Source: a phage. Taken from it: 64,000 nucleotides of DNA. The position numbers and the translations under genes are program-made. Position 1 is the stretch's first letter; each line of letters opens with the position of its first letter. The notes under the pieces were generated by a model. That model was not told the DNA's origin and did no database searches. It worked only from the letters and a program-made list of their open reading frames with translations. The stretch is from sequence record PZ445440.1. One strand, given 5' to 3'. This document shows, piece after piece, positions 1-64,000 of this stretch.

Positions 1-315
1 TGACCAAAGATACTGAACATAATCCTGAATAGCTTTCTTCTTCCACTCAACTAGTTCTCTTTTTGAACCAGGATTTATCGTGTTGAGTGTATAGTTAAAG
101 CAAATACCTAATTCGTTACAACGTTTAACGTAATCTTCTAACATCTTTTTGTCAACGTCAGGAAGCCTAAAATCAGGTCTGGCTGCTACAAAAGCCATTT
201 CTCTTGTAGAGCCGTATACTTCATTTATCAAGCTATTAGGATAAGTTTTATTGAGCTCTACGATTTTATCAAGAAGAGCTAAATCAAAATTCGTTCCGAT
301 TTTAAAAGTATTCAT
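1..315 (-). CDS. hypothetical protein, N-terminal 105 aa only (gene runs past window start); distal member of the sugar-nucleotide cluster
   Basis: ATG at 315 on minus strand, open to position 1 (MNTFKIGTNFDLALLDKIVELNKTYPNSLINEVYGSTRE...); absent from ORF track because truncated; no family recognised. Confidence 0.4.
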   Translation of the reverse strand, partial: MNTFKIGTNFDLALLDKIVELNKTYPNSLINEVYGSTREMAFVAARPDFRLPDVDKKMLEDYVKRCNELGICFNYTLNTINPGSKRELVEWKKKAIQDYVQYLWS

Positions 316-371
316 TTTTTTGCATCTCGCGTTAATTGATGCGATGGTTTTTGCAGGTCTTACTTAAATTA

Positions 372-758
372 TTATAGATTCGGTTTATATGATTTAAATG
401 TTTCGAATTCGCCTTTATTCATAAGAGCTTTGAATTCGTCAGGACGCATAGCTTTGTCGTCGATAATCCAATCATATACTGGTTTATGTGTTAGCAAATT
501 ATGGTACTTCAATCCAATGTTTGCTAAGTTCTGAATCAGACTTGGGAGAATGTCGATTGCTATACGACCAGGACCTACTGACTTCATACCGCGAGCAGTG
601 TAAAGCGTTATGGTATGCCCTGCATCATACAGGGCATTAATGGCAGACACCATTTCGACGTCTGGTTTGAAGTTCACATAATCACGGTTGTTATTCCACT
701 CTGTTATACAATCATCGACATCAAAACAAAGATTAAGCATGTTTTCTACACGGTGCAT
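372..758 (-). CDS. small HAD-superfamily phosphatase-like protein
   Basis: LNLCFDVDDCITEW (HAD motif I DxD), TLYTARG, HKP..IIDDK; ATG at 758 overlaps upstream stop (TAATG). Confidence 0.5.
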   Translation of the reverse strand: MHRVENMLNLCFDVDDCITEWNNNRDYVNFKPDVEMVSAINALYDAGHTITLYTARGMKSVGPGRIAIDILPSLIQNLANIGLKYHNLLTHKPVYDWIIDDKAMRPDEFKALMNKGEFETFKSYKPNL

Positions 759-2443
759 TAGATTCGTTCCCATTGATGAGTGATATCGCCACCGATTGGA
801 CGATAGGAAACACCAGTTTCTTTATCAGTTAGTACCCATTTACCAGGATTTTTTGTAATAAGAGTAGCCGTTACAGGTTCTGCTACGTCATAACTAATAG
901 AGCCGTCTTGAAGTACACGGCCCATGTTACGTAATTGCTTAGTCAGAAGTTCCATACCTTTATAATATGCGGCTACCGCTTTAAGTGGATTATTCTTGAA
1001 ATAACCACCTAATGCAATCCAGATAATTGCCACCGCCAAATGATGATACTCGTTAAACGAACTCATCTTTCCATATTTGTAAATTAATGGATTGATGTTA
1101 ATAGTCACATTACAAGTTGTTTCATCAATAGTAAACTGTCCCCAGGTCGGATTAGCATTGAATTCATCATAACCTGAAACAGCGTAAAGCACTTTAGCTT
1201 CATCGTACAATTTTGGCCCGTAAATCTTGGTTTCACCAAAATATCCACGAGGGTCGATAAACTTGACTTCGCCATTATCAGTAATCATAGTATTACTGAA
1301 GTTCGGGTCACCATGAATAACAGAGTACTGTCCCTGAGAACGGTTATGATAACGAATAAGGTGTTCTAAAGCTTGTTTCAACATTGGCTTCAGACGTCCA
1401 ATCTTAGTGTAGTTCACATGTGTGATTTTACCAAATGAATCAATCAATGGTTGAATGCTTTCACAACGATCAATAACTTTCGTATAGAATTCTTTAGTGA
1501 AATCACGACGGACAGTTTCAGGACTTACAAAATAAGTGTCTGTGCTGAATTTCAGTGCATCTAAAATTGCATCAACAATTTGTGGACGAGCAAGACTTGA
1601 TTTGGATTTAATATATTCAAATGCCGGCTTACCTTTAATGCGTTCCATTTCAAAGTTATTTTCATTAACAGAAACTAACTGAGGAACTGAATCTGATTTC
1701 ACTTTCAAGTACCACGAAATCTCATCTTTCTGAAGAGCTCGACCCTGTTCGGTTAATGCGAATTTAGTTACAGTTTCTTCACCAATTTCAACTGCATTAA
1801 AACTACGATTAAGTTCACGAACTTCATGAGCTTTTTCAAGTTTAGGCATATCACCTAAATCAATTAGATTCATAAGCTCTGATTTATTGAATGCGCCGCT
1901 GTAAAGGAATTCTACGAAATCACGTCCTTTGCAGTATTCATGAATTTCCTCATCAGTAGAACCCATATAGAATTCCCAGTCTTTGAACTGATAAATTCCT
2001 ACAACATTACCGCCTGTTGCACCTACATTAGTGATATTTTCACCGTCGAAATTATATCGACATTCGTCACCCTTAACATAGATTGCGTTAACATTCCAAG
2101 ACCATGAACCAAAATCAGGAATAATATCACACCAGTTAACAATTACGTTATGGCCGTCTAAATCTTTGTGTAATTTAGCAAGAGCATAAGCAGAACCATA
2201 CGCTTCATCAACTGTACGAATAGTCACATTGAACCCTTCTTGCTCACAATAAGCTCGAACAGTTTCAGCAAATTTTGAATGAACTACTACAATAATTTCA
2301 TCTGCGCCAAGGTCAGAATAAATTGTATACAAATTGCTCAGAATAGTGTCTTGTTTATAGTTAACAAGCACCTTAGGAATATGATGCGTTATTGGATACA
2401 AACGAGTTGCCAGTCCAGCACCAAGAATAACAGCTTTTTTCAT
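758..2443 (-). CDS. bifunctional sugar-1-phosphate nucleotidyltransferase (N-term) / APH-type anomeric sugar kinase (C-term)
   Basis: N-term MKKAVILGAGLATRLYPIT matches GxGxRLxPxT of RmlA/GlmU-type pyrophosphorylases; C-term VIHGDPNFSNTMI..FIDPRG matches HGDxxxxN and DxG of aminoglycoside/choline-kinase fold. Confidence 0.75.
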   Translation of the reverse strand: MKKAVILGAGLATRLYPITHHIPKVLVNYKQDTILSNLYTIYSDLGADEIIVVVHSKFAETVRAYCEQEGFNVTIRTVDEAYGSAYALAKLHKDLDGHNVIVNWCDIIPDFGSWSWNVNAIYVKGDECRYNFDGENITNVGATGGNVVGIYQFKDWEFYMGSTDEEIHEYCKGRDFVEFLYSGAFNKSELMNLIDLGDMPKLEKAHEVRELNRSFNAVEIGEETVTKFALTEQGRALQKDEISWYLKVKSDSVPQLVSVNENNFEMERIKGKPAFEYIKSKSSLARPQIVDAILDALKFSTDTYFVSPETVRRDFTKEFYTKVIDRCESIQPLIDSFGKITHVNYTKIGRLKPMLKQALEHLIRYHNRSQGQYSVIHGDPNFSNTMITDNGEVKFIDPRGYFGETKIYGPKLYDEAKVLYAVSGYDEFNANPTWGQFTIDETTCNVTININPLIYKYGKMSSFNEYHHLAVAIIWIALGGYFKNNPLKAVAAYYKGMELLTKQLRNMGRVLQDGSISYDVAEPVTATLITKNPGKWVLTDKETGVSYRPIGGDITHQWERI

Positions 2444-2484
2444 GTTGTGGTCCTCATTGGTAAGTAGAAGTATTGTACACTATT

Positions 2485-2628
2485 CTAGTTAAAGCATTCA
2501 TACTTCGCTTGTAGTCCAATCATAATCCATCCAATTACAAGTGTTGGAATCATTACTGGAGCCGTTAAGCTCCAGTAGATAGTCATGACAAGCATCAATA
2601 GTAAAAGTCCTATTGTTATTGTTTTCAT
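2485..2628 (-). CDS. small hydrophobic protein (47 aa)
   Basis: hand translation MKTITIGLLLLMLVMTIYWSLTAPVMIPTLVIGWIMIGLQAKYECFN; ATGA overlap with upstream SIS gene stop. Confidence 0.35.
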   Translation of the reverse strand: MKTITIGLLLLMLVMTIYWSLTAPVMIPTLVIGWIMIGLQAKYECFN

Positions 2629-3260
2629 TGTTCGCCTCGTAACATGGCACCTAGTGCGCCGCCTGGATGGAACTTAAGGAAATCATTAGAGGTAAATCCA
2701 CGTTCAGACGAAAGGTTGATAGCGAACGTATCGATAAGCGCTAACAACAATGTAGTAGACATTGTCGGAGCTAAAGAGTTCTCGTCAACTTCTACCGCGA
2801 TACCGGTACAGAACGTATAATCAAAAAGAGCTTCGTATTCTTGTGGAATGTCAGGGTTACAATGTAACAGAATCTGTTTAACCTGAGGACGAATCATACG
2901 AAGATGTTTAGCAACACCTATCATTTCTTCAGTCTTACCAGAACGACTGATGTGAACTAATACATCATTAGGTGCAATAAATCCTGCGTCGCCATGAGAA
3001 TAATGCCCGGTGTTCAAGTACATACTCGGGATACCTAGTGAAGCAAAAGTCTCGGAAGCTTTAGTTGCGATATTAGCATTCTTACCAACACCTGTAATAA
3101 TTACACGACTTTCGTAATTACTCAGTCCAGGGCGACGAAGAGTTTCAAGAATAGCATTATATCGGGCAGGGTTTTGACTAATTATTTTAGCCATAGTGGC
3201 AAGAGATGAAGCTTGTTTTACGATTGCGTCAATAGCGATAGTGATTGGTGTAGTTTTCAT
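2625..3260 (-). CDS. SIS-domain sugar-phosphate isomerase, KdsD/GutQ (arabinose-5-phosphate isomerase)-like, no CBS domains
   Basis: ITGVGKNANIATKASETFASLGIPS...HGDAG...ISRSGKTEE and LAPTMSTT...FHPGGALG align with E. coli KdsD SIS domain from memory. Confidence 0.8.
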   Translation of the reverse strand: MKTTPITIAIDAIVKQASSLATMAKIISQNPARYNAILETLRRPGLSNYESRVIITGVGKNANIATKASETFASLGIPSMYLNTGHYSHGDAGFIAPNDVLVHISRSGKTEEMIGVAKHLRMIRPQVKQILLHCNPDIPQEYEALFDYTFCTGIAVEVDENSLAPTMSTTLLLALIDTFAINLSSERGFTSNDFLKFHPGGALGAMLRGEQ

Positions 3261-3300
3261 ATTTCTCTCATTTAATTAGTTGGCCATCCTTGGCATTATA

Positions 3301-6012
3301 TCAAAAATCAAACATATCGAACAGAGATGCTTTCTTCTCGTAATCGAGTTTCGCTGCTGATGTGAATCCTTCAAGTGGTTTAATAAATGTCTTCTCAAGG
3401 AGAACAGTGTAGTCCATCCAATGAAGTACATCATCTTTGATTAAATCAGTGATTTCCGTACCAGAAGGCCATGCGATACATTTATCACCGAACGGGTTTC
3501 CATCACGTAAAGGCAGAACGTATACCTTTTCGCCTTCTACAACTTGTGGAGCATCAATATTACCTTTGATAGCTCGGTTATATGTCAGAATTCCACGAAT
3601 ATGGAATGGGCATTTAGGTCCTGGATATCCACCTACATCATATTTAGCAATGTTATTCGCAGAAGATACCGACGCGATGCTAATATAATTCAATTGACGG
3701 AATTCTTTTTCAAACTCTTTAAAATATTCTTGTAATGATTCTTCACCTTCTTGAAGCATACGACGAATACATTCTTTAAGAGCTTTCTGTACTGCTTTAG
3801 GGGTCGAAGATTTCTGAGTTTCTAGACCCATGATTTTGAGTTTAGGCTCAGCGTAACGAGTACCTTCCATATCCCACACGTTTAATGCATAACGTTTCTT
3901 ACCAGTCCAGAATCCACCAATACCTTTAGAACCGAGCGGAGGACCAGCGATAGCTTCTCGGTCCATGAACATTAAGTGTTGTTTATTGTTCATGTATTCA
4001 CACATTTCACGGAAACCTCTATCAATAGCAGGTTCCATACGTTCACGTGCAAACTTATCTAAGAAGTCTACCCAATGGTTGGTATCACGGAATTTAGATT
4101 CACCAACCTTATCGATAATTTTATCAGCAGATACGTAAATAGAGTCGGTATCACCATAAAGAACGAAAGCTTCACCTTCTGTACCACAAACTTCATTCAG
4201 ATATTCATTAACTTTACGTTCAATCCACTGTAAAGCCATTTGCCCAAATGTTGTGATTGCAGTAGCATTACGCAAATCATAATAACGGAACCAAACGTTT
4301 CCAAGTGCACCATAAAGTGAGTTGATAAGCAATTTACGGTTAATTTGTGCAGTCATACCTGCAACTTCAGTACGTTGAGCTCTAAACAACATTTCATTAA
4401 GAGATTTAGCAGACAACTTTTTAATCTTTTCTTTAATCTCATCACTGAAGTCGAAACGATAATCAACATCTAATGGTTCGTCAACAGAAAGATTAGGATT
4501 ATGCAATGCCTCTTTAATTATTTCACCATTACGTTGAGCTGCAAGCATGTAACCTTTATGTTCTTTACGTTGATTAAAGACCTTAGTGATTTCAGTTGGA
4601 ACTACACCATCACGGTCTTTATAATACATCATGCCGTTAGGAGAGCAACTGTACACATCTGAAGGACGTTCAGCGATTGCGTTAATATAATCATGCAGTG
4701 GAGCTACTTTAAACGTTCCTGCTATTGTTTCCGGGCTAATATTCACTTGGCGAATAATACTTGGATACAGAGATGTAAGGTCGAAACTCATTACATATTT
4801 GTATCGATTTGGAATAGGTTCCTTAACAAAAGCGCCAGGATAAGGTTGAACCGGATGAGAACGACCTTGTGGAATCACCTTGTTCTGCTCTTTAAGGCTA
4901 TTAAAAATAATAGCATCCCATGTTTTAATTGGGCTAAACACAGATTGAATCTGTATCTTAGCATAATAACCCATGTCCAAACTCAAGTTGATGAACTGAC
5001 GCTTAGCATCAATTTGCAATACACGATACACGTCGATAATGTTATAAGAAATATATCGTTGGTGATTGCTTTCACGAAGCTTAGAAATAGGGCCGTCATA
5101 TTTCAGTTTACCGACGTTCAATTCAAATTCTGAAATGTAATCCAGAGAATACGACGGTTGATTGGTAAAAGAGAATTTTTTGTAAAGGTCAATGTAATCA
5201 AGAACAGAGATACCGAACAATGTAATGATTTCACGAGAACCATACATGTTTTCGATAACTTTAACACGAGTTTTACGATGTGGTGATAAACGTTTCGCAG
5301 TAGATTCGCCAAAAATATTCTTGATTCTGTTATACACATATGGAATATCAAATGACTCAACGTTCCATCCAGTCAAAATGACAGGAGTTTTCTGTTGCCA
5401 GAAGTTGAGATATTCCATCAACAATTCTTTTTCGTTATCGAACGGCATATAAACAATTTTGTCGATAATTTCGGATGGAACTTCATCACCGCCTTGTTCT
5501 TGAAGCTTAGCAGCGATTTCAATAGACCATTCTTCTACATTACCATATGGAGAATTCAATAGATCAAATACGTAGAACCTGTCGTCAATTGAGTCATAAT
5601 GGGTGATAGCATCAATCGGATGTTTTGCTTGTGACGGCTCAGGGAACCCATCCGGAGATGTTACTTCGATGTCGAAGTTAGCCACACGAATTTTTGTATG
5701 GTCGTATTTGATTTCATAGTTATAAGTGTCAGACAAATACGCTAATTTGAAATCGTCCATGCCAAGTGCTTCAAGTCCGATATCTTCCATGCGTTTAATC
5801 CATTGTGAGGCATCACGCATATTAGCGAACAACTTACGAGTACACGGCTTACCGTAGATATCGAAATATTTCGTAGCCTGACTTTCTGGACAATGAGCAA
5901 ACAGTGATGGTTTATATTCTACTTCACGAGTACGTTCACGGCCATTAGAATCGATGTAACGTTCAAAAATTGAATCACCAATCTGTTCAACCGTTAAGTA
6001 AAATTCTTTCAT
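3301..6012 (-). CDS. 43: DNA polymerase (family B), gp43
   Basis: 903 aa; MKEFYLTVEQIGDSIFERYIDSNGRERTREVEYKPSLFAHCPESQATKYF..., DIE exo motif, YGDTDS polymerase motif; matches RB69 gp43 from memory. Confidence 0.98.
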   Translation of the reverse strand: MKEFYLTVEQIGDSIFERYIDSNGRERTREVEYKPSLFAHCPESQATKYFDIYGKPCTRKLFANMRDASQWIKRMEDIGLEALGMDDFKLAYLSDTYNYEIKYDHTKIRVANFDIEVTSPDGFPEPSQAKHPIDAITHYDSIDDRFYVFDLLNSPYGNVEEWSIEIAAKLQEQGGDEVPSEIIDKIVYMPFDNEKELLMEYLNFWQQKTPVILTGWNVESFDIPYVYNRIKNIFGESTAKRLSPHRKTRVKVIENMYGSREIITLFGISVLDYIDLYKKFSFTNQPSYSLDYISEFELNVGKLKYDGPISKLRESNHQRYISYNIIDVYRVLQIDAKRQFINLSLDMGYYAKIQIQSVFSPIKTWDAIIFNSLKEQNKVIPQGRSHPVQPYPGAFVKEPIPNRYKYVMSFDLTSLYPSIIRQVNISPETIAGTFKVAPLHDYINAIAERPSDVYSCSPNGMMYYKDRDGVVPTEITKVFNQRKEHKGYMLAAQRNGEIIKEALHNPNLSVDEPLDVDYRFDFSDEIKEKIKKLSAKSLNEMLFRAQRTEVAGMTAQINRKLLINSLYGALGNVWFRYYDLRNATAITTFGQMALQWIERKVNEYLNEVCGTEGEAFVLYGDTDSIYVSADKIIDKVGESKFRDTNHWVDFLDKFARERMEPAIDRGFREMCEYMNNKQHLMFMDREAIAGPPLGSKGIGGFWTGKKRYALNVWDMEGTRYAEPKLKIMGLETQKSSTPKAVQKALKECIRRMLQEGEESLQEYFKEFEKEFRQLNYISIASVSSANNIAKYDVGGYPGPKCPFHIRGILTYNRAIKGNIDAPQVVEGEKVYVLPLRDGNPFGDKCIAWPSGTEITDLIKDDVLHWMDYTVLLEKTFIKPLEGFTSAAKLDYEKKASLFDMFDF

Positions 6013-6094
6013 TTAATTTCCTTTAGACGAGTTATTGTCTTTTGTTTGTTGGATGAACTTATTATACTCCAAATGGGACCGAAGTCCCATTGCT
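6013..6094 (-). promoter_or_regulatory. gene 43 leader: hairpin 6073-6090 (ATGGGAC-TTCG-GTCCCAT) after regA stop, -10-like TATAAT (6061-6066), SD AAGGAAA before ATG
   Basis: read from sequence; T4 gp43 is autogenously regulated at a leader operator (established). Confidence 0.4.
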
Positions 6095-6463
6095 TTAATT
6101 ACCAATTGTATATTTTGCTTTCAAAGTCCAGTCATCTTTCTGTTTAAAAGAGATAACACGGAAGTTATTAGTCAGGCTAAATAGATCTTCACGAGCAGAG
6201 TCTTCAATAACAATCAATCCCCAGTCTTCAAGCAACTGGGCAATCGAATCACGTCGCTGATAGTCTTCACCATCGATATCAACTTGACGTCCGTCCATAC
6301 GCAACATTTCTTTAAAGTGGACGATGTAGTATTTACCTTGCTTTTGGAGGATATGACAGGACTGATAAAGAACTTTATCCTTGTTATTAGCGATGCCCAT
6401 ACGGGTCAGAGTCTCTTTGACTTTCAGAAAATCTTCTGGGTTCTTCAATTTAATTTCGATCAT
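6095..6463 (-). CDS. regA: translational repressor RegA
   Basis: MIEIKLKNPEDFLKVKETLTRMGIANNKDKVLYQSCHILQ...NNFRVISFKQK matches T4 RegA; ATG at 6463 (track start 6472 is an upstream in-frame ATG). Confidence 0.9.
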   Translation of the reverse strand: MIEIKLKNPEDFLKVKETLTRMGIANNKDKVLYQSCHILQKQGKYYIVHFKEMLRMDGRQVDIDGEDYQRRDSIAQLLEDWGLIVIEDSAREDLFSLTNNFRVISFKQKDDWTLKAKYTIGN

Positions 6464-6465
6464 TT

Positions 6466-7029
6466 TTACCATTCCAATGCTAATTTTTTAAATTGTTTTT
6501 GTTCTTTCACATTTTTTGTAACTTCTTTGAGAAACTCATCAGTGACCATTGCCTTCAGTTCTTTAAGGACTATTGGCAGCTTGTTATTTTTTTCAAGGAG
6601 CCGTTTATACTCGGTGGCATCATTCATGTTGATTGTGTAATGTTTCATCAACAGTTTGATAACTAGTAACTCTGAAGTGTCTTCGACTAGTTTAGCCCAT
6701 TTAGAGAATCGTCGACCACGCGGAATTGCCGCCATCATATAGTTGAAGTGCGCTTCATCACTTAATTCAGAACCGACCAAGTTCATCATGTAAACTGCGG
6801 GCATACATTCTGGAAACTGGGACAATGAGTTCTCAACCATAAATTTTGAGTAGTCGACCTGAGCAATTGACATAGATTTCTTTTCATTAATAGCATTAAT
6901 GATTTTAAAGAATTCGTTCTCAGGTTTTTCTTTAAACATGTCAGCACATTTTTGAATCGCATCAGCGTCATTAGACTTCCATGCGATTTGGTGCTCGTTA
7001 AGTTGGACGTCATCATCAAATAAGTTCAT
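6466..7029 (-). CDS. 62: clamp loader small subunit gp62
   Basis: 187 aa, T4 position between 44 and regA. Confidence 0.8.
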
Positions 7030-7030
7030 A

Positions 7031-7993
7031 TTATTTCCAAGTCAATTCACAAGTCAATTGAAGAAGCATATACATAACATGTAATTCAATATTACTAGCT
7101 AGCCCATGAAACTTATTATTTTCGCCTGCAATTTCGTAAAGCGAAATAATACTTTTACCAGGTGCAACTTTGTCATAACACTCAGAAACTAATTTATCTA
7201 TGAACCATGAATAATCAGCGGCATATTTTGGAGCTAATGCACGAAGCTGTTTGATATCTTTATTTTTCATTGCTTCTATGACATCATCTACCGTGCCACG
7301 ATCATTGGTTACAATCGACAAAATACCTGCATCAAGAACACCTTTAGACGAGTACTGGTCTAATTGTCCAATTGTACGACGAAAGTCCGGGAAGTTCTTT
7401 TTAACAAGAGCTGCAACAACTTTCATATCAGCGATTTCAATATTTTCGTTCTTACAGATTTCAACCATACGATGAATCATTTTCTTCATCATCGAGATTT
7501 TATCTTCTTCGGTTGGACGTCCGAATTCGATAACTCGACAACGACTACGCAATGGTTCAATAATTCCATCGATGTTGTTAGCAGTAATAATAATAGAACA
7601 GTTACTAGAGAATTCTTCCATGAATGTACGAAGGTGTCGTTGTGATTCAGCAAGGCCACTACGGTCAAATTCATCAATAACAATAACTTTAGGCTTGCCT
7701 TCCATTGAGACTGAACGAGCAAATGCAGTTAACGGGCCGCGTACAAAATCAATCTTACAATCGGAACCGTTGACAAACATCATTTCGGCATTGATATCAT
7801 TACATAATGCTTTTGCTACGGTTGTTTTACCTGTGCCAGGAGAAGGAGAGTGCAAAATAATATGAGGAAGTTTTCCTTTAGATACTAAAGACTTGAATGT
7901 TTCATGGTCATACGCAGGCAGAATACATTCGTCAATGGAAGAAGGACGATATTTCTGTTCTAGAATGTGTTCTTTGGAATTGATAGTAATCAT
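7031..7993 (-). CDS. 44: clamp loader ATPase gp44 (AAA+)
   Basis: 320 aa, Walker [11 protein letters not shown], Walker B VIVIDEFD. Confidence 0.9.
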
Positions 7994-8019
7994 GTAATTT
8001 TCCTCATTATCATTAAACT

Positions 8020-8064
8020 GGAGGATTTCTCCTCCATAATCGTATCACAATAAACGTAAAGCTT
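8020..8064 (-). promoter_or_regulatory. gene 44 upstream: MotA-box-like AAGCTTTAC (8056-8064), -10-like (8039-8044), leader hairpin GGAGGA-TTTC-TCCTCC (8020-8035)
   Basis: read from sequence; middle-promoter architecture by analogy to T4. Confidence 0.35.
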
Positions 8065-8068
8065 TGAC

Positions 8069-8755
8069 TTAGAAGTCGTGGGTAGAATCGGCTTCCATCG
8101 CAATAACATAACTTACTTGAGAGCTTTCAAACTTGGCTGCAACTTTATCACCAGCTCCCCACAACATTACTTTATAGTTACCTGGCTGGATTTTCATATT
8201 AGCCATATTGATTACGAAGTTAAAGTTGTTAGAACCATCATAATCGGTAAGAGTCAAAGAATACTTAGGACGAGTTAGTCCAGAATCTTCAACTTTATTA
8301 TAGCCATTGATAACAATTTTACCATCTTTATTTGTAATAGCAATTGTATCAATCTGAAGACCACGTGAAACTCGAAGCAATTGTTGAAGGTCTTCGGCTT
8401 TAATTTCAGTAATCACAGAAGCCACTGGGAATTGAATTGGCTTATTAGGAAAAACAATGGTGCTCTTGTCAGCGGCAGGCCAATAAACTGTGGAACGTGT
8501 ATCTGCAATTTTAATATTGCCATCAGTGTGCATTGAAATTTCAGCATCATCAGACACTAGACTCAAAATGCTTAAGAAGCTATTCAAATCATAAAGTGCT
8601 ACGTCAAAATCAATTTCATCAGAGATATTTGCTTCCGCATAAGTGGTGCCATTAACTGCACGAGTCATAATAAATTTACCTTGACTCAGCAGAATACCGG
8701 AGTTAATAGAGGCAAAGTTTTTCAGAATAGCGATAGTATCTTTAGACAGTTTCAT
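8069..8755 (-). CDS. 45: sliding clamp gp45
   Basis: MKLSKDTIAILKNFASINSGILL... 228 aa from ATG at 8755; matches T4 gp45. Confidence 0.95.
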   Translation of the reverse strand: MKLSKDTIAILKNFASINSGILLSQGKFIMTRAVNGTTYAEANISDEIDFDVALYDLNSFLSILSLVSDDAEISMHTDGNIKIADTRSTVYWPAADKSTIVFPNKPIQFPVASVITEIKAEDLQQLLRVSRGLQIDTIAITNKDGKIVINGYNKVEDSGLTRPKYSLTLTDYDGSNNFNFVINMANMKIQPGNYKVMLWGAGDKVAAKFESSQVSYVIAMEADSTHDF

Positions 8756-8797
8756 TTTATTTCCTTTCAAGACAATTCAAAGTTTATAACAAATTTA

Positions 8798-9214
8798 TTA
8801 TGCAGCAACCATCTGCTTTTTAATAGCTTCAGGCAGCGATTCAATATATTCTGGAATTTTAGAAGCAACAATTTCGCCAGCTGCAATTAGTTGTTCGTCG
8901 GCATCAACACAGTAAAAATCTTCAAGGCGTTCAGAACCGTCTTTATCAAGAACGATTTTAGCACCTGCTTCGATAGAATCTTTATAGTGCTTACGCATCA
9001 AATGAATCCACATATCAGACACATCGTTATCAATAAAACCATAAATCATAAAACGAGTTTCTTGTGGCAAAGATTGGAGTTTTTTAGCACTTGCGTCATC
9101 ACAATGCAGGACCCATGCTTTACGAACACGATTATGGTTATGTGGGTTAGCGTCAGTACGGATAGAAGTAACTTTCAGATCAGCAGCAGTGAAACCTTTA
9201 GCAGTAGTAAACAT
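8798..9214 (-). CDS. rpbA: RNA polymerase-binding protein RpbA-like
   Basis: position between 45 and 45.2/46 as in T4; size 138 aa; no motif check possible. Confidence 0.5.
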   Translation of the reverse strand: MFTTAKGFTAADLKVTSIRTDANPHNHNRVRKAWVLHCDDASAKKLQSLPQETRFMIYGFIDNDVSDMWIHLMRKHYKDSIEAGAKIVLDKDGSERLEDFYCVDADEQLIAAGEIVASKIPEYIESLPEAIKKQMVAA

Positions 9215-9226
9215 ATTATTTCTCTC

Positions 9227-9415
9227 TTATTCGTAGAAGTCGGTAACTGTCCATGCGGAATTGCGATTAGACATTATTTTATTATACTCATCTTTAAAAG
9301 CAGATTTGAGCATTTGTTCAGTAACAATATGTTCTTCACCTGAAAACGTATTGGTCAAAACATATTTTTTAATTTCAGGGACAACGAGAAGATGTTGGCC
9401 GGTTGAATACTCCAT
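9227..9415 (-). CDS. hypothetical protein (45.2-like, 62 aa from MEYSTGQ)
   Basis: track ORF; start chosen at ATG preceded by GGAGAA. Confidence 0.5.
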   Translation of the reverse strand: MEYSTGQHLLVVPEIKKYVLTNTFSGEEHIVTEQMLKSAFKDEYNKIMSNRNSAWTVTDFYE

Positions 9416-9433
9416 GTTGTTCTCCATTTAATT

Positions 9434-9470
9434 TGATGTGGTCATTATAACCACATCATGTTAAAGCGTT
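9434..9470 (-). promoter_or_regulatory. middle-type promoter: MotA-box-like AACGCTTTAAC, -10 TATAAT (9444-9449) inside inverted repeat TGATGTGG/CCACATCA
   Basis: read from sequence. Confidence 0.45.
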
Positions 9471-11158
9471 TATGAAACAGTCATTACAGTAAATCGTCCA
9501 ACTTTGCTCATCTGAAGATGTTGTCCATAAGCTTGTGGGTCATGGTCTCTGTGACTAATTATAAACACGTTTGCATTGGTTAGAGAGTTAAGAATTGTTG
9601 AAATAGCTTTAATACCTTCAGAATCAGTCGCGGAATCCATGACTTCGTCCATAATTAATGTATTGATTCTAACACCAGAAACCTTTTCAGCAATATCTCG
9701 CCATGTAAACAACAACGCGATATCGATACGTGCTTTTTCACCTTGACTAAATGAAGCATAACTGAACTCTTCACGACCACGTGATTTTATAGATTCATTG
9801 AATTCTTCGTCAATAGAAAACACGTAATCGGCTTCCATGATTTTAAGATAATGGTTAATCTGCTTATTGAACAAAGGCACGTATTTTTTAATGATAGCAC
9901 CTTTAATACCAGAATCTTTTAACATATCTGTGATAATACCACGGTGGTATTTTTCAAGAACGATGTCTGATTTTGTTTTAATGATTTTATCAAGTTCTTT
10001 TTGAAGCAAAGCTATCTCATCGGCATGGTCGATAAATTCCGCCGAGGCTTGTTCTATTGCAGCTTTAACTTTCTTAGCTTTATCAATAGTGGCAATCATT
10101 GCTTGTTTCTTGGTACGAATATCAGATGCAAGGTCCTGTTTAGTCTTAACATTAGCTCTGTATTCGTCCACTAGGACACTCAGATTATCTCTGTGACATG
10201 TAAGTTGCTCGAATGAGTGATTACATTCGTGAAGCTTATCGGTAATCTTAGAGACAATAGGATCACCCTGGTGCAACTGTGATGCGCAAGTAGGACACGT
10301 ACCGCCATCATGATACATCTTAATAACTTTGTTATATGAGTCGATTTTAGATTTAATCAAGAATGCTTCTTGTCCTATCTTGTTGAATGCCTCAGTAGGG
10401 TCTTCATCAAGAACGATATTAAGTAGTCGCTCATTAGCTTCTTCGATTTCTGCTTTTAATGAACGAGCTTCTTTGGCTAGGTCGTCATACATATTCTGTA
10501 GACGCGCTACATTATCGCCAGATAATTTCTTTTGACGTTCGATATTCTCGTTATAAATCTTAATTTGTTGGATAACACCATCTTTCTTGGCATCGAGAAC
10601 TTGCCCTTGGGAATTAAGTTCTCGAACTTGAGACTTATTGATTTTATCCATTTCAGCGAGTGTGCCAACTTCTAAAAGGTCTTCGACAAGTTTTCTACGA
10701 GCAGGGGTGCTAAGAGCCATGAAAGGGGTATACCCTGCCGTCCCAAGCACAACGATTTGTTTAAAAGACGCGTATGACATTCCGATGCTACGTTCAAATT
10801 CTTCTTGGAAGTCACGACTGCTGGCAGATTCATCGAGACGAACACCGTCAACGGAGATTTCGAAAATATTGGGCTTTTGGCCACGTCTAATGAAGTATTT
10901 TTTATCATCGAATTCCATCCAAAGCTCAACTAAGAGCTCTTTCTTGTTCGTGCTATTAATGATTTGTCCTTTCTTAACATCACGAAATGGTTTACCGAAA
11001 AGTCCGAAAGTAATGGCTTCTAACATCGTAGATTTACCACCGCCATTTTTACCAGTGATTAATGTCTTTTGGACTTTATCTAATTGGATATCAATAGGAT
11101 TCCCACCTACCGACATGATGTTTTGATAACGAACACGATTTAATTTAAATGATTTCAT
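9470..11158 (-). CDS. 46: recombination endonuclease subunit gp46 (Rad50/SbcC-like ATPase)
   Basis: 562 aa, Walker A GKNGGGKST, long coiled coil, C-terminal ATPase half. Confidence 0.9.
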   Translation of the reverse strand: MKSFKLNRVRYQNIMSVGGNPIDIQLDKVQKTLITGKNGGGKSTMLEAITFGLFGKPFRDVKKGQIINSTNKKELLVELWMEFDDKKYFIRRGQKPNIFEISVDGVRLDESASSRDFQEEFERSIGMSYASFKQIVVLGTAGYTPFMALSTPARRKLVEDLLEVGTLAEMDKINKSQVRELNSQGQVLDAKKDGVIQQIKIYNENIERQKKLSGDNVARLQNMYDDLAKEARSLKAEIEEANERLLNIVLDEDPTEAFNKIGQEAFLIKSKIDSYNKVIKMYHDGGTCPTCASQLHQGDPIVSKITDKLHECNHSFEQLTCHRDNLSVLVDEYRANVKTKQDLASDIRTKKQAMIATIDKAKKVKAAIEQASAEFIDHADEIALLQKELDKIIKTKSDIVLEKYHRGIITDMLKDSGIKGAIIKKYVPLFNKQINHYLKIMEADYVFSIDEEFNESIKSRGREEFSYASFSQGEKARIDIALLFTWRDIAEKVSGVRINTLIMDEVMDSATDSEGIKAISTILNSLTNANVFIISHRDHDPQAYGQHLQMSKVGRFTVMTVS

Positions 11159-11409
11159 ATGTATTCTCTTCGAATGAAGTCCTCTACATATTTTAACATG
11201 TCATCTCTATCAGCAAAATATTCATCTAGTTCTGCATACATAACAACACCTGGTGCGTACTCACAGGTAACATACATTGTTCCAAAGAAACGAGGAGTTG
11301 ATTCCTCGTAATTCTCAGTCCATTCAACGATACCAATATAACCGTCACCAATACTAAATTCATGACGATGGATTTCATAATCAGTCTTCGTCATTATACG
11401 CATCCTCAA
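11155..11409 (-). CDS. hypothetical protein
   Basis: track ORF, translationally coupled between 46 and 47. Confidence 0.5.
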   Translation of the reverse strand: MRMRIMTKTDYEIHRHEFSIGDGYIGIVEWTENYEESTPRFFGTMYVTCEYAPGVVMYAELDEYFADRDDMLKYVEDFIRREYI

Positions 11410-11638
11410 TACACGCTTCAGCCATTTTAAGAATAGAGCCGGGAGTATCGTTGTCCATTATATTAAAGCTAAATTCAATAGCCCAGTCGGTGCAGACATG
11501 AACTGCTTTAACTTCATTGCCTTCAACGCGTAATGGCTCAATCCAATACTTGATAGTGTTCTCGAATCCATCATCATCTTTAACGTCTATTTCAACTTCA
11601 AGCCTGAGTCCAGCATTGTTAAATTCATCTAAAGTCAT
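11381..11638 (-). CDS. hypothetical protein
   Basis: track ORF, acidic small protein. Confidence 0.5.
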   Translation of the reverse strand: MTLDEFNNAGLRLEVEIDVKDDDGFENTIKYWIEPLRVEGNEVKAVHVCTDWAIEFSFNIMDNDTPGSILKMAEACIEDAYNDED

Positions 11639-12654
11639 TGTGTTGCCTCAATATAAAGTTCGTTGGAATATTTGACCAGCGCTTCTCTGTCTTCGTCTGA
11701 GATATCTGGAATCGCGTCAATATATTCTTTAATGATATCTTGAAGTGATTTAATCTCGATTTCCTGGTCGTCATCAGATTCAACACTGTTATCAACTTTA
11801 GAAACCATACGAAGAGAGTGAACTACTTTTTCAAGTTCAGATTCAAACTTAGTCAACTCTGAATCAATTTCTGATACTATAACACGTACGGCTAGATTGG
11901 TATAATCAGAATAATTGATTTTGCCTTTAAACGGATAAGTGATTCGTCGATGCCATGTTGTTTCATTAGGAATAAATTCCATACGTTCAACATCAGTGTC
12001 AAATACCCAGAATCCACGAGGATCATTCTCATCGCCTGCAGTAAGGGTCCATGGTGTCCCAATATATTTGACGTTAGCAGCTTCAGAGATTGTGTGGAAG
12101 TGGCCAGACCAGACTTGTTTATAGGTCTTTAAGAAATCAGGTTCAAGCCCATGAGACTTCATTCCTTTATAGAAATAAAAACCATTCAGTTCCCAGTGCC
12201 CAACACAATACGCTGCAGAAGAAGTCTTGATGTGCTCTAAGATTTCACCTGTATTTTCTTCACACATCCATGGAACGATATCAATCAGACATCCGTCAAA
12301 ATCTACAGTAGTTGGATGCTCGTAAATAGTAAAGTTTTCAAATTGAGTTAACAATTCAGAAACAGTGTTAGGTGTTATGGTATTCTTAAACGCCATGTCA
12401 TGATTTCCTATCGTGACATGAACGTGAATGCCTGCTTTAGAAATCATATCAACGATTTCACGATTGAATTCCATTGTACGATGTGTTATTGCTTTACGGA
12501 CGTCAAACCAATCACCGTACTGAATCCAAGTTTTAATCCCGTGTTTCTTAGAGTATTCAATTGCTTGACGAATACCATCACGTTGAATATCTTGAACCCA
12601 TGGGTCGTCTTGTTTGACTCCGATATGGAAGTCGCCTAAGTGCAAAATTTTCAT
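11635..12654 (-). CDS. 47: recombination endonuclease subunit gp47 (Mre11/SbcD-like phosphoesterase)
   Basis: 339 aa, MKILHLGDFHIG...GNHD calcineurin-like motifs. Confidence 0.9.
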   Translation of the reverse strand: MKILHLGDFHIGVKQDDPWVQDIQRDGIRQAIEYSKKHGIKTWIQYGDWFDVRKAITHRTMEFNREIVDMISKAGIHVHVTIGNHDMAFKNTITPNTVSELLTQFENFTIYEHPTTVDFDGCLIDIVPWMCEENTGEILEHIKTSSAAYCVGHWELNGFYFYKGMKSHGLEPDFLKTYKQVWSGHFHTISEAANVKYIGTPWTLTAGDENDPRGFWVFDTDVERMEFIPNETTWHRRITYPFKGKINYSDYTNLAVRVIVSEIDSELTKFESELEKVVHSLRMVSKVDNSVESDDDQEIEIKSLQDIIKEYIDAIPDISDEDREALVKYSNELYIEATQ

Positions 12655-12677
12655 ATTATTTCCTCATTAGTTAATTC

Positions 12678-12724
12678 ATTCTATCATCCGTTTATAAAGC
12701 AAAAAAGGAACTCCGAAGAGTTCC
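12678..12724 (-). promoter_or_regulatory. terminator hairpin (12707-12724, GGAACTC-TTCG-GAGTTCC + U-tract) overlapping MotA box TTTGCTTTA (12695-12703) and -10 TAGAAT (12678-12683) upstream of gene 47
   Basis: read from sequence; MotA box matches T4 middle-promoter consensus. Confidence 0.5.
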
Positions 12725-12936
12725 TATCCACATAGTACACCGTACAGAGGCTCATTTGAACTTTTAAATCGAATGGGCTTGTATGTAATAGTTCCTTCGG
12801 CTTTAGCTTTATCATAAGACTCTTTAAAACGTCTCATTCTTTCTGCTTTGCCTTTACGGATTTTATCGAAATTTTCAGAAGTCGGGATGTTCGTCATGCA
12901 TAAGCACCTCTCAGAAAATGCCTAAATCAATTTCTC

Positions 12937-13158
12937 TCATCGTTTCCACCATTTCTTAACTTGAAATGAATCGACCCACACGAGTTGTTTTGGGTCTGCC
13001 TTTACAATAGGCGGACAAATTTCTGTAATAGAACCGTCGTGATATTCCTTTTCAGAAATTTTAACACAAAGAGGACCTCCCAATTTAAGGGTGAACCCTG
13101 CGTTCAGCTTCAGACGTTTAAACTTTATTTGAACTAGCGCCATTAATGATGTCCTCAA
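12937..13158 (-). CDS. hypothetical protein
   Basis: track ORF at the position where T4 has alpha-gt; no glycosyltransferase features. Confidence 0.4.
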   Translation of the reverse strand: MRTSLMALVQIKFKRLKLNAGFTLKLGGPLCVKISEKEYHDGSITEICPPIVKADPKQLVWVDSFQVKKWWKR

Positions 13159-13441
13159 TAGCCTGACGAGTAGTAACCCACTGGATTTTAATTAACTTGT
13201 CATTGTATGGTTGTCGTAGAATATCCCGAGATTTCTTAATAGCATATTCGTAAGCTTCGAAGTTGTTTTGAATTGCTGCTTCTTGAGCATGAGCATAAAG
13301 ACGGTTTAGTTCAAAACGATTCTTTTTAAGAATCTTTTCGGATTTTTTACGTGCTTCAGCTTCATTTTTCTTTTGGATTTCTTGTAGCATTTTAGCTACT
13401 GCATCTTCTGCTTCTTTATTTTCAATAATCTCGGTAGTCAT
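13118..13441 (-). CDS. hypothetical coiled-coil protein
   Basis: track ORF. Confidence 0.5.
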   Translation of the reverse strand: MTTEIIENKEAEDAVAKMLQEIQKKNEAEARKKSEKILKKNRFELNRLYAHAQEAAIQNNFEAYEYAIKKSRDILRQPYNDKLIKIQWVTTRQAIEDIINGASSNKV

Positions 13442-13442
13442 A

Positions 13443-13658
13443 TTATCTCATTAAATTAAAATAAAAACGTCCATCCTCTTCAATACAGAACTCGTACTCA
13501 ACTGGAGTTCCATTTATCGAAAATGACACGTCATGTGGGTTCAAAGGGTCGATGTCAAAATTAATTTTAAATTCTCGACCCAACAGTTTTACCAAATAAG
13601 GGATTGCTTCGTCAAAAGGTTCTTCTAAGTAGTTAGAGATGTCAATTGTCATCCTCAT
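13443..13658 (-). CDS. hypothetical protein
   Basis: track ORF trimmed to internal ATG to limit overlap with gene 55. Confidence 0.45.
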
Positions 13659-14199
13659 ATAAAAAATCCAAACTAGGCGAATCGCTAACAACTTCCTTCT
13701 TTTCAGCCCCAGGAGCTTTATAAGCGGATTCTTCATAATGCGTCATTTTATCGTAGATGTCTTGAATAAACGTTTCATCTACCAACGCTACCATATCATC
13801 GTCATGACTGTCGTAGACATTATGAACGAAGTAACTATATTTCTTTGCAACTTCCTTACGTTCTTTTTTGATACGTTGGACAAAAGCATTAAAACAAGCT
13901 CGAGTTATGTATGCATGTGGGTTATTGTACTTAGTTTCGTCGAAATTATGAAGTCCCTTAATAGAGGCTTCAATCCCATCTGCAATCATCTCCTGCTTCC
14001 AAGACTGGGTATATCCTGAAAAGTTGAAACGTTTGGACAGGCCTTCGGCGATAAGCATAATTGCTAAACCGATGGTATCATTCTGACGAATAATTTTGTT
14101 TGGGTCTTTATTATTTAAGAGCTCCTTTTTCCACTCGATTATAGCGGCGAGAAGCTCTTTATTATTCACATAGTTATTTTTAGGTTTTTGTTCAGTCAT
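13642..14199 (-). CDS. 55: late-transcription sigma factor gp55
   Basis: 185 aa; [67 protein letters not shown] matches T4 gp55. Confidence 0.95.
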
Positions 14200-14220
14200 A
14201 AGTACCTCTTAGCTCAATTC

Positions 14221-14265
14221 ATAGGTCTATTATATCATAATATTTAGAGACCTATCTTAAAGCAC
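14221..14265 (-). promoter_or_regulatory. gene 55 promoter region: MotA-box-like TGCTTTAAG, -10 inside inverted repeat ATAGGTCT/AGACCTAT
   Basis: read from sequence. Confidence 0.4.
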
Positions 14266-14274
14266 GAGATACTA

Positions 14275-14541
14275 TCAGAGCAAACAATAAGCCTGAAACA
14301 CTTTTTCCATTAAACGTTTGAACTCATGGATATCGATATAAAGCTCAGTAAGACCGGCATTATAAAGAAAATCTAAAAAGTTCTCATGTGTTTCGTTATA
14401 GACGCCTTCGTTTAATTGAGATACATGAGTTTCCCAAAAACCAACACCTTTAACGAATGGAAAATACGTGACTTTCATGTATTCGTCAACATAAAATTCG
14501 CCCAGCTTTTCTTCAGTTATACTGATTCGAGTTAATTTCAT
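14275..14541 (-). CDS. hypothetical protein
   Basis: track ORF. Confidence 0.5.
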   Translation of the reverse strand: MKLTRISITEEKLGEFYVDEYMKVTYFPFVKGVGFWETHVSQLNEGVYNETHENFLDFLYNAGLTELYIDIHEFKRLMEKVFQAYCLL

Positions 14542-14765
14542 TCTAGTTCCTTTGCTGCTTCAAGAGCAGCATCCAGCGAATCAAATTGGTCAACGAAATC
14601 AATATTCAACGCATCGTCAACCGTAGCATATAACCACCATTGTTTGAATTCGTATTCTAGAATAAATCCAGGACCTTCAATCTGAGGAAGACCTAGGCTA
14701 TTTGTACCAACTTCGTAACCAGCTAGACGCAGGTCATTAATCAAAGTTTCTGTTAATACGCTCAT
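14538..14765 (-). CDS. hypothetical protein
   Basis: track ORF, ATGA-coupled. Confidence 0.5.
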   Translation of the reverse strand: MSVLTETLINDLRLAGYEVGTNSLGLPQIEGPGFILEYEFKQWWLYATVDDALNIDFVDQFDSLDAALEAAKELE

Positions 14766-15142
14766 TTTACCGCCTTAACAATTTTCAGATCAACGAATTT
14801 TTTCTTACGTTGATTTTTCATACGACGGATAGTCTTTTCAGAGATTTCATGTTTCTGATAAGCTTTAGATTCAACACCAAATGCAGCAACGTCAAATTCA
14901 GAAAGAATATATTGTACTAGAATTTCGCGAATAGAATTACGTCCAATTTTCTGGTCGTGTTTTTGCATGATTTCATAAAGACGGAATTCCCACGCGTCAA
15001 GAACTTGAGGAGTAACAATATTGCCGGATTCCAGAAGAGCAACAACTTTATCGAAAGCGAAAGAATTAACTACGTTTTTGATTTTAGTAGACATATTATT
15101 TTCCTCGGTTATTTTATTATCCAACGAGAGAATTATATTCAT
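14762..15142 (-). CDS. hypothetical protein
   Basis: track ORF. Confidence 0.5.
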   Translation of the reverse strand: MNIILSLDNKITEENNMSTKIKNVVNSFAFDKVVALLESGNIVTPQVLDAWEFRLYEIMQKHDQKIGRNSIREILVQYILSEFDVAAFGVESKAYQKHEISEKTIRRMKNQRKKKFVDLKIVKAVK

Positions 15143-15160
15143 CTCTCAAGAGTTTGTATA

Positions 15161-15400
15161 CTATTTTTTAAGCATGAAAAGTAAGTAATTTGTATCACGT
15201 GGAGTAATATCAACACCCATATCAAAGATGCCTTTATAGATTGGGTATTTGTTTTCGGTTGTATCGAAGCTGAAACTATTTCCATCACAACTAACAGTAA
15301 TAGCATCTGTTAAAATGTCATACTCAATCCTAACAATTGAATCCCCAATTTTAACGTCGAGGTGTTTTTTGAATTTGATAAAATCTAATTCTTGGGCCAT
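15161..15400 (-). CDS. hypothetical protein
   Basis: track ORF. Confidence 0.5.
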   Translation of the reverse strand: MAQELDFIKFKKHLDVKIGDSIVRIEYDILTDAITVSCDGNSFSFDTTENKYPIYKGIFDMGVDITPRDTNYLLFMLKK

Positions 15401-15423
15401 GATATTTTCCTCATTTTAAGACG

Positions 15424-15460
15424 ATAGGAAGATAATAACATGTCTTCCTATCGTTGTACA
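15424..15460 (-). promoter_or_regulatory. early-type promoter with -10 TTATTAT flanked by perfect inverted repeat GATAGGAAGA/TCTTCCTATC
   Basis: read from sequence. Confidence 0.45.
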
Positions 15461-15463
15461 TTA

Positions 15464-15664
15464 TTAACCGAACTTTTTAGCGCCTTTCCAGCCTTCGTAC
15501 ATAACTGCACAAGTCAATAGCACAGCATGTTGGCATTCTTTGTATTTGTAAATCCAGAACCAGCGTAAGAAGTCTTCATCCTCAACACCGTTGAGTTTCA
15601 TATTGGCAAAGAATTCGGCACGTTCTTCACGAAGCTTTTGCGATAACATAGTTTCAGGATTCAT
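15464..15664 (-). CDS. hypothetical protein
   Basis: track ORF. Confidence 0.5.
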   Translation of the reverse strand: MNPETMLSQKLREERAEFFANMKLNGVEDEDFLRWFWIYKYKECQHAVLLTCAVMYEGWKGAKKFG

Positions 15665-15889
15665 TTAAATTTCCCAATTGCCATTTTCATCAATAAATTT
15701 AATCCAGTCAGTTACTGACCACTTAGTTGTATCGCCTTTTGGAGTAGCATTTAAAGTGTAGAACCCTTGCTTAAAAAGCCAGCGTTTGATATTCATAATT
15801 TCCTCAACTGTAACGATAACATTCGTTAGCTTTACGTTTGGCTTCAGTATGAGAAGTATTATAATCATAATCTTCTTTACTGTAAACAT
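15665..15889 (-). CDS. hypothetical protein
   Basis: track ORF. Confidence 0.5.
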   Translation of the reverse strand: MFTVKKIMIIILLILKPNVKLTNVIVTVEEIMNIKRWLFKQGFYTLNATPKGDTTKWSVTDWIKFIDENGNWEI

Positions 15890-16125
15890 CTTTTTTTCAA
15901 CTTACGAACTTCTTTGCGGAGTTGTCGATTCATTTCATTCTTGACTTCAGAATCAACGCCTTTCATACGTTTCCATTTATCTGAGCGGAAAATGTTTTCA
16001 ACCATGTCTTTGTGGCTAACACCGTCAGGAGCTTTACGCTTACCAAAATAGTCGTAATCGCGAACTTTCAAATCTTTACGACGATATGTTTTACCCATAA
16101 GTACCTCAGAGGTTGATTGATACAA
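15877..16125 (-). CDS. hypothetical basic protein
   Basis: track ORF; start uncertain. Confidence 0.45.
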   Translation of the reverse strand: MYQSTSEVLMGKTYRRKDLKVRDYDYFGKRKAPDGVSHKDMVENIFRSDKWKRMKGVDSEVKNEMNRQLRKEVRKLKKRCLQ

Positions 16126-16354
16126 TGCGTTTGATAAAATTCACTTCACTTACTGAAAGGTCTTTAAGACCGATTGATTCTAAACGCTGAGTAAGCGTCA
16201 ACATCGGGATATAATCCCAATGAGTTTTATTTGCTTGATAAGTACGAACGCCGTTAGCAATTTCAACATGCAAATCGGAAATGGTAATGAATATCGGACG
16301 TTCGTCATTAACTTTAAGGGTTAGAACAACTTTCTTTGAATCTAAACTAATCAT
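16106..16354 (-). CDS. hypothetical protein
   Basis: track ORF. Confidence 0.5.
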   Translation of the reverse strand: MISLDSKKVVLTLKVNDERPIFITISDLHVEIANGVRTYQANKTHWDYIPMLTLTQRLESIGLKDLSVSEVNFIKRIVSINL

Positions 16355-16533
16355 GGCTTAATTTCCTTCGCAATTGAACAGAAGATACCACGGTCACAAA
16401 GCATTTCACCAATTTCTGGATATTTGATTGAACGGTACCAAACATCCAGGCTTGAAACTCTGGTTATCTGTACTGCGTTACCGTTGACAGAATAGTACTG
16501 GTCAACCTTAATTTCTTTATCTTCAATTGTCAT
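16351..16533 (-). CDS. hypothetical protein
   Basis: track ORF. Confidence 0.45.
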   Translation of the reverse strand: MTIEDKEIKVDQYYSVNGNAVQITRVSSLDVWYRSIKYPEIGEMLCDRGIFCSIAKEIKP

Positions 16534-16681
16534 TTTATTTTCCTCTATAGTAGATGGTTTAATCTTAACACATCTATTGAGGATGTAAACTGTTTTATGA
16601 AAATATTTTCAATTTGAGAGGGGCACAAGGAGATAGTGAAGTGAAGATTCCAATGGATTATATTAGAAACGAGATAAAGAA

Positions 16682-16700
16682 GACCAGGCGGCACCTGGTC
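16682..16700 (-). terminator. hairpin GACCAGG-CGGCA-CCTGGTC overlapping nrdH stop, followed by U-rich tract
   Basis: read from sequence. Confidence 0.45.
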
Positions 16701-16992
16701 AATCTTCTATGATATCAGAGTCATATCCTAATGAAATCAAGGACTTTTTAAACTCTGCAATATTCTTTTGTTTCTTATCATTTAAAAATATGACAGGATA
16801 ACGAATATTAAGTGAAGTGAATCCTGCACGTTTAGCAAGAGATACGATTAAAGGACGGTCATATTCAATCTTACCATTATTAGTGAGGACTTTATAAAAT
16901 GTATAAGGAGCATTGAGCTCCTTTAAAAGTTTTGTAACAGTATAACATCCTGGACAACGTCCAACTTCTTCAGGGATGCCATAAACTTCAAT
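16699..16992 (-). CDS. nrdH: glutaredoxin/NrdH-like redoxin (CPGC); start codon uncertain (no in-frame ATG, possibly GTG/ATT)
   Basis: C-terminal part of track ORF 16699..17196: KIEVYGIPEEVGRCPGCYTVTKLL... thioredoxin-fold CxxC; N-terminal part of the track ORF overlaps a better ORF in another frame. Confidence 0.55.
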   Translation of the reverse strand: MEVYGIPEEVGRCPGCYTVTKLLKELNAPYTFYKVLTNNGKIEYDRPLIVSLAKRAGFTSLNIRYPVIFLNDKKQKNIAEFKKSLISLGYDSDIIED

Positions 16993-16993
16993 T

Positions 16994-17305
16994 TTATTCT
17001 TTGGGTTCGAGTTTTGTTCCACGAGAAATAATTCCTTGATAAGCCCAGTACGGCGGGTTAACAGAATCATCACCAGAATTTTCTTCAGGGAAATAAACCT
17101 GAATAACGAATCCGGATTCGTCAAAGGTAAAATACACTGTAGGCAGTTCACCAAGCAATTCGGAACGAGCGTTAATTTCTTCGAGGTCTTGCTCACGTCC
17201 AGCCCAAAAACTAGGATTTAAACTACATTCGTAAAAATAATAGTCATTACCGAACATATCAAAACCCTTCCAACTCTCTACCACGTACCGCTCAAAACTA
17301 ATCAT
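16994..17305 (-). CDS. hypothetical protein
   Basis: track ORF. Confidence 0.55.
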   Translation of the reverse strand: MISFERYVVESWKGFDMFGNDYYFYECSLNPSFWAGREQDLEEINARSELLGELPTVYFTFDESGFVIQVYFPEENSGDDSVNPPYWAYQGIISRGTKLEPKE

Positions 17306-17307
17306 AA

Positions 17308-17523
17308 TTAAGCCTTTTTATCAAGAACAGAATTCAGTTTATTAGTAATTTTGTCCAAACGTTCATTGAATTCGCTGGAGGATAAACCCTTTTCTGGAGA
17401 AATTAAACTAATCACGAAAAATACACCAGTAAAAGGAATAAGAAAAATAGCTCCAACTGCCATAAACAAAAAGAACGTTACAGTTGTAAGAAAATCAGCT
17501 AAACCTTTACGAAATTTGTACAT
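17308..17523 (-). CDS. small membrane protein
   Basis: track ORF, one long hydrophobic segment. Confidence 0.5.
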   Translation of the reverse strand: MYKFRKGLADFLTTVTFFLFMAVGAIFLIPFTGVFFVISLISPEKGLSSSEFNERLDKITNKLNSVLDKKA

Positions 17524-17633
17524 ATTTACCCTTAATTAACTAAGCATTGATAATCATTAAACTATATTGCGAATAAAATTCTGGACCAAAACGAAAAATC
17601 ATATCATTTATAGTATCCATAATGTAATTCAAT

Positions 17634-18104
17634 TTAATCATGTTTCCACACCCCATCGGTATTTGACCAAAGTCGCTGATTATCTGATCCTCGCCACAGC
17701 TTTTTAGTCGGAAGATTTTTCTCATACTTCCCATCAATAATAACATCAACATATTTAAGCATTTCTAGTTGTTTAATATCTTCAAACTTATATCCTGTCC
17801 ACAACCAAATGCTTTTATTGGGATAAAGATTTTTTACTGTTTGAGCAATGCGATGAATAACATCTCGGTTATCAGGATAGAGAGGGTCACCTCCGGTTAT
17901 AGTTAATCCTTCTATATAATCATTATTCAAACATTCAATTAATTGTTCTAGTGTTTCACCGGTGAATGGAACACCATTTCTAGCATTCCATGTTGATTTA
18001 TTATAACACCCTTCACATTTATGCAAACAACCTGTAACGAAAAGAACGACCCTGCAACCAGGGCCATTCACAAAATCGCAAGGATAAAATCTATCATAAT
18101 TCAT
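17634..18104 (-). CDS. nrdG: anaerobic ribonucleotide reductase activating protein NrdG (radical SAM)
   Basis: CDFVNGPGCRVVLFVTGCLHKCEGCYN cysteine cluster. Confidence 0.9.
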   Translation of the reverse strand: MNYDRFYPCDFVNGPGCRVVLFVTGCLHKCEGCYNKSTWNARNGVPFTGETLEQLIECLNNDYIEGLTITGGDPLYPDNRDVIHRIAQTVKNLYPNKSIWLWTGYKFEDIKQLEMLKYVDVIIDGKYEKNLPTKKLWRGSDNQRLWSNTDGVWKHD

Positions 18105-19918
18105 TGGTGTTTAACCCTATGCATGATTTCTTTATTTTTGCCTAGATTAAATCCGCGTTCGTTTGGATTTCCCAAATAACCGCATGTTCTTCTTATTGTG
18201 TTCATCTTTTTAGGATCAGTTTCTCCGCAAACTGAACAAACAAATCCATTTTCAGTAGGAGTCATTTCATGAGTACTTCCGCATGTAAAACATTTATCTA
18301 CTGGCATATTAACACCAAAATAATCTAAATGTTGTGCAGCATAATCCCAGACAGCCTCAAGTCCTTTTAAGTTATTTTTCATATCAGGAAGTTCAACATA
18401 AGAAATGTGACCACCTGTCGCAATGAAATGATATGGCGCTTCACGAGAAATCTTTTCAAACGGAGTAATATTTTCTTCTACTGAAACATGGAAACTATTA
18501 GTGTACCAGCCTTTATCGGTAACATCTTTTACGCTTCCATATTTTTCTGTATCGAGTTTACAAAAGCGATAACAAAGGTTTTCAGCAGGAGTAGAATATA
18601 AACTAAAAGCAAATCCGGTTCTTTCAGTCCACTGTTTAAGATGAGCATTCATTTTAGTTAAAATTTCTTGTCCAATATCACGACCGACAAGAATATTCAA
18701 TTCGTGAATACCGATGTATCCCAAAGACACTGAACTTCTACCATTTTTAAATAACTCAATTATGTCATCATCAGGTTTAAGACGAACCCCGAATGCACCT
18801 TCTTGGTAAAGAATAGGAGCAACAGTAGCTTTAACTCCTTTTAAGGAACTAATTCTACACATCAAGGCTTCAAAACACAGGTCCATTCGCTCGTCGAACA
18901 ATTCAGTAAATTTCTGTTCATTGAACTGTGTTCCAATATAAGAATCTAATGCGATACGAGGAAGATTCAGTGTTACAACACCGAGATTATTACGTCCATC
19001 AAGAATTTCATTACCAGTCGAATCTTTCCATACGCTCAAGAAACTACGGCAGCCCATTGGAGAAACTGGAACTGAAGAACCGGTAATAGCTTTATTATTC
19101 TTAACCGAAATAATGTCAGGATACATTCTTTTGCTTGCACATTCTAACGCAAGTTGTTTAATATCATAGTTCGGATCATCTTTATAAAGATTAACACCTT
19201 CTTCAACAAACATAACAAGCTTAGGGAAAATAGGAGTTATTCCATCACGACCAAGACCTTTAATGCGGTTTTTAAGAATTGCCTTCTGAATCATTCGTTC
19301 AGTCCAATCGGTTCCCGTACCAAATGTAATTGTTACAAAAGGAGTTTGTCCGTTTGAACTAAAGAGAGTATTTACTTCATATTCATAAGCTTGGAATGCG
19401 TCATAGACATCTTTTTCTGTTTTAGATTGAGCATAATTCAGAATGTCTGGTATTTGCCATTTTTCTGCATCTTCAACATGTTTAGCGTATGTGCGTTTAA
19501 CATAAGGAGAAAGAACTTTATCGACATTCGCAAATGTAGTTCCGCCATACTGGTGTGAAGCAACTTGCGCGGTAATTTGTGCCATAATTGCAGTAGCAAC
19601 GCCAATTGATTTAGGAGTTTCAATCTGTGCATTACCAAGCTTAAATCCGTTCTCAAGCATTCCTTTTAAATCTACTAAACAGCAATTAGTAAATGGAAGA
19701 GCAGGAGAATAATCAATATCATGCATGTGAATGATTCCGCTTTCATGCGCATTCATAATAAAAGACGGGACCATATTTTTGGCAATGTGCTTAGACACAA
19801 TACCAGCCATAAGGTCCCGTTGAGTTGGAAAAACACGAGAATCTTTATTAGCATTCTCGTTCAAAAGATCTTTATTAGTTTTATGAATTAATCCTTCAAT
19901 TTCTTTTTCAATTTTCAT
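18101..19918 (-). CDS. nrdD: anaerobic ribonucleotide reductase NrdD (glycyl radical enzyme), uninterrupted
   Basis: 605 aa, C-terminal RRTCGYLG glycyl-radical motif and CxxC zinc ribbon. Confidence 0.95.
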   Translation of the reverse strand: MKIEKEIEGLIHKTNKDLLNENANKDSRVFPTQRDLMAGIVSKHIAKNMVPSFIMNAHESGIIHMHDIDYSPALPFTNCCLVDLKGMLENGFKLGNAQIETPKSIGVATAIMAQITAQVASHQYGGTTFANVDKVLSPYVKRTYAKHVEDAEKWQIPDILNYAQSKTEKDVYDAFQAYEYEVNTLFSSNGQTPFVTITFGTGTDWTERMIQKAILKNRIKGLGRDGITPIFPKLVMFVEEGVNLYKDDPNYDIKQLALECASKRMYPDIISVKNNKAITGSSVPVSPMGCRSFLSVWKDSTGNEILDGRNNLGVVTLNLPRIALDSYIGTQFNEQKFTELFDERMDLCFEALMCRISSLKGVKATVAPILYQEGAFGVRLKPDDDIIELFKNGRSSVSLGYIGIHELNILVGRDIGQEILTKMNAHLKQWTERTGFAFSLYSTPAENLCYRFCKLDTEKYGSVKDVTDKGWYTNSFHVSVEENITPFEKISREAPYHFIATGGHISYVELPDMKNNLKGLEAVWDYAAQHLDYFGVNMPVDKCFTCGSTHEMTPTENGFVCSVCGETDPKKMNTIRRTCGYLGNPNERGFNLGKNKEIMHRVKHQ

Positions 19919-20388
19919 TTTAAACTCTTTCTAAGCTGCTTTTTGAATGAAGCTATTAATTGTGTTTTAGTATCAGATTCATTATATTCAAATCCTCTTT
20001 GAAGCATCTCGACCATCATTTCCTCTTTACCTAGTCTTGAGAACTCTTTAGTTTTGTCTGGAACAAAATTAGGATGGATATTATTAGCAGAATAATCTTG
20101 TTTCAAATAAGCAAGAAGAGCTTCAAGCCATTCGAGGTAGTCGACATCACGTCCTTTAAGACCAGAACGGTTGAACTTATGCTTCATTTGGCCTTCTGCT
20201 GCGTTGCACAGAGAACAGAGTAACCCACGAACCTTACCAGCTTTTGGCCCGTTTAATTCATGGTCGTGGTCAAGATGGTTACCTTGAACATCAGGGTCTA
20301 ATTCACGGTGGCAAATAGGACACTTACCGTTCTGTGCATCATAAAATTTTTGTTTTTCTTCTTTATATTTTGCGCCTGATAATAACAT
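19915..20388 (-). CDS. 49: endonuclease VII (Holliday junction resolvase) gp49
   Basis: 157 aa, QNGKCPICHREL...HLDHDHELNGPKAGKVRGLLC matches T4 endo VII. Confidence 0.95.
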   Translation of the reverse strand: MLLSGAKYKEEKQKFYDAQNGKCPICHRELDPDVQGNHLDHDHELNGPKAGKVRGLLCSLCNAAEGQMKHKFNRSGLKGRDVDYLEWLEALLAYLKQDYSANNIHPNFVPDKTKEFSRLGKEEMMVEMLQRGFEYNESDTKTQLIASFKKQLRKSLK

Positions 20389-20423
20389 GATAAACCCTTA
20401 CCTTAAATAGATAAGGGTATTTA

Positions 20424-20849
20424 TTAACTTAAACGTCTTTCTAAATATTCAATGTATTCCGCTGCGGCTTGCATCAGATTACCTTCATAACCATCATTAT
20501 TTTCTTGACCGGCTAATTTAGCTAATGCATAAGAAATTCGTTCACCTTCGAATTCGCCAAGTTTACTACCTAGCACATCCGCAATATCAGCCGAATCAAT
20601 TTCTTCGAGTTCATCTATTGAATGAGATTCCCAGAAGCACCAAAGAGAAGTATCACGGTCATAGATGCAAAGTTTCTCACCTGTGTTCAACATCACTTCG
20701 TTAATGCCATGGTCGCCATAACCATCTTCGGTAGTAGTACCAATTACCTTGATGATTGTTCCTTTCTTTAATTCAGGAAACTTGACTTGTAGTTCTTCAT
20801 CTTCTTTAACAATCTTGAACCATTTACCGCGAGTTTCAGAAATATTCAT
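20424..20849 (-). CDS. hypothetical protein
   Basis: track ORF trimmed to internal ATG (MNISETRGKW...). Confidence 0.5.
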   Translation of the reverse strand: MNISETRGKWFKIVKEDEELQVKFPELKKGTIIKVIGTTTEDGYGDHGINEVMLNTGEKLCIYDRDTSLWCFWESHSIDELEEIDSADIADVLGSKLGEFEGERISYALAKLAGQENNDGYEGNLMQAAAEYIEYLERRLS

Positions 20850-20850
20850 A

Positions 20851-21048
20851 TCAATATTCTCTATAAAAGTTACGATGAGAACGTTTAGCTTTGCGAAGCT
20901 GACGTTTAGTAGGACGAACTGTAAATGGTTGTCCAGAGAAAAAATTCGGATCGGTTTTAATAAGCAAATACCAATCATGTTTGCCATTTTTTAATAAACG
21001 GTACAATAATTTAACTTGCATAATAATCTCTTCCCATTTCCATATCAA
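20851..21048 (-). CDS. hypothetical basic protein
   Basis: track ORF. Confidence 0.45.
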   Translation of the reverse strand: MIWKWEEIIMQVKLLYRLLKNGKHDWYLLIKTDPNFFSGQPFTVRPTKRQLRKAKRSHRNFYREY

Positions 21049-21149
21049 TTAATTCATTTATTGAAGGTTCATCATAACATGGTTCTTCGTCGTTGTAAAC
21101 TGTTTCGACGTCTGGCTCGACTGTCTCCCATCGAGCAGAATACCACGGT

Positions 21150-21506
21150 TTAACCCCGGAGTTTATTGAGCTCTTCATAATCAATCCAGGATTCTAGCCC
21201 TGATGGCAGGTCACATTCAATGTTCCACAGAAGCTCTTCAATGGCTTGCAGGCGATTATATTCTTCAACGGTAATGGTAACCATTGGTGCAACCGGTTCT
21301 GCCTTTTTAACCATCATATCGTTCATCAGGACGTAAAGGTCATCACGAACGACAGTGTCGTTCCATCCCCATGATTTGGCTTCGTAAGCTAATGATGAAG
21401 GGAGCACATTTAAAACTTCAATAATAGTTGGAGCATCAGGACCAAGTTCATTGGCACAAACTTCGTATACATCTTGGAAATCTTTAAGATTTAATGAATA
21501 TGTCAT
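21150..21506 (-). CDS. hypothetical protein
   Basis: track ORF. Confidence 0.5.
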   Translation of the reverse strand: MTYSLNLKDFQDVYEVCANELGPDAPTIIEVLNVLPSSLAYEAKSWGWNDTVVRDDLYVLMNDMMVKKAEPVAPMVTITVEEYNRLQAIEELLWNIECDLPSGLESWIDYEELNKLRG

Positions 21507-21524
21507 TTAAAATTTTCTCGCAGG

Positions 21525-21821
21525 TTATTGTTCTACCCATGAACAAGAGACTTCAAAATCAGGACCACCGTATTCCCAGTGATATTCACCAACAGGAATC
21601 CAGTCACCGTGCTCGTTTTCTTCATAGTCCTCAGGCTCAAGGCCAACGAATCGCCATTGGACACCGATGATTCGATTACCCATCATTACTCGAAATTCGC
21701 CCCATGGATTATCGATAGCATACTGAATATCGTTCTTGGCACGAGAGCACATTTCTTGATATAATAAAGCTTCTAATTCACCCTGGTCATAAGGGCCAGG
21801 GAAAGTTAAATCAATACTCAT
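21525..21821 (-). CDS. hypothetical protein
   Basis: track ORF. Confidence 0.5.
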   Translation of the reverse strand: MSIDLTFPGPYDQGELEALLYQEMCSRAKNDIQYAIDNPWGEFRVMMGNRIIGVQWRFVGLEPEDYEENEHGDWIPVGEYHWEYGGPDFEVSCSWVEQ

Positions 21822-22081
21822 TTAAAATATTCTCGTAGTTGGTCAAATCCACCAATGTGACTTCCATCAGGAGCAAACACTTGAGGCATAGTCAATCCGA
21901 CTTGTGATTCACGTCCAAGCTTAACCAGAAGCTCAGCAATTTTCTCATCATCAAAAACACCTTTTTCTGGCATAACATTAATGAATTCGAACGGCTGTTT
22001 CTTAACAGTCAGCAATCGTTTCGCATTATCACAATAAATGCATTTATGAATAGTAGAGTCATACCCGTACACTTTAAACAT
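21818..22081 (-). CDS. nrdC: thioredoxin NrdC
   Basis: MFKVYGYDSTIHKCIYCDNAKRLL...GGFDQLREYFK matches T4 NrdC. Confidence 0.9.
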   Translation of the reverse strand: MFKVYGYDSTIHKCIYCDNAKRLLTVKKQPFEFINVMPEKGVFDDEKIAELLVKLGRESQVGLTMPQVFAPDGSHIGGFDQLREYFK

Positions 22082-22487
22082 TATTTTTCCTTTCATCGAT
22101 TAAATATGCAATGCCAAATACAATACATGTAATAAAACCTGTGATACAGATAGAAACCAACAACACCGTACCAAAGAACCAAATCAAGTTATCTTTAGTA
22201 GTTTGTTTGATATCCATCTCACGAATTTCTATAGCTATCGTATCACCTTTATTCAGAAGCGTATAAAACGACGGTGATACACGCCTGTCAAAAACTCGTC
22301 CTTGTTCATCTTTATAAACTGCAATAAATTCTAATTTAGAATATTTTCCTGTAGATTGGCCTGAGATTAATTCCACTACCTCCACAGGAATTACTTTAGT
22401 TTCCATGTAAGTATTCTGGCTGTTCCAAATGAATGGAATGATGGCAAAAACTAAAGCTGCAATAAAACAACGAAGGCTATATCTCAT
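22074..22487 (-). CDS. membrane protein (N- and C-terminal TM segments)
   Basis: track ORF. Confidence 0.5.
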   Translation of the reverse strand: MRYSLRCFIAALVFAIIPFIWNSQNTYMETKVIPVEVVELISGQSTGKYSKLEFIAVYKDEQGRVFDRRVSPSFYTLLNKGDTIAIEIREMDIKQTTKDNLIWFFGTVLLVSICITGFITCIVFGIAYLIDERKNNV

Positions 22488-22792
22488 TATAATGTTCTCT
22501 CAAATTTGTGGAAGCATTTACGGCATTTCAATTTCAAGTTATCAGTGGTCCAGTTAACCAGTTGGACTTGGATAGTTCCACATTCCGGACATGGATGTTT
22601 TGCTGCCGATTTGGCAGCATTTTCACGTCGTTCAACCATTTTCATGATTTCGTTCCATGCCGGAGGAACGAACTCTTCTTCACTATGAATTTTATCTCGT
22701 TGAACAAATTCAATCTTTGAACTATCGTCAATAAACTTAACCAAGCGGTGATTAGTGTTCATATCAATATCTTCTAAAAGACGTAGTTTCAT
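22487..22792 (-). CDS. zinc-ribbon protein
   Basis: CPECG...CRKC. Confidence 0.5.
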   Translation of the reverse strand: MKLRLLEDIDMNTNHRLVKFIDDSSKIEFVQRDKIHSEEEFVPPAWNEIMKMVERRENAAKSAAKHPCPECGTIQVQLVNWTTDNLKLKCRKCFHKFERTL

Positions 22793-23742
22793 TATAACAC
22801 CTCAATGGCATTTCGTAAACCATCCGCTTTAGCATTCAGAGCTTTTAACGATTTAGTTTGTTCTGCAATCTGGGCTTCGACTTCTTTCAGACGAGATTTG
22901 AGATATTCGCGTTCTTCTCTTAAGTTATCAACTTTTTCTGCTTTAGGCTCTTTAATAGACTTAGGTTTATATGTATTAGGGTTCTTCAACTTAATTTGAA
23001 TGCGAGAACTGAATAACATCGAACCGTTATCTTCGGTTTCACTGTGCATTTCTACCACATCCATGATTCTTAACATCATGCGAAGTTTATAAGACAGCGA
23101 ACGAACGGTTTTATTGTGCTTCTTAATTTCTTCAGCTTTCATGGTGCCGAGATTACGTGAGTAGTAATAAGGAACCTGGATATCAATTGATAATGATGCG
23201 TTACCATTACCAGTTGGTTTGAATACTGCAGTAACCCAATCTTTAACATGAACTTTATTTGTACGATCATCGCCGCCTGTGAATAATTTACAAGAATGTT
23301 TAAAAAGCATATTCACTTGGTTATTGAATTCACAAGCAAATTTATCAGCAAATTTAGTTTCAGGAATGGTAGTTAACCATTCAGCCAAATGAGTCTTTTT
23401 AACATCATTAACAATAGTGAATTCAACCAAATCGGTTTTAGTTGTCACAGATTTAATAAAGCTCGGCTTCATAAAGTTTTTAATGTTATCGCGAGCTACA
23501 GTAGAAGATAATAAACGAGAACGTTTGAACCATTGAAGCAACGTCCCTAACGAATGAGAATACGCATTTTGAGTATCTTTACAGATATGATTTTCTTGGC
23601 CTATGTATGTACCAAAATCGCGAAGAATACCACTTACTACATCTCGGTGTGGAACATCAAATCCTAGTGCACCAGAAGCACGTTGGGCATGAACGTTAGC
23701 GATAAGACCTGCAAAGTATTCAATGTAATGTGAACGTGTCAT
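22792..23742 (-). CDS. hypothetical protein, 316 aa, C-terminal coiled coil
   Basis: track ORF; preceded by promoter cassette 23770-23799. Confidence 0.55.
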   Translation of the reverse strand: MTRSHYIEYFAGLIANVHAQRASGALGFDVPHRDVVSGILRDFGTYIGQENHICKDTQNAYSHSLGTLLQWFKRSRLLSSTVARDNIKNFMKPSFIKSVTTKTDLVEFTIVNDVKKTHLAEWLTTIPETKFADKFACEFNNQVNMLFKHSCKLFTGGDDRTNKVHVKDWVTAVFKPTGNGNASLSIDIQVPYYYSRNLGTMKAEEIKKHNKTVRSLSYKLRMMLRIMDVVEMHSETEDNGSMLFSSRIQIKLKNPNTYKPKSIKEPKAEKVDNLREEREYLKSRLKEVEAQIAEQTKSLKALNAKADGLRNAIEVL

Positions 23743-23769
23743 AATATTTTCCTCTCGTTAAGATAGATT

Positions 23770-23799
23770 CATTATACTCCAACCATCCTTGGTTGTAAA
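23770..23799 (-). promoter_or_regulatory. early promoter GTTTAC-N18-TATAAT with palindrome AACCAAGGATGGTT in the spacer
   Basis: read from sequence; near-identical copy at 24783-24811. Confidence 0.5.
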
Positions 23800-23804
23800 C
23801 TATT

Positions 23805-24764
23805 TTATGATTTTAATGCATTCATTGCGTTAAAAAGTTTAGAATACTGCAACTGGAGATTCGTTACAACACTTTGAGCATCACGAAGCTTAGCTTGTGC
23901 TTTGTCAAGTTCAACAGACAGTTGGTCTACAGTAGCCTTGATTTGGTTGTAATGATAATCTTCGGCTGGAAGAAGGTCATTAGAAACATTTAGTTTTACT
24001 GCAGACAGTTTGCACACATTTGGTAAACCTTTAAACATTGATTTACCTGAAGTAGAATAAGCACTTAGGACTTCAGCCTGTTCAATTGGGGTCCCAGTAA
24101 GCGATGCTTCGAACGTTGCATTTTCCTTTTTAAGATTTTGATAGTATTCAGAGTCTTTGTGCCACCATGGCGCAGGAACCTTTTTACCAATAGATACACG
24201 AGCCTGGATAGCGATATGGCCCTTATTCTTGATAGGGTCGATAATATTAAGCTCACGAGAATAAATTGCTTTAATCTCATGGATATTATCGCCTAACACT
24301 TCTAGCGCTTGGTGGAATACACGAGCAACGTTATCATTCTTAGGTTTATACGTAAGAGTGAACTCGTTCTCACTGATAACCATGATTTCTAACTTATCGT
24401 AAGTGTACTTAAGATGCTTCATGTTAACCGCTTGAGGACGAATACGAGAAGCAATGGCCATCAGATTGTTAAGGTTATTCCGGAACTGCTTAGCGAAATA
24501 TTGTCCTTCACCACCAATACAAAAATTACGAAGTTTCTGTTTGGCTAATAAACGGCTGAACTCACCATTTTTAATGAACTCTTTAACGGGTGTGTTAGTA
24601 ACGCATTCAAATTGAGTAAACTTACGAGAATTAATCCCATAATACGAACAGATTTCCTCAATCTCTTCAGGAGTCTTTACAGGCATACGGATAGGATTAG
24701 GTCCTGGAGTATATGCGTTCGAGGTAAATTCTTTGATAAGTTCTTTACGTGTAATAAAAGCCAT
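23805..24764 (-). CDS. hypothetical protein, 319 aa, C-terminal coiled coil
   Basis: track ORF. Confidence 0.55.
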   Translation of the reverse strand: MAFITRKELIKEFTSNAYTPGPNPIRMPVKTPEEIEEICSYYGINSRKFTQFECVTNTPVKEFIKNGEFSRLLAKQKLRNFCIGGEGQYFAKQFRNNLNNLMAIASRIRPQAVNMKHLKYTYDKLEIMVISENEFTLTYKPKNDNVARVFHQALEVLGDNIHEIKAIYSRELNIIDPIKNKGHIAIQARVSIGKKVPAPWWHKDSEYYQNLKKENATFEASLTGTPIEQAEVLSAYSTSGKSMFKGLPNVCKLSAVKLNVSNDLLPAEDYHYNQIKATVDQLSVELDKAQAKLRDAQSVVTNLQLQYSKLFNAMNALKS

Positions 24765-24782
24765 TTTATATTCCTCATGTTG

Positions 24783-24811
24783 AAAAATTTATTATACTCC
24801 AACCATCCTTG
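24783..24811 (-). promoter_or_regulatory. early-type promoter (TGTACA -35-like, TATAAT) with spacer palindrome AACCAAGGATGGTT
   Basis: read from sequence. Confidence 0.45.
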
Positions 24812-24819
24812 GTTGTACA

Positions 24820-25656
24820 TCATTCCTTAAGAAGTTTTACTACCTGAATAAGATTAGCTCGTTCTGTTTTATTTTTACCGTTTAAGCCTGCTAATCGTGA
24901 GATTTCATCGTCAGTCTGTTGAATAGTTACATTAAGTTCGTTAATCAAAGCTTCAAAGTATTTGATTTGCTCAGCATGTTTTGATTCAAATTTCTGAACC
25001 GGAATAACGTCTTGGTTTAGTTCATCAATAAGGTCTTTAAGAGCATCTTCTTGGTTGATATCATATTCAACTTCTTTTATTTCTTCAACGAGCTCGTCTT
25101 TATATCTAACGTCTTTTAGTCCTGGTGCTGGTCCTGAAATCTCTTCTTTAAGAGTACAAACATATCCAATACGGTATCCAATGCCGGCTCGCTTGATATC
25201 AACTTCGTCGATAAATCCACAATGTTTAAGCCCGGAGCCGATTAGGTCAAAATATCCTTGACGTCGTCCTTCAAACGTTACATGAACTACTAAGACAGTT
25301 TTACCTGCAACCTTTTGAAGCTCACATTTATAAAAGTCAGTTGAACCTGAATAACGTGGATGAGTTTTAAAGTTCATCTGACGATCTAGGCCCATTTGTA
25401 AACGCGCTGTTACGGCCAGAAAACGTGTTTGGTTCTCGTTAAGATGAGCAACAATCCATTTCAAAGGCATTTTACATTGGTCACGACAGAACAAATCAAC
25501 ATATCCAAGATTACGAAGGATATTGTTAGAGTTAATCATCGACAGAACGTTAAGTTTATTCAGCGCGCTGAAGATTCCATCAGCCATTGATTTTCCGTAA
25601 CCTTTACACGCTTTAATAAGTGCTCGCGGCAGATTAGTATAGATTTCAGACGGCAT
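24820..25656 (-). CDS. hypothetical protein, 278 aa, C-terminal coiled coil
   Basis: track ORF. Confidence 0.55.
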   Translation of the reverse strand: MPSEIYTNLPRALIKACKGYGKSMADGIFSALNKLNVLSMINSNNILRNLGYVDLFCRDQCKMPLKWIVAHLNENQTRFLAVTARLQMGLDRQMNFKTHPRYSGSTDFYKCELQKVAGKTVLVVHVTFEGRRQGYFDLIGSGLKHCGFIDEVDIKRAGIGYRIGYVCTLKEEISGPAPGLKDVRYKDELVEEIKEVEYDINQEDALKDLIDELNQDVIPVQKFESKHAEQIKYFEALINELNVTIQQTDDEISRLAGLNGKNKTERANLIQVVKLLKE

Positions 25657-25853
25657 ATGAAAATCAAATTTACTCTAACCAGTAATTGATGAACTTGGAT
25701 AGCAATTTGTTCATAATTAAGTGCTCTGCGATCATTATGGTCTTTAAACCACACTTTAATCTGTGAAGCACATAAACCGTTAATTTCATGTTTTACCGCA
25801 TCAGATGTAATGCTCATAACTATTTCCTCAGATTGAATTGGAACTCAAAACCA

Positions 25854-25880
25854 TTATAACCCGTCCTTGGGTAAAGCGTT
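25854..25880 (-). promoter_or_regulatory. middle-type promoter: MotA-box-like ACGCTTTAC, 13-nt spacer, TATAAT
   Basis: read from sequence. Confidence 0.4.
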
Positions 25881-26407
25881 TATGCGTGAACCGTCTTTAA
25901 ACGTTCTTCAAATTTCCGAAGAGTACTAATACGTTCTGCTTTCTGTTTTGTATAGTTTGCAATACGTTCTGAAGTGAGAGCGTATCGTTCGTTTACTGTT
26001 TCTTTCATGAAGTCAGTGATTTCACGAGAAGCTTTAATTTCATCAAACTTATCGAGTACTGCCTGATCTTCAGCAATTAAATTTTCGTACATCTCGATAT
26101 CTTTCTTGATGAAGTCGATATCTTCCTGGGTTACTTTGGATAAACGAGATGCTTTATCCTTTTTGTATTGCTCGTTAGTTTCACGAGACCAGAATAATGT
26201 ACGGTTTTTGTTGGTGTTTTTGTAGACTTCCACAATTCCAACTGAATCGATGATAACAATCCAATTCCAGCGAGATTTGAAAATCTGACCTCCGTCCACG
26301 GTAATCTCGTTACCATAAGCAACATCATTAAAGAACTTGCTTTGTGCTTCAGATTTAAATTTACCGTCGTTATAATTTACCAGGTTGAAAATATCTTTAG
26401 CGTTCAT
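25880..26407 (-). CDS. hypothetical protein
   Basis: track ORF. Confidence 0.55.
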   Translation of the reverse strand: MNAKDIFNLVNYNDGKFKSEAQSKFFNDVAYGNEITVDGGQIFKSRWNWIVIIDSVGIVEVYKNTNKNRTLFWSRETNEQYKKDKASRLSKVTQEDIDFIKKDIEMYENLIAEDQAVLDKFDEIKASREITDFMKETVNERYALTSERIANYTKQKAERISTLRKFEERLKTVHA

Positions 26408-26426
26408 GTTTTACCTCCAGTAGTTG

Positions 26427-26463
26427 ATAGGTCTATAATAACATAACCATAGACCTTGTAAAC
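26427..26463 (-). promoter_or_regulatory. early promoter GTTTAC/TTATTAT with inverted repeat ATAGGTCTAT/ATAGACCT around -10
   Basis: read from sequence. Confidence 0.5.
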
Positions 26464-26465
26464 AA

Positions 26466-26753
26466 CTAAAAGAAACTTTTTTCGGTATTTTTTCCACTGA
26501 ACCAAACCGACTTCGGGATTTTTTGTAATTTTTCAGATTTAAGTTTCTCTTCCTGTTCTTTCTTATATACACCCTTGTCGTACTGGAGCATCTCTATGGC
26601 ATTCTTTTGCAAACGATCTAAGGTAATTAAGGCTTTAGTTTTTCCTTTCAAGGAAGAGTCCTGGCGAACCTCCTCACTATATTGCATCGTAGAACTAACC
26701 ATACGATGAGCATACAGTTCGACTGCGGCTTTAATTTTTTGCATAAAATCCAT
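26466..26753 (-). CDS. hypothetical protein
   Basis: track ORF. Confidence 0.45.
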   Translation of the reverse strand: MDFMQKIKAAVELYAHRMVSSTMQYSEEVRQDSSLKGKTKALITLDRLQKNAIEMLQYDKGVYKKEQEEKLKSEKLQKIPKSVWFSGKNTEKSFF

Positions 26754-26891
26754 AACATATCCTCTTTGATTTGTACATCATTATTTTTAAATATTTCTAT
26801 GCCCTCAGTAGGTTCCTGGTGTCCTTCTTTGAGGTAAGCCATATGATTATTCATCTTTATGGCTTTTGTTACCTCAGAACTTCCTATAAGC

Positions 26892-27872
26892 TTATTTCAG
26901 TAAAGTTACTTCAGAGATTTCCTCCCAACCATCTTTATCAGTTGAAATAAAATCTGCTACATAAAGAGCCGTACGTAATGATACATTGCGAAGACGAGAT
27001 ACGTTAGCCTTCATCCAAGATAATGCTTTATACGTTTCTGCATCAGTCAGACCACGTTTCTGCATCATGTCAGTAGATAATATTACATCTTCAACTCGAA
27101 CCATAATCTCTTCATTAGAGTGTACTCCAAGGTCAAGATACACTGAACGAGATACTAAAGCTTGAAGGTGTGGAGCAAGTTTAGAACCGCGTTCTAACTC
27201 TTTATCGATATCAACGTTTGTAATGAAAACGATAGTACCTTCAAACTCAAATTCTTTATCGATACCCTTATCATCAAGATAAGATGATGCAGTGCTCCAA
27301 CAAACTTTGCGTTTATCACCGGTATCTAATGCGGCTTTAAGAAGGTTCAAGATGTCCATATCTGAGAATACGTCAACGTCGTCGATTAAGAGAACGCTGT
27401 CTGCATCACGGTTGAGCCAAAGTTGTTCGTAAAGGCCAATACCAGAGATTTTACCATTAATACTTTTGTATTTGATGAAACCATTATCATTAGCATTATT
27501 AAGTGCTTTATCCAGAGAATACGTCTTACCAATACCTGCTGCACCTGAAATAATGAGTGAACGAATTTTGCCATCGATAATGCCATTCGTCATCATGTTC
27601 ATTACTTTAAAGCGTTTGTTGATACGAGTTTTCATATCTTCAGTGCTTTCAATAACTGCAACTGGTGACGTCTCAACTCCTTCCATTACGATGTCTGATT
27701 TGAAGACCCATACTCCACGTTCAGAGCCATCAATCATAACGAAAATTTTACCATCACCTAAGTGGGAACATTCAGGATTAAGCTTTGCCGGGAACCATGT
27801 CTTTGTGGCAACATAAGAACCAGAGATTTCGTTATTACGATAGATACCTTTTTTGATTTGAACGTTGAACAT
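26892..27872 (-). CDS. AAA+/P-loop ATPase of unknown function
   Basis: Walker A SGAAGIGKT, Walker B VLLIDDVD, IVFITN; start at ATG preceded by GGAGAA. Confidence 0.65.
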   Translation of the reverse strand: MFNVQIKKGIYRNNEISGSYVATKTWFPAKLNPECSHLGDGKIFVMIDGSERGVWVFKSDIVMEGVETSPVAVIESTEDMKTRINKRFKVMNMMTNGIIDGKIRSLIISGAAGIGKTYSLDKALNNANDNGFIKYKSINGKISGIGLYEQLWLNRDADSVLLIDDVDVFSDMDILNLLKAALDTGDKRKVCWSTASSYLDDKGIDKEFEFEGTIVFITNVDIDKELERGSKLAPHLQALVSRSVYLDLGVHSNEEIMVRVEDVILSTDMMQKRGLTDAETYKALSWMKANVSRLRNVSLRTALYVADFISTDKDGWEEISEVTLLK

Positions 27873-27903
27873 TTTATTCTCCAAATTTACTCATTTCGTT
27901 TCG

Positions 27904-27939
27904 ATAGGTCTATAATAACATATCCTAAAAGCATGTACA
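27904..27939 (-). promoter_or_regulatory. early-type promoter (TGTACA, TTATTAT) with GATAGGTCTA element
   Basis: read from sequence. Confidence 0.4.
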
Positions 27940-27968
27940 CTACTTTTTAAAAATATTTTGACCCCCTA

Positions 27969-27986
27969 AAGGGCCCGAAGGCCCTT
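27969..27986 (-). terminator. hairpin AAGGGCC-TTCG-GGCCCTT downstream of 27988 gene
   Basis: read from sequence; U-tract not immediately adjacent. Confidence 0.35.
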
Positions 27987-27987
27987 A

Positions 27988-28977
27988 TCATTTATAGTAC
28001 GAATTGTGGTTTTCTAAGTAGACTTGTTCAAGGAAGTCATCCCAGAAACTCATATCTACTTTTTGTTGCATACCATTCTTAGCAGCTTGTTCTGCTGCAT
28101 GTTCAACTTGGTCAACGATATCTTCTAGGAATTCCTGTATGGTTTTAAACGTATGTTTACCAAGCTTAACATCGAGAATAAATGGAGCATCCTGAAGCGG
28201 GTAAACCAGGTCGCCGGTTTTGTAAATTTCTAGGAGCTGAAGTCCACCACGGCATGCATGACTCAATGCTTTCCAATCAATACCTTCATTGGCTTCTGCC
28301 TTACGAGCACGTTCACCGTAGTTCTCTTCAAGTTTAACCAGGATGGCATTGAACTCTTTATTGGTTAACGTGTCTTGGAATTTACGGTCCAACAGACTAT
28401 AGAATGTTTGCTTACCTGTTTTCTCATTTTCGGTTTCAACCCACGAAGCAAATTCACCTACAGGCAGAACATTCTTCATATGTGATAAACGAATTACTGC
28501 ACCATTATCAAAGTATCGTCCCCATTCATTAGAACGTTTAAGGGCTTGACGAAGAACAGCCAGTCGAGAACCCTTGACACCGTATTTAGAAGCTTGCTTA
28601 CGGACATACCCTAAATAAGATTTCATGTTAGTGGTATAGAAACGAGACCTGTTATCTTGAATATACTTCCATACATCAGGCAAATCAGATTTAACTACTA
28701 GACTTTGTGGAGTGTGAAGCATATCTAATGCGACGGTTTCACCATCAGCAGCTAGTTTAAAGAAATATTTGAGACTATACAACTCATGGTCCACGTCGTC
28801 TTTTGTGTTCTTAGAAGATGTGTTATTCGTGTTCTTGCTCATGTGTTCTTTAACGTTACCGGTCAAGATATCACGAGCATGAGGGACATAAATTTCTTTA
28901 AAATCGACGTCAGATTCAGGAGTAGACGTTCCATAAAGGTGGCTACCAAAGTAAGCCTTAACAATCGTTTTCATCAT
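27988..28977 (-). CDS. polymerase-beta-superfamily nucleotidyltransferase-like protein
   Basis: FGSHLYGTSTPESDVDF matches hG[GS]x9-13Dh[DE]h nucleotidyltransferase-fold signature (MNT/OAS/cGAS class); C-terminal helical region. Confidence 0.55.
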   Translation of the reverse strand: MMKTIVKAYFGSHLYGTSTPESDVDFKEIYVPHARDILTGNVKEHMSKNTNNTSSKNTKDDVDHELYSLKYFFKLAADGETVALDMLHTPQSLVVKSDLPDVWKYIQDNRSRFYTTNMKSYLGYVRKQASKYGVKGSRLAVLRQALKRSNEWGRYFDNGAVIRLSHMKNVLPVGEFASWVETENEKTGKQTFYSLLDRKFQDTLTNKEFNAILVKLEENYGERARKAEANEGIDWKALSHACRGGLQLLEIYKTGDLVYPLQDAPFILDVKLGKHTFKTIQEFLEDIVDQVEHAAEQAAKNGMQQKVDMSFWDDFLEQVYLENHNSYYK

Positions 28978-29447
28978 TTAGCCTTATATTCAAGAGTAGG
29001 ACAGACTTTTTCTTTACGAGCTTTAAGGTATCCACCTATTAATGATTTCTTACGTTCAATAGGCTCAAGTCCATTTTTAATTCGTTCTTGGTTTTGCGCA
29101 ATGAGCTCAATTTCTTTATAATATTTTCTGTCGTTATATTTGTCTAACAGCCAAGACGGACCAATTACTAACCCGGTAGCAATAAAAGCCATGACTGCTA
29201 CAATTAAAATGCCTACACCAATTGAGGCTGGAACTAATGTCCATAGACTGCTAAAAACAAAGAATTTAGTTAAAATTTCCTGGCCAATGATTGTGACTGC
29301 TGCTAAAATCGCAAATCCAATAATTGAAGCAGCCAATACCGGGATTAACGTTTTCCAAAAATAAGCACACAACGTTTTCGGACGATTCCATGTACTATTG
29401 AACGCGGCATAAATTTTAAAGTGCCAAGAGTTTTCATTGATAATCAT
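28974..29447 (-). CDS. membrane protein (3-4 TM)
   Basis: track ORF. Confidence 0.55.
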   Translation of the reverse strand: MIINENSWHFKIYAAFNSTWNRPKTLCAYFWKTLIPVLAASIIGFAILAAVTIIGQEILTKFFVFSSLWTLVPASIGVGILIVAVMAFIATGLVIGPSWLLDKYNDRKYYKEIELIAQNQERIKNGLEPIERKKSLIGGYLKARKEKVCPTLEYKAK

Positions 29448-29456
29448 AATAATTCC

Positions 29457-29987
29457 TTATTTCAAAGTTGGGATAATGGAATCGAGATAAGCTTTAAGAG
29501 CTACAGCTTCGTCTTTGGTAAATGTAGTAACATGTGAACGTAAATCATCATTTTGGCGAATAGTTACTACATCACCATCTTCATAAGAATTCATGACAGC
29601 CAAAGTCGTGGTATAGTTTGGAGCTATTGGATTAATAATGTAAGCACCACGACTGATACCCCATTTAAGTTTAGCCTTTTCAGGTGGTTCGGATTCCAAG
29701 AATTCTTTCACCTTAGCAACGAATGTTTTCCAGTTATCGATAGAAAGGCATTTGTCTTCAGTTTCGATATTAGCACCGTTATAAAGCCCATGATAAAAAC
29801 GAGCCTGAAGGTCTCCACCAATATTAATTGCCGATGCATGACCAGGCGGATTGAGTTTCAAAATCTCGTCTAGTTCCATAGGACAAATAGTAATACCATC
29901 ATCTTCCTGAGTCAGAACGTATACATTACCACGTTTTTCGATAGTCAAATCACCGAACAGTTCGGTTGTTTCAATTACAGTTTTCAT
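29457..29987 (-). CDS. hypothetical protein
   Basis: track ORF trimmed to ATG (MKTVIETTELFGD...). Confidence 0.55.
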   Translation of the reverse strand: MKTVIETTELFGDLTIEKRGNVYVLTQEDDGITICPMELDEILKLNPPGHASAINIGGDLQARFYHGLYNGANIETEDKCLSIDNWKTFVAKVKEFLESEPPEKAKLKWGISRGAYIINPIAPNYTTTLAVMNSYEDGDVVTIRQNDDLRSHVTTFTKDEAVALKAYLDSIIPTLK

Positions 29988-29988
29988 A

Positions 29989-30168
29989 TTATTCACCAAT
30001 TAAAGTTTCAACAAAATTCACCAAATCATTCTGACGAGCATCAACTTGTTTTTCATAAAAGTCTCCACAGTCATTTACTGCATGATAAGCTACATCATTT
30101 AAATCTGAATCAGCTTCACGTAAGTCATGGATAAGGTCCATCAATTTATTAGCTTGTTCACGGGTCAT
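29989..30168 (-). CDS. hypothetical small acidic protein (59 aa)
   Basis: hand translation MTREQANKLMDLIHDLREADSDLNDVAYHAVNDCGDFYEKQVDARQNDLVNFVETLIGE, codon-by-codon checked. Confidence 0.4.
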   Translation of the reverse strand: MTREQANKLMDLIHDLREADSDLNDVAYHAVNDCGDFYEKQVDARQNDLVNFVETLIGE

Positions 30169-30275
30169 TTTACCATACTCGTTTCAATAAGATTCACTAT
30201 GCCGTTTACCATGTTATAAGTAAACATCGGATAATTGTATTGTATCACAACGTATACGATAAGCAAAAGTTTCAT
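30165..30275 (-). CDS. hypothetical small hydrophobic protein (36 aa from MKLLLIVY)
   Basis: hand translation; ATGA coupling to downstream ORF; SD GGAGAA. Confidence 0.3.
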   Translation of the reverse strand: MKLLLIVYVVIQYNYPMFTYNMVNGIVNLIETSMVK

Positions 30276-30294
30276 TTTGTTCTCCATTTGTTTT

Positions 30295-30333
30295 GGTAGG
30301 ACTACTATAACATAGTCCTACCAAGATGTAAAC
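30295..30333 (-). promoter_or_regulatory. early promoter GTTTAC-N17-TTATAGT with perfect 10-bp inverted repeat GGTAGGACTA/TAGTCCTACC around -10
   Basis: read from sequence. Confidence 0.5.
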
Positions 30334-30566
30334 TACCGATTGTGTTTTAAATGTTGATAAAGTTCTTCAACTTGTTTAGGGTCCAAAACAATTAGGTCAT
30401 TTTCTTGGCGAAGATAAATCCATCCCTTATCCCCAGGACCATTTTTACAAAACATCACCACCATATCATCATCTTCAGCGCTTTCAGGTAAAAGTTCAAG
30501 TACGCCGTCTTCAGATTTTTCAGTATAATCGTAAAGCATAATATCCTCACATAATCTCGTTAACAT
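30333..30566 (-). CDS. hypothetical acidic protein
   Basis: track ORF. Confidence 0.5.
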   Translation of the reverse strand: MLTRLCEDIMLYDYTEKSEDGVLELLPESAEDDDMVVMFCKNGPGDKGWIYLRQENDLIVLDPKQVEELYQHLKHNR

Positions 30567-30726
30567 ACATTTGCAATTCGGTGTGGGCGTCAGCCATCTT
30601 TTTCATAGCTCTGTTAATGTCGATGTCTCCATCTTCGCAACCATGAGCATTTTCCCAATCAGATACCGCATTAGCGTACTCTTCAATCAAAAACATTAAC
30701 TTAGAAATTTTTTCTTTACGTGACAT
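30547..30726 (-). CDS. hypothetical protein
   Basis: track ORF trimmed to ATG downstream of promoter 30731-30782. Confidence 0.5.
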   Translation of the reverse strand: MSRKEKISKLMFLIEEYANAVSDWENAHGCEDGDIDINRAMKKMADAHTELQMYVNEIM

Positions 30727-30730
30727 AACG

Positions 30731-30782
30731 TTCTCCTCTAGTAAGTAAGGTTTACTATAACACAACCTGAGGAGAAGTAAAC
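30731..30782 (-). promoter_or_regulatory. early promoter GTTTAC/TTATAGT; spacer arm TTCTCCTC complementary to downstream arm GAGGAGAA that is the SD of the 30726 gene
   Basis: read from sequence. Confidence 0.5.
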
Positions 30783-30793
30783 TGATAGATGCC

Positions 30794-30820
30794 AAAAAGC
30801 CCCGACCTTTCGGAAGGGGC
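30794..30820 (-). terminator. rho-independent terminator (GCCCC...GGGGC hairpin + UUUUU) after rI
   Basis: read from sequence; near-identical architecture to 47475-47501. Confidence 0.6.
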
Positions 30821-30827
30821 TAGTAAA

Positions 30828-31130
30828 TTAGATAGATGTAGGCTCTAATTTTATTTTCATGAACTCGGCAAATTGTCTGGCAGTTTTTATGCCTTGTTCA
30901 TGACATTCAAATGCATCATCACAGGGGCTATTTTTGTAATGCTTTGCCATATACTTATAGAATTTTTCAGAATTCTCGACATTTTGAATTTCAAACAAAG
31001 TATATACGTTTTTAATCCCTGATTCCATAAAGTTATCAAAGTATGGGTCAACATATGCAGTGCCAACAATAGGAGTCGTTGCTGCAAAAAACCCCAGCAT
31101 CGCCACAATGACTATCGCTCTTAAGGCCAT
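30828..31130 (-). CDS. rI: lysis-inhibition antiholin RI (signal-anchored periplasmic)
   Basis: MALRAIVIVAMLGFFA...DPYFDNFMESGIKNVYTLFE...CDDAFEC resembles T4 RI. Confidence 0.8.
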   Translation of the reverse strand: MALRAIVIVAMLGFFAATTPIVGTAYVDPYFDNFMESGIKNVYTLFEIQNVENSEKFYKYMAKHYKNSPCDDAFECHEQGIKTARQFAEFMKIKLEPTSI

Positions 31131-31142
31131 ATAGGCCTCCTG

Positions 31143-31355
31143 TTAATTTTGGCCAGTATTTATTTTTCGCCTTTGGACGGCATTAACATCTGCGAGGTAT
31201 TTTTCCAGCTTGCGCTTGCGTGTATAATCAGCTTTAGAACCAGTTTGACGGATATCCTCGTTTAAATGAGAAATAGAATGTCCTAATTCTCTTCGGATTT
31301 CATCCAATTGGGTTACAGTAAGATTACGAAGTTGTCTTTCGTTTAATTGCTGCAT
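31143..31355 (-). CDS. hypothetical protein
   Basis: track ORF. Confidence 0.5.
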
Positions 31356-31382
31356 ATATACCTCTTGGTTAGATATTAGTAT

Positions 31383-31964
31383 TTATAACAACCCTGTCAA
31401 ATCGTTCCAATGCTTCCGGCATAATGACACATATCTATCGGTATCACCAATTTCAATTTGACTGCCATCTGTAATTGGAAGTCCGTCTTCCGTGACTCTA
31501 GCTACCATTGTGGCCTTTTTACCACAATGACAGACACCTTTAAGTTCAACAAGCTTATCGGCAATAGCCATTAATGCTTGAGAACCTTCAAATAGATTAC
31601 CTTTAAAATCTGTTCGTAGTCCGTATGCCATTACCGGCACATTGTATACGTCAACAATACGACTAAGTTGATACACCTTTTCAGTAGTTAAGAACTGAGC
31701 TTCGTCAACAAATACACAGTGAATATCCTTTTGTGCTGCAGCCCATTTATAGAATTCAAAGATATCCATGTCTTTTGTAATTATATTGGCGTCCTGACGA
31801 ATACCAATACGAGAGACTATTTCACCTTTTGAATCACGAGTATCAATAGCCGGTTTAAGAACTAATACACCCATGCCACGTTCTTTATAGTTATGTGCGG
31901 CAGTAAGTAATGAAGCAGACTTACCAGCGTTCATAGCGGCATATGTAAAAATTAAACTAGCCAT
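31383..31964 (-). CDS. tk: thymidine kinase
   Basis: 193 aa, P-loop MNAGKS, VDEAQF, C-terminal CxxC...C...H zinc site. Confidence 0.95.
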   Translation of the reverse strand: MASLIFTYAAMNAGKSASLLTAAHNYKERGMGVLVLKPAIDTRDSKGEIVSRIGIRQDANIITKDMDIFEFYKWAAAQKDIHCVFVDEAQFLTTEKVYQLSRIVDVYNVPVMAYGLRTDFKGNLFEGSQALMAIADKLVELKGVCHCGKKATMVARVTEDGLPITDGSQIEIGDTDRYVSLCRKHWNDLTGLL

Positions 31965-31973
31965 AAGAGTCCC

Positions 31974-32156
31974 TTATAGTGAATTCACGTAGTCAATGAG
32001 TTCTTGTTCTTTCCTGTCAAATGATTCCAACAATGCTTGATATTCTTCATCTGTTAAAGGAGCATATTCATCATACGCATTGGTGGCCGCTTGCTCATCC
32101 AATAGGTCGTGGATAAGTTCGAACAGTTTAGTTTTCTCTTCTTTAGTCAATTTCAT
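31974..32156 (-). CDS. hypothetical acidic protein
   Basis: track ORF. Confidence 0.5.
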   Translation of the reverse strand: MKLTKEEKTKLFELIHDLLDEQAATNAYDEYAPLTDEEYQALLESFDRKEQELIDYVNSL

Positions 32157-32647
32157 TTAGGTTCCCAATCAACAATCACAATTTCTAGTTTAGTGGAATA
32201 CGTATCTAAAATCTCTTCGATGACATCCCAGTTTCCACCACCAATACCTGCACCAATTCTTGGCATATAAATTACAGGCTTTGTTATCTTATTCTTTCCG
32301 AATTCATTTAATTCTATTATACAATTCATTAAAGCATAGTACTCAAAATTAGGTCCAGGCTCAAACTGTGTATAAAGATTAAAGCAATAAGCTTTATGGG
32401 TCTTAAAATATTTTTCATAAACCGAATAAGTCCCGAGTTTAGACTCGTCTCCGAATTCGGTTTGAAGTTTATCGGCTTCCAGAATTTTTGGATAAGCCTT
32501 TGCTAATTGTCCTGCTACACCGGCACCCATTGTATGAAAACAATTACACCCATGAGCAATATTATTACCTTTAGAAAACAGGGCGACAATATCGCCCTTG
32601 ATATAGTTTTTAATCACTTGCTGCAAGTCCTCTAGTATAAGAGTCAA
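32153..32647 (-). CDS. macrodomain protein, TARG1/OARD1/DarG-like
   Basis: KGDIVALFSKGNNIAHGCNCFHTMGAGVAGQ and YMPRIGAGIGGGNW parallel human OARD1 GDLF..SLAHCISEDCRMGAGIA and SMPRIGCGLDRLQW from memory. Confidence 0.6.
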   Translation of the reverse strand: MTLILEDLQQVIKNYIKGDIVALFSKGNNIAHGCNCFHTMGAGVAGQLAKAYPKILEADKLQTEFGDESKLGTYSVYEKYFKTHKAYCFNLYTQFEPGPNFEYYALMNCIIELNEFGKNKITKPVIYMPRIGAGIGGGNWDVIEEILDTYSTKLEIVIVDWEPK

Positions 32648-32957
32648 CTAGACGGTCCACCATAGAATTGCATGCTGCCTTATCTTTAGGTTCCGCCACC
32701 GAGCATTCTAATATTTGCCATTTTTTATGATATCGTTTAATTAAGGTAGACGCCTTGAACCTACTAGACGCCCCATCTTTTTCTCCGTCTTTATATGCGT
32801 ATAACAATTTTTGTGAAAAATCTACTTTACACTCTTGACTTTTACCACAATAATCAGACGCCGTTCTGTTTGTATACTCCGTTACATCAGTATATGTAGT
32901 ATTAGCAAGAGCGTTAAATGAAACCAAGCCAACTATTAAAGCCAACATTTTGGTCAT
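32610..32957 (-). CDS. secreted small protein (signal peptide, 4 Cys)
   Basis: N-terminal hydrophobic leader MTKMLALIVGLVSFNALA; overlaps macro gene 3' end by 38 nt. Confidence 0.5.
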   Translation of the reverse strand: MTKMLALIVGLVSFNALANTTYTDVTEYTNRTASDYCGKSQECKVDFSQKLLYAYKDGEKDGASSRFKASTLIKRYHKKWQILECSVAEPKDKAACNSMVDRLVDSYTRGLAASD

Positions 32958-33496
32958 TCTTTTATTTCCAGTAGTTTATTTGATTTAAGGTAATTAGCCT
33001 TTTCTAGGACTTCAGAAGCATATTTACTTCCAGCACTTGTCTTCCATCCAGCATTATATGAGGATATAGCTTTTCTTATATCCCCGTTATGTATATTTAA
33101 CCAATAAGAAAATTCGATATAAGCCCATCTGGCTGAATTAGACCGCTTAGATAGCATTTTCTTAATTTGGGCATCAGTCATATTATAACCAAGCTGGTTA
33201 ATTCTTGCCCTCATTGTTGGTAGATAATTTTGGAACATTCCATACGCATGGTGACCTTTCTTATCTTTAAGATTAATACCGGCAGATGATTCCTGCCATA
33301 GTATTGCGGCCATTATGTATCCAAGTCCTTTCTTATGCATATTTTCATGCGTTTTAAATTTTCCGTCCTTAGAAAACTGTTCCCCAAACTGATAAGCATA
33401 ATTCAAGTTATCGAGTTGGACATTACTAAAAGTATGCTCGGAGCTATGTGCTGATAATGAAAGAGCAAATAGACCAGCGAGTAGTGCTTTTCTCAT
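32954..33496 (-). CDS. periplasmic lytic-transglycosylase-like protein (signal peptide + SLT-like)
   Basis: signal peptide MRKALLAGLFALSLSAHS; WQESSAG...YGMFQ resembles SLT catalytic E-S and GLMQ motifs. Confidence 0.5.
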   Translation of the reverse strand: MRKALLAGLFALSLSAHSSEHTFSNVQLDNLNYAYQFGEQFSKDGKFKTHENMHKKGLGYIMAAILWQESSAGINLKDKKGHHAYGMFQNYLPTMRARINQLGYNMTDAQIKKMLSKRSNSARWAYIEFSYWLNIHNGDIRKAISSYNAGWKTSAGSKYASEVLEKANYLKSNKLLEIKE

Positions 33497-33504
33497 GTTT
33501 ACCT

Positions 33505-33963
33505 CTAGATTTTAATCACTGCTTTAGAAGCTTTTCCTGGTAGTCGTTTACTGTTAATAATAGCCATTCTGCATTGAAGAGTCTTCATTTTGAATGCTGG
33601 ATTTTCGCGACAAACTGTAAGTCCTAACCAAAGATTTCCATCGGTTATTTCTAAACGGCCTGGACGGTATTCGACGCCTTCGACAAAATCTTCATCAACG
33701 TCCGGACGAGCCGGCATTGATAAAAATTCTGCAACTTCTTTAACATGATTTTTTACTTTATGAAATAATTCAAAAACGTAATTCTCATCTATTTCTCTCT
33801 GGATGGCACGATCTAAGAGATGCTGAGAATACTTGATATGAAAGCCTGGTAGTCCAAGAGACTTTGCAGCATCTTTTATACCGGCATTTATTTTGCGGAA
33901 CTCCGTTTCAAAGATTCGACGGAGTTTATTACGGCGGATAAAAACTTCCGAATTGATAGTCAT
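33505..33963 (-). CDS. regB: endoribonuclease RegB
   Basis: MTINSEVFIRRNKLRR...HLLDRAIQREIDENYVFELFHK...RLPGKASKAVIK matches T4 RegB. Confidence 0.9.
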   Translation of the reverse strand: MTINSEVFIRRNKLRRIFETEFRKINAGIKDAAKSLGLPGFHIKYSQHLLDRAIQREIDENYVFELFHKVKNHVKEVAEFLSMPARPDVDEDFVEGVEYRPGRLEITDGNLWLGLTVCRENPAFKMKTLQCRMAIINSKRLPGKASKAVIKI

Positions 33964-33970
33964 TTTGATT

Positions 33971-34020
33971 TCTCCTCTAGTTGACAAGTCTATAGTAACA
34001 CAACTAGAGGAGAAGTAAAC
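33971..34020 (-). promoter_or_regulatory. early promoter GTTTAC/TTACTAT with 13-bp inverted repeat TCTCCTCTAGTTG/CAACTAGAGGAGA; downstream arm contains regB SD
   Basis: read from sequence. Confidence 0.55.
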
Positions 34021-34024
34021 TACT

Positions 34025-34240
34025 TTATTGATAAAACGGAGTTAAAGCCCAAGATTCTTTAGATACCATATTGGCGAAATGCCTCATCTCTTCGATTTGG
34101 CGACGACGCTGGTCAGCATAGTCTTCTTCGCCTTCTTCCTTACAATCTTCAAGGTCTTCTTCAAGATACTTTAAGTATTCACTACAAATTTTGTTGACCT
34201 TTTCTTGGAAGTCCAATAACCCAGTAATAGTAGAAGCCAT
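34025..34240 (-). CDS. hypothetical acidic protein
   Basis: track ORF. Confidence 0.5.
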   Translation of the reverse strand: MASTITGLLDFQEKVNKICSEYLKYLEEDLEDCKEEGEEDYADQRRRQIEEMRHFANMVSKESWALTPFYQ

Positions 34241-34506
34241 TAGTATTTTTCCTCAGGACGAAATACTGCACGACATGCCCACATGCTGGCTTCTTTTAGA
34301 TGTTGCTTAGCATACTTAAGAGCCTGCACTGCATCCATATCTTCTTTGGTTTGTTGCTCTGTTTCGTTTTCTTTCAAGATATATGCTTCTTCAATCAGAG
34401 CATCAAACAACAATCCAAGACGGACTTCGGCATCTTTAATAGCGTTCACTTTACTGATTTTATCATCGGTATGCGGCTTGTAGCCTTTGATGTCTTCAAT
34501 CGACAT
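34240..34506 (-). CDS. hypothetical protein (88 aa from MSIEDIKGYKPH)
   Basis: track ORF trimmed to internal ATG. Confidence 0.45.
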   Translation of the reverse strand: MSIEDIKGYKPHTDDKISKVNAIKDAEVRLGLLFDALIEEAYILKENETEQQTKEDMDAVQALKYAKQHLKEASMWACRAVFRPEEKY

Positions 34507-34720
34507 AAGGAATTTCCTCATCGGTGGCAAGGTCGTATTCGACCAATTGGATAGGCTCATTAATACCATATCCACGTACAGTGATATCAGTTGTCGGATA
34601 GTTTCCAGTAATATCACCCATTCTAAATGATTCAATGAATGATTGCTCGCCTGAGCAACTAAACCAGGCGGCAAAACATTTTAAAACATCTTCAGACCCT
34701 TCTATAATCAATTTAGCCAT
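34496..34720 (-). CDS. hypothetical protein
   Basis: track ORF. Confidence 0.45.
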   Translation of the reverse strand: MAKLIIEGSEDVLKCFAAWFSCSGEQSFIESFRMGDITGNYPTTDITVRGYGINEPIQLVEYDLATDEEIPYVD

Positions 34721-35082
34721 TATAGACTCTCAGTAAAGGTACGAGCGATAACGTCGCGCTGCTGTTCCGGAGTCAGAGAGTTAAAGCGAACTGCATAACC
34801 TGATACACGGATGGTCAGCTGCGGATATTTTTCTGGATGCTTAACTGCATCTTCCAGAGTTTCGCGACGCAGAACGTTAACGTTCAGGTGTTGACCACCT
34901 TCAATTTTAACTTTAGGTTGATGTTCAATTTCAATTTCACGGGCATTCAAACCGTAGAAAATTTCCGGGTCTACAATAGCGTCTTCTTTAAAAGTCTTAG
35001 AGACGATAATCCTGGCTTGAGTACCGTCTTCAAAATAAATAGTGCCTTTATGTGCACCTTCAAGAATTTGATATGCTTTCAT
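34720..35082 (-). CDS. autonomous glycyl-radical cofactor (GrcA/YfiD-like)
   Basis: C-terminal [55 protein letters not shown] matches E. coli YfiD C-terminus. Confidence 0.85.
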
Positions 35083-35088
35083 ATAACC

Positions 35089-35397
35089 TCAATTAGAAAA
35101 TAAATTTATCCAAGTTTTTTCTTTAATCAAAAATGGGTCGGAATTAAACGCCATTAAACTTTGAGTGATTAATCCCTTAAATGGCCCATCAATAAATTCC
35201 ATTTTGAAATGCGGAATACTAGTCATCAACCGTGCATTAGGAGCAGTACAAAGAACCTGCTGCCCTGCGAACGGACCTTTAGTCAAACGGTATCGTTTAG
35301 GTTTAAAATGGTAAATCTCGTAATTTTCTACAAGGGCCCTTTTATTGCATACTGGGCTGTTATAACAATATTCAAAAACTTCAATAGTGGTCATCAT
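35089..35397 (-). CDS. hypothetical protein
   Basis: track ORF. Confidence 0.5.
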   Translation of the reverse strand: MMTTIEVFEYCYNSPVCNKRALVENYEIYHFKPKRYRLTKGPFAGQQVLCTAPNARLMTSIPHFKMEFIDGPFKGLITQSLMAFNSDPFLIKEKTWINLFSN

Positions 35398-35936
35398 TGC
35401 ATTCCAATCACAAAAAATTGAGGACGAACCGTTTCACCTGTGTCCGCGTTATGGCTTCGACAACAGTGTTGTATTGTTTTGATATGGATGTCGTAAATCT
35501 TATCCATATCAGGAGCTTTAATAGGTTCATCAATTATATACAAGATACGAGAAAGCGATAATCCACGGAATTTATGACCTTCATTACCGATAAAGCTACG
35601 TAACGAATCGTGCCACAGACGGAATCGGATATCTTCGTCACTAAAACGAATAAAATCATTTTTGATAGAATCGGCTGAAATTCTCGCATACGCCGAGGTA
35701 TTAGACAGGACAATTACTGTACCACCGTCATAAAGCCAATTAGCCGCAAAATTAATTACTGCGGTAGATTTGCCTGATTGACGTCCACCGTCTATACGAA
35801 GCGTACAGTACTGCTTGAGCAAGTCTTCAATCGGTGGGACATAACCGTTCTTACAAATTTCTTCTACTCTAGCATCAGAATGGTGTGTAAAAGCATTCAT
35901 CAGGGATAGATAAGGCCCAGTTAAAAATGTTCTCAT
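35394..35936 (-). CDS. P-loop NTPase of unknown function
   Basis: Walker A GGRQSGKST, Walker B LYIIDE. Confidence 0.55.
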   Translation of the reverse strand: MRTFLTGPYLSLMNAFTHHSDARVEEICKNGYVPPIEDLLKQYCTLRIDGGRQSGKSTAVINFAANWLYDGGTVIVLSNTSAYARISADSIKNDFIRFSDEDIRFRLWHDSLRSFIGNEGHKFRGLSLSRILYIIDEPIKAPDMDKIYDIHIKTIQHCCRSHNADTGETVRPQFFVIGMQ

Positions 35937-36114
35937 ATTATTTCTCTTAAGGTTTGGGCCATTCCGTGGCACATGAATTGTCCATTTCTGTATTTACCCA
36001 TTACCGCACTTGGGCTCGACCTTATTACAGGTTGGCGGGAATCCCTCATAGAATCATGAGGTCCAGGTTGTTCCCATTTTATTTGAAGGTAAATAGGCCT
36101 AAGTATAGGCCTAT

Positions 36115-36693
36115 TTAATTACCACGGGCTGCATTAGCAACGGCGTAAGCGTACTGAACATTAGCGTCTTTAAACGTACCTTTAGAGGTATCTATTTCCG
36201 CCTTAAAGCCACCTTTAGCCATAACATCGGCAAATTCTTTACGGAAAGCCATTGCATCAAGACCTTTCCATGATGATTTATGCTTGGCAAATTCAAGACC
36301 GGCGTAGTTGACAGCCTTAGCTAATTTATTATCAATAACCCATTTACCTGCTTTAGGCACAAACTTCGGGCCTTTTTGTTTAGAGAACAGTTTTAAATTC
36401 CAGCGACGAAGGTCACTGTCGGCTTTAACAAAAGCTGCGTCTAAGTTACTAGCAACAACATCTTCAATATGAGCAAATTTAAGTCCGTCAACTTCAATAT
36501 TTAGATCGTTACGCCAGCGTAGTCCTTCCCAAGCGAAGGCTTTAAAATCAGAAGCTTTTGTGGCTAGATATCGTTCAAGTGGAGCAGTTTTAGGGTCAAA
36601 GCCGTTTCCGCCACGATAATTCCACTCGTCCTTATTAATGCCTTGAGCTTTTCCTGCAAAGGCCTCGGCGATAAATTCTTTATATGTTTTCAT
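36115..36693 (-). CDS. internal-protein-like capsid-targeted protein (CTS MKTYKEFIAEA)
   Basis: N-terminus matches T4 internal protein capsid targeting sequence. Confidence 0.65.
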   Translation of the reverse strand: MKTYKEFIAEAFAGKAQGINKDEWNYRGGNGFDPKTAPLERYLATKASDFKAFAWEGLRWRNDLNIEVDGLKFAHIEDVVASNLDAAFVKADSDLRRWNLKLFSKQKGPKFVPKAGKWVIDNKLAKAVNYAGLEFAKHKSSWKGLDAMAFRKEFADVMAKGGFKAEIDTSKGTFKDANVQYAYAVANAARGN

Positions 36694-36718
36694 TTTGTTC
36701 CTATTGATTTAATTTATG

Positions 36719-37033
36719 TTATTCTTTAGGGAAGTTTTTAGAGTATGCATCATAAAGTTTATTACCAATACGGCGGAAGACTTTAGCTGCAAAACGGTTT
36801 TCAGGGTTTTTAATCATGATTTGCATCATGTAAGTTCCTGCATCCGAAAGAGCTTCTTCGTAGTACCCATTAATTTCTTTAAGAGTCCTACGTTTACCGC
36901 CAGGACCATCAACAGTAATTTTCCATTTACCAGTAGAAGTGCGGCTCGGTGGTTCAACTTGTTCAATCCAAATATAACCACCTTCAACGCGTTGGTTGGC
37001 GGATTCTGCAATAAATTCTTTATACGTTTTCAT
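36719..37033 (-). CDS. internal-protein-like capsid-targeted protein (CTS MKTYKEFIAES)
   Basis: CTS N-terminus. Confidence 0.65.
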   Translation of the reverse strand: MKTYKEFIAESANQRVEGGYIWIEQVEPPSRTSTGKWKITVDGPGGKRRTLKEINGYYEEALSDAGTYMMQIMIKNPENRFAAKVFRRIGNKLYDAYSKNFPKE

Positions 37034-37096
37034 TTTTGTTTCCTTGTTTGTTTTGATAGAGTAATTATACCATATTAATACTTAAGCGTAAACAAT

Positions 37097-37357
37097 TTAA
37101 GCTTGACCGCCAGAAATAATTCCGAAGTTGTTAAAATCATGTCCAATATCGTCAACATCTACTTTAGGACTTGCTACAACATAAGCAATTTCACTACGTT
37201 TTGCATAGGTGTTGATTTCTTTACCATCGCCACCTAAAAAAGAATACCCATTACGTTTTAATGAGCCAAAGTCTTCGGCATCACCAACGAAAGCTTTAAC
37301 TTTAAATTTAGGACCTTTGGCAACTGCTTCAGCGATAAATTCTTGATACATTTTCAT
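37097..37357 (-). CDS. internal-protein-like capsid-targeted protein (CTS MKMYQEFIAEA)
   Basis: CTS at internal ATG with SD AAGGGAAAA; track start is upstream extension. Confidence 0.6.
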   Translation of the reverse strand: MKMYQEFIAEAVAKGPKFKVKAFVGDAEDFGSLKRNGYSFLGGDGKEINTYAKRSEIAYVVASPKVDVDDIGHDFNNFGIISGGQA

Positions 37358-37364
37358 TTTTCCC

Positions 37365-37778
37365 TTAGTAAATTGATTTACCATAGTATTTGTACCAAGT
37401 CGGACGTTGAGCAATTTTTTCATCTAAGCGTGCTTGACTTATCGCGATGGATGCTTCGGACGGGACGTAATTATTACGAAATTCTACAGGGATGTCGGAA
37501 ATATCCTGGACTGTCGTGTCCTTGATTTTGAAACCACGTTTCAAACATTCAGCGATTAGCTCGATTTGACGTAAACGTAAAAATTCGAGTTTGTCGTAAA
37601 AGAATGTTACGTGACCTGTGCCTAAGATAAATGTTGGAGAGATTTTAAAATCCTTTACACGTTTACCGTTTTGAACATGTTTACGGACTGCACCAAATAT
37701 GCGTGGTAATTCACGATACTCAGCCATAAGATGTTGGTCGGTCAGTTCAGAAACAAGTGTTAAATTGATACGGGTCAT
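37365..37778 (-). CDS. denV: endonuclease V (pyrimidine dimer DNA glycosylase) DenV
   Basis: [35 protein letters not shown]... matches T4 DenV. Confidence 0.95.
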
Positions 37779-37781
37779 AAT

Positions 37782-37835
37782 TTCCTCCAAGTAGTTGATG
37801 AATGTATAGTATCAAAACCCTTGGAGGAAGTAAAC
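37782..37835 (-). promoter_or_regulatory. early promoter GTTTAC/TACTAT; spacer arm TTCCTCCAAG complementary to downstream arm CTTGGAGGAA that contains denV SD
   Basis: read from sequence. Confidence 0.5.
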
Positions 37836-37836
37836 A

Positions 37837-38118
37837 CTATTTTTCTGAAGCGCCTGAAATATATTTTTCAAGACGTTGTTTCATCAACGAGCCGTTCTTA
37901 GCGATTTCTTCCGGTTTATCGCACATACGCAACAATGCTTCAAGCTTAGCGATATCGCTGGTACGTTCAAATTTGCGAGTATCTATCTTACTAGCAAGTT
38001 CAGAAATACGTGCTAGTAGACTTTCGGCTTCAACCAAAGCTGCACCTAGCTTAGTTGCAAATGTGTCAGTAGCTTCGTTAAGAATAGATTCTGATAAAAA
38101 TTCACTATATGTTTTCAT
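37837..38118 (-). CDS. internal-protein-like capsid-targeted protein ([14 protein letters not shown])
   Basis: CTS N-terminus; position denV-e as T4 ipII/ipIII. Confidence 0.6.
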
Positions 38119-38603
38119 ATATACGCTTTCCAAGTTCCTGTTTTAAATGTTGAGATTACGCGTTTCGCGCGATTAGGTGTCTGACGATACCATTTAGATT
38201 GGGCTAGATTTACTGCCGCTTCATCCCAACGTTTCTGTTGAAGCATACGAAGAGAATTAGTAAAACCAGCGACGCCTGCTACACCCATTTGGAAGACCAT
38301 ATTGACCAATGCACATCGACGAACCGCATCTAAAGAATCATATACCGGTTTAAGTTTAGCATTACCCAAGATTCCGCGAACGGCTTTATCAACGTCTTCA
38401 TTAAATAGCTTTTCAGCCTCATCAAGGGTAATTGTACCGTTGCATTTACGTCCGATCATTCTGTCAAGTTCAGCTTTAGCTACGGCTAAAGACGGGTTCT
38501 TTGTTACTAAATGGCCTATGCCAATCGTCCAAAAGCCTTCGGTGTCTTTGTATAAAGTCAGTCTAAGACCTTCGTCATTACGAAGCATTTCAAATATATT
38601 CAT
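38115..38603 (-). CDS. e: lysozyme (endolysin) e
   Basis: [35 protein letters not shown]... matches T4 lysozyme; catalytic E11, D20, T26 present. Confidence 0.97.
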
Positions 38604-38606
38604 AAT

Positions 38607-38628
38607 ACCTCCCACGTTTATAGGAGGT
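38607..38628 (-). promoter_or_regulatory. lysozyme leader hairpin (ACCTCC-TATAAACGT-GGGAGGT) sequestering the e SD; late-promoter-like TATAAA in loop
   Basis: read from sequence; same arrangement as described for T4 gene e. Confidence 0.6.
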
Positions 38629-38637
38629 ATTTATTAC

Positions 38638-39096
38638 TTATAGGAGGGTAGTGAGCACCTTATATAATGATTTACCCATTACATATTCCCATTGAGAAGG
38701 TTTAATTAAAGCGAATGCATCAAATTCAGGAATCTGTCGTCCGTCCGGGAATGTATGATAGGAATTACAAACACTGTTTCTGAATTGCTCGTGCTCTACA
38801 GGAATGGTATATTGGAACAGATGAATATTCTTATTGTCTGAGTAATGATGTTCGCCTAGGTCTTTCAGGAAGGCAGGGTCATATTGTGTAAACCCAGTTT
38901 CTTCTTCGCATTCACGAATAGCGGCTTCAATAGGAGATTCGCCGGGTTCGACACGACCTTTAGGAATATCCCACCGATGAGCTAATGCACCTTTAGGACG
39001 AGAACCAGTTACACGCCCCATGAATAATTCTTTATCTTCGGTAAGGAAAATAATACCGGCTGATAGTTCTTTCACTTTATTTTTCTTACTCATCAT
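38638..39096 (-). CDS. nudE: Nudix hydrolase NudE
   Basis: Nudix box GRVEPGESPIEAAIRECEEETGF. Confidence 0.9.
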   Translation of the reverse strand: MMSKKNKVKELSAGIIFLTEDKELFMGRVTGSRPKGALAHRWDIPKGRVEPGESPIEAAIRECEEETGFTQYDPAFLKDLGEHHYSDNKNIHLFQYTIPVEHEQFRNSVCNSYHTFPDGRQIPEFDAFALIKPSQWEYVMGKSLYKVLTTLL

Positions 39097-39337
39097 CTCG
39101 GTCCCATGATTTGGCCATTAATTCGGACATAAATTCTTCAATGCGCGTTTCTTTAGATGGACTTTCACTATTAGAGACCGCAAGTTTGTAATCTGCAATA
39201 GGACAAAACATATCAAGGTCCATATTAAGATCGTCTTTGATTTTTTCTTCTGACACATCTTTATCGTATGTGTACAGATAACTATCACATGATTCTGATT
39301 TAATGTAAATTGCTATACTCATCTCAAATTCCTGCAT
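39086..39337 (-). CDS. hypothetical protein
   Basis: track ORF. Confidence 0.5.
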   Translation of the reverse strand: MQEFEMSIAIYIKSESCDSYLYTYDKDVSEEKIKDDLNMDLDMFCPIADYKLAVSNSESPSKETRIEEFMSELMAKSWDRDDE

Positions 39338-39810
39338 TCGGTAATAAAACGTTCAACTTCATTATTCTTGGCCTTTATCTTGTCTTTACGTTCCTGTAAA
39401 CTACTTTTAACAAGATTAATAATGATGCCTACAGTACCTCCACCAATGATGCCACCAACAACACTTATGATACTAGATGCTAATAAGATAGCAATAATAT
39501 CAACAAAACCGAAAGAACTCACCTTAGTACTAAAAAACCACACTGACGGTACAAATATAATCCATCCTGTTATCCATTGGCACTTATTGAAAAACTTTTC
39601 AAGCTCAGCTTGAGTTGTTCGTATTACTTCATCGATAGGTTGATATCCATTAATGTATCTGTTCACGATAATACCTGCTGGCTGGTTGATTTTAAATTCT
39701 TGGCAAATATGTTTCACTAAGTAGGACGGACATCCTGTCCAATCTACTGAATAATACGAAATACCTTCGTTGCCATCGTCTATATTAGACCAATATGTTT
39801 TGTTAATCAT
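39319..39810 (-). CDS. membrane protein with C-terminal ERFITECR tail
   Basis: track ORF; two TM segments; shared C-terminal motif family. Confidence 0.55.
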   Translation of the reverse strand: MINKTYWSNIDDGNEGISYYSVDWTGCPSYLVKHICQEFKINQPAGIIVNRYINGYQPIDEVIRTTQAELEKFFNKCQWITGWIIFVPSVWFFSTKVSSFGFVDIIAILLASSIISVVGGIIGGGTVGIIINLVKSSLQERKDKIKAKNNEVERFITECRNLR

Positions 39811-40496
39811 TACCAGCCTTCCATAGGGAATTCCAGATAAACTTGGGCATTGACACGAATTTCATTGGTAATCTTTTTAACTCGGTCTGTATTACGAGAT
39901 ACACGTCCGAACCAACGCCATCCGTTACTAATTGCACGAGAACCAGTGTGCCATGTTTGCCAATCAAACTGAAGAAGAGTACGGTCTGGAGCTTCCCATT
40001 TCTCTAGTTCACCTTTTTCGATTTTTTCGAGGACTTCTTTGTGCCACTGGCGATAGATAAGTTCGCCATCAGGAATCTGACTGAACTCTGCAGTTCCTGT
40101 TGCAAAATGAGTAGGACACACATCAGAGTTAACAAGACCAAGAATATGTTCAGAATGGTAACGAGGGTTGTCATAGTCAGGTTGTCCTGCAGTAATAAAG
40201 TGTTGACCAACTGGAATATCCGGGCGTGGTACATCGTCATGGTGATAACCTGGGATAGCAGGGTACCAACCAGGCATCAGCATGTGGACTCGTGAATCAA
40301 ATACAACCTGGTCGGTGTTCCAATCATCCGGCAAGTTCATGATGAAGCTGCGAGTAATAGGACCGCCGTTATTATAAGCAAATTCTAAACTACAGTTAAA
40401 GAACATCGGTTCGTTCTTGATTTTATCATTAGAAATGCTACCGGCAAAACCACCTACTGCACGAGCTTGGCTATTAAACACTTTAGAACTATTCAT
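39810..40496 (-). CDS. hypothetical protein (228 aa)
   Basis: track ORF. Confidence 0.55.
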   Translation of the reverse strand: MNSSKVFNSQARAVGGFAGSISNDKIKNEPMFFNCSLEFAYNNGGPITRSFIMNLPDDWNTDQVVFDSRVHMLMPGWYPAIPGYHHDDVPRPDIPVGQHFITAGQPDYDNPRYHSEHILGLVNSDVCPTHFATGTAEFSQIPDGELIYRQWHKEVLEKIEKGELEKWEAPDRTLLQFDWQTWHTGSRAISNGWRWFGRVSRNTDRVKKITNEIRVNAQVYLEFPMEGW

Positions 40497-40497
40497 A

Positions 40498-40803
40498 TTA
40501 TTTTCCTCGACATTCTTTAATGAAATTTTCTAGATTGGTAGATTCAATAGCTTTTTTACGAGCTTCTGCGTGTTCTTCTTCGGACAATTTACGTTTATAA
40601 TTGACCCAGACATTATGGTCTAAACCGGTCGTGGCATATAATATCAAAGCTCCGACGAATAATAAAAACGGTGATAAAAATATACAACCAGGAACACCAT
40701 CCATACTGTAAGCCTTTTGTAATACTGCAACAGAAAGAGCTGCGTAAAAAAGCGATGCAAATATTGTAAAAAGACCGATTCGGTTGGTTTCGCCTAATTT
40801 CAT
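40498..40803 (-). CDS. membrane protein with C-terminal ENFIKECRGK tail
   Basis: track ORF. Confidence 0.55.
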   Translation of the reverse strand: MKLGETNRIGLFTIFASLFYAALSVAVLQKAYSMDGVPGCIFLSPFLLFVGALILYATTGLDHNVWVNYKRKLSEEEHAEARKKAIESTNLENFIKECRGK

Positions 40804-40823
40804 AATATTCTCCTCATGTTTTA

Positions 40824-40861
40824 ATAGGACTACTATAACATAGCCCTATAATTGTGTAAAC
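40824..40861 (-). promoter_or_regulatory. early promoter GTTTAC/TTATAGT with inverted repeat ATAGGACTA/TAGCCCTAT
   Basis: read from sequence. Confidence 0.5.
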
Positions 40862-40873
40862 AGTTTTGTGAAG

Positions 40874-41830
40874 TTATTTGAAAGGTTTTACCATATGGAA
40901 ATTTTGTTTGAAACGTTTGACGTAATCGTCGTGTCCTAAGCTTTGGTACATACTTACTACTTTGCTGTAGTTTTCCCAGGCATACTCACGGAACCAACCA
41001 GAGGTGATGCTTGTACAGACCTTTTCCAATGCCATCATGAAACTGGCTTCAGGGTTAATTTTAAAGTCATTAGGAATTTGAGAACGTTCTAATGCTAGTA
41101 CACATGATTCTTCGTATACACCGGCCAGTTTAATCATTTCTGGTAACGATTCGAACTTCTCGCGTGAGGTCATGACTTCAGAACCGTCTTTCATGTAAAA
41201 CGTATAAGCCGGACGGTCTGTTAGTGCAATGGCTTCATGAATAGTATCATGGTCATATGTATAGATGTCATCTTTAAAGAACGCACTTTTAGAAGTGTCA
41301 AGAACCGGGTGAGCATAGTTCAAAGTTTCTTTCTGGCGTTTCAGCATAATTTCAGTAAGTTCATCGTTCAGTGTAACACCTTTACCACGAAGATACTGAA
41401 TATGGTTCATAGTCTTTAAAAAGAATGGATTATTTTTCTTGAAACGGTGAGACATCTTAATTGCAAGACATATCTCAGGAGTTGCCCAGTAAAACCCGGT
41501 CAAACGGTCTTTAGTCAAATTTTTCTTGGCGTATTTTAAAAGGTCATAAGAAGACGTGAAATCTTCAGGAGTGAGTTCACCGACTAGTTCACGGACATTA
41601 GTGATTGCCGGAACAATATACGCTTCAAAATGAGTTTCGCGTCCATTATGGAAGCATTTGAAAACTTGGACATCAGGGTTATCTTGGTGGACATATACAC
41701 CCATCATTTGATTTTTGAATGCATTCCAAGAACATTGGTCCGCAATAAAGTCCCAATCACTATTTTTGATAGCGCTAGAATCAATAAGACCGTGATAGTG
41801 AAGTGCACGAGAACCAATAACTAACAACAT
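40874..41830 (-). CDS. hypothetical protein, possible nucleotidyltransferase fold (weak)
   Basis: N-terminal VIGSRALHYHG...SDWDF loosely fits GSx..Dx[DE] pattern; uncertain. Confidence 0.45.
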   Translation of the reverse strand: MLLVIGSRALHYHGLIDSSAIKNSDWDFIADQCSWNAFKNQMMGVYVHQDNPDVQVFKCFHNGRETHFEAYIVPAITNVRELVGELTPEDFTSSYDLLKYAKKNLTKDRLTGFYWATPEICLAIKMSHRFKKNNPFFLKTMNHIQYLRGKGVTLNDELTEIMLKRQKETLNYAHPVLDTSKSAFFKDDIYTYDHDTIHEAIALTDRPAYTFYMKDGSEVMTSREKFESLPEMIKLAGVYEESCVLALERSQIPNDFKINPEASFMMALEKVCTSITSGWFREYAWENYSKVVSMYQSLGHDDYVKRFKQNFHMVKPFK

Positions 41831-41858
41831 AATATTTTCCTCGGATTAATTCATTAAC

Positions 41859-42110
41859 TTAAATTTCACGACATGCGATATCATATTCATCCCAGAGGTC
41901 ATCATGTGAAGCCTCTACCAATGGAACGATTGTACCATTTATGTCTTCATTATAAGGGCAAATTGTACAGTGCGCATCTTCGAATCGGATGCCTTTGTGT
42001 TCAGATTTTTTATAACGCATATCGAATATCTTTGCAAACTTTTCACGAGTAATGGTTTTACCAACCACTTTGGTTCCGATACTTTCGTAATAAATCATTT
42101 TGTTCTCCAT
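41859..42110 (-). CDS. hypothetical protein
   Basis: track ORF. Confidence 0.5.
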   Translation of the reverse strand: MENKMIYYESIGTKVVGKTITREKFAKIFDMRYKKSEHKGIRFEDAHCTICPYNEDINGTIVPLVEASHDDLWDEYDIACREI

Positions 42111-42117
42111 TTGTTTT

Positions 42118-42156
42118 GATAGGACTACTATAACATAGCCCTATCTTGTTGTAAAC
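42118..42156 (-). promoter_or_regulatory. early promoter GTTTAC/TTATAGT with inverted repeat GATAGGACTA/TAGCCCTATC
   Basis: read from sequence. Confidence 0.5.
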
Positions 42157-42160
42157 TGTT

Positions 42161-42358
42161 TTAGCAAGAATAACTAGATGATACCCAGCCTTGAACAGTG
42201 ATACTATTGTGGGATAATGAGATCGCGTCCTGGAGATTCAGACCTGCGTTATCTTCAATCCATAATGTAACTTCTTCGCGTTCTTCTGTTGCAATTTGGA
42301 ACAGGTTTTCTAGAGCAGCTACTGCGGTACGTACAGCACAATCTAATTCACGAGACAT
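42161..42358 (-). CDS. small protein, paralogue family ending GWVSSSYSC
   Basis: track ORF; C-terminal motif shared with next two ORFs. Confidence 0.5.
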   Translation of the reverse strand: MSRELDCAVRTAVAALENLFQIATEEREEVTLWIEDNAGLNLQDAISLSHNSITVQGWVSSSYSC

Positions 42359-42367
42359 ATGGTTTCC

Positions 42368-42640
42368 TTAGCAAGTGTGAGAAGATGCAACCCAACCGCC
42401 ATCTTCAAGGCTCAGGTTGTAGTCGTATTGGTAAACGTCAGCCCATTCAGCATAGCCGTTTTTTGTACAACGTTCAAGATCGGCTTTAAGATGTCCGGGT
42501 GAATGATAGGTTCCACCCATACCATAAGCTGGATACAAGTCGAATGTTGTGTTTTGTTTATCAGCAATTTCTTTGGCAGCCTCAATAGCTGCATAGATTT
42601 TTGCTACAGCTTCGGCCAGTTCGGTTTGTTCTTTAGACAT
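42368..42640 (-). CDS. small protein, paralogue family ending GGWVASSHTC
   Basis: track ORF; YGMGGTYHSPG and C-terminus shared with 42650..42955. Confidence 0.55.
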   Translation of the reverse strand: MSKEQTELAEAVAKIYAAIEAAKEIADKQNTTFDLYPAYGMGGTYHSPGHLKADLERCTKNGYAEWADVYQYDYNLSLEDGGWVASSHTC

Positions 42641-42649
42641 AATGATTCC

Positions 42650-42955
42650 TTAGCACAACGCAGAAGACGAAACCCAAGCACCTTCAGTAATAACGTAACC
42701 ATTACCTTCACGCTTAACATCACCACCATTATTTTCAATTTCATCTTTCATCCACTGGGATACGATTTCACCCTTAGGATAATAAGTACGTCCGCTACCA
42801 TAATCACCTACAGAAAATGATACGGCATATTGGTCTGCGATCTTTGTTGCTTCTTCTTCGATACGTTCAGCTTGATTCAGAAGTTTATAAATTGCATCTG
42901 AAGCGGATTTGGCATCATTAAACTCTGGTACTTTAATTTCAATAATCTTACTCAT
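42650..42955 (-). CDS. small protein, paralogue family ending GAWVSSSALC
   Basis: track ORF; YGSGRTYYPKG. Confidence 0.55.
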   Translation of the reverse strand: MSKIIEIKVPEFNDAKSASDAIYKLLNQAERIEEEATKIADQYAVSFSVGDYGSGRTYYPKGEIVSQWMKDEIENNGGDVKREGNGYVITEGAWVSSSALC

Positions 42956-43311
42956 TTTCTACATTCCTTAATAAAGTTTTCGATTGTTTCATTTTCACGT
43001 TTAGCTAGAAGTTCATTATAACTAATCATTTGAGAAGCGTAAACCTTTTTATTTTTCTTGTTATGGTTTATAAAATCGTAGTAAAAATAGACTACAGTAC
43101 AAAATGATGCGATGGATGCAAAGGCTTGGGTATACCGTAAGTCCTGCCATTGGTCTGTGAATCCACCGGTATTCCCTATAAATCCTAACACAACTCCGTC
43201 AATAAGAAATCCAACTAATCCAAAGGCAAATCCCATGCCAATACTCATAATAAAAATTAAAATATTCTCACCAAGAGAAGGCCATACGGTTAAGAGTTGA
43301 GGCTTTTGCAT
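42952..43311 (-). CDS. membrane protein with C-terminal ENFIKECRK tail
   Basis: track ORF. Confidence 0.55.
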   Translation of the reverse strand: MQKPQLLTVWPSLGENILIFIMSIGMGFAFGLVGFLIDGVVLGFIGNTGGFTDQWQDLRYTQAFASIASFCTVVYFYYDFINHNKKNKKVYASQMISYNELLAKRENETIENFIKECRK

Positions 43312-43664
43312 CTTATTTCCTTAACGAATTCCATAGCTTCTTCATATTCATACTTTTTAACAGCTTCATCATACTGAGCTTGGGCTTTTGCGCACTGAAC
43401 TTTCCACTCGCGAACTCGAGCTCTGTGATGACGGCCTTGGTGCCAATATCCTGCCCAATTAATAGGCATTAATAAAAACGGTACAATAAGTGGTGCGACG
43501 AACATTAATGAAAACGCTGCATCAGACGATATAACTTTATTGGAATCTAAAATAGCTCCTATAATCATAAAGATTAAAAATGCTAAAGCTAAAATAGGGC
43601 CAAATAGTACTTCGTTTGGGATTAATTTACGTTTGTATTCGTATGCCCAGGGCTTAATTGGCAT
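43290..43664 (-). CDS. membrane protein (C-terminus EFVKEIRCKSLNS)
   Basis: track ORF trimmed to internal ATG. Confidence 0.5.
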   Translation of the reverse strand: MPIKPWAYEYKRKLIPNEVLFGPILALAFLIFMIIGAILDSNKVISSDAAFSLMFVAPLIVPFLLMPINWAGYWHQGRHHRARVREWKVQCAKAQAQYDEAVKKYEYEEAMEFVKEIRCKSLNS

Positions 43665-44277
43665 GTACAGGGTTGGCTTTGACATATTCTCTACATTCCA
43701 TAATAAATTGCTCAAGGATTAAATTGTTAGTGAAATTAGGACTAACAACCATAGTTTCATAAAGCGCATCAATAGCACTTAAAGCATCAACTCTTTTAAG
43801 CAAAGGCTTGCCTTCATACATAGTTTCAGAATCGACGATTAACGTAAAGTAATATTTTTTATTATCGACTAGAACTTCTGTGTCGATATAAAACATATTA
43901 GACCTCAGAAGCTTATCTCTAAAACCATAATAATCTTCTGAACGTTCGCTGATATATTCCCATTCAGTGTTTAAACAACAAACAGACCACGTAGGAGCAA
44001 CGAAATCAGTGAATCTAATATCATGGTCTGCAACTAGTTTAGCAATAGCTCCGATATCATGAATCATAATACCTGGGGCTAATAAAGATTTTCTGCTATG
44101 GCTAGCCGTTTTCTCAGTGGTCTCATAAGAAGCCGACCAGTACCATTTACGTCCGGTTGCAACATATCGTAATGAATCAACTAAAGACGTAGGTGGATTT
44201 ACCTTATCTCGGAACTCTTCGAACATTGAGTCAATATCATTATTTTGGTTTCGCATGTTAACTCCTTTATCATCCAA
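43654..44277 (-). CDS. hypothetical protein (207 aa) with EQFIMECREY near C-terminus
   Basis: track ORF. Confidence 0.55.
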   Translation of the reverse strand: MDDKGVNMRNQNNDIDSMFEEFRDKVNPPTSLVDSLRYVATGRKWYWSASYETTEKTASHSRKSLLAPGIMIHDIGAIAKLVADHDIRFTDFVAPTWSVCCLNTEWEYISERSEDYYGFRDKLLRSNMFYIDTEVLVDNKKYYFTLIVDSETMYEGKPLLKRVDALSAIDALYETMVVSPNFTNNLILEQFIMECREYVKANPVHAN

Positions 44278-44305
44278 AAGGAGGACCGGAGTCCTCCGTA
44301 TTATT

Positions 44306-44899
44306 TTATTTCAAAGAGTTAATATATTCTTGTACATCAGCAGAAGTGGTTTCGACACCGGCTGGAGTGCCATTGAACGTTTCAACACGAGTCAGAGTGT
44401 CTTCGATATCAACCTTAGTCAGTGCAGCGATTTCAATTACATCATCGGCCGTAGAGATACCAAGGGCATTGGCTGCTCGAGTTTCACGAATGTATTCGAG
44501 TTTGATTGCCAGGTTCTGACGAGCATCATCAAGTTCAACCACCTTACGAGCAATTTCAATTCGCATAGCGGCATACCCGTCAGCTTTTGTATTAAGTTGT
44601 TCTGCAGTTCGACGATACAGAAGACCAAGCTTAGCATGCATGGTAACATCTTGTCCTTCAGCCAAGAGCTTACGAATTTCACGTTCCTTAGAAGCGGCTT
44701 GCTTATTCTTTTCAATAACAAGTTCGCGAATACGTTTTTCTTCATTAATAGATTTAACAGAAGCCGTTTTTAGTTCTTTGATTTGGGTAATCAACTTATC
44801 TGCAGCTGCGTTATACTGTTCTTCGACAGTCAGATTTTTAGCCATAGCAGTACCCAGTTTAGTGCGGATGAATTCAACAAGTTTCTTCAGTGTGTTCAT
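44306..44899 (-). CDS. hypothetical coiled-coil protein
   Basis: track ORF trimmed to MNTLKKLV. Confidence 0.55.
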
Positions 44900-44969
44900 A
44901 TTATTACCTTTCAATTGGTGGTTTATTATCCAATGAGAGCATTATACTCTGCTCTCAAGAGTTTGTAAA

Positions 44970-45197
44970 TTATTTTTTAATCAAATTGACATAAAACTTG
45001 GCGTCTTCCGGGTGCATGCCTTCACAGTATTCTTCAACCATGAACTTCTTAACAGCTTCATAAGGACCACTCAGATTAAGCTCAGTTGTCCAGAACTTGG
45101 AATCTTGGACTGAATCGATACGAACTTCAGGGTGACGGTTGCGAATAACTTCTTCGGTATATTCATAATCAACGACATCAATACTAACTTTAGCCAT
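44970..45197 (-). CDS. hypothetical protein
   Basis: track ORF. Confidence 0.5.
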   Translation of the reverse strand: MAKVSIDVVDYEYTEEVIRNRHPEVRIDSVQDSKFWTTELNLSGPYEAVKKFMVEEYCEGMHPEDAKFYVNLIKK

Positions 45198-45243
45198 TTT
45201 GTTTTCCTCTTGATTTGATGTGATTACTATAACATAAACTTAC

Positions 45244-45408
45244 TTAGATGTAAATTATTTCAACGTCACCTTTAGCGGCTTTATAACCTTCAGCCCAAGA
45301 TACAACAGAGTTTTTATCTGAGGATTCAAATTCAGGCATTGGACTTTCACCAATATTCACACAGTATGTTTCTTCATTTTCATCGAACCAAATAATTAAA
45401 GTAGTCAT
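45244..45408 (-). CDS. hypothetical small acidic protein (54 aa)
   Basis: hand translation MTTLIIWFDENEETYCVNIGESPMPEFESSDKNLVVSWAEGYKAAKGDVEIIYI. Confidence 0.3.
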   Translation of the reverse strand: MTTLIIWFDENEETYCVNIGESPMPEFESSDKNSVVSWAEGYKAAKGDVEIIYI

Positions 45409-45437
45409 TTTGTTTACTCCTCTGTAGTTAATAAGTC

Positions 45438-45466
45438 TATAGTATCACCATCCTTGGTGCTTGTAC
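45438..45466 (-). promoter_or_regulatory. early-type promoter (TGTACA, TACTAT) with spacer palindrome CACCAAGGATGGTG
   Basis: read from sequence; related to 23770-23799 cassette. Confidence 0.4.
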
Positions 45467-45476
45467 ATCATTATTT

Positions 45477-45782
45477 TTAATTTTTCCAACTTAACAACTT
45501 GTAGTGTCCTTCATTCATACGTGGTTTATCCCAAGAAATACTAATATATGATTCACCACCAATAGAAGTCGCCGGGTTTTTCTCTACCGTAAGACCTTCA
45601 CTTTCCAGCCATTCAATAGTATTTGCGCATAAATCAGAAGAACACCTCATCGGGAACCGGCAAGATTTTTCACCTTTATCTGCAGTGTTATACATCTTTT
45701 CTAAAATGCGCTTTTGCACATTTTTAAAAATAGTTTCAGCAGATTCTTCAGATTTTTTATTCAGTTCAGTATAAAGATTCAT
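45477..45782 (-). CDS. hypothetical protein
   Basis: track ORF. Confidence 0.5.
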   Translation of the reverse strand: MNLYTELNKKSEESAETIFKNVQKRILEKMYNTADKGEKSCRFPMRCSSDLCANTIEWLESEGLTVEKNPATSIGGESYISISWDKPRMNEGHYKLLSWKN

Positions 45783-45839
45783 AATATTCTTCTCATTAAT
45801 AGGGCTCGTAATATCTCAATCATAAGCCCATGTACGCGT

Positions 45840-46115
45840 TTATTTCATATTATCGAAATATTCTTCAGCGATTTCGTCATTATCATGGTAAACTTTAGAA
45901 GACAGTTTAACATAACCTTCTGCCGTGAACATATTAATCACAACCTTTATAGTATACCACTGTCCGTCTTCATTACCCATTACTGCGTAAGTTTCAAACA
46001 TCGGATGCTCAGGTCCAATAACTTTAATATCATTCACCGTACGACTGAAATCTTCTGGAACGCATTTCATAAAGAAGTTGAACAGTTCACCGTAATTATC
46101 CATTTCATTCTCCAA
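45840..46115 (-). CDS. hypothetical acidic protein
   Basis: track ORF. Confidence 0.5.
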   Translation of the reverse strand: MENEMDNYGELFNFFMKCVPEDFSRTVNDIKVIGPEHPMFETYAVMGNEDGQWYTIKVVINMFTAEGYVKLSSKVYHDNDEIAEEYFDNMK

Positions 46116-46143
46116 GTTTTTTCTGTATCGGTAGTTGATAGTT

Positions 46144-46175
46144 GTATAGTACCACGGAAGAACAGGGATGTAAAC
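46144..46175 (-). promoter_or_regulatory. early promoter GTTTAC-N17-ACTATAC
   Basis: read from sequence. Confidence 0.4.
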
Positions 46176-46246
46176 AGTTTTGTGAAAAAAAAATTTTAAA
46201 AAAGTTTTGTGGAATTCTAGGGCAGGGAGAGGAAAGGCCTAGATAC

Positions 46247-46274
46247 CAAAAAGCCCTATCTAAATGATAGGGCT
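46247..46274 (-). terminator. rho-independent terminator (AGCCCTATC-ATTTA-GATAGGGCT + UUUUU)
   Basis: read from sequence. Confidence 0.6.
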
Positions 46275-46281
46275 TAAAAAA

Positions 46282-46845
46282 TTATTTACCTAGTTTAGTT
46301 ATTATAGCTTCGGCAGCAGCTTTTAGCTTAGATGCAGTGTTAATACGATTTTTAATTTCAGTATACGCATCGCCAAGAACATCAAGGCTATCAGAATAAA
46401 CACTTACACTATTGCGTTCGCTATTTGAAATAGAACCTTTAGTTTTACGATCAAAATCAGTGTACACGTCTTGAAGATCACGGGCTGCCTTCTTTGCATC
46501 ATCCAATGCATCAAGAGCTTTATTCAAAGCATTGACATATTTTTTAGTGTCAAACATATTCTTAGAAATTTTAACAGGTGCACGTTCAGGAGTAGCTAAG
46601 GCGGATTTAGGAACCTGCGCGCCAGATGCCAGTTTCTTAGAAATTTTGAAAAACGCTTTATTGAAACTATTTTCTTGACTCATCGTAAAAGAACTAGTAT
46701 CGATGTTATACATTTCAATAGCTTTGGCTTTCCACTTAAGAAAATCGCTACGGTCTTTTGGGTCTAAGTGGAAGAATACTTTAGTAAGATCTGCTTCAGA
46801 TGGTAATTTTGCTGCTTCGGTTAAAAATTCGGCGTAGGTTTTCAT
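46282..46845 (-). CDS. internal-protein-like capsid-targeted protein (CTS MKTYAEFLTEA)
   Basis: CTS N-terminus. Confidence 0.6.
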   Translation of the reverse strand: MKTYAEFLTEAAKLPSEADLTKVFFHLDPKDRSDFLKWKAKAIEMYNIDTSSFTMSQENSFNKAFFKISKKLASGAQVPKSALATPERAPVKISKNMFDTKKYVNALNKALDALDDAKKAARDLQDVYTDFDRKTKGSISNSERNSVSVYSDSLDVLGDAYTEIKNRINTASKLKAAAEAIITKLGK

Positions 46846-46931
46846 TTAAAATCCTTGAAATAATTTATCGGTTGGTTATTAATTATTTATCACATTGTTA
46901 TATGTAACAGCATTCTCTGAGCGATTCAAAC

Positions 46932-46959
46932 TAAAAAGCCCCAACAGAAAGGTTTGGGC
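46932..46959 (-). terminator. rho-independent terminator (hairpin + UUUUU)
   Basis: read from sequence. Confidence 0.55.
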
Positions 46960-46967
46960 TAAGAATG

Positions 46968-47432
46968 TTATTTGATTTGTTTAGCAGACCAAATGCGGTC
47001 TTTAATAAGTTTTTGGATATCTTCAACATACTCAAGGCTATGAGCGTGAGGATTATCTTTGAAACTATGTGCTCGTGCCAGTTTCTGGCCTTCTGTTTTG
47101 ATTACTAAAAGCTCTTTAAGAATTGCTTCATACTTAGAAATAATTCCTTTGGCGATATTTTTTTCTTGAGCTGTTTTATGGTCCGCTTTTGGCACAGGTG
47201 CTTTACCTGTAGCTTTCTGGAACAATTCACCTGATGCAGCTAGGCTTTTAAAAACTCGGCTAACAGTATTAGCATTAGTAAAACCTTCGGCTTTAAAATC
47301 TCTAATAAAACGGAAACGTTCTTCATCGGAGGCGTCTTTGTAAGAATATTTACCTGCTTGAATTGCTGCAATCGCAGCGGCTTTTACATCTGAACTAGAT
47401 TGTTCAGTCAAAAATTCAGCGTATGATTTCAT
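46968..47432 (-). CDS. internal-protein-like capsid-targeted protein (CTS MKSYAEFLTEQ)
   Basis: CTS N-terminus. Confidence 0.6.
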   Translation of the reverse strand: MKSYAEFLTEQSSSDVKAAAIAAIQAGKYSYKDASDEERFRFIRDFKAEGFTNANTVSRVFKSLAASGELFQKATGKAPVPKADHKTAQEKNIAKGIISKYEAILKELLVIKTEGQKLARAHSFKDNPHAHSLEYVEDIQKLIKDRIWSAKQIK

Positions 47433-47474
47433 GTTGCTTTTCCTAAGTTAATTAACTTATCTATTTATTATGCC

Positions 47475-47501
47475 AAAAAGCCCCAACCGTAAGGAAGGGG
47501 C
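47475..47501 (-). terminator. rho-independent terminator (GCCCC...GGGGC hairpin + UUUUU) ending the tRNA/small-RNA unit
   Basis: read from sequence. Confidence 0.6.
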
Positions 47502-47504
47502 TAA

Positions 47505-47813
47505 GCCTTGCGGCAACCTTGTCGGGGTTCCACCTGCTAAGGCAAGTGTTTGTACGAAACGCCGGGATTTGAACCCGGTTATCAAGCAGTTGACGCTACT
47601 CAATATTTTTAAAAGGCCATATCTCGACCATATCCGAACGTTCCGTCAAAAACGCTACTCGGCTTACGGCAAAGATATTTCCTCGAATCGATAATTCTGT
47701 GCGCCGTTTCTGCTGTGATGTAAGGGGATATTAACAAATCATAAAGATTTATTAAGACCAGTCCTTACTCAGGGAACATCAGTCCGACGACTTGCCGGTA
47801 GCGACCCGGCTTC
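47505..47813 (-). ncRNA. non-coding structured region downstream of the tRNAs; possible stable small RNA(s) analogous to T4 species 1/2 RNAs; contains a tRNA-like T-arm (47561-47580)
   Basis: no ORF; CCGGGTTCAAATCCCGG T-arm-like element and several stems; between tRNAs and terminator. Confidence 0.3.
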
Positions 47814-48158
47814 TTATTTTGACATATCATCAATTTGTTCTCTACGTCTACGCCATAGATTAATTACTTCATCAACACATTCGGCGTTTGATATATGACG
47901 GCAATAATATAATGATTCGCGTTTCTGGAACCGATGTTGCAATGGGATTTCGTTTAAAAGGTCTTTACGGTCAAAGTATTCAAAACTAGTTAACCCGGAA
48001 CGGTTTTTAATGAACTTCCAATGTCCAAATTCATTTTGAACATAGATGTAATCGGCATGCTGATACAGCGAATTAATCAATCGATGAGAAATAACTGTAT
48101 CATATTCGTTAAAATAAAACGTTAAATCATGAACTACTAGATAAATATTGCCTTTCAT
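47814..48158 (-). CDS. hypothetical protein (115 aa)
   Basis: track ORF trimmed to ATG with SD GAGGAAAA; track start would overlap tRNA-Arg. Confidence 0.55.
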   Translation of the reverse strand: MKGNIYLVVHDLTFYFNEYDTVISHRLINSLYQHADYIYVQNEFGHWKFIKNRSGLTSFEYFDRKDLLNEIPLQHRFQKRESLYYCRHISNAECVDEVINLWRRRREQIDDMSK

Positions 48159-48176
48159 ATTTTCCTCACTTAAAGT

Positions 48177-48253
<77 letters not shown>

Positions 48254-48259
48254 AATATA

Positions 48260-48333
48260 TGACCCAGACCAGATTCGAACTGGTAACCTTTCCCTTATGA
48301 GGGGACTGCTGCTAACCATTGAGCTACAGGGCC
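48260..48333 (-). tRNA. tRNA with CAU anticodon (Met or lysidine-modified Ile)
   Basis: T-arm ACCAG-TTCGAAT-CTGGT, anticodon loop CTCATAA; acceptor has one mismatch, D-arm pairing weak. Confidence 0.55.
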
Positions 48334-48412
48334 TAAATAACTTTCTATTATGAAAGGCACTTTAGAGCACCTTTGGTAATAGAGGGTATGAATTAATAAT
48401 AACACATAATTC

Positions 48413-48928
48413 TTAAAGCAAATCAATCATTTTAACAGTTGGCAAAACGATTTCTTCTTCAATATAAGCAAATTCAACACATTCAACTACACGCAAGAAA
48501 TCATAATCATAATATTCAGAAGCATGGCCAAGAATACCAACGAGACCTTCTGATACTAAATATCCATTCTCACGGAACAGGTCGAATACACGCGATTCGT
48601 CTTCTTCAGATTTATTACCAAGGTCGACTTCAATATCAAAGACCTTTTTAATGAATTCTGGATAAAGCTGGTCTGAGAACAGTCCTTCAACCAAGTATTC
48701 ATAAATTAAAAGCGAGCAATCACTGAATGGTGTATTACCACAGTAACGTTCAGCTTTAGTGCTAGAATGACTGCTCTTAAATTTCTTCAAGAGATATTTA
48801 AACTGTTGGAGCTCATGCTCTTCCACTTCAAACAATGTTTTGGTTTTATAGTTGTCACCATCATTTTCATAGGTAGTGACATCAATTACGTAGCCCTTAG
48901 GAATTGTACTGCCTAAACAAATATTCAT
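48413..48928 (-). CDS. hypothetical protein
   Basis: track ORF. Confidence 0.55.
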   Translation of the reverse strand: MNICLGSTIPKGYVIDVTTYENDGDNYKTKTLFEVEEHELQQFKYLLKKFKSSHSSTKAERYCGNTPFSDCSLLIYEYLVEGLFSDQLYPEFIKKVFDIEVDLGNKSEEDESRVFDLFRENGYLVSEGLVGILGHASEYYDYDFLRVVECVEFAYIEEEIVLPTVKMIDLL

Positions 48929-48932
48929 TTAC

Positions 48933-49223
48933 TCACCGTACCATATTAATGTAATTATATTCAATGCAACGTAATTTCAAAGGATTCTTGAAAATATCAT
49001 ATTCAAGAGGGCCTTTTTCTGTTTCAATAAAGAAATCAAAGTTAACTGTGTTAAATTTATCGTCTTCACAGAGTAATTTAACTTGCGAAGATGAACGGTC
49101 GATGTAAACCTTTTCAACTTCAAAATTAGTTAGAATACCGTAGTCATTAACTAGTGCTTTAGCTGCACGTTGATCGCTTTCATATCCATTCTCGACAGAT
49201 TTTACTTTAGCATAAAGAATCAT
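48933..49223 (-). CDS. hypothetical protein
   Basis: track ORF. Confidence 0.5.
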   Translation of the reverse strand: MILYAKVKSVENGYESDQRAAKALVNDYGILTNFEVEKVYIDRSSSQVKLLCEDDKFNTVNFDFFIETEKGPLEYDIFKNPLKLRCIEYNYINMVR

Positions 49224-49600
49224 GAGTGTTCCACCACTTCAAAGGTATGAGCATCAACAATATGATACCAGTCAAAATTTTCTTCCGCGTTTTTATAAAT
49301 TTCGCGAAGAGCTTCAACAGTTTTTCCTGTAGCAACAAGATCATCAATACCACCAAGAGGATAACAGTCATAACCAGCAAACAGAAGGAAATTAATAGTT
49401 TCTGTAGGGGCCGGATGCAGTGTACCATTGTCATCGACTACTTCAAAGAACATATAACCAGGCGATTTAGATTTAATCCAAGCCCATGCTTGAGCTGCTG
49501 AATCAAATGGTCTGCGTATCAAACGACAATCAGGGTCTTTAGAAGGATTTGCTTCAAAATCCGCGTATACGTGATATTTCATTTTACTCACCTTTTGCAA
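49220..49600 (-). CDS. hypothetical protein
   Basis: track ORF. Confidence 0.55.
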   Translation of the reverse strand: MQKVSKMKYHVYADFEANPSKDPDCRLIRRPFDSAAQAWAWIKSKSPGYMFFEVVDDNGTLHPAPTETINFLLFAGYDCYPLGGIDDLVATGKTVEALREIYKNAEENFDWYHIVDAHTFEVVEHS

Positions 49601-49790
49601 TTTTATCCATAACGATAGCGATTAAGCCGATTAGAAATGCTACTACCAATGAGATAGAGTTTTCAGTTGTTGTCAGTAGTCCGCAAATGAATCCTACAAA
49701 CATCGAAAAACTAAAAGCCATTGAAGCAATTACTACAGCAACATTACGAATCAGTTCAGCGCGTTTCATTTTATTTCTCCATTTACTCAT
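49584..49790 (-). CDS. small membrane protein
   Basis: track ORF. Confidence 0.5.
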   Translation of the reverse strand: MSKWRNKMKRAELIRNVAVVIASMAFSFSMFVGFICGLLTTTENSISLVVAFLIGLIAIVMDKIAKGE

Positions 49791-49798
49791 TTTGTTCT

Positions 49799-49837
49799 GA
49801 TAGGACTACTATAACATAGTCCTATCAGCATGTAAAC
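49799..49837 (-). promoter_or_regulatory. early promoter GTTTAC/TTATAGT with perfect inverted repeat GATAGGACTA/TAGTCCTATC
   Basis: read from sequence. Confidence 0.5.
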
Positions 49838-49840
49838 TAC

Positions 49841-50128
49841 TTACAGAAGAGTTTTTGCAATAATTTTAAGCTGAGCTACAGAAATATGCTTAGCTTTAAA
49901 CAGTGCAGTCTCTTCAGCGGGAGAGATAACAATAGTAGCGCCATCTTTCTTAGCGGACCACCCGTCTCCTAAGTAAACAGTACCTTTTACTTCTTCGCCG
50001 TCAACCAGACTAATCATTGGTTTACCCTCACGTCCTTTATTTGCTTTAATAACTTCGGAAGTAAGGGTTGCTTCGGTCAGAGTAGAAACGTTAGCAACAG
50101 GTGATATAAATTCTTTATAGGTTTTCAT
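49841..50128 (-). CDS. internal protein I-like capsid-targeted protein (CTS MKTYKEFISP), 95 aa
   Basis: CTS N-terminus; position between tRNAs and 57B as T4 ipI; same length as T4 IPI precursor (from memory). Confidence 0.6.
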   Translation of the reverse strand: MKTYKEFISPVANVSTLTEATLTSEVIKANKGREGKPMISLVDGEEVKGTVYLGDGWSAKKDGATIVISPAEETALFKAKHISVAQLKIIAKTLL

Positions 50129-50156
50129 TTTATTTCCTTGAGGTTGTTTATTTGAT

Positions 50157-50192
50157 AGGATGATAGTATCACACCATCATCCTTATGTAAAC
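50157..50192 (-). promoter_or_regulatory. early promoter GTTTAC/TACTAT with inverted repeat AGGATGAT/ATCATCCT
   Basis: read from sequence. Confidence 0.45.
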
Positions 50193-50205
50193 TGTTTTGT
50201 GAAAA

Positions 50206-50891
<686 letters not shown>

Positions 50892-50895
50892 TTTA

Positions 50896-51630
50896 TTACC
50901 TTAAGATTTTTTCAATTTTAGAATAAAGCTCTTCTAAAGAGCCGTCGTTTGTAATAACTAAATCGCCTTCTTCAATAGGCAACCCAGCTTCTGTAATATG
51001 TTTATCAGTGGATTCCGTACCAGAGCGAACCACATGAATAACTGTAGCACCCATCGCTCTAGCGGTTTCCATTTCATGGACTTGGCGTGTATCGGTCACA
51101 ACGTAGTAATCGAAATCACTTCCAATATAATCCATATAGTTTAATGCAAAAAGCTTAACCCAATACATACGGTCAAATAAATTAACGACAACATCCGTAC
51201 CGAGGGCTTGCATAAGACGGCGGATTGACCACGTGTCGTTGTTATTATTTATAGCTTCACGCAGGGCTTCGTACGGTTTAATATCTAGATATGAGTATCC
51301 ACCTTCTAACGATGATAATACTTTAACATTATTAATTGGTAAATATTGACTTTGTAAATAAATTAGCGCTTCTTCCATTAATTCAATAACATCCAACTTA
51401 TTGAGATTTAATGGTGTTTCACGGTCGTATCCAATGCCTTCAAAGTATTCGTATTTCAACTCAGTGAATACATCCGGGTTTTCGGCATGTTTACGCTCCC
51501 AAGCTATTGCTAGAGCGTCTTTAATTGGATATGCTAATTGGTATTTTACGGATTTAAAGTTTGAATTAATGTAATCAGCAGTAGTGTCTTTACCACTACG
51601 TTTGATGCCGCTTAAAAAGATTAGCTCCAT
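50896..51630 (-). CDS. 1: deoxynucleoside monophosphate kinase gp1
   Basis: FLSGIKRSGKDTTADYI, DRMYWVKLFALNYMDY, ARAMGATVIHVVR match T4 gp1. Confidence 0.9.
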   Translation of the reverse strand: MELIFLSGIKRSGKDTTADYINSNFKSVKYQLAYPIKDALAIAWERKHAENPDVFTELKYEYFEGIGYDRETPLNLNKLDVIELMEEALIYLQSQYLPINNVKVLSSLEGGYSYLDIKPYEALREAINNNNDTWSIRRLMQALGTDVVVNLFDRMYWVKLFALNYMDYIGSDFDYYVVTDTRQVHEMETARAMGATVIHVVRSGTESTDKHITEAGLPIEEGDLVITNDGSLEELYSKIEKILR

Positions 51631-51684
51631 AGGTTTTTCCTCATATAATTTATGAACGATTATAACATATGGAGCTAGAAGCGA

Positions 51685-52269
51685 TTAGCGCAAGGAAGGG
51701 TGTCTAGAAATGGATTTAGATTCGGCAGCCTGACGTGGTTGTTGAGATACAATGACTTCGCCATCCTTTTCTATCGTCATATACGCGTAGTGAATAGTTG
51801 CTACGCAAGTAACGGCAGGGTCAGAGTCTTCAGTGTAACTAAATTCAATTTCGCTCAAATCGGAAATCCATGGTTTATAGAAATTTGCTGTCAAAACTAC
51901 TTCTGTCTTATTGTTGTTTAAAATGTGCAAAGTAACAAACTCAGGACCATCGGCATGGGCTGTATTATGACCAGTTATATAGTTATTAGTGCTGAGCATC
52001 CATTTATACATGTTCATCCAGGACGTCATGTCTTCATCAACTATAAATCGTACAACAAAAGGGTCATATTCAAATGTGGTGCCTGCACGCATTGCACGCC
52101 CTAGCCCCATTGTGCCAGTCACAGTTTCAACAACAGGAATTCTCACACCTGGCAATGGAGCCGTTTGGGCATTGAGCACAAAACCTGAAGTTCGTGTACT
52201 ATCCGGGATATCCACAACAAAGTTTGTTATATTTGTTTGGTTAAAAATCTGTCTCGTTGGACGAGTCAT
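51685..52269 (-). CDS. 3: tail completion / sheath stabiliser gp3
   Basis: position between 1 and 2 as in T4; start at ATG. Confidence 0.6.
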   Translation of the reverse strand: MTRPTRQIFNQTNITNFVVDIPDSTRTSGFVLNAQTAPLPGVRIPVVETVTGTMGLGRAMRAGTTFEYDPFVVRFIVDEDMTSWMNMYKWMLSTNNYITGHNTAHADGPEFVTLHILNNNKTEVVLTANFYKPWISDLSEIEFSYTEDSDPAVTCVATIHYAYMTIEKDGEVIVSQQPRQAAESKSISRHPSLR

Positions 52270-52371
52270 AAGCACCTCAAAAACGCTTTAATAAAAATGC
52301 AGTATAATGGTTTTAGGTCTCTTCCATTAATCTGGTTCAACAGAATATCAGAAGAACGGAAGAGAATAGAA

Positions 52372-53193
52372 TTAAGATTTCCAAACAGTATTCGCAGAGA
52401 AACGTTTTCCTTTTGACATAAACTGCTGAGTAGGTAACATGATTATGTTAGCCCAGTCTTTAGGAGCTATTTCTGTTATTGTTCCTCTAATGTGGCCTGG
52501 CAGGTATGCTTTAATCATTTTGTCAGCACCTTGAAATCCTTTCACCTTGCTCCAGTCTATCTTCAACTTTGTGTTATTAGTAATAGTAGTTGTGCTAGCA
52601 TATTGCTTCAGCAATTCTTCAAGAAACTGTTGACGTGCTTTAGGCGGGATATAGTGCAAGTTTAACCCATACATCAAATTATGTTTACCTAATCCTAAAT
52701 AAATAATCAAAGGATATCGGTCCCAATATGGCAGAGTATCTTTATGTTTAGCATCATACATGTAAGTATAAATTTTGCCTGGCGTAGGCTTGACTACTTT
52801 ATGACCTTTTACACTTTTCTTAATTGTTTCAACAAACCACTTAGATGATTTGTTGTTTACTGCTGCGCCTTCATTTCTAATCTTTTCTCGTATTGAACTG
52901 CGAAACGAGTTTATCATCAGAAGTTGACGTTCTTGCTTATTGAGTTTATTTTTAGGTTTAGATTCAAGCGTTTCAATTTTCTGTGCAGTCTTAATAGATG
53001 ATGCATATCTAGACATTGCAGATGTAAACGACGAGTATTTTATTCCTTTTGATTCTGCAAATGCTTTTGCAGTGATTCCTTTCTCTTTAGCTTTCTTGTA
53101 TTCTAATCCTATCTCAATCCATTTTCTTTCATTCATAGACTGAGCAATCTTAGGGGCTTGTACGCCTTCAGATATAATTTGGAATATGCTCAT
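52372..53193 (-). CDS. 2: DNA end protector protein gp2
   Basis: 273 aa basic protein at T4 gene 2 position. Confidence 0.65.
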
Positions 53194-53840
53194 TCAACTT
53201 TCCTCATTTTACAATTATCACCATGCCAACGTTTATAAGGCGCAGGTTTACATTCTATACCGCAGTATTGGCATATCTTATTAGGAGTATTTAAGTATCC
53301 TAATCTCATGTTTTCCTTTTCTTCAGGAGTTCTATTTCGTCCCGTAAGAGTATTTTTTATTTTGTCTCTAATCTCTTTAGGCATTATCCTGCCTCGGCCT
53401 GCTTTACCTATTTTAGCTTTATGCTCTTCGGATAATTTCTTACCCTTCTTAGCTAAACTCATTTTCTTTTTAGATTCTTCGGAAATAGGACCTAATTTTC
53501 TACCTCTGGATGAATCGCCTATTCTTTTTCGCACATCGATAGAACGGCCTCGTCCTCCCTTTCCTCCTAGGTCTATATTATATGTATCTTCTCTATCCAC
53601 AAAAGATTGATCAACTAATTCTGCTTCCTTTTGGAAAGCCATTTCTTCATTTAGTAATTCGTCACCGGTATCATACACATATAATACTTCTTTTACAAAA
53701 TTATCTAATCCGTATTTAGCATGGGCTTTTAAGATAATTTTACCTGTTCCTTTATAAGAATCATCCGGGTTATTAGTTTTATGAACACCTATATAAATTT
53801 TATTATTTACGATGTTAGTTATTTTATATACAGTATACAT
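53190..53840 (-). mobile_element. free-standing GIY-YIG homing endonuclease (Seg/I-TevI-like) with NUMOD3 repeats, inserted between genes 2 and 4
   Basis: MYTVYKITNIVNNKIYIGVHKTNN...YKGTGKII (GIY-YIG), repeated G+xxSEE.K.K motifs. Confidence 0.8.
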
Positions 53841-53841
53841 A

Positions 53842-54291
53842 TCATCCCTTATATCCTAAACGACGTAAACCGTCTTCTGTGAGAATTCTGAATTTAATAT
53901 TTCTTTTAGCCGCTAATGCTGACGCAGCTTTCCATTTGTCGCAGTTCACAGACCACACGTAGATCTCGTTCATATAACGTTTCTTTGCTGCAGTCGTAAG
54001 ATTTGCAGGCTTAATAGGTGGTTGAGTTTCTTTCTTTGGTTTTATTTCTACAAAGAACTCTTGACCTGATGCATCTTTCATCCATATATCCATAAAGTAT
54101 CTACGTTTTTTACCTTCTGCGTTACAGAAATATGGAATTACTGCTGTTTCGCTGCCCCATGCAATAATTTCTGGATTTTTATCTAACCATTCGAAAAAGA
54201 ATTTTTCCCAGTTTGAACGATACGTTATTTTGGTATGGTCTCCACGGTATTTTTTTAAATTTTTTGGGACCCATTTACCAGAGTAGGCCAT
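53842..54291 (-). CDS. 4: head completion protein gp4
   Basis: MAYSGKWVPKNLKKYRGD...YRSNWEKFFFEWLDKNPEIIAWGSE matches T4 gp4. Confidence 0.9.
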   Translation of the reverse strand: MAYSGKWVPKNLKKYRGDHTKITYRSNWEKFFFEWLDKNPEIIAWGSETAVIPYFCNAEGKKRRYFMDIWMKDASGQEFFVEIKPKKETQPPIKPANLTTAAKKRYMNEIYVWSVNCDKWKAASALAAKRNIKFRILTEDGLRRLGYKG

Positions 54292-54302
54292 GTTGTCCTC
54301 CT

Positions 54303-54325
54303 TATAAATAGTATTATTATTTATA
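54303..54325. promoter_or_regulatory. divergent late promoter pair: TATAAATA on plus (54303-54310, gene 53) and on minus (54318-54325, gene 4)
   Basis: exact T4 late-promoter consensus on both strands. Confidence 0.7.
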
Positions 54326-54352
54326 CCAATTTCATATTGGAAGGAGACTATC

Positions 54353-54928
54353 TTGTTATTTACATTCTTCGACCCAATAGGATATAGTGCTAAAACCATT
54401 AATAAGAATGCACCTACTATTCCTATGACAGACATATTTCGTAACTATAAAGAGTACTTTAAGCGTGTTGCTGCCAATTATAGATTACGTTCTTATTATA
54501 TTAAAGGCTCTCCGCGTCCTGAAGAACTAGCAAACATAATTTATGGCAACCCTCAATTATACTGGGTCCTTTTGATGTGCAACGATAACTACGACCCGTA
54601 TTATGGTTGGATTACATCTCAGGAAGCAGCGTATCAAGCTTCTATTCAGAAATATGCAAATGCAGGTGGAGACCAAATTCTTTATCATATTAACGAAAAA
54701 CGCGAGAAATTTTATAACTTAGTTTCATATCCAGATGAGCCATTAGTATGGTATGATAAAGGCGATAAAGCTCGTAAGTATCCACAATATAAAGGACCTT
54801 TAGCTGCAGTAGATACTTATGAAGCGGCAGTATTAGATAATGAAAAACTTCGTAAAATAAAAATTGTTGCAAAAGAAGATATAAACTCGTTTATCACAGA
54901 TTTGATTCGTGAGATGGAGATTGCATAA
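54353..54928 (+). CDS. 53: baseplate wedge protein gp53
   Basis: MLFTFFDPIGYSAKTINKNAPTIPMTDIF matches T4 gp53; apparent TTG start 6 nt after SD AAGGAG. Confidence 0.9.
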   Translation: MLFTFFDPIGYSAKTINKNAPTIPMTDIFRNYKEYFKRVAANYRLRSYYIKGSPRPEELANIIYGNPQLYWVLLMCNDNYDPYYGWITSQEAAYQASIQKYANAGGDQILYHINEKREKFYNLVSYPDEPLVWYDKGDKARKYPQYKGPLAAVDTYEAAVLDNEKLRKIKIVAKEDINSFITDLIREMEIA

Positions 54929-56661
54929 TGGAAATGATTAGCAGTAGCCTTAATTGGTTCGTGGGTGTTGTCGAGGACAGAATGGACCCATTAAAACAAG
55001 GGCGAGTTCGAGTGCGAGTAGTTGGTCTTCATCCGGCACAGAGAGCACAAGGTGATGTACAAGGTATTCCTACAGAAAAACTTCCATGGATGACTGTTAT
55101 TCAACCTATTACGTCTGCATCAATGTCAGGTATTGGTGGTTCTGTTACAGGTCCTGTTGAAGGAACTCGAGTATATGGTCATTTCTTAGACAAATGGAAA
55201 ACAAACGGGATTGTACTTGGTACATACGGCGGAATCGTACGTGAAAAGCCTAATAGACTTGAAGGTTTTTCAGACCCGACAGGCCAGTACCCGCGACGTT
55301 TAGGTAATGATACGAACGTATTAAACCAAGGTGGTGAAGCTGGTTATTATTCAAACTCTAATGTAATTCAAGATAACAACTTGGATTATGGTATAAACCC
55401 AGATGATACAGATTTAGCAAATATTCCAGAAGATGATGACCCTAATTTTACAATAACAGAAATGTTACGTCGTGACGAAGGTCTTCGTGATAAAGTGTAT
55501 TGGGACCATCTCGGGTATCCTACAGTAGGTATTGGACACCTTATCGTAATGGAAAAGACCCGAGATATGTCTCGAATTAATAAATTGTTATCCGATCAAG
55601 TAGGGCGTGAAGTAACAGGAAATCCGGGAACTATTACATTAGAAGAAGCAACAGCGTTATTTGAGAAGGACCTTGCTAAGATGCAGAAAGACATTCGTTC
55701 TAATTCTAAAGTAGGTCCTGTTTATGCTAAAATGAACAGATCTCGCCAAATGGCATTAGAAAACATGTGCTTCCAAATGGGCGTTGGTGGTGTAGCAAAA
55801 TTCAATACTATGCTTAAAGCAATGGCCACAGGTGATTGGAAAACCGCATACAAATCTGGACGCGATTCGTTATGGTTCCAGCAGACTAAAGGGCGTGCTT
55901 CACGTGTAACAACAATTATTTTAACCGGTAACATGGAATCATACGGTGTTCCTGTTAAAACACCACCTTCACCAGGAGTTGGTGCTGATTTAGTTACTAG
56001 AAATACCGATCCAGAAGACCCGGCTGGTCCTCCTGTTCCATTAGATTCACGCATCCTTTTTAAAGAACCGGAATCAAGTTATCGTGGTGAGTACCCATAT
56101 GTTCATGCTATGGAAACAGAAAGTGGTCATATCCAAGAATTTGACGATACTCCAGGTAATGAACGTTATCGCTTAGTTCATCCAACAGGGTCATATGAGG
56201 AAGTTTCTCCATCTGGGCGTCGTACTCGTAAAACTGTAGAAGACCTTTTTGACATCACTAATGGTGATGGGAACTTCTTGATTTCCGGTGATAAGCTTGT
56301 TAACGTTGGTGCTAATGAAATATATTATAACATGGCGGACCGCCTCCATCAAATAGACGGCAATGACACAATCTTTATTCGTGGCAACCAAGTTAAAACT
56401 GTTGAAGGTGATGGAACTCTTTACGTTAAGGGCAATATCAAAATAGTCGTTGACGGGAATGCAGATATTCTTGTTAAAGGTGATGCTAAGACTCAAGTTG
56501 AAGGGAATCATGACTACACTGTCAATGGTAATGTTAAATGGACTGTCAATGGTAATGTTGATATGACTGTTGCTGGCAATTGGTCGGAGACAATGACTAC
56601 AATGAGCTCAATAGCTTCAGGACAATACACTGTTGACGGATCTCGTATTGATATTGGGTAA
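54928..56661 (+). CDS. 5: baseplate hub spike protein gp5 with lysozyme domain
   Basis: 577 aa; N-terminal OB domain, central T4-lysozyme-like domain, C-terminal VxGxxxxx beta-helix repeats. Confidence 0.97.
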   Translation: MEMISSSLNWFVGVVEDRMDPLKQGRVRVRVVGLHPAQRAQGDVQGIPTEKLPWMTVIQPITSASMSGIGGSVTGPVEGTRVYGHFLDKWKTNGIVLGTYGGIVREKPNRLEGFSDPTGQYPRRLGNDTNVLNQGGEAGYYSNSNVIQDNNLDYGINPDDTDLANIPEDDDPNFTITEMLRRDEGLRDKVYWDHLGYPTVGIGHLIVMEKTRDMSRINKLLSDQVGREVTGNPGTITLEEATALFEKDLAKMQKDIRSNSKVGPVYAKMNRSRQMALENMCFQMGVGGVAKFNTMLKAMATGDWKTAYKSGRDSLWFQQTKGRASRVTTIILTGNMESYGVPVKTPPSPGVGADLVTRNTDPEDPAGPPVPLDSRILFKEPESSYRGEYPYVHAMETESGHIQEFDDTPGNERYRLVHPTGSYEEVSPSGRRTRKTVEDLFDITNGDGNFLISGDKLVNVGANEIYYNMADRLHQIDGNDTIFIRGNQVKTVEGDGTLYVKGNIKIVVDGNADILVKGDAKTQVEGNHDYTVNGNVKWTVNGNVDMTVAGNWSETMTTMSSIASGQYTVDGSRIDIG

Positions 56662-56664
56662 TAT

Positions 56665-57180
56665 ATGGCACAAATACTTCCTTTAAATACCGACTTAGGA
56701 GAAGACATGGAAGGGGCGTCTATTGACGTCCTTTTTACTCCACAGTTAGAAACAACCGAAACTTTAGTGTCAATAAATATAACAGATTATGAGCCGACAC
56801 AAGGCATTACGGTAGATGGTAATCGTTTATATGGAACATATGAAAGTGTGTTTAGCTTTTCTTCGGATGCATTGAAATACCGATTAAATGATGATTTTGA
56901 AACCGCATCTTCATGGGATGATTTACCAAAAGATGAGTCCACACAGTTATATTTGTGGAGAGCTCCTCAGAATCTTCGTAAAGTGTTTAGTTATACGGTT
57001 GAAATGATTTATAACTACCAAGAAGAAAGTTCATCAGGCGGTTCTAGAAGTGACTCTGGTACAGAACCTCCGCCAGCTCCGATACAAAAAACTCTTACTA
57101 AGGTTTATACAAAAACTATAGTAGGAAATTGGAGCAAATGGGCTCAACAATTACGAAACTATGTTTATGCGAGGCCGTGA
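56665..57180 (+). CDS. 5.1: gp5.1-like protein
   Basis: position after gene 5. Confidence 0.6.
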
Positions 57181-57182
57181 AA

Positions 57183-57476
57183 ATGTCTGGCTTAAGTTAC
57201 GACAAGTGCGTTACAGCAGGTCATGAAGCATGGCCTCCTACTGTAATAAATGCTTCCCAATCTAAAGTGTTCACCGGCGGTATTCCTGTTCTTGTGGCAG
57301 GAGACCAAATAACACCTCATACAGAAATTAAAAAACCATACGAGACTCATGGAGGTGTTACTGAACCTCGTACATCTAAAGTATACGTCACCGGTAAAAA
57401 GGCCGTTCAAATGGCTGACCCAATTTCATGCGGGGATACTGTTTCTCAGGCCTCGTCAAAAGTCTTTATAAAATAG
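57183..57476 (+). CDS. 5.4: PAAR-repeat spike-tip protein gp5.4
   Basis: 97 aa from MSGLSYDKC; length and position as T4 gp5.4. Confidence 0.7.
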
Positions 57477-57484
57477 GAATTAAA

Positions 57485-59455
57485 ATGGCAAACACTCCTG
57501 TAAATTATCAGTTAGTCAGAACAGCGAATGCTATTCCCGAGATTTTTATCGGGGGCACATTTGCCGAAATCAAACAAAACATTATCGAATGGCTCAATGG
57601 GCAGAATGAATTTCTTGATTATGATTTTGAAGGTTCACGCTTAAATGTATTGTGCGACCTTTTAGCATATAACACTCTTTACATCCAACAGTTCAGTAAT
57701 AGTGCGGTGTATGAAAGCTTTATGCGTACTGCTAACTTGCGCAGTTCCGTTGTACAAGCGGCTCAGGATAATGGATATCTGCCTGCATCTAAATCGGCAG
57801 CACAAACAGAAATTATGCTCACATGTACGGATGCATTAAATAGAAACTATATCACTATTCCACGTGGTACTCGTTTCCTGGCGTATGCTAAAGGTACTTC
57901 TGTAAATCCATATAACTTTGTTTCCACCGAAGACGTCATTGTAGTTAAAGACAAAAATAATCAATATTTCCCACGTCTTAGGTTAGCTCAGGGACGTATT
58001 GTTCGCACTGAATTAACATTTGATAAATTAAAACCTATCATTATTCGTGATAAGAACATCGACCGTAATTTGGTTAAATTGTATGTTGACGGAGCAGAAT
58101 GGATTAACTGGACTCGCAAATCGATGGTTCATGCTGGTTCTACTTCAACCATTTATTATATGCGAGAAACTGTTGACGGGAACACTGAATTTTATTTTGG
58201 TGAAGGTGAAATCTCTATTAGCACATCAGAAGGTGCTTTAACATCCAACTACATTGGTGGCCTTAAACCTGTCCAGGGTTCTAAAATCGTAATTGAATAC
58301 ATTTCTACTAATGGTGCTGAAGCAAATGGTGCAGTAGGATTCTCTTATGCTGATACATTAGCTAATATCACAGTTATTGGAATTAATGAAAACCCAAGTA
58401 ATAACCCTGACTTCGTTGGTGCGGATGGTGGTGGCGACCCTGAAGATATTGAACGTATCCGTGAATTAGGTACAATTAAACGCGAAACTCAACAACGATG
58501 TGTGACTGCGACTGATTACGACACATTCGTCTCTGAACGATTTGGTTCTATTATTCAAGCGGTTCAGACATTTACAGATTCATCTAAGCCTGGATACGCA
58601 TTTATTGCTGCTAAACCTAAGTCTGGGTTATATTTGACTTCCGTCCAACGAGATGATATTAAAAATTATCTTAATGAGTATAACTTAGGGACGATAACTC
58701 CTGTTGTTATTTCTCCTGATTATTTGTTTATTAAAATGAATATTCGCGTTACGTATGCATTGAACAAATTACAGGAATCTGAACAATGGTTAGAAGGCCA
58801 AATTATTAATAAAATCGACCGGTATTATATTGAAGACGTGGAAATTTTTAACTCGTCATTCGCAAAATCTAAAATGCTAACGTATGTCGATGACGCAGAT
58901 ATTTCTATCATTGGTTCGTCTGCGACTATTCAAATGGTTCGCGAGGTACAGAACTTCTACAAAACACCTGAAACAGGTATTAAATACAATAACCAGATTA
59001 AAGATAGAACATTAGAATCTAACGTGTTTTCATTTGATAGTTTACGCGTTGACCCTGAAACGGAAGCTACTATTAAATACGACGTTCGCATTGTAGGTTC
59101 AGATAGAAATGACCGCGGCATTGGACAAGTTATTATTGGTCCGTTTGCAGATGGCGACGTTATAGAAAACGCTTATATTCAACCATATACTGGTGACGAT
59201 TTTAATAAACTTCATGTTACGGACGGAAGAAACAAATATTACTCTATAGGTGAAGTAAATTATCCGGCTGATTCAATTTATTGGAATATAGCTAAAATTG
59301 ATTTAACTTCTGATAGGTTTGAAGTTCAAACTATTGAACTCTATTCAGACCCAGCTGATGATGTTATCTTTACTAAAGACGGGTCATTAATTGTATTTGA
59401 AAATGACTTACGTCCACAATATTTAACCATAGATTTGGAGCCTATTTCACAATGA
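57485..59455 (+). CDS. 6: baseplate wedge protein gp6
   Basis: MANTPVNYQLVRTANAIPEIFIGGTFAEIKQNIIEWLNGQNEFLDYDFEG matches T4 gp6. Confidence 0.95.
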   Translation: MANTPVNYQLVRTANAIPEIFIGGTFAEIKQNIIEWLNGQNEFLDYDFEGSRLNVLCDLLAYNTLYIQQFSNSAVYESFMRTANLRSSVVQAAQDNGYLPASKSAAQTEIMLTCTDALNRNYITIPRGTRFLAYAKGTSVNPYNFVSTEDVIVVKDKNNQYFPRLRLAQGRIVRTELTFDKLKPIIIRDKNIDRNLVKLYVDGAEWINWTRKSMVHAGSTSTIYYMRETVDGNTEFYFGEGEISISTSEGALTSNYIGGLKPVQGSKIVIEYISTNGAEANGAVGFSYADTLANITVIGINENPSNNPDFVGADGGGDPEDIERIRELGTIKRETQQRCVTATDYDTFVSERFGSIIQAVQTFTDSSKPGYAFIAAKPKSGLYLTSVQRDDIKNYLNEYNLGTITPVVISPDYLFIKMNIRVTYALNKLQESEQWLEGQIINKIDRYYIEDVEIFNSSFAKSKMLTYVDDADISIIGSSATIQMVREVQNFYKTPETGIKYNNQIKDRTLESNVFSFDSLRVDPETEATIKYDVRIVGSDRNDRGIGQVIIGPFADGDVIENAYIQPYTGDDFNKLHVTDGRNKYYSIGEVNYPADSIYWNIAKIDLTSDRFEVQTIELYSDPADDVIFTKDGSLIVFENDLRPQYLTIDLEPISQ

Positions 59456-62400
59456 CAGTAAAAGCGCCAGCAGTCACGAGTCTCAGATTATCTAAATTGT
59501 CCGCAAACCAAGTTCAAATTCGCTGGGATGAGGTTGGCGCTAATTTCTACTATTTTGTGGAAATAGCTGAGACCAAAACAGCTAATGGGGAAGCAATTCC
59601 CCGTAATAGCTATAGATGGACTAATTTAGGATATACCGCTGATAACAATTTCTTTGAGTCTGGTTTAAATTCATTAACAACATATATGATGCGTGTGGCT
59701 ACAGCAGCGGAGGGATTTGAGCAGTCTGATTGGAGATATACCGAAGAGTTTGAAACATTTGAAATAAACGCTTATACATTCCAACATATGATTGAAATGC
59801 AATTAGCTAACGAGTTTATTTCTGAAAAATTTACAAAAAATAATACCAACTACGTTGATTTTAATAATGACACGATCATGGCAGCACTGATGAGCGAGTC
59901 GTTCCAATTTAGTCCTGCATACACCGATGTGTCATCGATTAGAAATTTTATAATTGGCGAAAATCAGTATCATGAAATCCAGGGGCATATCCAGGACGTA
60001 TGTAAAGATATAAATCGAGTATATCTAATGGAATCTGAAGGAATTCTTTACCTTTTTGAAAGATTCCAACCTATTGTAAAAGTGTCTAATGATAAAGGCC
60101 AAACATGGAAAGCGGTTAAATTGCTTAATGACCGTGTAGGATATCCACTTTCACGAACCGTATATTACCAATCAGAATATACGACGTATTTGCTCGGCTA
60201 TGATAAGATTTTTTACGGGCGTAAATCATCCGATATTCGTTGGTCTGCTAATGATGTTCGTTTCAGTTCACAAGATGTAACATTTGCTAAAATCGGGGAC
60301 CATTTAAATTTAGGTTTTGATGTAGAGATTTTCGGTACATACGCGTCATTACCAGGAAACGTATCACGTATTGCAGAAGCTATTACTTGTAATGATGACT
60401 ATGTTTATATTGCGGCCAGAGATAAAGTTCGCTTCGTTAAAACCAGTAACGCTCCTATTGATTCAAATCCATTATCTCCGACCTATTCCGAACGGTTGTT
60501 TGAACCTGAGACGTTTACAATAACAGGCAACCCTAAAGCAGTTTGTTATAAAATGGATTCTGTTGGTGGAAGAATATTCGCTCTTATTATTGGTGAAGTC
60601 GAAAACGTTAATGACGACCCAAGAACAAAGCCTATTTTGGATTCCGTTGATAAAGGTGTATACGTTTTAGACCATGACGCTGGAACATTTAAAAGGATAT
60701 TTGGTAACACAGAAGAAGAACGCCATCGTATAGAACCGGCTTTCACCAATATGTCTACTGATGGTGTTGAGCTTTATATCTCTTCTAGTAATTTTAAATT
60801 TTTAGAATCTGATATTGTTGACGACCCAGAAACGCAATCTAAGTATGGACTTTTAGGAGCAGTTAAGTATGAATATCCTAGAGAATGGCTCGCAGATAAA
60901 CATTACCATATGATGATTTTCGCATCAAACGAAGAAAGTAATTGGGAAACTTTTTCACCAACTCCTATGCAGTATTATGCAGAACCTTTCTTTAGTTATT
61001 CTAGAAAATCAGGCACACGTTCTTGGATTAATAACTCTGATAGAGCGGTAGTGATTTATTCTGATTTGCTTTACACAAAGGTAGTGGAAGGCCACCCTAG
61101 CACTTCACCTGATCGTAAAGTTCATGAATACTGGAATGATGGTGATTGTAAGATTGTTATGCCGAATATAGAATTCACCGGATTTAAAAAATACGCATCT
61201 GGTATGTTGTTTTATAAATCATCAGGTGAAATAATTTCATATTACGATTTTAGTTATCGTGTTAGAGATAACGTTTCTATAATTTGGAAGCCCACTAACG
61301 TATTCTTGACCGCCTCATTACAAAACCAAGAAAAAGAAACTTCTTGGGTTCCTGTTGAAGAGACAGGTCTAGCTGACCCGGATTTACGCCCATTACTCAC
61401 TACAATGATGCCAGAGTCTTATCTGTTGGATAATACAAACTTTGAAGCATTTTGTGAAGCGTATATTCAATATCTTTCTGATGGATACGGGACTCATTAT
61501 AATAACTTATTGAATTTGATTAAAAATAAATACCCACGAGAAGAACACGCATGGGAATATCTTTGGTCCGAAATTTATAAACGGAACATTTATTTGAATG
61601 CTGAGAAACGTGATTTAGTTTCTAGGTTCTTTGAGTCCAGAAGTTATGATTTTTATTCTACTAAAGGAACTGAAGCGTCGTATAAGTTTTTGTTTAAAGT
61701 TCTTTATAACGAAGACGTTGAAGTGGAAATTGAGTCATCTGCTGGAACAGAGTACGATATCATAATTCAATCTGATTCTATAAGTGAAGATTTGGTTGGG
61801 CAAACTATATACACCGCTACAGGTAGATGTAATGTTACATATTTAGAAAGAAGCTATTCTAAAGGTAAATTACAATGGACTGTGACTATTCATAACCTTT
61901 TAGGTAGGCTTTTAGTCGGTCAAGAAGTAAAAGCCGAAAGACTAGCAGATTTTGAAGGTGAAATAGTTCGCGGTATTAAAGGTAAAGAACTTGCCCAAAA
62001 CACTATCGATTATTTTAATCGTGGTAGAGCTTATTACGTCATGAAAATAAAGTCAAATCTTCCGTCCTCTCGTTGGAAATCTGACGTACTACGTTTTGTA
62101 CATCCGGTAGGATTTGGATTTATTGCAATAACCTTATTAACAATGTTTATTAATACAGGATTAACGCTTAAACATGTTGAAACTATTATTAATAAATATA
62201 AAAATTATAAGTGGGATTCCGGACTGCCTACGGAATATGCAGACCGCGTCGCTCGTTTAGACCCTCAAGGTAATGTAGAATTCAATCCTGTTACAGGTGA
62301 AGTAATTTATGATGCTGGTCCTTATGCTGGTATCGAATACCCTTTACCTGCAAATTATAACGAAGAAAATGATAACTCTATTTTCCAAGGACAATTACCG

Positions 62401-62550
62401 TCTGAACGACGCAAGCCAATGAGCCCATTATTTGATGCATCAGGTACAACGTTCTCTAGATTTAGAGAGCTTGTTAATGAAAGATTGTTAGATAACGTGG
62501 GAAATCCTAGAGACCCGATTAATCCACCACAGGTTAAATTAGATGAATGA
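59452..62550 (+). CDS. 7: baseplate wedge protein gp7
   Basis: 1032 aa, same length and position as T4 gp7. Confidence 0.9.
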   Translation: MTVKAPAVTSLRLSKLSANQVQIRWDEVGANFYYFVEIAETKTANGEAIPRNSYRWTNLGYTADNNFFESGLNSLTTYMMRVATAAEGFEQSDWRYTEEFETFEINAYTFQHMIEMQLANEFISEKFTKNNTNYVDFNNDTIMAALMSESFQFSPAYTDVSSIRNFIIGENQYHEIQGHIQDVCKDINRVYLMESEGILYLFERFQPIVKVSNDKGQTWKAVKLLNDRVGYPLSRTVYYQSEYTTYLLGYDKIFYGRKSSDIRWSANDVRFSSQDVTFAKIGDHLNLGFDVEIFGTYASLPGNVSRIAEAITCNDDYVYIAARDKVRFVKTSNAPIDSNPLSPTYSERLFEPETFTITGNPKAVCYKMDSVGGRIFALIIGEVENVNDDPRTKPILDSVDKGVYVLDHDAGTFKRIFGNTEEERHRIEPAFTNMSTDGVELYISSSNFKFLESDIVDDPETQSKYGLLGAVKYEYPREWLADKHYHMMIFASNEESNWETFSPTPMQYYAEPFFSYSRKSGTRSWINNSDRAVVIYSDLLYTKVVEGHPSTSPDRKVHEYWNDGDCKIVMPNIEFTGFKKYASGMLFYKSSGEIISYYDFSYRVRDNVSIIWKPTNVFLTASLQNQEKETSWVPVEETGLADPDLRPLLTTMMPESYLLDNTNFEAFCEAYIQYLSDGYGTHYNNLLNLIKNKYPREEHAWEYLWSEIYKRNIYLNAEKRDLVSRFFESRSYDFYSTKGTEASYKFLFKVLYNEDVEVEIESSAGTEYDIIIQSDSISEDLVGQTIYTATGRCNVTYLERSYSKGKLQWTVTIHNLLGRLLVGQEVKAERLADFEGEIVRGIKGKELAQNTIDYFNRGRAYYVMKIKSNLPSSRWKSDVLRFVHPVGFGFIAITLLTMFINTGLTLKHVETIINKYKNYKWDSGLPTEYADRVARLDPQGNVEFNPVTGEVIYDAGPYAGIEYPLPANYNEENDNSIFQGQLPSERRKPMSPLFDASGTTFSRFRELVNERLLDNVGNPRDPINPPQVKLDE

Positions 62551-63547
62551 TTCAAGTGTTGTCTATCGTTCGATAGTTACTTCAAAATTTAGAACTGAAA
62601 AAATGTTGAATTTCTACAATTCAATAGGTGATGGTGATAATAAAAACACCATCTTTATAACGTTTGGTCGGTCTGAACCATGGGCTGCTAATGAAAATGA
62701 GGTGGGCTTCGCCCCGCCGTATCCAACAGACTCGGTTTTAGGCGTAACAGATATGTGGACTAACATGATGGGTTTAGTTAAAGTTATCCCATCTATGTTA
62801 GACTCGGTTATTCCTAGACGTGACTGGGGAGATATTCGTTATCCGGACCCTTATACATTCAAAATAAATGATATAGTCGTATGTAATACAGCCCCTTATA
62901 ATGCTACTGAAGTCGGGGCTGGATGGTTAGTATATCGTTGCGTAGATGTTCCTGATGTTGGGATGTGTTCTATTGAGTCTCTCGACAACAAAGAAGAATG
63001 TCTTAAATTAGGTGGTAAATGGACTCCATCTGTTAGGTCTTTAACCCCTCCTGAAGGCCGTGGAGATGCTGAAGGGATTATCGAAGTTGGTGATGGATAT
63101 ATATGGGAGTATCTTTATGAGATTCCACCTGATGTGTCTATAAACCGATGTACTAATGAATATATAGTCGTTCCATGGCCGGAAGAAGTTAAAGAAGACC
63201 CTGCTCGTTGGGGATATGAAAACAATCTAACCTGGCAACAAGATGATTTTGGCCTTGTGTATAGAGTTAAAGCAAACATAATTCGTTTTAAAGCCTATTT
63301 AGACTCAGTTTATTTCCCTAATGCAGCACTGCCTGGTAATAAAGGATTTAGACAAATTTCTATTATCACAAACCCGTTGGAAGCTAAACTCCGTCCTAAT
63401 GACCCTAATATAAAAGCTGAAAAGGATTATTATGACCCTAGAGATTTACAGCGTCATTCTGGTGAAATGATTTATATGGAAAACCGTCCACCTATTATTA
63501 TGGCAATGGACCAAACCGAAGAGATCAATATTTTGTTTATGTTCTAA
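62543..63547 (+). CDS. 8: baseplate wedge protein gp8
   Basis: 334 aa, same length and position as T4 gp8. Confidence 0.9.
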   Translation: MNDSSVVYRSIVTSKFRTEKMLNFYNSIGDGDNKNTIFITFGRSEPWAANENEVGFAPPYPTDSVLGVTDMWTNMMGLVKVIPSMLDSVIPRRDWGDIRYPDPYTFKINDIVVCNTAPYNATEVGAGWLVYRCVDVPDVGMCSIESLDNKEECLKLGGKWTPSVRSLTPPEGRGDAEGIIEVGDGYIWEYLYEIPPDVSINRCTNEYIVVPWPEEVKEDPARWGYENNLTWQQDDFGLVYRVKANIIRFKAYLDSVYFPNAALPGNKGFRQISIITNPLEAKLRPNDPNIKAEKDYYDPRDLQRHSGEMIYMENRPPIIMAMDQTEEINILFMF

Positions 63548-63551
63548 TTTA

Positions 63552-63574
63552 GGGAGACTTCGGTCTCCCTTTCG
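63552..63574 (+). terminator. hairpin GGGAGAC-TTCG-GTCTCCC + UUU after gene 8
   Basis: read from sequence. Confidence 0.55.
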
Positions 63575-63576
63575 TG

Positions 63577-63584
63577 TATAAATA
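63577..63584 (+). promoter_or_regulatory. late promoter TATAAATA for gene 9
   Basis: exact consensus 26 nt upstream of gene 9 ATG. Confidence 0.7.
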
Positions 63585-63609
63585 GTATAAACTATTAAGG
63601 ATTAGCCAC

Positions 63610-64000
63610 ATGTATATTCAAACTCCAAAACAATTGATTGACGTTGGCGAAATTGGTAACGCTTCTACAGGCGATATCCTTTTTGACGGCGGTGTTAAAA
63701 TAAACAATGATATAAATGCTATTTACAATGCGTTTGGTGACCAACGAAAAATGGCAACTGCTAATGGGACAGGACCAAATGGACAAATAATCCATGCCAC
63801 TGGATACTACCAAAAAGGAGGCCCTACTGATTATTTCACCCCTGTTCCAGTAGGAAGTAGACACGACATAGATGCTTCTACCGGTGGTGTTATTGTTACT
63901 GTTGCTAGAGGTGAACTCGGCGATTCCGTGGAATTTATAAATTCAAACGGGTCAATTTCTGTAAACAACCCATTAAGTATCCAAGCATTAGATTCTATTA
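63610..64000 (+). CDS. 9: baseplate wedge / long-tail-fibre attachment protein gp9, N-terminal 130 aa (continues past window end)
   Basis: hand translation MYIQTPKQLIDVGEIGNASTGDILFDGGVKINNDINAIYNAFGDQRKMATANG matches T4 gp9 N-terminus. Confidence 0.9.
   Translation, partial: MYIQTPKQLIDVGEIGNASTGDILFDGGVKINNDINAIYNAFGDQRKMATANGTGPNGQIIHATGYYQKGGPTDYFTPVPVGSRHDIDASTGGVIVTVARGELGDSVEFINSNGSISVNNPLSIQALDSI

Follow-up and report, generated by a model that had tools for sequence, protein, structure and literature searches.

Phage gene vs.6 encodes a GrcA-type glycyl-radical protein with an Escherichia coli-like radical domain

The vs.6 locus and the anaerobic ribonucleotide reductase genes

We analyzed a 64,000-nt stretch of DNA (PZ445440.1; hereafter, the window) from the T4-like Escherichia phage ChristianSchoenbein (Bas46, Mosigvirus). 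The gene under study, vs.6, lies on the minus strand at 34720–35082, with an ATG start codon at 35082–35080 and a TAA stop codon at 34722–34720 according to open reading frame (ORF) calling. Its translation yields a separate 120-aa protein, as originally predicted. The DNA is a 100% match to MZ501056, and the source-record entry for the gene, bas46_0213, is labelled ‘hypothetical protein’. A GAGG Shine–Dalgarno motif, read from the sequence at 35087–35090 (minus strand) and located 4 nt 5′ of the ATG, overlaps the TGA stop codon of vs.7, an arrangement indicating that vs.6 is translated from a polycistronic early transcript. Scanning the minus strand around vs.6 for promoters and terminators returned nothing above shuffle expectation and no credible terminator. 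The gene belongs to the tightly packed run vs.8–vs.7–vs.6–vs.5–vs.4, the order of which agrees with RB69 and T4. The position of this run, 3′ of denV and 5′ of regB, places the gene by synteny in the T4 vs.6 orthologous group of Straboviridae.

The original prediction had also named NrdD, NrdG and an NrdH-like redoxin. Profile matches bore out the first two: nrdG (17634–18104, minus strand; TIGR02491, 198.9 bits against a cutoff of 126.1) encodes the radical-SAM activase of NrdD, and nrdD (18101–19918, minus strand; Pfam NRDD, 1.7e-171; NF006732, 907 bits) encodes the class III (anaerobic) ribonucleotide reductase (RNR). The sole redoxin within 17634–35082 is NrdC (21818–22096, minus strand; Pfam Glutaredoxin, 28.5 bits, cutoff 22.9), a T4-type thioredoxin with a glutaredoxin fold that is annotated as NrdC in MZ501056 and RB69, while the annotated nrdH at 16699–17022 falls outside this range and, at 21 bits, under the Pfam cutoff. 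Describing vs.6 as joined to these genes was an overstatement. Between nrdD and vs.6 lie 14.8 kb and 33 annotated genes, including endonuclease VII, pin, rI, tk, vs and regB, and vs.6 is surrounded by unrelated early genes rather than placed in an anaerobic RNR operon.

Among the loci examined, adjacency of a vs.6-type gene to nrdDG was found only in the Aeromonas phage phiAS5. Its gene order, nrdD–nrdG–X–nrdC–nrdH with X being the vs.6-like gene, constitutes a true physical module that Bas46 lacks; the phiAS5 gene overlaps the nrdG stop codon by 4 nt and precedes nrdC–nrdH. The encoded protein (ADM80008) is of similar size (125 aa), is ~43% identical to Vs.6 and carries a pyruvate formate-lyase (PFL)-type radical domain. 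Overall, the GrcA/YfiD-type identification made in the original prediction stands, as detailed below, and in this genome vs.6 is not a physical part of an nrdD–nrdG–redoxin module.

Vs.6 as an autonomous glycyl-radical protein

The sole Pfam domain in Vs.6 is Gly_radical, at residues 60–101 (E = 2e-18, 67.3 bits, cutoff 22.2), giving a small stand-alone protein of ~14 kDa that consists essentially of one glycyl-radical domain. Alignments to GrcA and PflB located the RVSGY motif at residues 92–96 (34795–34809, minus strand). Within it, Gly95 (codon GGT at 34798–34800) aligns without gaps to GrcA Gly102 and to PflB Gly734, the radical site; in the alignments with GrcA and the T4 homologue, this glycine is retained rather than lost. 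Residues 62–120 are identical to residues 69–127 of E. coli GrcA at 59 of 59 positions, RVSGY included, in line with the predicted match to the E. coli YfiD radical domain. The best PDB matches in phmmer were GrcA (6OWR, E = 1.9e-42) and PFL (1H16, E = 3e-26). Compared with the C-terminal glycyl-radical domain of PflB (and TdcE), Vs.6 shares 49 of the last 64 PflB residues (697–760; 77%, E = 3e-32), with an identical 22-residue core, and its C-terminal domain is homologous to the part that PFL loses when oxygen cleaves it plus the preceding β-strand (PflB 696–759). Unlike PflB, Vs.6 lacks the ~700-residue catalytic barrel and, therefore, cannot alone be an enzyme. The best NCBIfam match, the GrcA equivalog TIGR04365 (159.1 bits, E = 5.8e-47), begins at Vs.6 residue 18 and stays below its 170-bit cutoff because the N-terminal half is divergent. 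With its radical glycine intact, Vs.6 belongs to the autonomous glycyl-radical proteins of the GrcA/YfiD type. This identity was already known, as RefSeq names the T4 and RB69 vs.6 products ‘autonomous glycyl radical cofactor GrcA’.

E. coli GrcA (YfiD; P68066; PDB 6OWR) is likewise a small stand-alone protein. Vs.6 is seven residues shorter and only ~31% identical to it over the N-terminal 61 residues, and the genes differ in setting, with vs.6 in a phage early-gene run and grcA between ung and eamB on the chromosome. The closest characterized relative is T4 Vs.6 (Y06I; NP_049730), also of 120 aa and encoded at the same place between vs.7 and vs.5. It is 113/120 (94%) identical to the Bas46 protein and orthologous to it; six of the seven differences fall in the N-terminal half and one at residue 73 (Arg in Bas46, His in T4). 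RB69 Vs.6 shares 98% amino acid identity with that of Bas46.

Given the glycyl-radical domain, Vs.6 could instead supply a replacement radical domain to NrdD of the phage itself, which oxygen likewise cleaves at its glycyl radical. Vs.6 would then be activated by the phage NrdG and form a direct part of nucleotide metabolism. Vs.6 and NrdD have Pfam Gly_radical in common, a feature from which Nolan et al. 2006 proposed a nucleotide-metabolism role (PMC1524935); the phiAS5 gene sits directly 3′ of nrdG, and spare parts for other glycyl-radical enzymes have been speculated to exist (PMC8683613). However, BLASTP of Vs.6 against the phage's NrdD detected no similarity (best E = 6.3), and the NrdD C terminus has a Cys-rich segment and carries RRTCGYLG in place of RVSGY. 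The domain in Vs.6 matches that of GrcA at 100% and that of PflB at 77% identity, and even the phiAS5 homolog is PFL-type over a 13-residue stretch, unlike its adjoining NrdD (RRVCGYLG). On the absent pairwise similarity and the differing loop motifs, we rejected NrdD as the target and regard this role as very unlikely.

Mosaic composition of vs.6

Codon alignment divided vs.6 into two parts. The N-terminal half, codons 1–60 (34903–35082, minus strand), is phage-specific, with ~31% amino acid and 49% nucleotide identity to the N-terminal region of GrcA, where this part of the protein is disordered. Its GC content (35.0%) and GC3 (25.0%) are typical of this phage. This half is conserved across genera, and its divergence between T4 and Bas46 (dN 0.053, dS 0.487, dN/dS ~0.11) shows that it is under purifying selection. 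Codons 61–117 (34732–34902, minus strand; BLAST extent 34712–34904), encoding the structured glycyl-radical domain, share ~97% nucleotide identity with E. coli grcA at a dS of 0.15 (T4, 0.05). Over the last 59 codons, the sequence agrees with E. coli B grcA at 171 of 177 nt and matches it exactly for up to 71 nt in a row; the corresponding T4 values are 174/177 and 138 nt. All six differences in Bas46 are synonymous, compared with two synonymous and one non-synonymous in T4, which has the same combination of a phage-type N-terminal half and an E. coli-type C-terminal half. In base composition, the tract (GC 49.1%, GC3 40.4%) resembles E. coli grcA (49.7%, 42.1%). It is the sole E. coli-like DNA within 17000–36500, and flanking phage genes diverge by 20–29% between T4 and Bas46.

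The ~97% nucleotide identity, low dS and host-like GC of the tract indicate recent host-to-phage gene conversion. Taken with the features of the N-terminal half, these data indicate that vs.6 is a mosaic of an old phage-specific 5′ half and a radical domain that recombination with E. coli grcA has recently replaced. A literature search for an earlier description of this mosaic found none. Two other origins of the nucleotide identity were rejected. Protein constraint or codon bias was ruled out by phage RB16, which infects the same host species and whose Vs.6 is identical at 59/59 residues but has a dS of 2.06, as well as by the codons for identical amino acids, of which 9/18 differ in the N-terminal half versus 6/59 in the C-terminal half (Fisher p = 7e-4). 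Transfer from phage to host was ruled out by E. coli grcA itself, whose divergence from the genes of Citrobacter (dS 0.37) and Salmonella (dS 1.04) is of the ordinary vertical kind, as well as by the host-like GC and GC3 of the tract.

That the tract has diverged very little from E. coli grcA at synonymous sites and has host-like GC might also be expected of neutral, recently captured host DNA or of an assembly or propagation artefact, in either case without selected function. Against this, ~640 independently sequenced T-even genomes contain the tract (≥95% identity), and each time it lies in frame in the same gene. Sewage isolates show three to six synonymous differences from E. coli in the tract, so it is not copied anew with every laboratory passage. 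Moreover, in distant lineages where dS is saturated, homologs have kept RVSGY intact and changed at few amino acids or none, RB16 being one example. We, therefore, give almost no credence to a functionless tract.

Whether conversion has recurred was assessed with other hosts. In comparisons of Salmonella or Klebsiella grcA with their phages, no near-identical tract (>95%) was found; Jiaodavirus and Pseudocitrobacter grcA share 168/183 identical nt with a 56-nt exact run, a weaker signal. For these reasons, the evidence for recurrent host-to-phage conversion is suggestive and falls short of proof. It suggests at least two exchanges, one from Escherichia grcA to T-even phages including Mosigvirus and one from a Klebsiella- or Pseudocitrobacter-like grcA to Jiaodavirus. 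With 138 nt free of mismatches in T4 against flanks differing by 20–29%, vs.6 offers an unusually clean case of recent gene conversion from a host into a virulent phage and a useful marker for the sampling of host DNA by strictly lytic phages.

Proposed function in host pyruvate metabolism

YfiD and T4 Y06I are, according to PMC8683613, the only two validated spare parts, both being activated by the PFL-activating enzyme (PFL-AE) and restoring cleaved PFL. The activation and in vitro rescue by the T4 ortholog are attributed there to Wagner et al. 2001, in agreement with the original prediction, which cited a reported repair of oxygen-damaged PFL by a T4 homologue, and Y06I is the experimentally validated phage example. 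Building on the domain identity, the intact radical glycine and the orthology to this T4 protein, we consider it likely that vs.6 encodes an autonomous glycyl-radical ‘spare part’ specific for host PFL, its radical domain having been recently overwritten by grcA. We propose the following mechanism. PflA, the radical-SAM activase of the host, would remove a hydrogen from Gly95 of the loop formed by RVSGY, and the C-terminal domain (residues ~61–120) would replace the PflB radical domain lost on oxygen cleavage at Gly734. Conversion of pyruvate and CoA to acetyl-CoA and formate would thereby be restored, which could keep ATP coming via Pta–AckA in a facultative anaerobe under fluctuating oxygen and formate available as a reductant for the phage's own class III RNR, NrdD. 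PflA activation and PFL rescue by the Bas46 protein are proposed here by analogy with the 94%-identical Y06I. A benefit during infection and the coupling to NrdD through formate are further steps that we infer. The original suggestion that the phage sustains host fermentative metabolism during infection likewise extrapolates from in vitro work on the T4 protein and goes beyond the evidence; a literature search for an in vivo phenotype of a vs.6 mutant phage found none.

The divergent N-terminal half bears on how closely Vs.6 would mimic GrcA. As the corresponding half of GrcA aids both its association with cleaved PFL and the installation of the radical (PMC8683613), targeting or kinetics of Bas46 Vs.6 may differ from those of GrcA. 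One could go further and view Vs.6 as a decoy or modulator that, as a mimic of the host radical domain with another N-terminal half, titrates PflA or occupies PFL/TdcE, redirecting or shutting down host pyruvate metabolism. In addition to the ~31% identity to a GrcA half that governs cleaved-PFL binding and the efficiency of radical installation, the phage half is conserved across genera under purifying selection and so has its own function, which would fit this view. Yet Y06I, 94% identical with the N-terminal half included, restored PFL in vitro (Wagner 2001, as related in PMC8683613), and a decoy would have no need to preserve the catalytic domain exactly or to keep its radical glycine. A decoy role, thus, appears improbable, and the spare part for host PFL remains our preferred reading.

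Class III RNR uses formate as a cosubstrate and reductant, and a formate site has been proposed in T4 NrdD (PMC4493059). Since PFL supplies formate, a functional tie between vs.6 and anaerobic dNTP synthesis is plausible. As vs.6 is not adjacent to nrdDG in Bas46, support for this link comes from biochemistry and from a single lineage elsewhere, phiAS5. A more tentative extension, which we hold to be possible but rather doubtful, is that repeated gene conversion keeps the radical domain matched to the current host while the N-terminal half is retained, with selection for PFL formate feeding NrdD in microaerobic infection. If true, the route from PFL through formate to NrdD would give a concrete reason for a PFL spare part to accompany an anaerobic RNR in phages of facultative anaerobes. 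With such a selected function, vs.6 would be a functional, here non-physical, member of the anaerobic dNTP pathway.

For the gene identification itself, the present data add little, as T4 vs.6/Y06I was characterized in 2001 and the RefSeq name GrcA already exists. The gain is practical, with bas46_0213 and many T-even records still carrying the label ‘hypothetical protein’ or, mistakenly, ‘pyruvate formate-lyase’. The host makes GrcA itself, which counts against the spare-part reading; a second copy in the phage may be of use because host gene expression is possibly shut off after infection. In support of the spare-part reading, 1,589 phage records contain homologs of vs.6, and the search summary lists facultative anaerobes as hosts, comprising Escherichia, Salmonella, Klebsiella, Enterobacter, Yersinia and Aeromonas; a Vibrio phage was also found. 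In favor of the formate link, the T5-like phage Baret contains both nrdD and a vs.6 homolog.

Identity of vs.6 and its radical domain

The open reading frame at 34720-35082 (minus strand) encodes a 120-aa protein and is preceded, 4 nt 5' of its ATG, by a GAGG Shine-Dalgarno sequence that overlaps the vs.7 stop codon. The surrounding 1 kb matches RB69 at 98% identity and Escherichia phage ChristianSchoenbein (Bas46, MZ501056; window coordinates are MZ501056 coordinates minus 96478) at 100%; the latter is an RB69-like Mosigvirus of the Straboviridae whose isolation host was E. coli K-12. RB69 and T4 share the gene order denV ... vs.8-vs.7-vs.6-vs.5-vs.4-regB-vs.1-vs-tk, and the window protein matches RB69 Vs.6 at 118/120 residues. 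The window gene is vs.6. RefSeq labels the T4 and RB69 proteins ‘autonomous glycyl radical cofactor GrcA’. Public labels for the gene conflict, ranging from ‘hypothetical protein’ in the Bas46 source record to ‘pyruvate formate-lyase’, ‘acetyltransferase-related protein’, ‘2-ketobutyrate formate-lyase’ and ‘autonomous glycyl radical cofactor’. Antisense to vs.6, an 88-aa ATG ORF (34837-35103, plus strand) of low complexity with an FNFNF repeat-like stretch is annotated in no related record and is most likely spurious.

Residues 60-101 match Pfam Gly_radical (E=2e-18, 67.3 bits, cut-off 22.2), with the RVSGY motif at residues 92-96 and the radical Gly95 encoded by GGT at 34798-34800. The original prediction, a GrcA/YfiD-like protein whose C terminus matches YfiD including RVSGY, was confirmed by the ORF, by the domain model and by the alignments it had proposed: in global alignment, Vs.6 62-120 is identical to E. 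coli GrcA 69-127 at 59/59 positions with Gly95 intact, and the full protein agrees with T4 Vs.6 at 113/120. The first 61 residues share only ~31% identity with E. coli GrcA. Divergence of this half brings the score against NCBIfam's GrcA equivalog model down to 159.1 bits, short of its cut-off of 170. The top solved-structure matches were GrcA (6OWR, E=1.9e-42) and pyruvate formate-lyase (1H16, E=3e-26), and the last 64 residues of host pyruvate formate-lyase (PFL, PflB) are 77% identical to Vs.6 (E=3e-32).

An Escherichia grcA-like tract within vs.6

Using blastn, grcA was matched in all 5,426 complete E. coli genomes, in each case only by the 3' portion of vs.6. Compared to E. coli B grcA, the last 59 codons agree at 171/177 nt (96.6%), with the same codon used for 53/59 identical amino acids, versus 49% nucleotide identity and 10/19 for the first 61 codons; synonymous codon identity differs between the halves (Fisher p=7e-4). 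Differences from E. coli are synonymous ones at codons 73, 83 and 94 and others in the last three codons, codon 119 being AGT in T4, RB69 and the window and AGC in E. coli. The E. coli-like tract of ~185 nt (34712-34904, minus strand, inside vs.6) is 96-97% identical to grcA (98% in T4), and its near-identical block (codons 61-117, 34732-34902, minus strand) is internal to vs.6, as expected if a phage gene already in place had undergone gene conversion. T4 has mismatches to E. coli at 3/177 positions and an exact run of 138 nt, compared with 71 nt in the window.

The tract is specifically Escherichia-like, with identities of 96.0% to Escherichia sp., 89.8% to Citrobacter, 83-84% to Klebsiella and 80.8% to Salmonella. 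Its dS against E. coli is 0.147 for the window and 0.047 for T4; the same part of E. coli grcA gives 0.046 against a cryptic Escherichia lineage, 0.365 against Citrobacter and 1.04 against Salmonella. A neighbor-joining tree (177 nt, 300 bootstraps) grouped T4, RB69, the window, E. coli and Escherichia sp. in 99.7% of replicates. Protein constraint as the cause of the nucleotide identity is excluded by RB16 Vs.6, which is identical to E. coli GrcA at 59/59 residues yet has a dS of 2.06. GC and GC3 of the tract (49.1% and 40.4%) are close to those of E. coli grcA (49.7% and 42.1%), whereas the N-terminal half (35.0% and 25.0%) resembles neighboring phage genes, which argues for a host-to-phage direction. 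Within window 17000-36500, E. coli-like DNA was confined to this tract plus its weaker echo in pflB. Identity between T4 and the window is 71-80% in flanking genes, 88.5% in the vs.6 N-terminal half and 96.0% in the C-terminal half. The tract is present in about 640 T-even-type phage records, where it is no less than 95% identical to nt 200-384 of E. coli grcA. Three controls, the RB16 dS, the base composition and the exceptional pattern, support host-to-phage conversion as the origin of this mosaic gene. We found no prior description of the mosaic in the searchable literature, although one may exist. The apparently recent, Escherichia-derived conversion tract is the one feature of vs.6 deserving follow-up.

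Probable function and a possible link to anaerobic ribonucleotide reductase

In GrcA, residues 1-60 are disordered; they help the protein to bind cleaved PFL and to have its radical installed, but catalysis can do without them (PMC8683613). The phage-specific N-terminal half is common to Tequatrovirus, Mosigvirus, Jiaodavirus and Karamvirus and is under purifying selection between T4 and the window (dN 0.053, dS 0.487). That the host-like tract joined to it is a neutral captured fragment seems extremely improbable.

The annotated genes of T4 57,000-65,000 include no stand-alone glycyl-radical gene other than vs.6, and we take Y06I to be the former name of its product. Only two spare-part proteins have been validated, E. 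coli YfiD and T4 Y06I (PMC8683613; 2026 review PMC13450708). The PFL activase (PFL-AE, PflA) installs a glycyl radical on YfiD or Y06I, and the activated protein forms a complex with O2-cleaved PFL, restoring activity (PMC8683613, PMC13450708; Wagner et al. 2001, BBRC 285:456, via PMC8683613); the T4 protein, whose N-terminal half is essentially the same, is active in vitro with PFL-AE and PFL from E. coli. The identification of vs.6 is already known, and the original interpretation is essentially the textbook view of T4 vs.6. Domain identity, intact radical glycine and orthology are established for the window protein; the literature establishes PFL-AE as activator, and the rescue of PFL after cleavage, for the T4 ortholog only. 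Vs.6 very probably serves host PFL as a spare radical domain that PflA activates, and a role as decoy or modulator is unlikely. As a spare part, it may confer a benefit during infection and could make up for host shut-off of grcA expression.

Vs.6 had also been placed in an anaerobic nucleotide-metabolism module. nrdG (17634-18104) and nrdD (18101-19918), on the minus strand like vs.6 and the redoxin genes, matched Pfam and NCBIfam equivalog models above cut-offs, as predicted. The redoxin within the predicted range is NrdC (21818-22096, minus), which scores 28.5 bits against Pfam Glutaredoxin. The source record also names a glutaredoxin nrdH (16699-17022, minus), but this gene lies outside the range, reaches only 21 bits against the Pfam cut-off of 22.9 and has no NCBIfam match. 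From nrdD (bas46_0179) to vs.6 (bas46_0213) there are 14.8 kb and 33 annotated genes, including endonuclease VII, the Lon inhibitor pin, nrdC and the nrdC.x series, rI, tk, a macro-domain protein, vs and regB; only nrdG, nrdD, nrdC and tk are nucleotide-related here. A physical module does not hold in this genome, and a functional one is defensible via formate. PFL is the cellular formate source. Class III ribonucleotide reductases of the E. coli/T4 type obtain both reducing equivalents from formate (PMC4493059), making a functional link reasonable, in which PFL sustained by Vs.6 would supply formate to NrdD; the phiAS5 gene order, phage Baret and the host range of the homologs, given below, also speak for such a link.

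A role in nucleotide metabolism was suggested earlier for vs.6, on the strength of the Gly_radical Pfam domain common to Vs.6 and NrdD (PMC1524935). As direct substitution for the NrdD radical domain this is unsupported, since the two proteins of this phage show no detectable similarity (BLASTP E=6.3) and the loop of NrdD, which follows a Cys-rich segment, is RRTCGYLG; a spare part for NrdD is very unlikely.

The minus-strand genes between nrdC and vs.6 include those for a DUF7235 protein (nrdC.5, 23805-24764), an RlaP-type nucleotidyltransferase (nrdC.11, 27988-28977) and a macro-domain protein (tk.4, 32153-32647), none tied to anaerobic nucleotide metabolism. The pin ORF (20424-20987, minus) encodes a 187-aa PinA Lon inhibitor (annotated as 184 aa) whose Pfam domain covers residues 53-187. 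In RB69, pin is 137 aa long and a separate small ORF lies upstream; the version in this phage may have been fused or extended at its N terminus.

Homologs and possible further exchanges

A Vs.6 homolog is present in 1,589 of the 50,697 phage records and NrdD in 2,926; host genera given in the homolog search summary are all facultative anaerobes. Unlike the window, Aeromonas phage phiAS5 (HM452126, 1376-4944) has the order nrdD-nrdG-vs.6-like-nrdC-nrdH, a genuine physical anaerobic module, with a PFL-type homolog that overlaps the nrdG stop by 4 nt and is annotated as hypothetical. T5-like phage Baret contains both nrdD and a vs.6 homolog. Homologs in T5-like phages adjoin the tRNA cluster; Demerecviridae carry a ~53% identical one, and that of IrisVonRoten (MZ501075, 5001-5369), just past the cluster, is labelled ‘putative formate acetyltransferase’.

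No phage tract >95% identical to Salmonella or Klebsiella grcA was found. In Klebsiella phages the radical domain has Klebsiella-type residues (ETLLDAVEHPEKY) and is joined to an N-terminal half of T4 or RB16 type, and the Jiaodavirus C-terminal half matches Pseudocitrobacter grcA at 168/183 positions with a 56-nt exact run, versus ~85% for E. coli. By sequence comparison, these may represent a second, older host-to-phage exchange, for which the case is weaker than for the Escherichia-derived tract. Loci with ETLLDAVEHPEKY include ValerieMcCarty02 and KP13MC5-1 (both 151-513), whose N-terminal halves are orthologous to those of E. coli phages.

Follow-up and report, generated by a model that had tools for sequence, protein, structure and literature searches.

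Gene-sized plasticity in T4-type phages has been described at promoter-early stem-loops (PeSLs; PMC2839356, PMC4122927), which cluster in hyperplastic regions and in which an AT-rich intergenic stretch, a sigma-70-type early promoter and a stem-loop precede the Shine-Dalgarno (SD) sequence and ATG of the next gene. For the T4/PST pair, the promoter consensus is TTTACW-N17-TAYWAT, accompanied by AGNA-loop-TCNT stems (PMC4122927). Mini-circle experiments with RB49/phi1 mapped the crossovers to the part of the cassettes that runs from the -10 element to the ATG (PMC2839356). In T4 itself, the dispensable nrdC-tk region comprises nrdC.1-nrdC.11, mobD, mobD.1-.5 and rI.-1, and the phage remains viable when the delta-tk2 deletion takes out the stretch from tk to nrdC.2 (PMC3014915).

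The DNA analyzed here, a 64-kb window, is from Escherichia phage ChristianSchoenbein (Bas46), genus Mosigvirus. Positions 22074-30800, between nrdC and rI, very probably represent the Mosigvirus form of the T-even nrdC-to-rI hyperplastic region. The interval and its cassettes are real, well explained and largely known already: a plastic accessory region with cassettes is the published HPR/PeSL model (PMC2839356, PMC4122927) and is not new. All genes of the interval lie on the minus strand. About 15 ORFs had been counted between nrdC and rI by the sequence-only reading; GenBank gives 16 CDS, and the ORFs and their broad features are real, as follows.

22074-22487, minus strand: nrdC.7 homologue, 137 aa; 41% identity to T4 nrdC.7, E = 1.5e-25 (BLASTP); phrog_2547
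22487-22792, minus strand: nrdC.2 homologue, 101 aa, CxxC...CxxC zinc-ribbon-like; 49% identity to T4 nrdC.2
22792-23742, minus strand: nrdC.3 homologue, 316 aa, long C-terminal helix; 55.5% identity to T4 nrdC.3, E = 2e-117
23805-24764, minus strand: NrdC.5-family (DUF7235) gene, 319 aa; PF23882, E = 4e-123
24820-25817, minus strand: nrdC.6 homologue, split; 2-bp insertion at 25675-25676
25880-26407, minus strand: nrdC.8 homologue, 175 aa; 83% identity to T4 nrdC.8
26466-26753, minus strand: nrdC.9 homologue, DUF7203, 95 aa; PF23833, E = 1e-22; 35% identity to T4 nrdC.9
26892-27872, minus strand: nrdC.10 homologue, P-loop/AAA-like NTPase, 330-aa ORF; 77.5% identity to T4 nrdC.10
27988-28977, minus strand: nrdC.11 homologue, RlaP-family nucleotidyltransferase, 329-aa ORF; PF10127, E = 4.6e-13; 78% identity to T4 nrdC.11; phrog_388
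28974-29447, minus strand: 157-aa protein with TM-like hydrophobic segments; phrog_944, PHROG name membrane protein
29457-29987, minus strand: mobD.1 homologue (T4_y05I_N and T4_y05I_C domains); PF24449, E = 2e-36, and PF24448, E = 1e-13; 43% identity to T4 mobD.1
29989-30275, minus strand: two small ORFs, a DUF7438 protein of 59 aa and a mobD.2 homologue of 36 aa (GenBank starts)
30333-30726, minus strand: DUF7189 ORF of 68 aa and second DUF7438 ORF of 59 aa (GenBank coordinates)

Most of the protein features first read from the letters were borne out. The predicted zinc-ribbon protein is the 101-aa ORF, with CPEC at residue 68 and CRKC at residue 90, which is conserved in five Tevenvirinae genera. 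The predicted AAA+ ATPase is the 330-aa ORF, P-loop/AAA-like from its Walker A (GAAGIGKT) and Walker B (VLLIDD) motifs, with Pfam AAA matches that are sub-threshold only; the nucleotidyltransferase-like protein is the 329-aa ORF of the RlaP family. Hydrophobic TM-like segments, as predicted for membrane proteins, occur in two products, the 157-aa protein and the 137-aa nrdC.7 homologue, which has two of them. For the three proteins of about 300 aa that had been called unrelated, the size and the long C-terminal helix hold; AF2 is confident only at residues 275-315 (the C-terminal helix) of the 316-aa protein and residues 267-318 of the 319-aa protein. Their unrelatedness does not hold as put, and they are not clearly unrelated: nrdC.3 and nrdC.4 are paralogues, the 316-aa nrdC.3 homologue also matches nrdC.4 weakly, and a C-terminal coil module is common to the families of about 300 aa.

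The interval resembles the T4 nrdC-tk region in its position between nrdC and rI/tk, its strand and its gene order. Based on BLASTP, 13 of the 15 genes match T4 nrdC.2-nrdC.11 or mobD.1-.3, at 25-83% amino-acid identity and colinearly except for one relocated gene, which contradicts the claim of no recognisable T4 counterparts. The exception is the nrdC.7 homologue, which has moved to adjoin nrdC. Furthermore, nrdC.6 is frameshifted in Bas46: phrog_2257 positions 1-47 and 55-303 lie on two separate ORFs, while mobillu and S143_2 have an intact gene of 331 aa, against which Bas46 aligns with an additional AG. No ORF of the Bas46 interval matches T4 nrdC.1, nrdC.4, mobD, mobD.4, mobD.5 or rI.-1. 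Conversely, T4 lacks the 157-aa membrane protein and the DUF7189 ORF. The former, which occupies the site of the mobD homing endonuclease in T4 and phage a20, has no T4 match and finds proteins of 31-36% identity in Dhaka, Gelderland, Jiaoda and Karam phages.

Conservation of the same order in distant T4-like phages is mixed. The order is kept in Tequatrovirus, Mosigvirus and Dhakavirus (the gene set being colinear in one Dhakavirus), whereas Gelderlandvirus, Jiaodavirus, Karamvirus and Acinetobacter ZZ1 keep only a scaffold of nrdC.2, nrdC.10, nrdC.11, the 157-aa membrane protein and mobD.2. The interior genes are confined to Tequatro, Mosig and Dhaka phages, whereas the scaffold is kept across five Tevenvirinae genera. 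In particular, nrdC.10 is one of the conserved scaffold genes, with homologues in 1,312 phage records that include Vibrio, Acinetobacter and Aeromonas phages as well as large-genome (320-366 kb) phages.

These comparisons bear directly on the proposal of an island whose genes are unrelated, foreign to T4 and horizontally acquired one by one as self-contained gene-plus-promoter modules, a proposal that we regard as quite improbable. The 157-aa membrane protein and the DUF7189 ORF, neither with a T4 homologue in the syntenic locus, would fit such an island, as would the small ORFs gained or lost at cassettes and the strong divergence of nrdC.5, nrdC.6 and nrdC.9 (25-35% identity to T4) relative to their neighbours nrdC.8, nrdC.10 and nrdC.11 (77-83%), a pattern that could reflect allele replacement from a diverged pool. 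However, the proposal is already contradicted by the 13 of 15 genes that have a T4 homologue in matching order, and likewise by the comparison with one Dhakavirus. Moreover, at least 80% of the interval recurs at 90-100% identity in 150 records, the nrdC.3/nrdC.4 paralogy and the common C-terminal module connect the proteins of about 300 aa, and a promoter is present for only about 7 of the 16 ORFs. What stands of the original interpretation is a plastic accessory region with exchange at cassettes; the genes being foreign to T4 does not.

The intergenic cassettes have the sequence of T4-type early promoters (TTTACA-N17-TATAAT) set within short palindromes, and these putative promoters and the associated hairpins are as follows.

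23771-23799, minus strand: class A early-promoter cassette 5' of nrdC.3; TTTACA, spacer hairpin CAACCA-AGGA-TGGTTG, TATAAT
24791-24819, minus strand: class A early-promoter cassette 5' of the nrdC.5-like gene; 27-nt core the same as 23771-23797
25853-25878, minus strand: middle-promoter-like cassette; MotA-box-like CGCTTTA, N13, TATAAT, with an AAGGA-loop hairpin as in other cassettes
26435-26462, minus strand: class B early-promoter cassette 5' of nrdC.8; palindrome AGGTCTAT...ATAGACCT around the -10 element
27912-27939, minus strand: class B early-promoter cassette 5' of nrdC.10; site of a 0/1/2-ORF polymorphism
27960-27986, minus strand: intrinsic-terminator-like hairpin GGGCCTTCGGGCCC, then T-rich sequence, just after nrdC.11
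30293-30332, minus strand: early-promoter cassette; 12-bp-arm palindrome TTGGTAGGACTA...TAGTCCTACCAA (30293-30324) around the -10 element
30754-30781, minus strand: early promoter; spacer TTCTCCTC complementary to the downstream Shine-Dalgarno GAGGAGAA
30800-30822, minus strand: rI-distal terminator-like hairpin, then the early promoter 30754-30781

All five cassettes noted earlier (23770, 24783, 26427, 27904 and 30295) are there, but their near-identity is pairwise only, comprising two pairs and one relative. An identical 27-mer is common to 23771-23797 and 24791-24817 (0 expected in shuffles), and an identical 20-mer to 26426-26445 and 27903-27922 (0.03 expected); the 30293-30332 family has further copies in the window at 40820, 42115 and 49796. 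Nor does each gene have its own cassette: only six early-type sites and one middle-type site are present for the 16 ORFs, the remainder of which abut or overlap. The middle-promoter-like element also occurs at the orthologous T4 nrdC.8|nrdC.7 and AnYang nrdC.8|nrdC.6 junctions, and relatives carry a compensated version, GGGGACCTTCGGGTCCC, of the terminator-like hairpin after nrdC.11.

In the whole window, 21 TTTACW-N16-18-TAYWRT sites lie on the minus strand. They are not specific to the interval, which is only about 2.5 times denser than elsewhere and is equalled by 40-48 kb. AT content upstream of the 21 sites is 0.72 vs 0.63, and a perfect stem of at least 8 bp is present at 9 of them vs 2.8% of random windows. 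In addition, comparison of T4, AnYang and Bas46 shows covariation of the stem arms, with the AGGA loop between them conserved. Promoter-like sites alone show no enrichment in a simple consensus scan (35 found vs 33.5 expected in shuffles).

The Bas46 cassettes match the PeSLs reported from hyperplastic regions of T4-type phages (Arbiol 2010; Comeau 2014). They share the order of AT-rich intergenic stretch, sigma-70-type early promoter, stem-loop and next gene's SD and ATG, the clustering in a hyperplastic region, the T4/PST promoter consensus and AGNA...TCNT stems, and the gene-sized indels between close relatives with crossovers within the cassette, between the -10 element and the SD. The differences lie primarily in the palindromes, which in Bas46 are inside the spacer or around the -10 element and overlap the promoter, whereas the T4/PST figure legend places them just upstream of the promoter (PMC4122927). 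Most of them have no U tract, which puts the terminator part of the PeSL definition in doubt for Bas46; canonical terminators number only two. One cassette, moreover, is of the MotA middle-promoter type. The PeSL papers cover RB49/phi1, T4/PST and KVP40/nt-1, not Mosigvirus.

Natural relatives support the earlier suggestion of modular exchange at cassettes, with gene-sized indels between close relatives and hybrid-cassette junctions. The nrdC.5-like gene, a module of 1,020 bp with a cassette on either side, is present in 133 of the 154 Mosigvirus records and exactly missing in the other 21, which have a hybrid cassette junction instead. In WFL6982, for example, the junction is a hybrid of both flanking 27-bp-identical cassettes, with its right-hand half from 23771-23799. 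The 21 gene-less records may stem from one single event. At the nrdC.11/nrdC.10 junction, 0, 1 or 2 small ORFs are found, with crossovers inside the cassette core TATAGACCTATC. The nrdC.8 DNA block, 80.7% identical to T4, stops in or near its flanking cassettes (25849, 26505).

Based on these observations, we propose that the accessory genes would be expressed early, in about seven short transcription units, each starting at a T4-type sigma-70 early promoter, or in one case a MotA-type middle promoter, whose spacer or -10 region sits in a short palindrome. Since the intergenic cassette cores form direct repeats of 12-27 bp, crossover within cassettes is possible; the phage's very active homologous recombination, presumably through UvsX/UvsY, would thereby delete, insert or swap a gene together with one cassette and leave a functional hybrid promoter before the next gene.

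The likeness of the cassettes could instead reflect sequence constraint on strong early promoters alone. Plasticity would then arise by generic microhomology recombination and through homing endonucleases, with the cassettes no better as recombination substrates than other short repeats. We consider this reading unlikely. Such events do occur: KAW3E185 carries a 2.7-kb deletion at a 10-nt microhomology, ATTTTACCAT, inside coding sequence and with no cassette, and a20, like T4, has the mobD homing endonuclease at the nrdC.11 boundary, an insertion that in a20 used no cassette. Similarly, experimental evolution of T4 gave deletions at 2-10-bp microhomologies (PMC9391042), and the scan of promoter-like sites without enrichment fits this reading. 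Nevertheless, two independent polymorphic sites have junctions exactly in cassette cores, and the hybrids retain an intact promoter before the next gene. The 27-bp identical repeats are also the longest direct repeats flanking any interval gene, and the RB49/phi1 crossovers (PMC2839356) point the same way, toward exchange at the cassettes.

Two candidate roles for the palindromes are damping of read-through transcription and tying of translation to the local promoter. A tentative reading, less probable than not, is that they are mainly RNA-level insulators rather than recombination devices, with the SD sequestered or transcription attenuated in read-through RNA; on equally tentative grounds, each gene would be expressed from its own promoter only, as in the T4 late genes e, soc, 49 and I-TevI. 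This SD-sequestering mechanism is established at T4 late promoters (PMC3014915), and the promoter-in-hairpin genes share with a subset of cassettes an SD-pairing 5' arm upstream of the transcription start, so that only locally initiated mRNA is predicted to be translatable. The known cases involve late promoters and the cassettes early ones, for which the effect is a folding prediction that covers only about a quarter of the sites. We folded 50 early-promoter cassettes from the Bas46 window, T4, AnYang, CGG4-1, KP179 and EnA02. In 11 of the 50, the SD core is predicted to be almost fully paired in read-through RNA and about 0.5-0.65 unpaired in its own transcript, with SD occlusion above at least 95% of shuffled-upstream controls (paired Wilcoxon over all 50 cassettes, p = 0.013). 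The clearest sites in the interval are 24791-24819 and 30754-30781, the latter with a predicted unpaired SD fraction of 0.61 in its own transcript and 0.00 in read-through RNA. Moreover, a palindrome is retained at the nrdC.8 promoter in T4, AnYang and Bas46 alike, but with arms that differ between these orthologous sites. However, SD occlusion is absent at about three quarters of the sites, most stems flank the -10 element and do not reach the SD, and an earlier, coarser test of the SD-to-AUG window gave the same result as shuffles. The supporting data are all folding predictions, and insulation is compatible with a recombination role.

Finally, the gene content is accessory, and the corresponding T4 region is dispensable. 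Like phage anti-defence clusters (the T4 dmd-tifA-adfA 'anti-TA island', NrdC.5 against Dsr1, Gp49.2 against OLD), the interval holds small, early, non-essential and fast-diverging genes. The OLD inhibitor Gp49.2 is encoded in the neighbouring pin-to-nrdC stretch of T6. Unlike such clusters, the nrdC.10 and nrdC.11 scaffold is broadly conserved, and these genes look like housekeeping accessories rather than arms-race genes. The earlier expectation of strain-specific accessory functions is reasonable and has one family behind it, NrdC.5/DUF7235, whose T4 member is the published anti-Dsr1 factor (PMC9391042). T4 NrdC.5 matches PF23882 at 5e-126, and a profile of the family finds the T4-type representative at E = 2.7e-23 among 1.84e9 proteins searched; the Bas46 and T4 proteins are only 25% identical, and the Bas46 protein is a candidate by homology. 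The gene that is present or absent among relatives is the anti-defence homologue. Given the published anti-Dsr1 activity of T4 NrdC.5, counter-defence is a probable role for part of the block.

The 8.7-kb interval at 22074-30800 is 100% identical to Escherichia phage ChristianSchoenbein (Bas46, MZ501056), a Mosigvirus of the RB69/PhAPEC2 group. GenBank places 16 coding sequences between nrdC (21818-22081) and rI (30828-31130), all genes lie on the minus strand, and GC content is flat across the interval (0.34-0.41), with no compositional island. Based on BLASTP, 13 of 15 interval genes match the T4 nrdC-tk locus in an order colinear with T4. The sequence-only reading, which saw no recognisable T4 counterparts, was therefore wrong on this point, and the impression of genes foreign to T4 is corrected. 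In the BLASTP comparison with that locus, the two without a match were the 157-aa membrane protein and the DUF7189 ORF.

Minus-strand ORFs of the Bas46 interval and their counterparts in T4 (amino acid identity)
137-aa ORF: nrdC.7, 41%, relocated beside nrdC
101-aa ORF: nrdC.2, 49%
316-aa ORF: nrdC.3, 55.5%
319-aa ORF: nrdC.5, 25% (E = 2e-10)
278-aa and 85-aa ORFs: nrdC.6, 32%, split in Bas46
175-aa ORF: nrdC.8, 83%
95-aa ORF: nrdC.9, 35%
330-aa ORF: nrdC.10, 77.5%
329-aa ORF: nrdC.11, 78%
180-aa ORF: mobD.1, 43%
40-aa ORF: mobD.2, 68%
Small ORFs: mobD.3 and mobD.2a, weak matches

Several functions proposed from sequence alone were upheld. The nrdC.11 homologue, described as nucleotidyltransferase-like, belongs to the RlaP family of nucleotidyltransferases, with a match above the gathering score (PF10127, 49.9 bits against a cut-off of 23, E = 4.6e-13). 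Similarly, two CxxC pairs in the nrdC.2 homologue and hydrophobic, transmembrane-like segments in two interval proteins agree with the proposed zinc-ribbon and membrane proteins. For the proposed AAA+ ATPase the support is mixed: the nrdC.10 homologue contains Walker A (GAAGIGKT) and Walker B (VLLIDD) motifs, but its Pfam matches (AAA_22, AAA_16, and AAA_14) all fall below gathering scores. The AAA and nucleotidyltransferase assignments had already been made in 2006 by Nolan et al. (PMC1524935). A solved-structure search returned no match for nrdC.10, nrdC.11, mobD.1, or the NrdC.5 profile, and Rfam matched no RNA family within the interval, its sole matches being two tRNAs at 48.2 kb.

Some gene models need comment. 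The nrdC.6 homologue (24820-25817) carries a 2-bp AG insertion at 25675-25676 relative to the Mosigviruses mobillu and S143_2, in which a 331-aa ORF is intact; this insertion cuts the gene into the 85-aa and 278-aa ORFs, and the Bas46 copy is then a pseudogene, or else its sequence contains an error. The T4 reference nrdC.6 is also frameshifted, near its 3' end (7997-8100 of L001, the T4 locus sequence from NC_000866), and its conserved C-terminal coil (...SKAKSEREKLIKIVDLLKS, followed by the stop) is read from a different frame, within what is annotated as the nrdC.6|nrdC.5 "intergenic" region. Thus, nrdC.6 would be independently disrupted in two phages. Pfam assigns two ORFs of ~60 aa to DUF7438 (29989-30168 and 30547-30726); an apparent third paralogue lies just past tk at 31974-32156, judging from sequence resemblance and a tblastn match in the T4 tk.1/tk.2 area, and the PHROG label "helicase loader" on one of these ORFs looks unsupported. 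In the mechanical ORF list, the starts of 30547-30795, 26892-27884, and 30165-30287 are overextended to upstream TTG or ATG codons that overlap the genes' own promoters; the real starts are 30726, 27872, and 30275, respectively (GenBank, with proper Shine-Dalgarno sequences).

To describe the plasticity of the locus, we compared the window proteins with the loci of nine other Straboviridae. A scaffold of nrdC, nrdC.2, nrdC.10, nrdC.11, the 157-aa membrane protein, mobD.2, rI.1, and tk keeps its order in Tequatro-, Dhaka-, Gelderland-, Jiaoda-, and Karamvirus, and nrdC.10 and nrdC.11 are still found between nrdC and rI in Acinetobacter phage ZZ1. On its own, nrdC.10 turns up in 1,312 phage records, among them those of Vibrio and Aeromonas phages and of phages with large genomes (320-366 kb). 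The interior genes nrdC.3,.5,.6,.8, and.9 and mobD.1 were detected, among the nine loci, only in Tequatro-, Mosig-, and Dhakavirus. The idea of an exchangeable island implied that gene order would not persist across distant T4-like phages; the outcome is mixed, in that order is kept in the three closest genera, and further out only the scaffold persists.

The repeated promoter/palindrome cassettes reported for the interval are real. Two pairs of intergenic regions share exact coding-strand repeats, a 27-mer, TACAACCAAGGATGGTTGGAGTATAAT (0 expected by chance), and a 20-mer, TATGTTATTATAGACCTATC (0.03 expected), and the early-type interval cassettes all fit TTTACW-N16-18-TAYWRT.

Predicted promoters of the interval (minus strand)
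23743-23804: intergenic region with the class A cassette at 23771; shares the 27-mer
24765-24819: intergenic region with the class A cassette at 24791; shares the 27-mer
25853-25878: MotA-box middle-promoter-like element, CGCTTTA-N13-TATAAT
26408-26465: intergenic region with the class B cassette at 26435; shares the 20-mer
27885-27987: intergenic region with the class B cassette at 27912; shares the 20-mer
30288-30332: TTTACA, then a palindrome with 12-bp arms bracketing TATAGT
30754-30781: further early-type site

At 25818-25879, a degenerate early promoter was considered, and a MotA-type middle promoter is preferred because the spacing from box to -10 fits and the same element is conserved at the orthologous T4 and AnYang junctions. 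In total, about seven predicted promoters serve 16 ORFs, which is at odds with the proposal that each gene stands behind its own cassette; no recognisable promoter was found ahead of nrdC.9. The SD (Shine-Dalgarno) sequence and ATG follow 26-39 nt past the -10 element at the interval cassettes, and the 24 nt upstream of the sites are AT-rich (mean fraction 0.72 versus 0.63, sd 0.09, for random 24-mers). Early-promoter sites on the coding strand number 6 in the interval and 21 in the 64-kb window, or 0.69 per kb within the interval and 0.27 per kb in the rest of the window. However, 40-48 kb is equally dense and members of the repeat families are also present at 15, 34-38, and 40-51 kb, which rules out cassettes specific to the interval.

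At 9 of the 21 sites there is a perfect stem of 8 bp or more; the share among random windows of equal length is 2.8%. Dyad centers cluster 2-5 nt upstream of the center of the -10 element, with smaller groups in the spacer and over the SD. Among the phages compared, class A hairpins (stem-AGGA-stem in the spacer) occur only in T4, AnYang, and Bas46, where they precede nrdC.3,.4,.5, and.6/.7, and their arms covary (CAACCA/TGGTTG, CCACA/TGTGG, CATCC/GGATG, TACCA/TGGTA, and ACCC/GGGT). Additionally, the orthologous nrdC.8 promoters of these three phages each retain a palindrome with different arms. Because palindromes exceed chance, class A arms covary, and the nrdC.8 palindromes are kept with different arms, dyad symmetry as such appears to be under selection. 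One candidate role is transcription termination. Hairpins followed by a U tract were found only at 27960-27986 and 30800-30822, and the promoter-embedded palindromes have none; a terminator role is thus unlikely for most palindromes, and this reading was set aside for them. Separately, a 13-bp interrupted hairpin (GAGGTAA..GCCATA / TATGGC..TTACCTC) without a U tract lies at ~26833-26876, after the nrdC.10 stop codon.

Another candidate role is occlusion of the SD in read-through transcripts. When folding was averaged from the SD to the AUG, native and shuffled upstream sequences did not differ. A sharper test of the SD core located an anti-SD in the promoter spacer in 11 of 50 cassettes from six phages, against ~2.5 expected by chance (paired Wilcoxon over all 50 sites, p = 0.013). 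At those 11 cassettes, folding predicts a paired SD in read-through RNA alone. Within the interval, the clearest predicted cases are 30754-30781 and 24791-24819. A general anti-SD function was rejected since the signal lies in a subset of sites; as a partial rival it is kept, and SD occlusion by promoter palindromes would operate at a minority of sites. Anti-SD spacers just past the -35 element (e.g., TTCTCCTC) were observed at 33992-34019, 37806-37834, and 30754-30781 of the window, at 9915-9943 of L001, and at 1174, 10349, and 16999 of L007, the AnYang locus sequence. They form 8-14 bp of pairing with the SD of the gene that follows, and this SD would be free, according to the prediction, only if transcription begins at that promoter. 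The predicted arrangement mirrors one known from T4, in which genes e, soc, 49, and I-TevI are each controlled by a late promoter within a hairpin (PMC3014915).

Comparison among relatives reveals where genes come and go. In Mosigvirus WFL6982, nrdC.3 directly follows nrdC.6, and the left half of the junction (...aatgaTGTACAACCAAGGATGGTTGGAGTATAATGAATTTATCTTAACGAGAGG...) derives from the 24791 cassette and the right half from the 23771 cassette; the crossover therefore lies inside the identical core. With a 141-nt probe across it, this junction is intact in 21 records, and the nrdC.5-like gene is present in 133, which together make up all 154 records holding the region. Since nrdC.5 occupies this position in both T4 and Dhakavirus, its absence would most simply reflect deletion of a 1,020-bp gene-plus-cassette module. 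Similarly, the number of ORFs between nrdC.11 and nrdC.10 is zero in Bas46, one in mobillu, and two in S143_2. The mobillu ORF (88 aa) has a hydrophobic N-terminus that is signal-peptide-like by eye (MKKLVIGLFAVMMAFSVGA...). The second S143_2 ORF, a type present in ~52 of ~160 records, has a class B cassette on each side; the single mobillu cassette is the corresponding hybrid, and that of Bas46 is a hybrid with another crossover point. These hybrid junctions support the proposed modular exchange. Other events have different signatures. KAW3E185 carries a 2.7-kb deletion between two ATTTTACCAT copies, one inside nrdC.10, resembling the microhomology deletions of experimental T4 evolution (PMC9391042). 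In phage a20, the nrdC.11 and membrane-protein genes are separated by a homing endonuclease that sits exactly at the mobD position of T4, with falling identity in the flanking DNA. Collectively, the cassettes appear to be one route of rearrangement among others.

These cassettes are of a known kind, the promoter-early stem-loop elements (PeSLs) of hyperplastic regions (HPRs) in T4-type phages, described by Arbiol et al. 2010 (PMC2839356) and Comeau et al. 2014 (PMC4122927). An AT-rich stretch and a strong early promoter are combined in a PeSL with a stem-loop and with the SD and ATG of the following gene; recombination between neighboring PeSLs deletes or inserts ORFs and yields mini-circles (PMC2839356, PMC4122927). 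For the T4/PST pair, the promoter consensus is TTTACW-N17-TAYWAT with AGNA-loop-TCNT stems (PMC4122927), and PeSLs are marked at ~43-51 kb of PST, near the position of the T4 nrdC block (48-57 kb) (PMC2839356, PMC4122927). At the sequence level, the Bas46 cassettes resemble PeSLs in every feature tested: an early promoter, an AT-rich upstream stretch, a stem-loop, a 3' SD and ATG, an intergenic position in a genus-variable region, and crossovers inside the cassette. In contrast to the published placement, Bas46 palindromes sit within or overlap the promoter, and most have no U tract. The original observation is thus real but was partly misdescribed, and its interpretation holds in part and had appeared in print before as the HPR/PeSL model.

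The three ~300-aa proteins had been called unrelated to one another. The Bas46 319-aa protein is a full-length match to PF23882 (DUF7235, the NrdC.5 family; 411 bits against a cut-off of 30, E = 4e-123), as is T4 NrdC.5 (420.6 bits, E = 5e-126), so the link between the two is solid despite 25% identity; the RB69 copy was already annotated as NrdC.5. Two single-sequence word-indexed protein searches returned only relatives of at least 54% identity, and a mixed alignment added the Dhakavirus type. The resulting Mosig- and Dhaka-type NrdC.5 profile matched a T4-type representative (E = 2.7e-23, library of 1.84e9 proteins) and, in all, only nine cluster representatives among these 1.84 billion proteins. 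The profile also matches (E = 6e-6 against the whole library) P0086, a metagenomic protein of 315 aa whose N-terminal 175 aa are nrdC.3-like (26% identity) and whose C-terminal 76 aa match the coil of the NrdC.5 profile; this chimera suggests domain shuffling within the group. In hhalign, nrdC.3 and nrdC.4 score 96% across 209 columns, and they still match once the C-terminal 70 aa are removed; the two are paralogues. With small profiles, nrdC.4-nrdC.5 scored 87% and nrdC.3-nrdC.5 60%, and with richer profiles the C-terminal coil alone aligned (10%). A local iterative HMM search seeded with equivalently placed proteins from other genera merged all four families and nothing else among 446 ORFs, only when the C-terminal coil was included. 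AF2 models were too poor for fold comparison, being confident in the C-terminal helix only, for both the nrdC.3 homologue (21-sequence alignment, pLDDT 52.7) and the NrdC.5-like protein (30-sequence Mosig- and Dhaka-type alignment, pLDDT 47.5). Collectively, the ~300-aa proteins share a common architecture and at least a homologous C-terminal module, the links to nrdC.5 and nrdC.6 being weaker than that between nrdC.3 and nrdC.4; a single superfamily is unproven.

A bolder proposal, which we consider improbable, is that nrdC.3,.4,.5, and.6 and the proteins in equivalent positions in other Tevenvirinae genera form one T-even-restricted modular counter-defence family. Its members would combine fast-evolving N-terminal domains, each directed at a different host defence, with a shared C-terminal coiled coil ending ...L..A...LK; recombination at the preceding class A cassettes would expand, prune, and reshuffle the family, and in a subset of cassettes the palindromes would insulate each module, restricting its translation to transcripts from its own promoter. 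To our knowledge, Dsr1 is the only known target within this proposed ~300-aa family. The broader expectation of strain-specific accessory functions in the interval is reasonable, because T4 NrdC.5 restores infection on Dsr1 cells (PMC9391042; shown for the T4 protein only, to which the Bas46 homologue is 25% identical), T6 Gp49.2, from the pin-to-nrdC stretch adjoining the interval, inhibits OLD (PMC13096335), and T4 remains viable with the delta-tk2 deletion, which runs from tk to nrdC.2 (PMC3014915); this expectation is already being borne out in T4 and T6. Outside the interval, the 49.1-49.3 stretch between pin and nrdC (21286-21818) is replaced or diverged in several close Mosigviruses, where alignment with the window stops at 21286, 21440, or 21523 and picks up again at 21803 or 21818; the 118-aa ORF there (21150-21506) has no BLAST match to T4 49.2. 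Two genes past tk, a 164-aa ORF (32153-32647) has the position and size of T4 tk.4, which T4 annotation and Nolan et al. 2006 (PMC1524935) link to an A1pp (macro-type) phosphatase domain, and could be another counter-defence candidate beside the interval.

What is new here is a clean population-level example in Mosigvirus involving the homologue of an anti-defence gene, and no new kind of element. Promoter/stem-loop cassettes are confirmed as crossover points for the gain and loss of accessory genes in another T-even genus, across ~150 Mosigvirus records, far more genomes than in the original PeSL papers, and the cleanest example of exchange concerns the homologue of the interval's only gene with a known anti-defence role. 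The cassette-flanked nrdC.5-like module, with its neighbors nrdC.3 and nrdC.6, and the small ORFs between nrdC.11 and nrdC.10 offer a practical target, being natural presence/absence alleles that could be compared against host range across collections such as BASEL.

Follow-up and report, generated by a model that had tools for sequence, protein, structure and literature searches.

Promoter-spanning hairpins as candidate translational masks of regB, denV and two small genes in a T4-like phage

Introduction

Why should the early promoter of a phage gene carry, between its -35 and -10 hexamers, the complement of the Shine-Dalgarno (SD) sequence of the gene that it serves? The question is raised by regB, denV and a gene starting at 30726, all on the minus strand of a 64,000-nucleotide stretch of phage DNA (PZ445440.1), called the window here. 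The window is a Mosigvirus, not T4, and showed 100% identity to phage ChristianSchoenbein/Bas46 over the 8.6 kb searched. A first-pass annotation had proposed that RNA reading through from upstream has the SD of these genes paired while promoter-initiated RNA has it free, following the logic of T4 lysozyme. The gene names that it used, regB and denV, are correct; the products are named in the record and the gene names are supplied by T4.

Inverted repeats across the promoters

The inverted repeats were found at all three genes (Table 1). The arms annotated for denV (37782-37791 and 37820-37829) pair perfectly over 10 bp and those for the 30726 gene (30731-30738 and 30769-30776; TTCTCCTC/GAGGAGAA) over 8 bp, the latter falling below the 10-nt minimum of our repeat search. 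The regB arms, given as 33971-33983 and 34001-34013, are exact but too short, as perfect pairing extends over 14 bp (33970-33983 with 34001-34014). In each case the 3' arm bears the SD, GAGGAG or GGAGG, 5-9 nt ahead of the ATG. The complementary 5' arm lies in the promoter spacer, as annotated, and starts at its first base, directly after the -35 hexamer GTTTAC, with the -10 box and the predicted start site in the hairpin loop. On the mRNA strand the regB leader reads GTTTAC TTCTCCTCTAGTTG TGT TACTAT AGACTTGT CAACTAGAGGAGAA ATCAAA ATG (33963), and the partner of its GGAG core is located 17-20 nt ahead of the last base of the -10 hexamer.

The promoters are consensus predictions, with start sites placed by promoter spacing. 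In T4, the regB homologue has a typical early promoter (PMC3014915), and denV 5' ends near the promoter were detected (PMC1702504). At both regB and denV, 1-4 nt separate the end of the upstream ORF from the -35 hexamer; the ORF preceding denV is internal-head-protein-like, with its TAG stop at 37839-37837. A terminator scan revealed no intrinsic terminator between upstream ORF and promoter at either gene. Since the ORF abuts the -35 hexamer and a terminator is absent, read-through RNA is expected at both.

Table 1. Positions of promoter, hairpin and terminator features in the window
Feature	Position	Strand	Evidence
regB early promoter, -35 hexamer GTTTAC	34015..34020	-	sequence and promoter scan
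regB hairpin 5' arm TTCTCCTCTAGTTG, anti-SD, first 14 nt of 17-nt spacer	34001..34014	-	repeat search
regB -10 hexamer TACTAT, in loop; predicted start ~33984-33986	33992..33997	-	start from spacing
regB hairpin 3' arm CAACTAGAGGAGAA, SD GAGGAG 33972-33977; ATG 33963-33961	33970..33983	-	
denV early promoter, -35 hexamer GTTTAC	37830..37835	-	sequence and promoter scan
denV hairpin 5' arm TTCCTCCAAG, first 10 nt of 18-nt spacer	37820..37829	-	repeat search
denV -10 hexamer TACTAT, in loop; predicted start ~37798-37800	37806..37811	-	
denV hairpin 3' arm CTTGGAGGAA, SD GGAGG 37784-37788; ATG 37778-37776	37782..37791	-	
30726-gene promoter: -35 GTTTAC 30782-30777; 5' arm TTCTCCTC 30776-30769; -10 TATAGT 30759-30754	30769..30782	-	
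30726-gene 3' arm GAGGAGAA (SD); ATG 30726-30724	30731..30738	-	
Intrinsic terminator after rI: GCCCCTTCCGAAAGGTCGGGGC then TTTTT; scan match 30815-30800	30794..30821	-	terminator scan
Fourth site: -35 GTTTAC 16590-16585; anti-SD TCCTC 16583-16579; SD GAGGA 16545-16541; ATG 16533	16541..16590	-	
Gene e (lysozyme) leader hairpin, positive control: AATACCTCC...GGAGGTATT, late-promoter-like TATAAAC in loop; ATG 38603	38601..38633	-	

Predicted occlusion of the SD

Computed folding agrees with the proposed pair of states: the unpaired probability of the SD is ~0.000 for read-through RNA as against 0.5-0.8 for RNA begun at the promoter, and this contrast holds with the start placed anywhere 3-10 nt past the -10 hexamer. 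The regB read-through leader folds at -23.2 kcal/mol (z -3.9; stability matched by 0 of 200 shuffles), with predicted unpaired probabilities of 0.000 and 0.77 in the two RNAs. The corresponding fold of denV is -19.1 kcal/mol (z -2.3), and its SD is predicted to be unpaired at 0.000 in read-through RNA and at about 0.37-0.5 even in promoter-initiated RNA. The lysozyme gene e of the window served as positive control, giving 0.000 versus 0.53-0.68 from a hairpin of -16.3 kcal/mol, so the lysozyme logic invoked for early genes has the same computed signature in this phage's own e as in regB and denV, whose hairpins are at least as stable. Among 63 same-strand gene starts, for which the median SD unpaired probability is 0.30, denV has the most occluded SD, followed by e (rank 2), regB (3), a gene at 16533 (5) and the 30726 gene (6).

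Duplex energies between the segment from spacer to predicted start and the SD region were compared with those of 2064 same-strand background 31-mers. This gave p values of ~0.001 for regB and denV alike, 0.005 for a site at 16590 and 0.011 for the 30726 gene, while the 11 other GTTTAC promoters in the window gave p > 0.15 each. The subset is larger than the first-pass annotation stated, as the 16590 site also qualifies and one at 46175 does so marginally.

Conservation among T4-like phages

In 26 of the 37 distinct T4-like regB and denV leaders scored, the SD is unpaired at below 1% in read-through RNA and at 0.3-0.9 when the RNA starts at the promoter; in control leaders with the upstream part shuffled, the SD is unpaired at 0.2-0.5. 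In T4 itself regB, denV, modB and motB.2 carry the same signature. The upper stem of regB is TAGTTG/CAACTA in the window, TTGACTG/CAGTTAA in T4, TTTATG/CATAAA in leader L011 and TGTAAG/CTTACA in L014, and that of denV is CAAG/CTTG, TGTAG/CTACA, GTTTG/CAAAC or TGTG/CACA depending on the lineage. At one stem position all of CG, GC, UA and AU were seen. Cognate arms have 3.0 contiguous upper-stem pairs versus 0.76 for non-cognate arms (permutation p ≤ 1e-4). The stem sequences of regB and denV are wholly different between lineages yet complementary, which, to judge from these leaders, is conservation of the arrangement through compensatory change in many divergent T4-like lineages. Chance is excluded for the pairing at regB and denV by the duplex-energy, shuffled-leader and cognate-arm permutation tests.

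In 31 of 43 leaders, all window sites included, the anti-SD is located 17-22 nt upstream of where the -10 hexamer ends. In the other 12, none of them from the window, it lies 4-8 nt past the -10 hexamer and straddles the predicted start, so that the masking argument there hinges on the exact start site. The arms also shift register among leaders.

A role at the DNA level could be proposed for the same repeats. They could be elements of the promoter-early stem-loop (PeSL) type known from T4-like phages (Arbiol et al. 2010, PMC2839356; Comeau et al. 2014, PMC4122927), acting as mobile cassette, recombination linker or cruciform, with an incidental SD overlap. Signs of mobility are present: the regB promoter region matches 4-5 places per genome, the regB and 30726 cassettes are seemingly paralogous (see below), L012 combines the 3' arm of L011 with another upstream gene and a 5' arm that does not match, and in L036 denV lies behind an ipIII-type promoter. 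Moreover, sense and antisense MFE values do not differ overall (-18.2 vs -17.4, p = 0.37). Nevertheless, the T4 regB structure loses much of its stability on the opposite strand (-22.4 vs -12.5), and the one constant across lineages is the pairing to the SD, an RNA-level element, while the 5' arm is found now in the spacer, now in the -10/discriminator region, and the sequence of the stem is replaced altogether. Most mismatches are U·G pairs with G on the SD side (59 G·U vs 6 A·C, in leaders of shared ancestry whose counts are not phylogenetically independent), an excess to which constraint on the SD, together with a C-to-T mutation bias, could have contributed in part. As PeSL stem-loops are described as excluding the SD, and cassette mobility accounts for spread and not for pairing restored after divergence, we regard a purely DNA-level role as very unlikely.

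The closeness of the upstream stop codon brings translational coupling to mind, in which a ribosome ending the upstream ORF melts the hairpin base, so that downstream translation of read-through RNA needs upstream translation. In most lineages the stop lies between 1 nt inside the -35 hexamer and 6 nt before it; therefore the anti-SD begins only 5-12 nt past the stop in spacer-type sites, and the SD pairs at the stem base. A terminating ribosome covers ~9 nt past the stop codon, by which just 0-4 of 10-15 pairs would be opened, and zero at regB of the window with its gap of 10 nt. A distance of 20-50 nt lies between stop and arm in the -10-overlapping leaders, in L012 and L054, and at the 30726 gene, and in none of the leaders compared does the 5' arm lie within the upstream ORF, unlike in classical coupling structures. 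Coupling is accordingly a highly improbable account.

The 30726 gene and a fourth site

The 30726 gene encodes a 59-aa product of phrog_2758, function unknown, with 47% identity to a T4-type homologue at the T4 MobD.4 position. Its SD is predicted to be unpaired at 0.000 in read-through and 0.71 in promoter-initiated RNA. The hairpin has 8 bp and a 30-nt loop, within which an inner helix pairs AGGTT (30768-30764) with AACCT (30752-30748). The strong terminator after rI lies ~11 nt upstream of the -35 hexamer, so read-through should already be limited here. The T4 homologue lacks its own promoter, which leaves the site without comparative support, and the only relatives are near-identical. With its short stem, upstream terminator and lack of comparative support, the site is the weak member of the set.

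Chance complementarity without function is relevant mainly here, given the 8 bp and a whole-leader fold that does not stand out from shuffled sequence (z -0.76; 43 of 200). Even so, the duplex-energy and occlusion tests place the site away from background, and its SD region forms a more stable duplex with the 5' arm of regB (-19.2) than with the site's own 5' arm (-14.1). The cassette looks like a diverged duplicate of the paralogous regB cassette, and coincidence is scarcely credible as an explanation.

The fourth site precedes the 16533 gene, which encodes a 60-aa product of phrog_2283. Its SD has predicted unpaired probabilities of 0.001 in read-through and 0.65 in promoter-initiated RNA.

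Proposed mechanism

Taken together, SD folding, occlusion ranks and conserved pairing lend computational support to the interpretation of the first-pass annotation, with the effect on translation as a prediction. We consider it probable that regB, denV and the two small genes carry promoter-gated translational masks. In the proposed mechanism each gene would have a sigma-70-type early promoter wedged right behind the upstream gene's stop codon, with the first 8-14 nt of its spacer serving as the complement of the SD plus a few bases upstream of it. RNA from an upstream promoter would contain both arms and form a hairpin of -16 to -23 kcal/mol once the SD is transcribed, burying the SD and blocking ribosome initiation on that cistron. 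RNA from the gene's own promoter would start 2-3 nt ahead of the 3' arm, lack the 5' arm and leave the SD free. Translation of the four genes would thereby be tied to the firing of their own early promoters, a class that in T4 is shut off 2-3 minutes post infection, and uncoupled from the long delayed-early/middle read-through transcripts that persist afterwards. For this phage we infer where transcription starts, that read-through RNA exists and in what amount, and how translation is affected.

Two consequences would likely follow from such a mask, and each may be turned into an explanation in its own right. First, a masked GGAG would likely be shielded from RegB, which needs single-stranded RNA. 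The hairpin could then exist for protecting the SD GGAG, and with it the polycistronic RNA, from RegB or host RNases, so that long transcripts stay intact and short promoter-initiated ones are cut, silencing being a by-product. RegB does cleave its own SD in T4 and relatives, and GGAG or GGAU lies in the stem at three of the four window sites and at T4 regB, modB and motB.2. Nevertheless, GGAG SDs behind early promoters are unmasked at 49837, 42156, 40861, 30333 and 46175, the SD of 16533 (GAGGAA) is a poor RegB motif, and the GGAG of T4 denV is already RegB-resistant through its 3' context with the hairpin kept regardless. Shielding as the primary function is unlikely, though it is compatible with a translational mask.

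Second, an untranslated cistron in read-through RNA would likely be open to Rho-dependent polarity or decay. The function could thus be insulation, in which the untranslated first cistron is exposed to Rho or nucleases and upstream-initiated transcripts are ended or degraded at every early promoter. In T4, delayed-early RNA escapes Rho-dependent termination or nuclease attack only when translated (PMC2988021), and attenuation of upstream transcription by promoter-associated stem-loops was proposed by the PeSL authors (PMC2839356). The hairpins have no U-tract and are thus not intrinsic terminators themselves, and the proposal, pure inference so far, presupposes the translational block, which makes it an extension of the mask. 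As a separate explanation we give it only a slender chance.

Comparison with known systems

PeSL cassettes resemble the sites described here in having a strong sigma-70-like early promoter right after the upstream stop, followed by SD and ATG. Their stem-loop may lie in the -35/-10 interval or overlap the -10 hexamer, G·T pairs have been reported, and copies of the elements recur round the genome and have been linked to cassette shuffling. The 30726 gene shows the classical form, with both terminator and promoter. PeSL stem-loops are, however, compact, often with a G/C-tract, and were read as terminators or attenuators with the SD outside, whereas the regB/denV-type stems span the promoter, use the SD as 3' arm, have no U-tract and are proposed to act on translation.

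A close parallel is T4 gene e, for which a leader hairpin with internal late promoters was reportedly described by McPheeters et al. in 1986. In both systems, here by prediction, a helix buries the SD in upstream-started RNA, and a promoter between or within the arms gives translatable RNA without the 5' arm. The internal promoter of T4 e is late and gp55-dependent, and translation is delayed until late; at regB/denV-type sites the promoter is a sigma-70 early one, with the anti-SD in the -35/-10 spacer. The predicted effect is thus opposite, translation occurring only in the immediate-early burst and being off in later read-through RNA. The SD-burying e leader with its internal late promoters has been reviewed together with other SD-sequestering leaders of the T4 family, soc, 49, I-TevI, I-TevII/III, Aeh1 mobE and segB (PMC3014915). 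The alternative-5'-end logic and the keeping of structures among relatives are shared with the soc/49/I-TevI group, which differs in comprising mostly late or homing-endonuclease genes, with a late internal promoter where the class is stated (e, I-TevI). The list of that 2010 review includes neither regB, denV nor early-promoter cases (PMC3014915). The present sites would extend the lysozyme-type trick to early genes, as a variant of the e/soc/49/I-TevI mechanism.

The same potential structures at the same two T4 genes have a reported precedent. Valerie et al., in their 1986 sequence of T4 58.3-65.5 kb (Nucleic Acids Res 14:8637), reportedly noted stem-loops before ipIII, ipII, denV and orf61.9 (regB), as potential structures and in one genome. 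SD-occluding coupling, as in MS2 coat/replicase and the E. coli rpmI-rplT operon, likewise has the SD of the downstream cistron paired in polycistronic RNA. There translating ribosomes open the complementary arm, which lies within the upstream ORF, while at regB/denV-type sites this arm lies past the stop codon and would be removed through use of an internal promoter.

Architecture of the promoter hairpins

The 8.6-kb stretch around the sites matches Escherichia phage ChristianSchoenbein (Bas46, MZ501056), a Mosigvirus of the PhAPEC2/JS09 group, at 100% identity, and T4-type Tequatroviruses at ~80%. The gene names regB and denV proposed in the first-pass annotation were right, though the phage is not T4. 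All genes of the region lie on the minus strand, and the 3′ arm of each inverted repeat is therefore the lower-coordinate one. The promoters of regB, denV and the gene starting at 30726 fit GTTTAC-N17/18-TAnnnT, the early sigma-70 consensus, and the late motif TATAAATA was absent from these three sites on reading the sequence and in the promoter scan. Promoters of T4 regB (PMC3014915) and denV (PMC1702504) are documented; the start sites in the present phage are predicted.

At all three sites the 5′ arm begins at the base right after the -35 hexamer, the loop holds the expected start site as well as the -10 hexamer, and the 3′ arm carries the Shine-Dalgarno sequence (SD), GAGGAG or GGAGG, 5–9 nt ahead of the ATG. 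A 5′ arm in the promoter spacer and a 3′ arm containing the SD had been claimed in the first-pass annotation, whose arm coordinates were exact except that the regB pairing is one base longer (14 bp). The regB (I2) and denV (I14) pairs were independently recovered by an inverted-repeat search; the arm pair of the 30726 gene has only 8 bp.

Table. Promoter leaders and other features, in window coordinates, with energies of the duplex between the spacer-to-start segment and the SD region (leaders on the mRNA strand)
Feature	Position	Strand	Sequence or description	Duplex (kcal/mol)	p
regB	arms 33971-33983, 34001-34013	minus	GTTTAC-TTCTCCTCTAGTTG-TGT-TACTAT-AGACTTGT-CAACTAGAGGAGAA-ATCAAA-ATG	-19.1	0.001
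denV	arms 37782-37791, 37820-37829	minus	GTTTAC-TTCCTCCAAG-GGTTTTGA-TACTAT-ACATTCATCAACTA-CTTGGAGGAA-ATT-ATG	-18.2	0.001
30726 gene	arms 30731-30738, 30769-30776	minus	GTTTAC-TTCTCCTC-AGGTTGTGT-TATAGT-AAACCTTACTTACTA-GAGGAGAA-CGTT-ATG	-14.1	0.011
16533 gene (-35 at 16590)	16533-16590	minus	GTTTAC-A-TCCTC-AATAGATG...CATCTA-CTATA-GAGGA, then 60-aa ORF (phrog_2283) downstream of nrdC	-10.8	0.005
Remaining 11 promoters		minus			>0.15
46175 promoter	46103-46175	minus	spacer TTCTTCC pairs GGAGAA around bulge		0.15
Gene 55 leader	~14199-14285	minus	outer helix GUAUCUC/GAGGUAC; inner hairpin ATAGGTCT/AGACCTAT
Non-SD promoter hairpins	-35 at 49837, 42156, 40861, 30333, 26463, 50192	minus	5′ arm in spacer, -10 in loop
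24764 ORF	ATG at 24764	minus	319-aa ORF
Terminator before 30726 promoter	30821-30794		strong intrinsic terminator
30726-gene cassette	30731-30782
regB cassette	33970-34020
Palindrome I8	36090-36117		TAAATAGGCCTA-N4-TAGGCCTATTTA, perfect, 12 bp
T4 regB leader			GTTTAC-TTTTCCTCTTGACTG-TGG-TATAAT-TTTTCTAT-CAGTTAAGAGGAGAA; 15 pairs incl. two G·U
T4 denV arms			TCTCCTGTAG/CTACAGGAGA

Folding and accessibility of the Shine-Dalgarno sequence

Fifteen GTTTAC-N17/18-TAnnnT promoters on the minus strand of the window each precede a gene with an identifiable SD. For these the segment from spacer to predicted start was paired with the SD region, and 2064 31-mers of the same strand served as background (Table). 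The read-through RNA of regB folds with -23.2 kcal/mol (z -3.9, 0 of 200 shuffles) and that of denV with -19.1 kcal/mol (z -2.3), while the fold of the 30726 read-through RNA (-16.7 kcal/mol, z -0.76) is indistinguishable from shuffles. The predicted hairpins at the three sites span -14 to -23 kcal/mol. Chance complementarity is a live option for the 30726 site only.

The first-pass annotation held that the SD is paired in read-through RNA and free in promoter-initiated RNA, and predicted folding bears this out (0.000 versus 0.50–0.77 unpaired). By partition function, the unpaired probability of the SD in read-through RNA is about 0.000 for denV, regB and the 30726 gene and ≤0.001 for the 16590 promoter; in RNA starting 7 nt past the -10 it becomes 0.50 for denV, 0.77 for regB, 0.71 for the 30726 gene and 0.65 for 16590. 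The contrast between the two RNAs is stable for start sites 3–10 nt past the -10. For the other promoters the read-through value is 0.19–0.76, except for 46175 (0.03).

The lysozyme gene e of the window, which has the classical leader hairpin, was used as positive control, and it gave 0.000 for read-through RNA and 0.53–0.68 for RNA from the late promoter region. The same computed signature thus accords with the earlier proposal that the T4 lysozyme logic is applied here to early genes. In T4 the leader hairpin lowers lysozyme synthesis ~100-fold (PMC3014915); the window's e hairpin has -16.3 kcal/mol, and those of regB and denV are at least as stable. When all 63 SD-plus-ATG starts of the minus strand were ranked by how accessible the SD is within a polycistronic context of 100 nt (median unpaired probability 0.30), denV was the most occluded, followed by e, regB, gene 55, the 16533 gene and the 30726 gene. 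A search with Rfam 15 covariance models gave no true match; its single hit, to mir-308 (E = 0.67), was spurious and lay in another part of the region.

Expected transcription across the junctions

The stop codon of the upstream ORF lies 4 nt (regB) or 1 nt (denV) before the -35, and in most lineages it falls anywhere from 6 nt ahead of the -35 to 1 nt within it. The terminator scan found no intrinsic terminator between the upstream ORF and the -35 at regB or denV, so that upstream transcripts should cross both junctions; in T4, long early transcripts extend into e (PMC3014915). At the 30726 gene a strong intrinsic terminator stands 11 nt upstream of the -35, and little read-through is therefore expected there.

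As the 5′ arm lies outside the upstream ORF in every case, it would not be melted by upstream translation. The gap from stop codon to arm is 5–12 nt where the arm lies in the spacer (10 nt for regB of the window) and >25 nt where it overlaps the -10. Translational coupling was rejected on this geometry, the 5′ arm being outside both the upstream ORF and the reach of the terminating ribosome. An intrinsic terminator was rejected as well, as the regB and denV hairpins have no U-tract, being followed by AAUCAAAAUG and AUUAUG, and the terminator scan calls neither.

Conservation across T4-like phages

T4 has the same architecture at regB and denV with different sequences (Table), and over 60 kb of T4 the signature was found at 4 of about 18 early promoters, namely regB, denV, modB and motB.2. 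The comparative set from IMG/VR comprised 16 regB loci and 36 T4-like denV loci, with at least five distinct stems for regB and a dozen for denV. In every distinct stem the SD half is retained and the upper stem is swapped for an unrelated complementary sequence. For 26 of the 37 distinct T4-like leaders scored, the SD is <1% unpaired in read-through RNA and 0.3–0.9 unpaired in promoter-initiated RNA; the control with the upstream part shuffled has a mean of 0.2–0.5. The relatives of the 30726 site in IMG/VR are near-identical, and MobD.4, the T4-type homologue, has no promoter of its own.

MAFFT with RNAalifold on the regB and denV leaders returned zero predicted pairs, which is an alignment artefact because the arms shift register relative to the -35 and the ATG; an SD-anchored structural comparison with a permutation test was substituted. 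Anchored on the GGAG:CUCC core, cognate arms have 3.0 contiguous upper-stem pairs versus 0.76 for non-cognate arms (permutation p ≤ 1e-4), and one stem position carries CG, GC, UA and AU about equally often. These observations bear on a purely DNA-level role of the hairpin, as a cruciform or as the stem-loop of a PeSL (promoter-early stem-loop) cassette. Signs of cassette paralogy and promoter swapping speak for such a role, yet it is weakened by the facts that pairing to the SD is the sole invariant and that the mismatches are mostly U·G. Sense and antisense minimum free energies, compared in order to separate RNA structure from DNA cruciform, did not differ significantly (p = 0.37), so that the strand evidence is suggestive only.

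The anti-SD of 31 of the 43 leaders, among them all sites of the window, is located at the start of the spacer, 17–22 nt ahead of the final base of the -10, a position unambiguously upstream of wherever that promoter may start transcription. The other 12 are all denV leaders of other genera; their 5′ arm overlaps both the -10 and the discriminator, and the anti-SD, 4–8 nt past the -10, straddles the expected start site. Here the arm has moved with its pairing to the SD kept, and it would still be largely excluded from promoter-initiated RNA, as the model predicts, an argument that hinges on the exact start site.

Neither the most divergent regB lineage (L018, 40% identity) nor the denV loci of jumbo phages have the pairing; in both, a terminator-plus-promoter arrangement takes the place of the mask. 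In four of the latter (L043, L045, L048 and L049, from phages of 345–378 kb), a terminator-like hairpin GGGTTGACTTCGGTCAGCCC followed by TTTTT stands ahead of denV; the -35 TTGAC lies within its 5′ arm, TATAAT follows, and there is no pairing to the SD, a PeSL-like promoter-in-terminator.

Upstream of regB, locus L012 has the same 3′ arm as locus L011, with a GG mismatch in its 5′ arm and a different upstream gene. Locus L036 has denV behind an ipIII-type promoter, and its SD is still paired (UUUCUCC/GGAGGGA, two U·G). Both look like recombination inside promoter cassettes, after which the mask was retained or repaired.

Further sites in the window

The 16533 gene has a fourth SD-masking early promoter, absent from the first-pass annotation. 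The 46175 promoter is a marginal fifth case, with a low read-through value for the SD, yet a non-significant duplex energy (Table).

In the leader of gene 55, which encodes the late sigma factor, the outer helix buries the SD, the inner hairpin has TATAAT in its loop, and a MotA-box-like motif, TGCTT, follows the outer 5′ arm; the logic of alternative 5′ ends may here be applied to a middle promoter. The SD of the 24764 ORF is the seventh most occluded (0.008 unpaired) and lies downstream of a TATAAT-containing region, where the structure is less clear-cut.

At six further promoters the hairpin leaves the SD uncovered. Its 3′ arm stops near the start site, and the complete hairpin is therefore confined to read-through RNA or to DNA. 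Paralogues of these hairpins have compensatory differences (CTGATAGGACT/AGTCCTATCAG versus TTGGTAGGACT/AGTCCTACCAA) in addition to sense-strand G·U pairs. In T4, similar hairpins are those of ipII, ipIII and the promoter at 57990.

By eye, the cassettes of the 30726 gene and regB look like paralogues. Pairing of the 30726 SD region is stronger with the 5′ arm of regB (-19.2 kcal/mol) than with the 5′ arm of its own leader, a pattern suggestive of a duplicated cassette that later drifted. As query, the promoter of regB has 4–5 matches per Mosigvirus genome. The palindrome I8, which lies 3′-terminally in the internal-head-protein gene and overlaps the stop codon, may be a transcript-end hairpin.

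Proposed mechanism and significance

RNA started upstream would hold both arms and fold, and its SD would be buried, while RNA from the gene's own early promoter would begin just ahead of the 3′ arm and have its SD open. This reading is the best supported one: for predicted RNA structures it is backed by all computational tests run for regB and denV, and for the 30726 gene it is weakly supported. Early promoters are off 2–3 minutes after infection and regB is "tightly regulated" (PMC3014915); from these two points a translation pulse tied to the gene's own promoter is predicted, with later read-through RNA silent.

RegB requires single-stranded GGAG and structure inhibits its cleavage, as reported in the literature, and for this reason a masked SD would be protected in the long RNA. 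As the main purpose of the hairpin, shielding from RegB is nevertheless weakened, since many of the window's GGAG SDs carry no mask, the SD of the 16533 gene is GAGGAA, and T4 denV is already RegB-resistant owing to its 3′ context (PMC1702504). T4 delayed-early RNA depends on translation to avoid the action of Rho or nucleases (PMC2988021), so that an untranslated first cistron could cause polarity.

We put forward a wider proposal tentatively, with somewhat less than even confidence. About a quarter of T-even early promoters (4 of 15 in the window, 4 of ~18 in 60 kb of T4) would be promoter-gated translational insulators, in which an anti-SD in the spacer or discriminator restricts translation of the first cistron to RNA started at its own promoter. 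Transcripts reading through would be silent, RegB-shielded and exposed to Rho polarity or decay, which would provide a sequence-level basis for the classical immediate-early/delayed-early boundary and the tight RegB pulse, and compensatory changes would have preserved the arrangement across several genera.

Confirmation would mean that the T4 lysozyme mechanism reaches beyond a few late and homing-endonuclease genes and is a general, evolutionarily maintained T-even means of choosing which overlapping early-gene transcript is translated. RegB, a nuclease that destroys early mRNAs, would be made in a short pulse though later transcripts cross its gene. The mechanism would also bear on how immediate-early and delayed-early expression differ, a poorly understood matter, and on what Rho does in T4, and it would give a functional reason for at least some PeSL stem-loops in gene-shuffling promoter cassettes. 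RNA abundance alone would be inadequate to infer gene expression in T-even phages, and engineers who move masked genes behind other promoters would carry along a hidden translational off-switch.

Comparison with known systems

Potential stem-loops before T4 ipIII, ipII, denV and orf61.9 (regB) were reportedly described by Valerie et al. in 1986. A full-text literature search for an SD mask at an early promoter led to two 2010 T4 reviews, neither of which lists such a case. We accept that part of the observation is old.

Like the present sites, the PeSL cassettes have a strong sigma-70-like early promoter directly behind the stop codon of the upstream gene, with SD and ATG next, as well as stem-loops inside promoters (PMC2839356, PMC4122927). 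Those stem-loops have been read as terminators and recombination linkers, with the SD outside the stem (PMC2839356, PMC4122927), whereas the regB and denV hairpins are not compact terminators or attenuators and a separate true terminator occurs only at the 30726 gene. Translational coupling by an SD-occluding structure needs an arm in the upstream ORF or within reach of its ribosome, which the window sites do not have.

The nearest parallels are T4 e, soc, 49 and I-TevI (PMC3014915), whose logic is the same, and the window sites share with this type a stable helix, predicted here, that holds the SD in upstream-initiated RNA and a promoter placed so that its RNA omits the 5′ strand of the helix. 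For e and I-TevI, where the class is stated, the internal promoter is late and translation is delayed (PMC3014915). The window sites differ in having an early sigma-70 promoter with the anti-SD in its spacer, and the timing predicted for them is the opposite.
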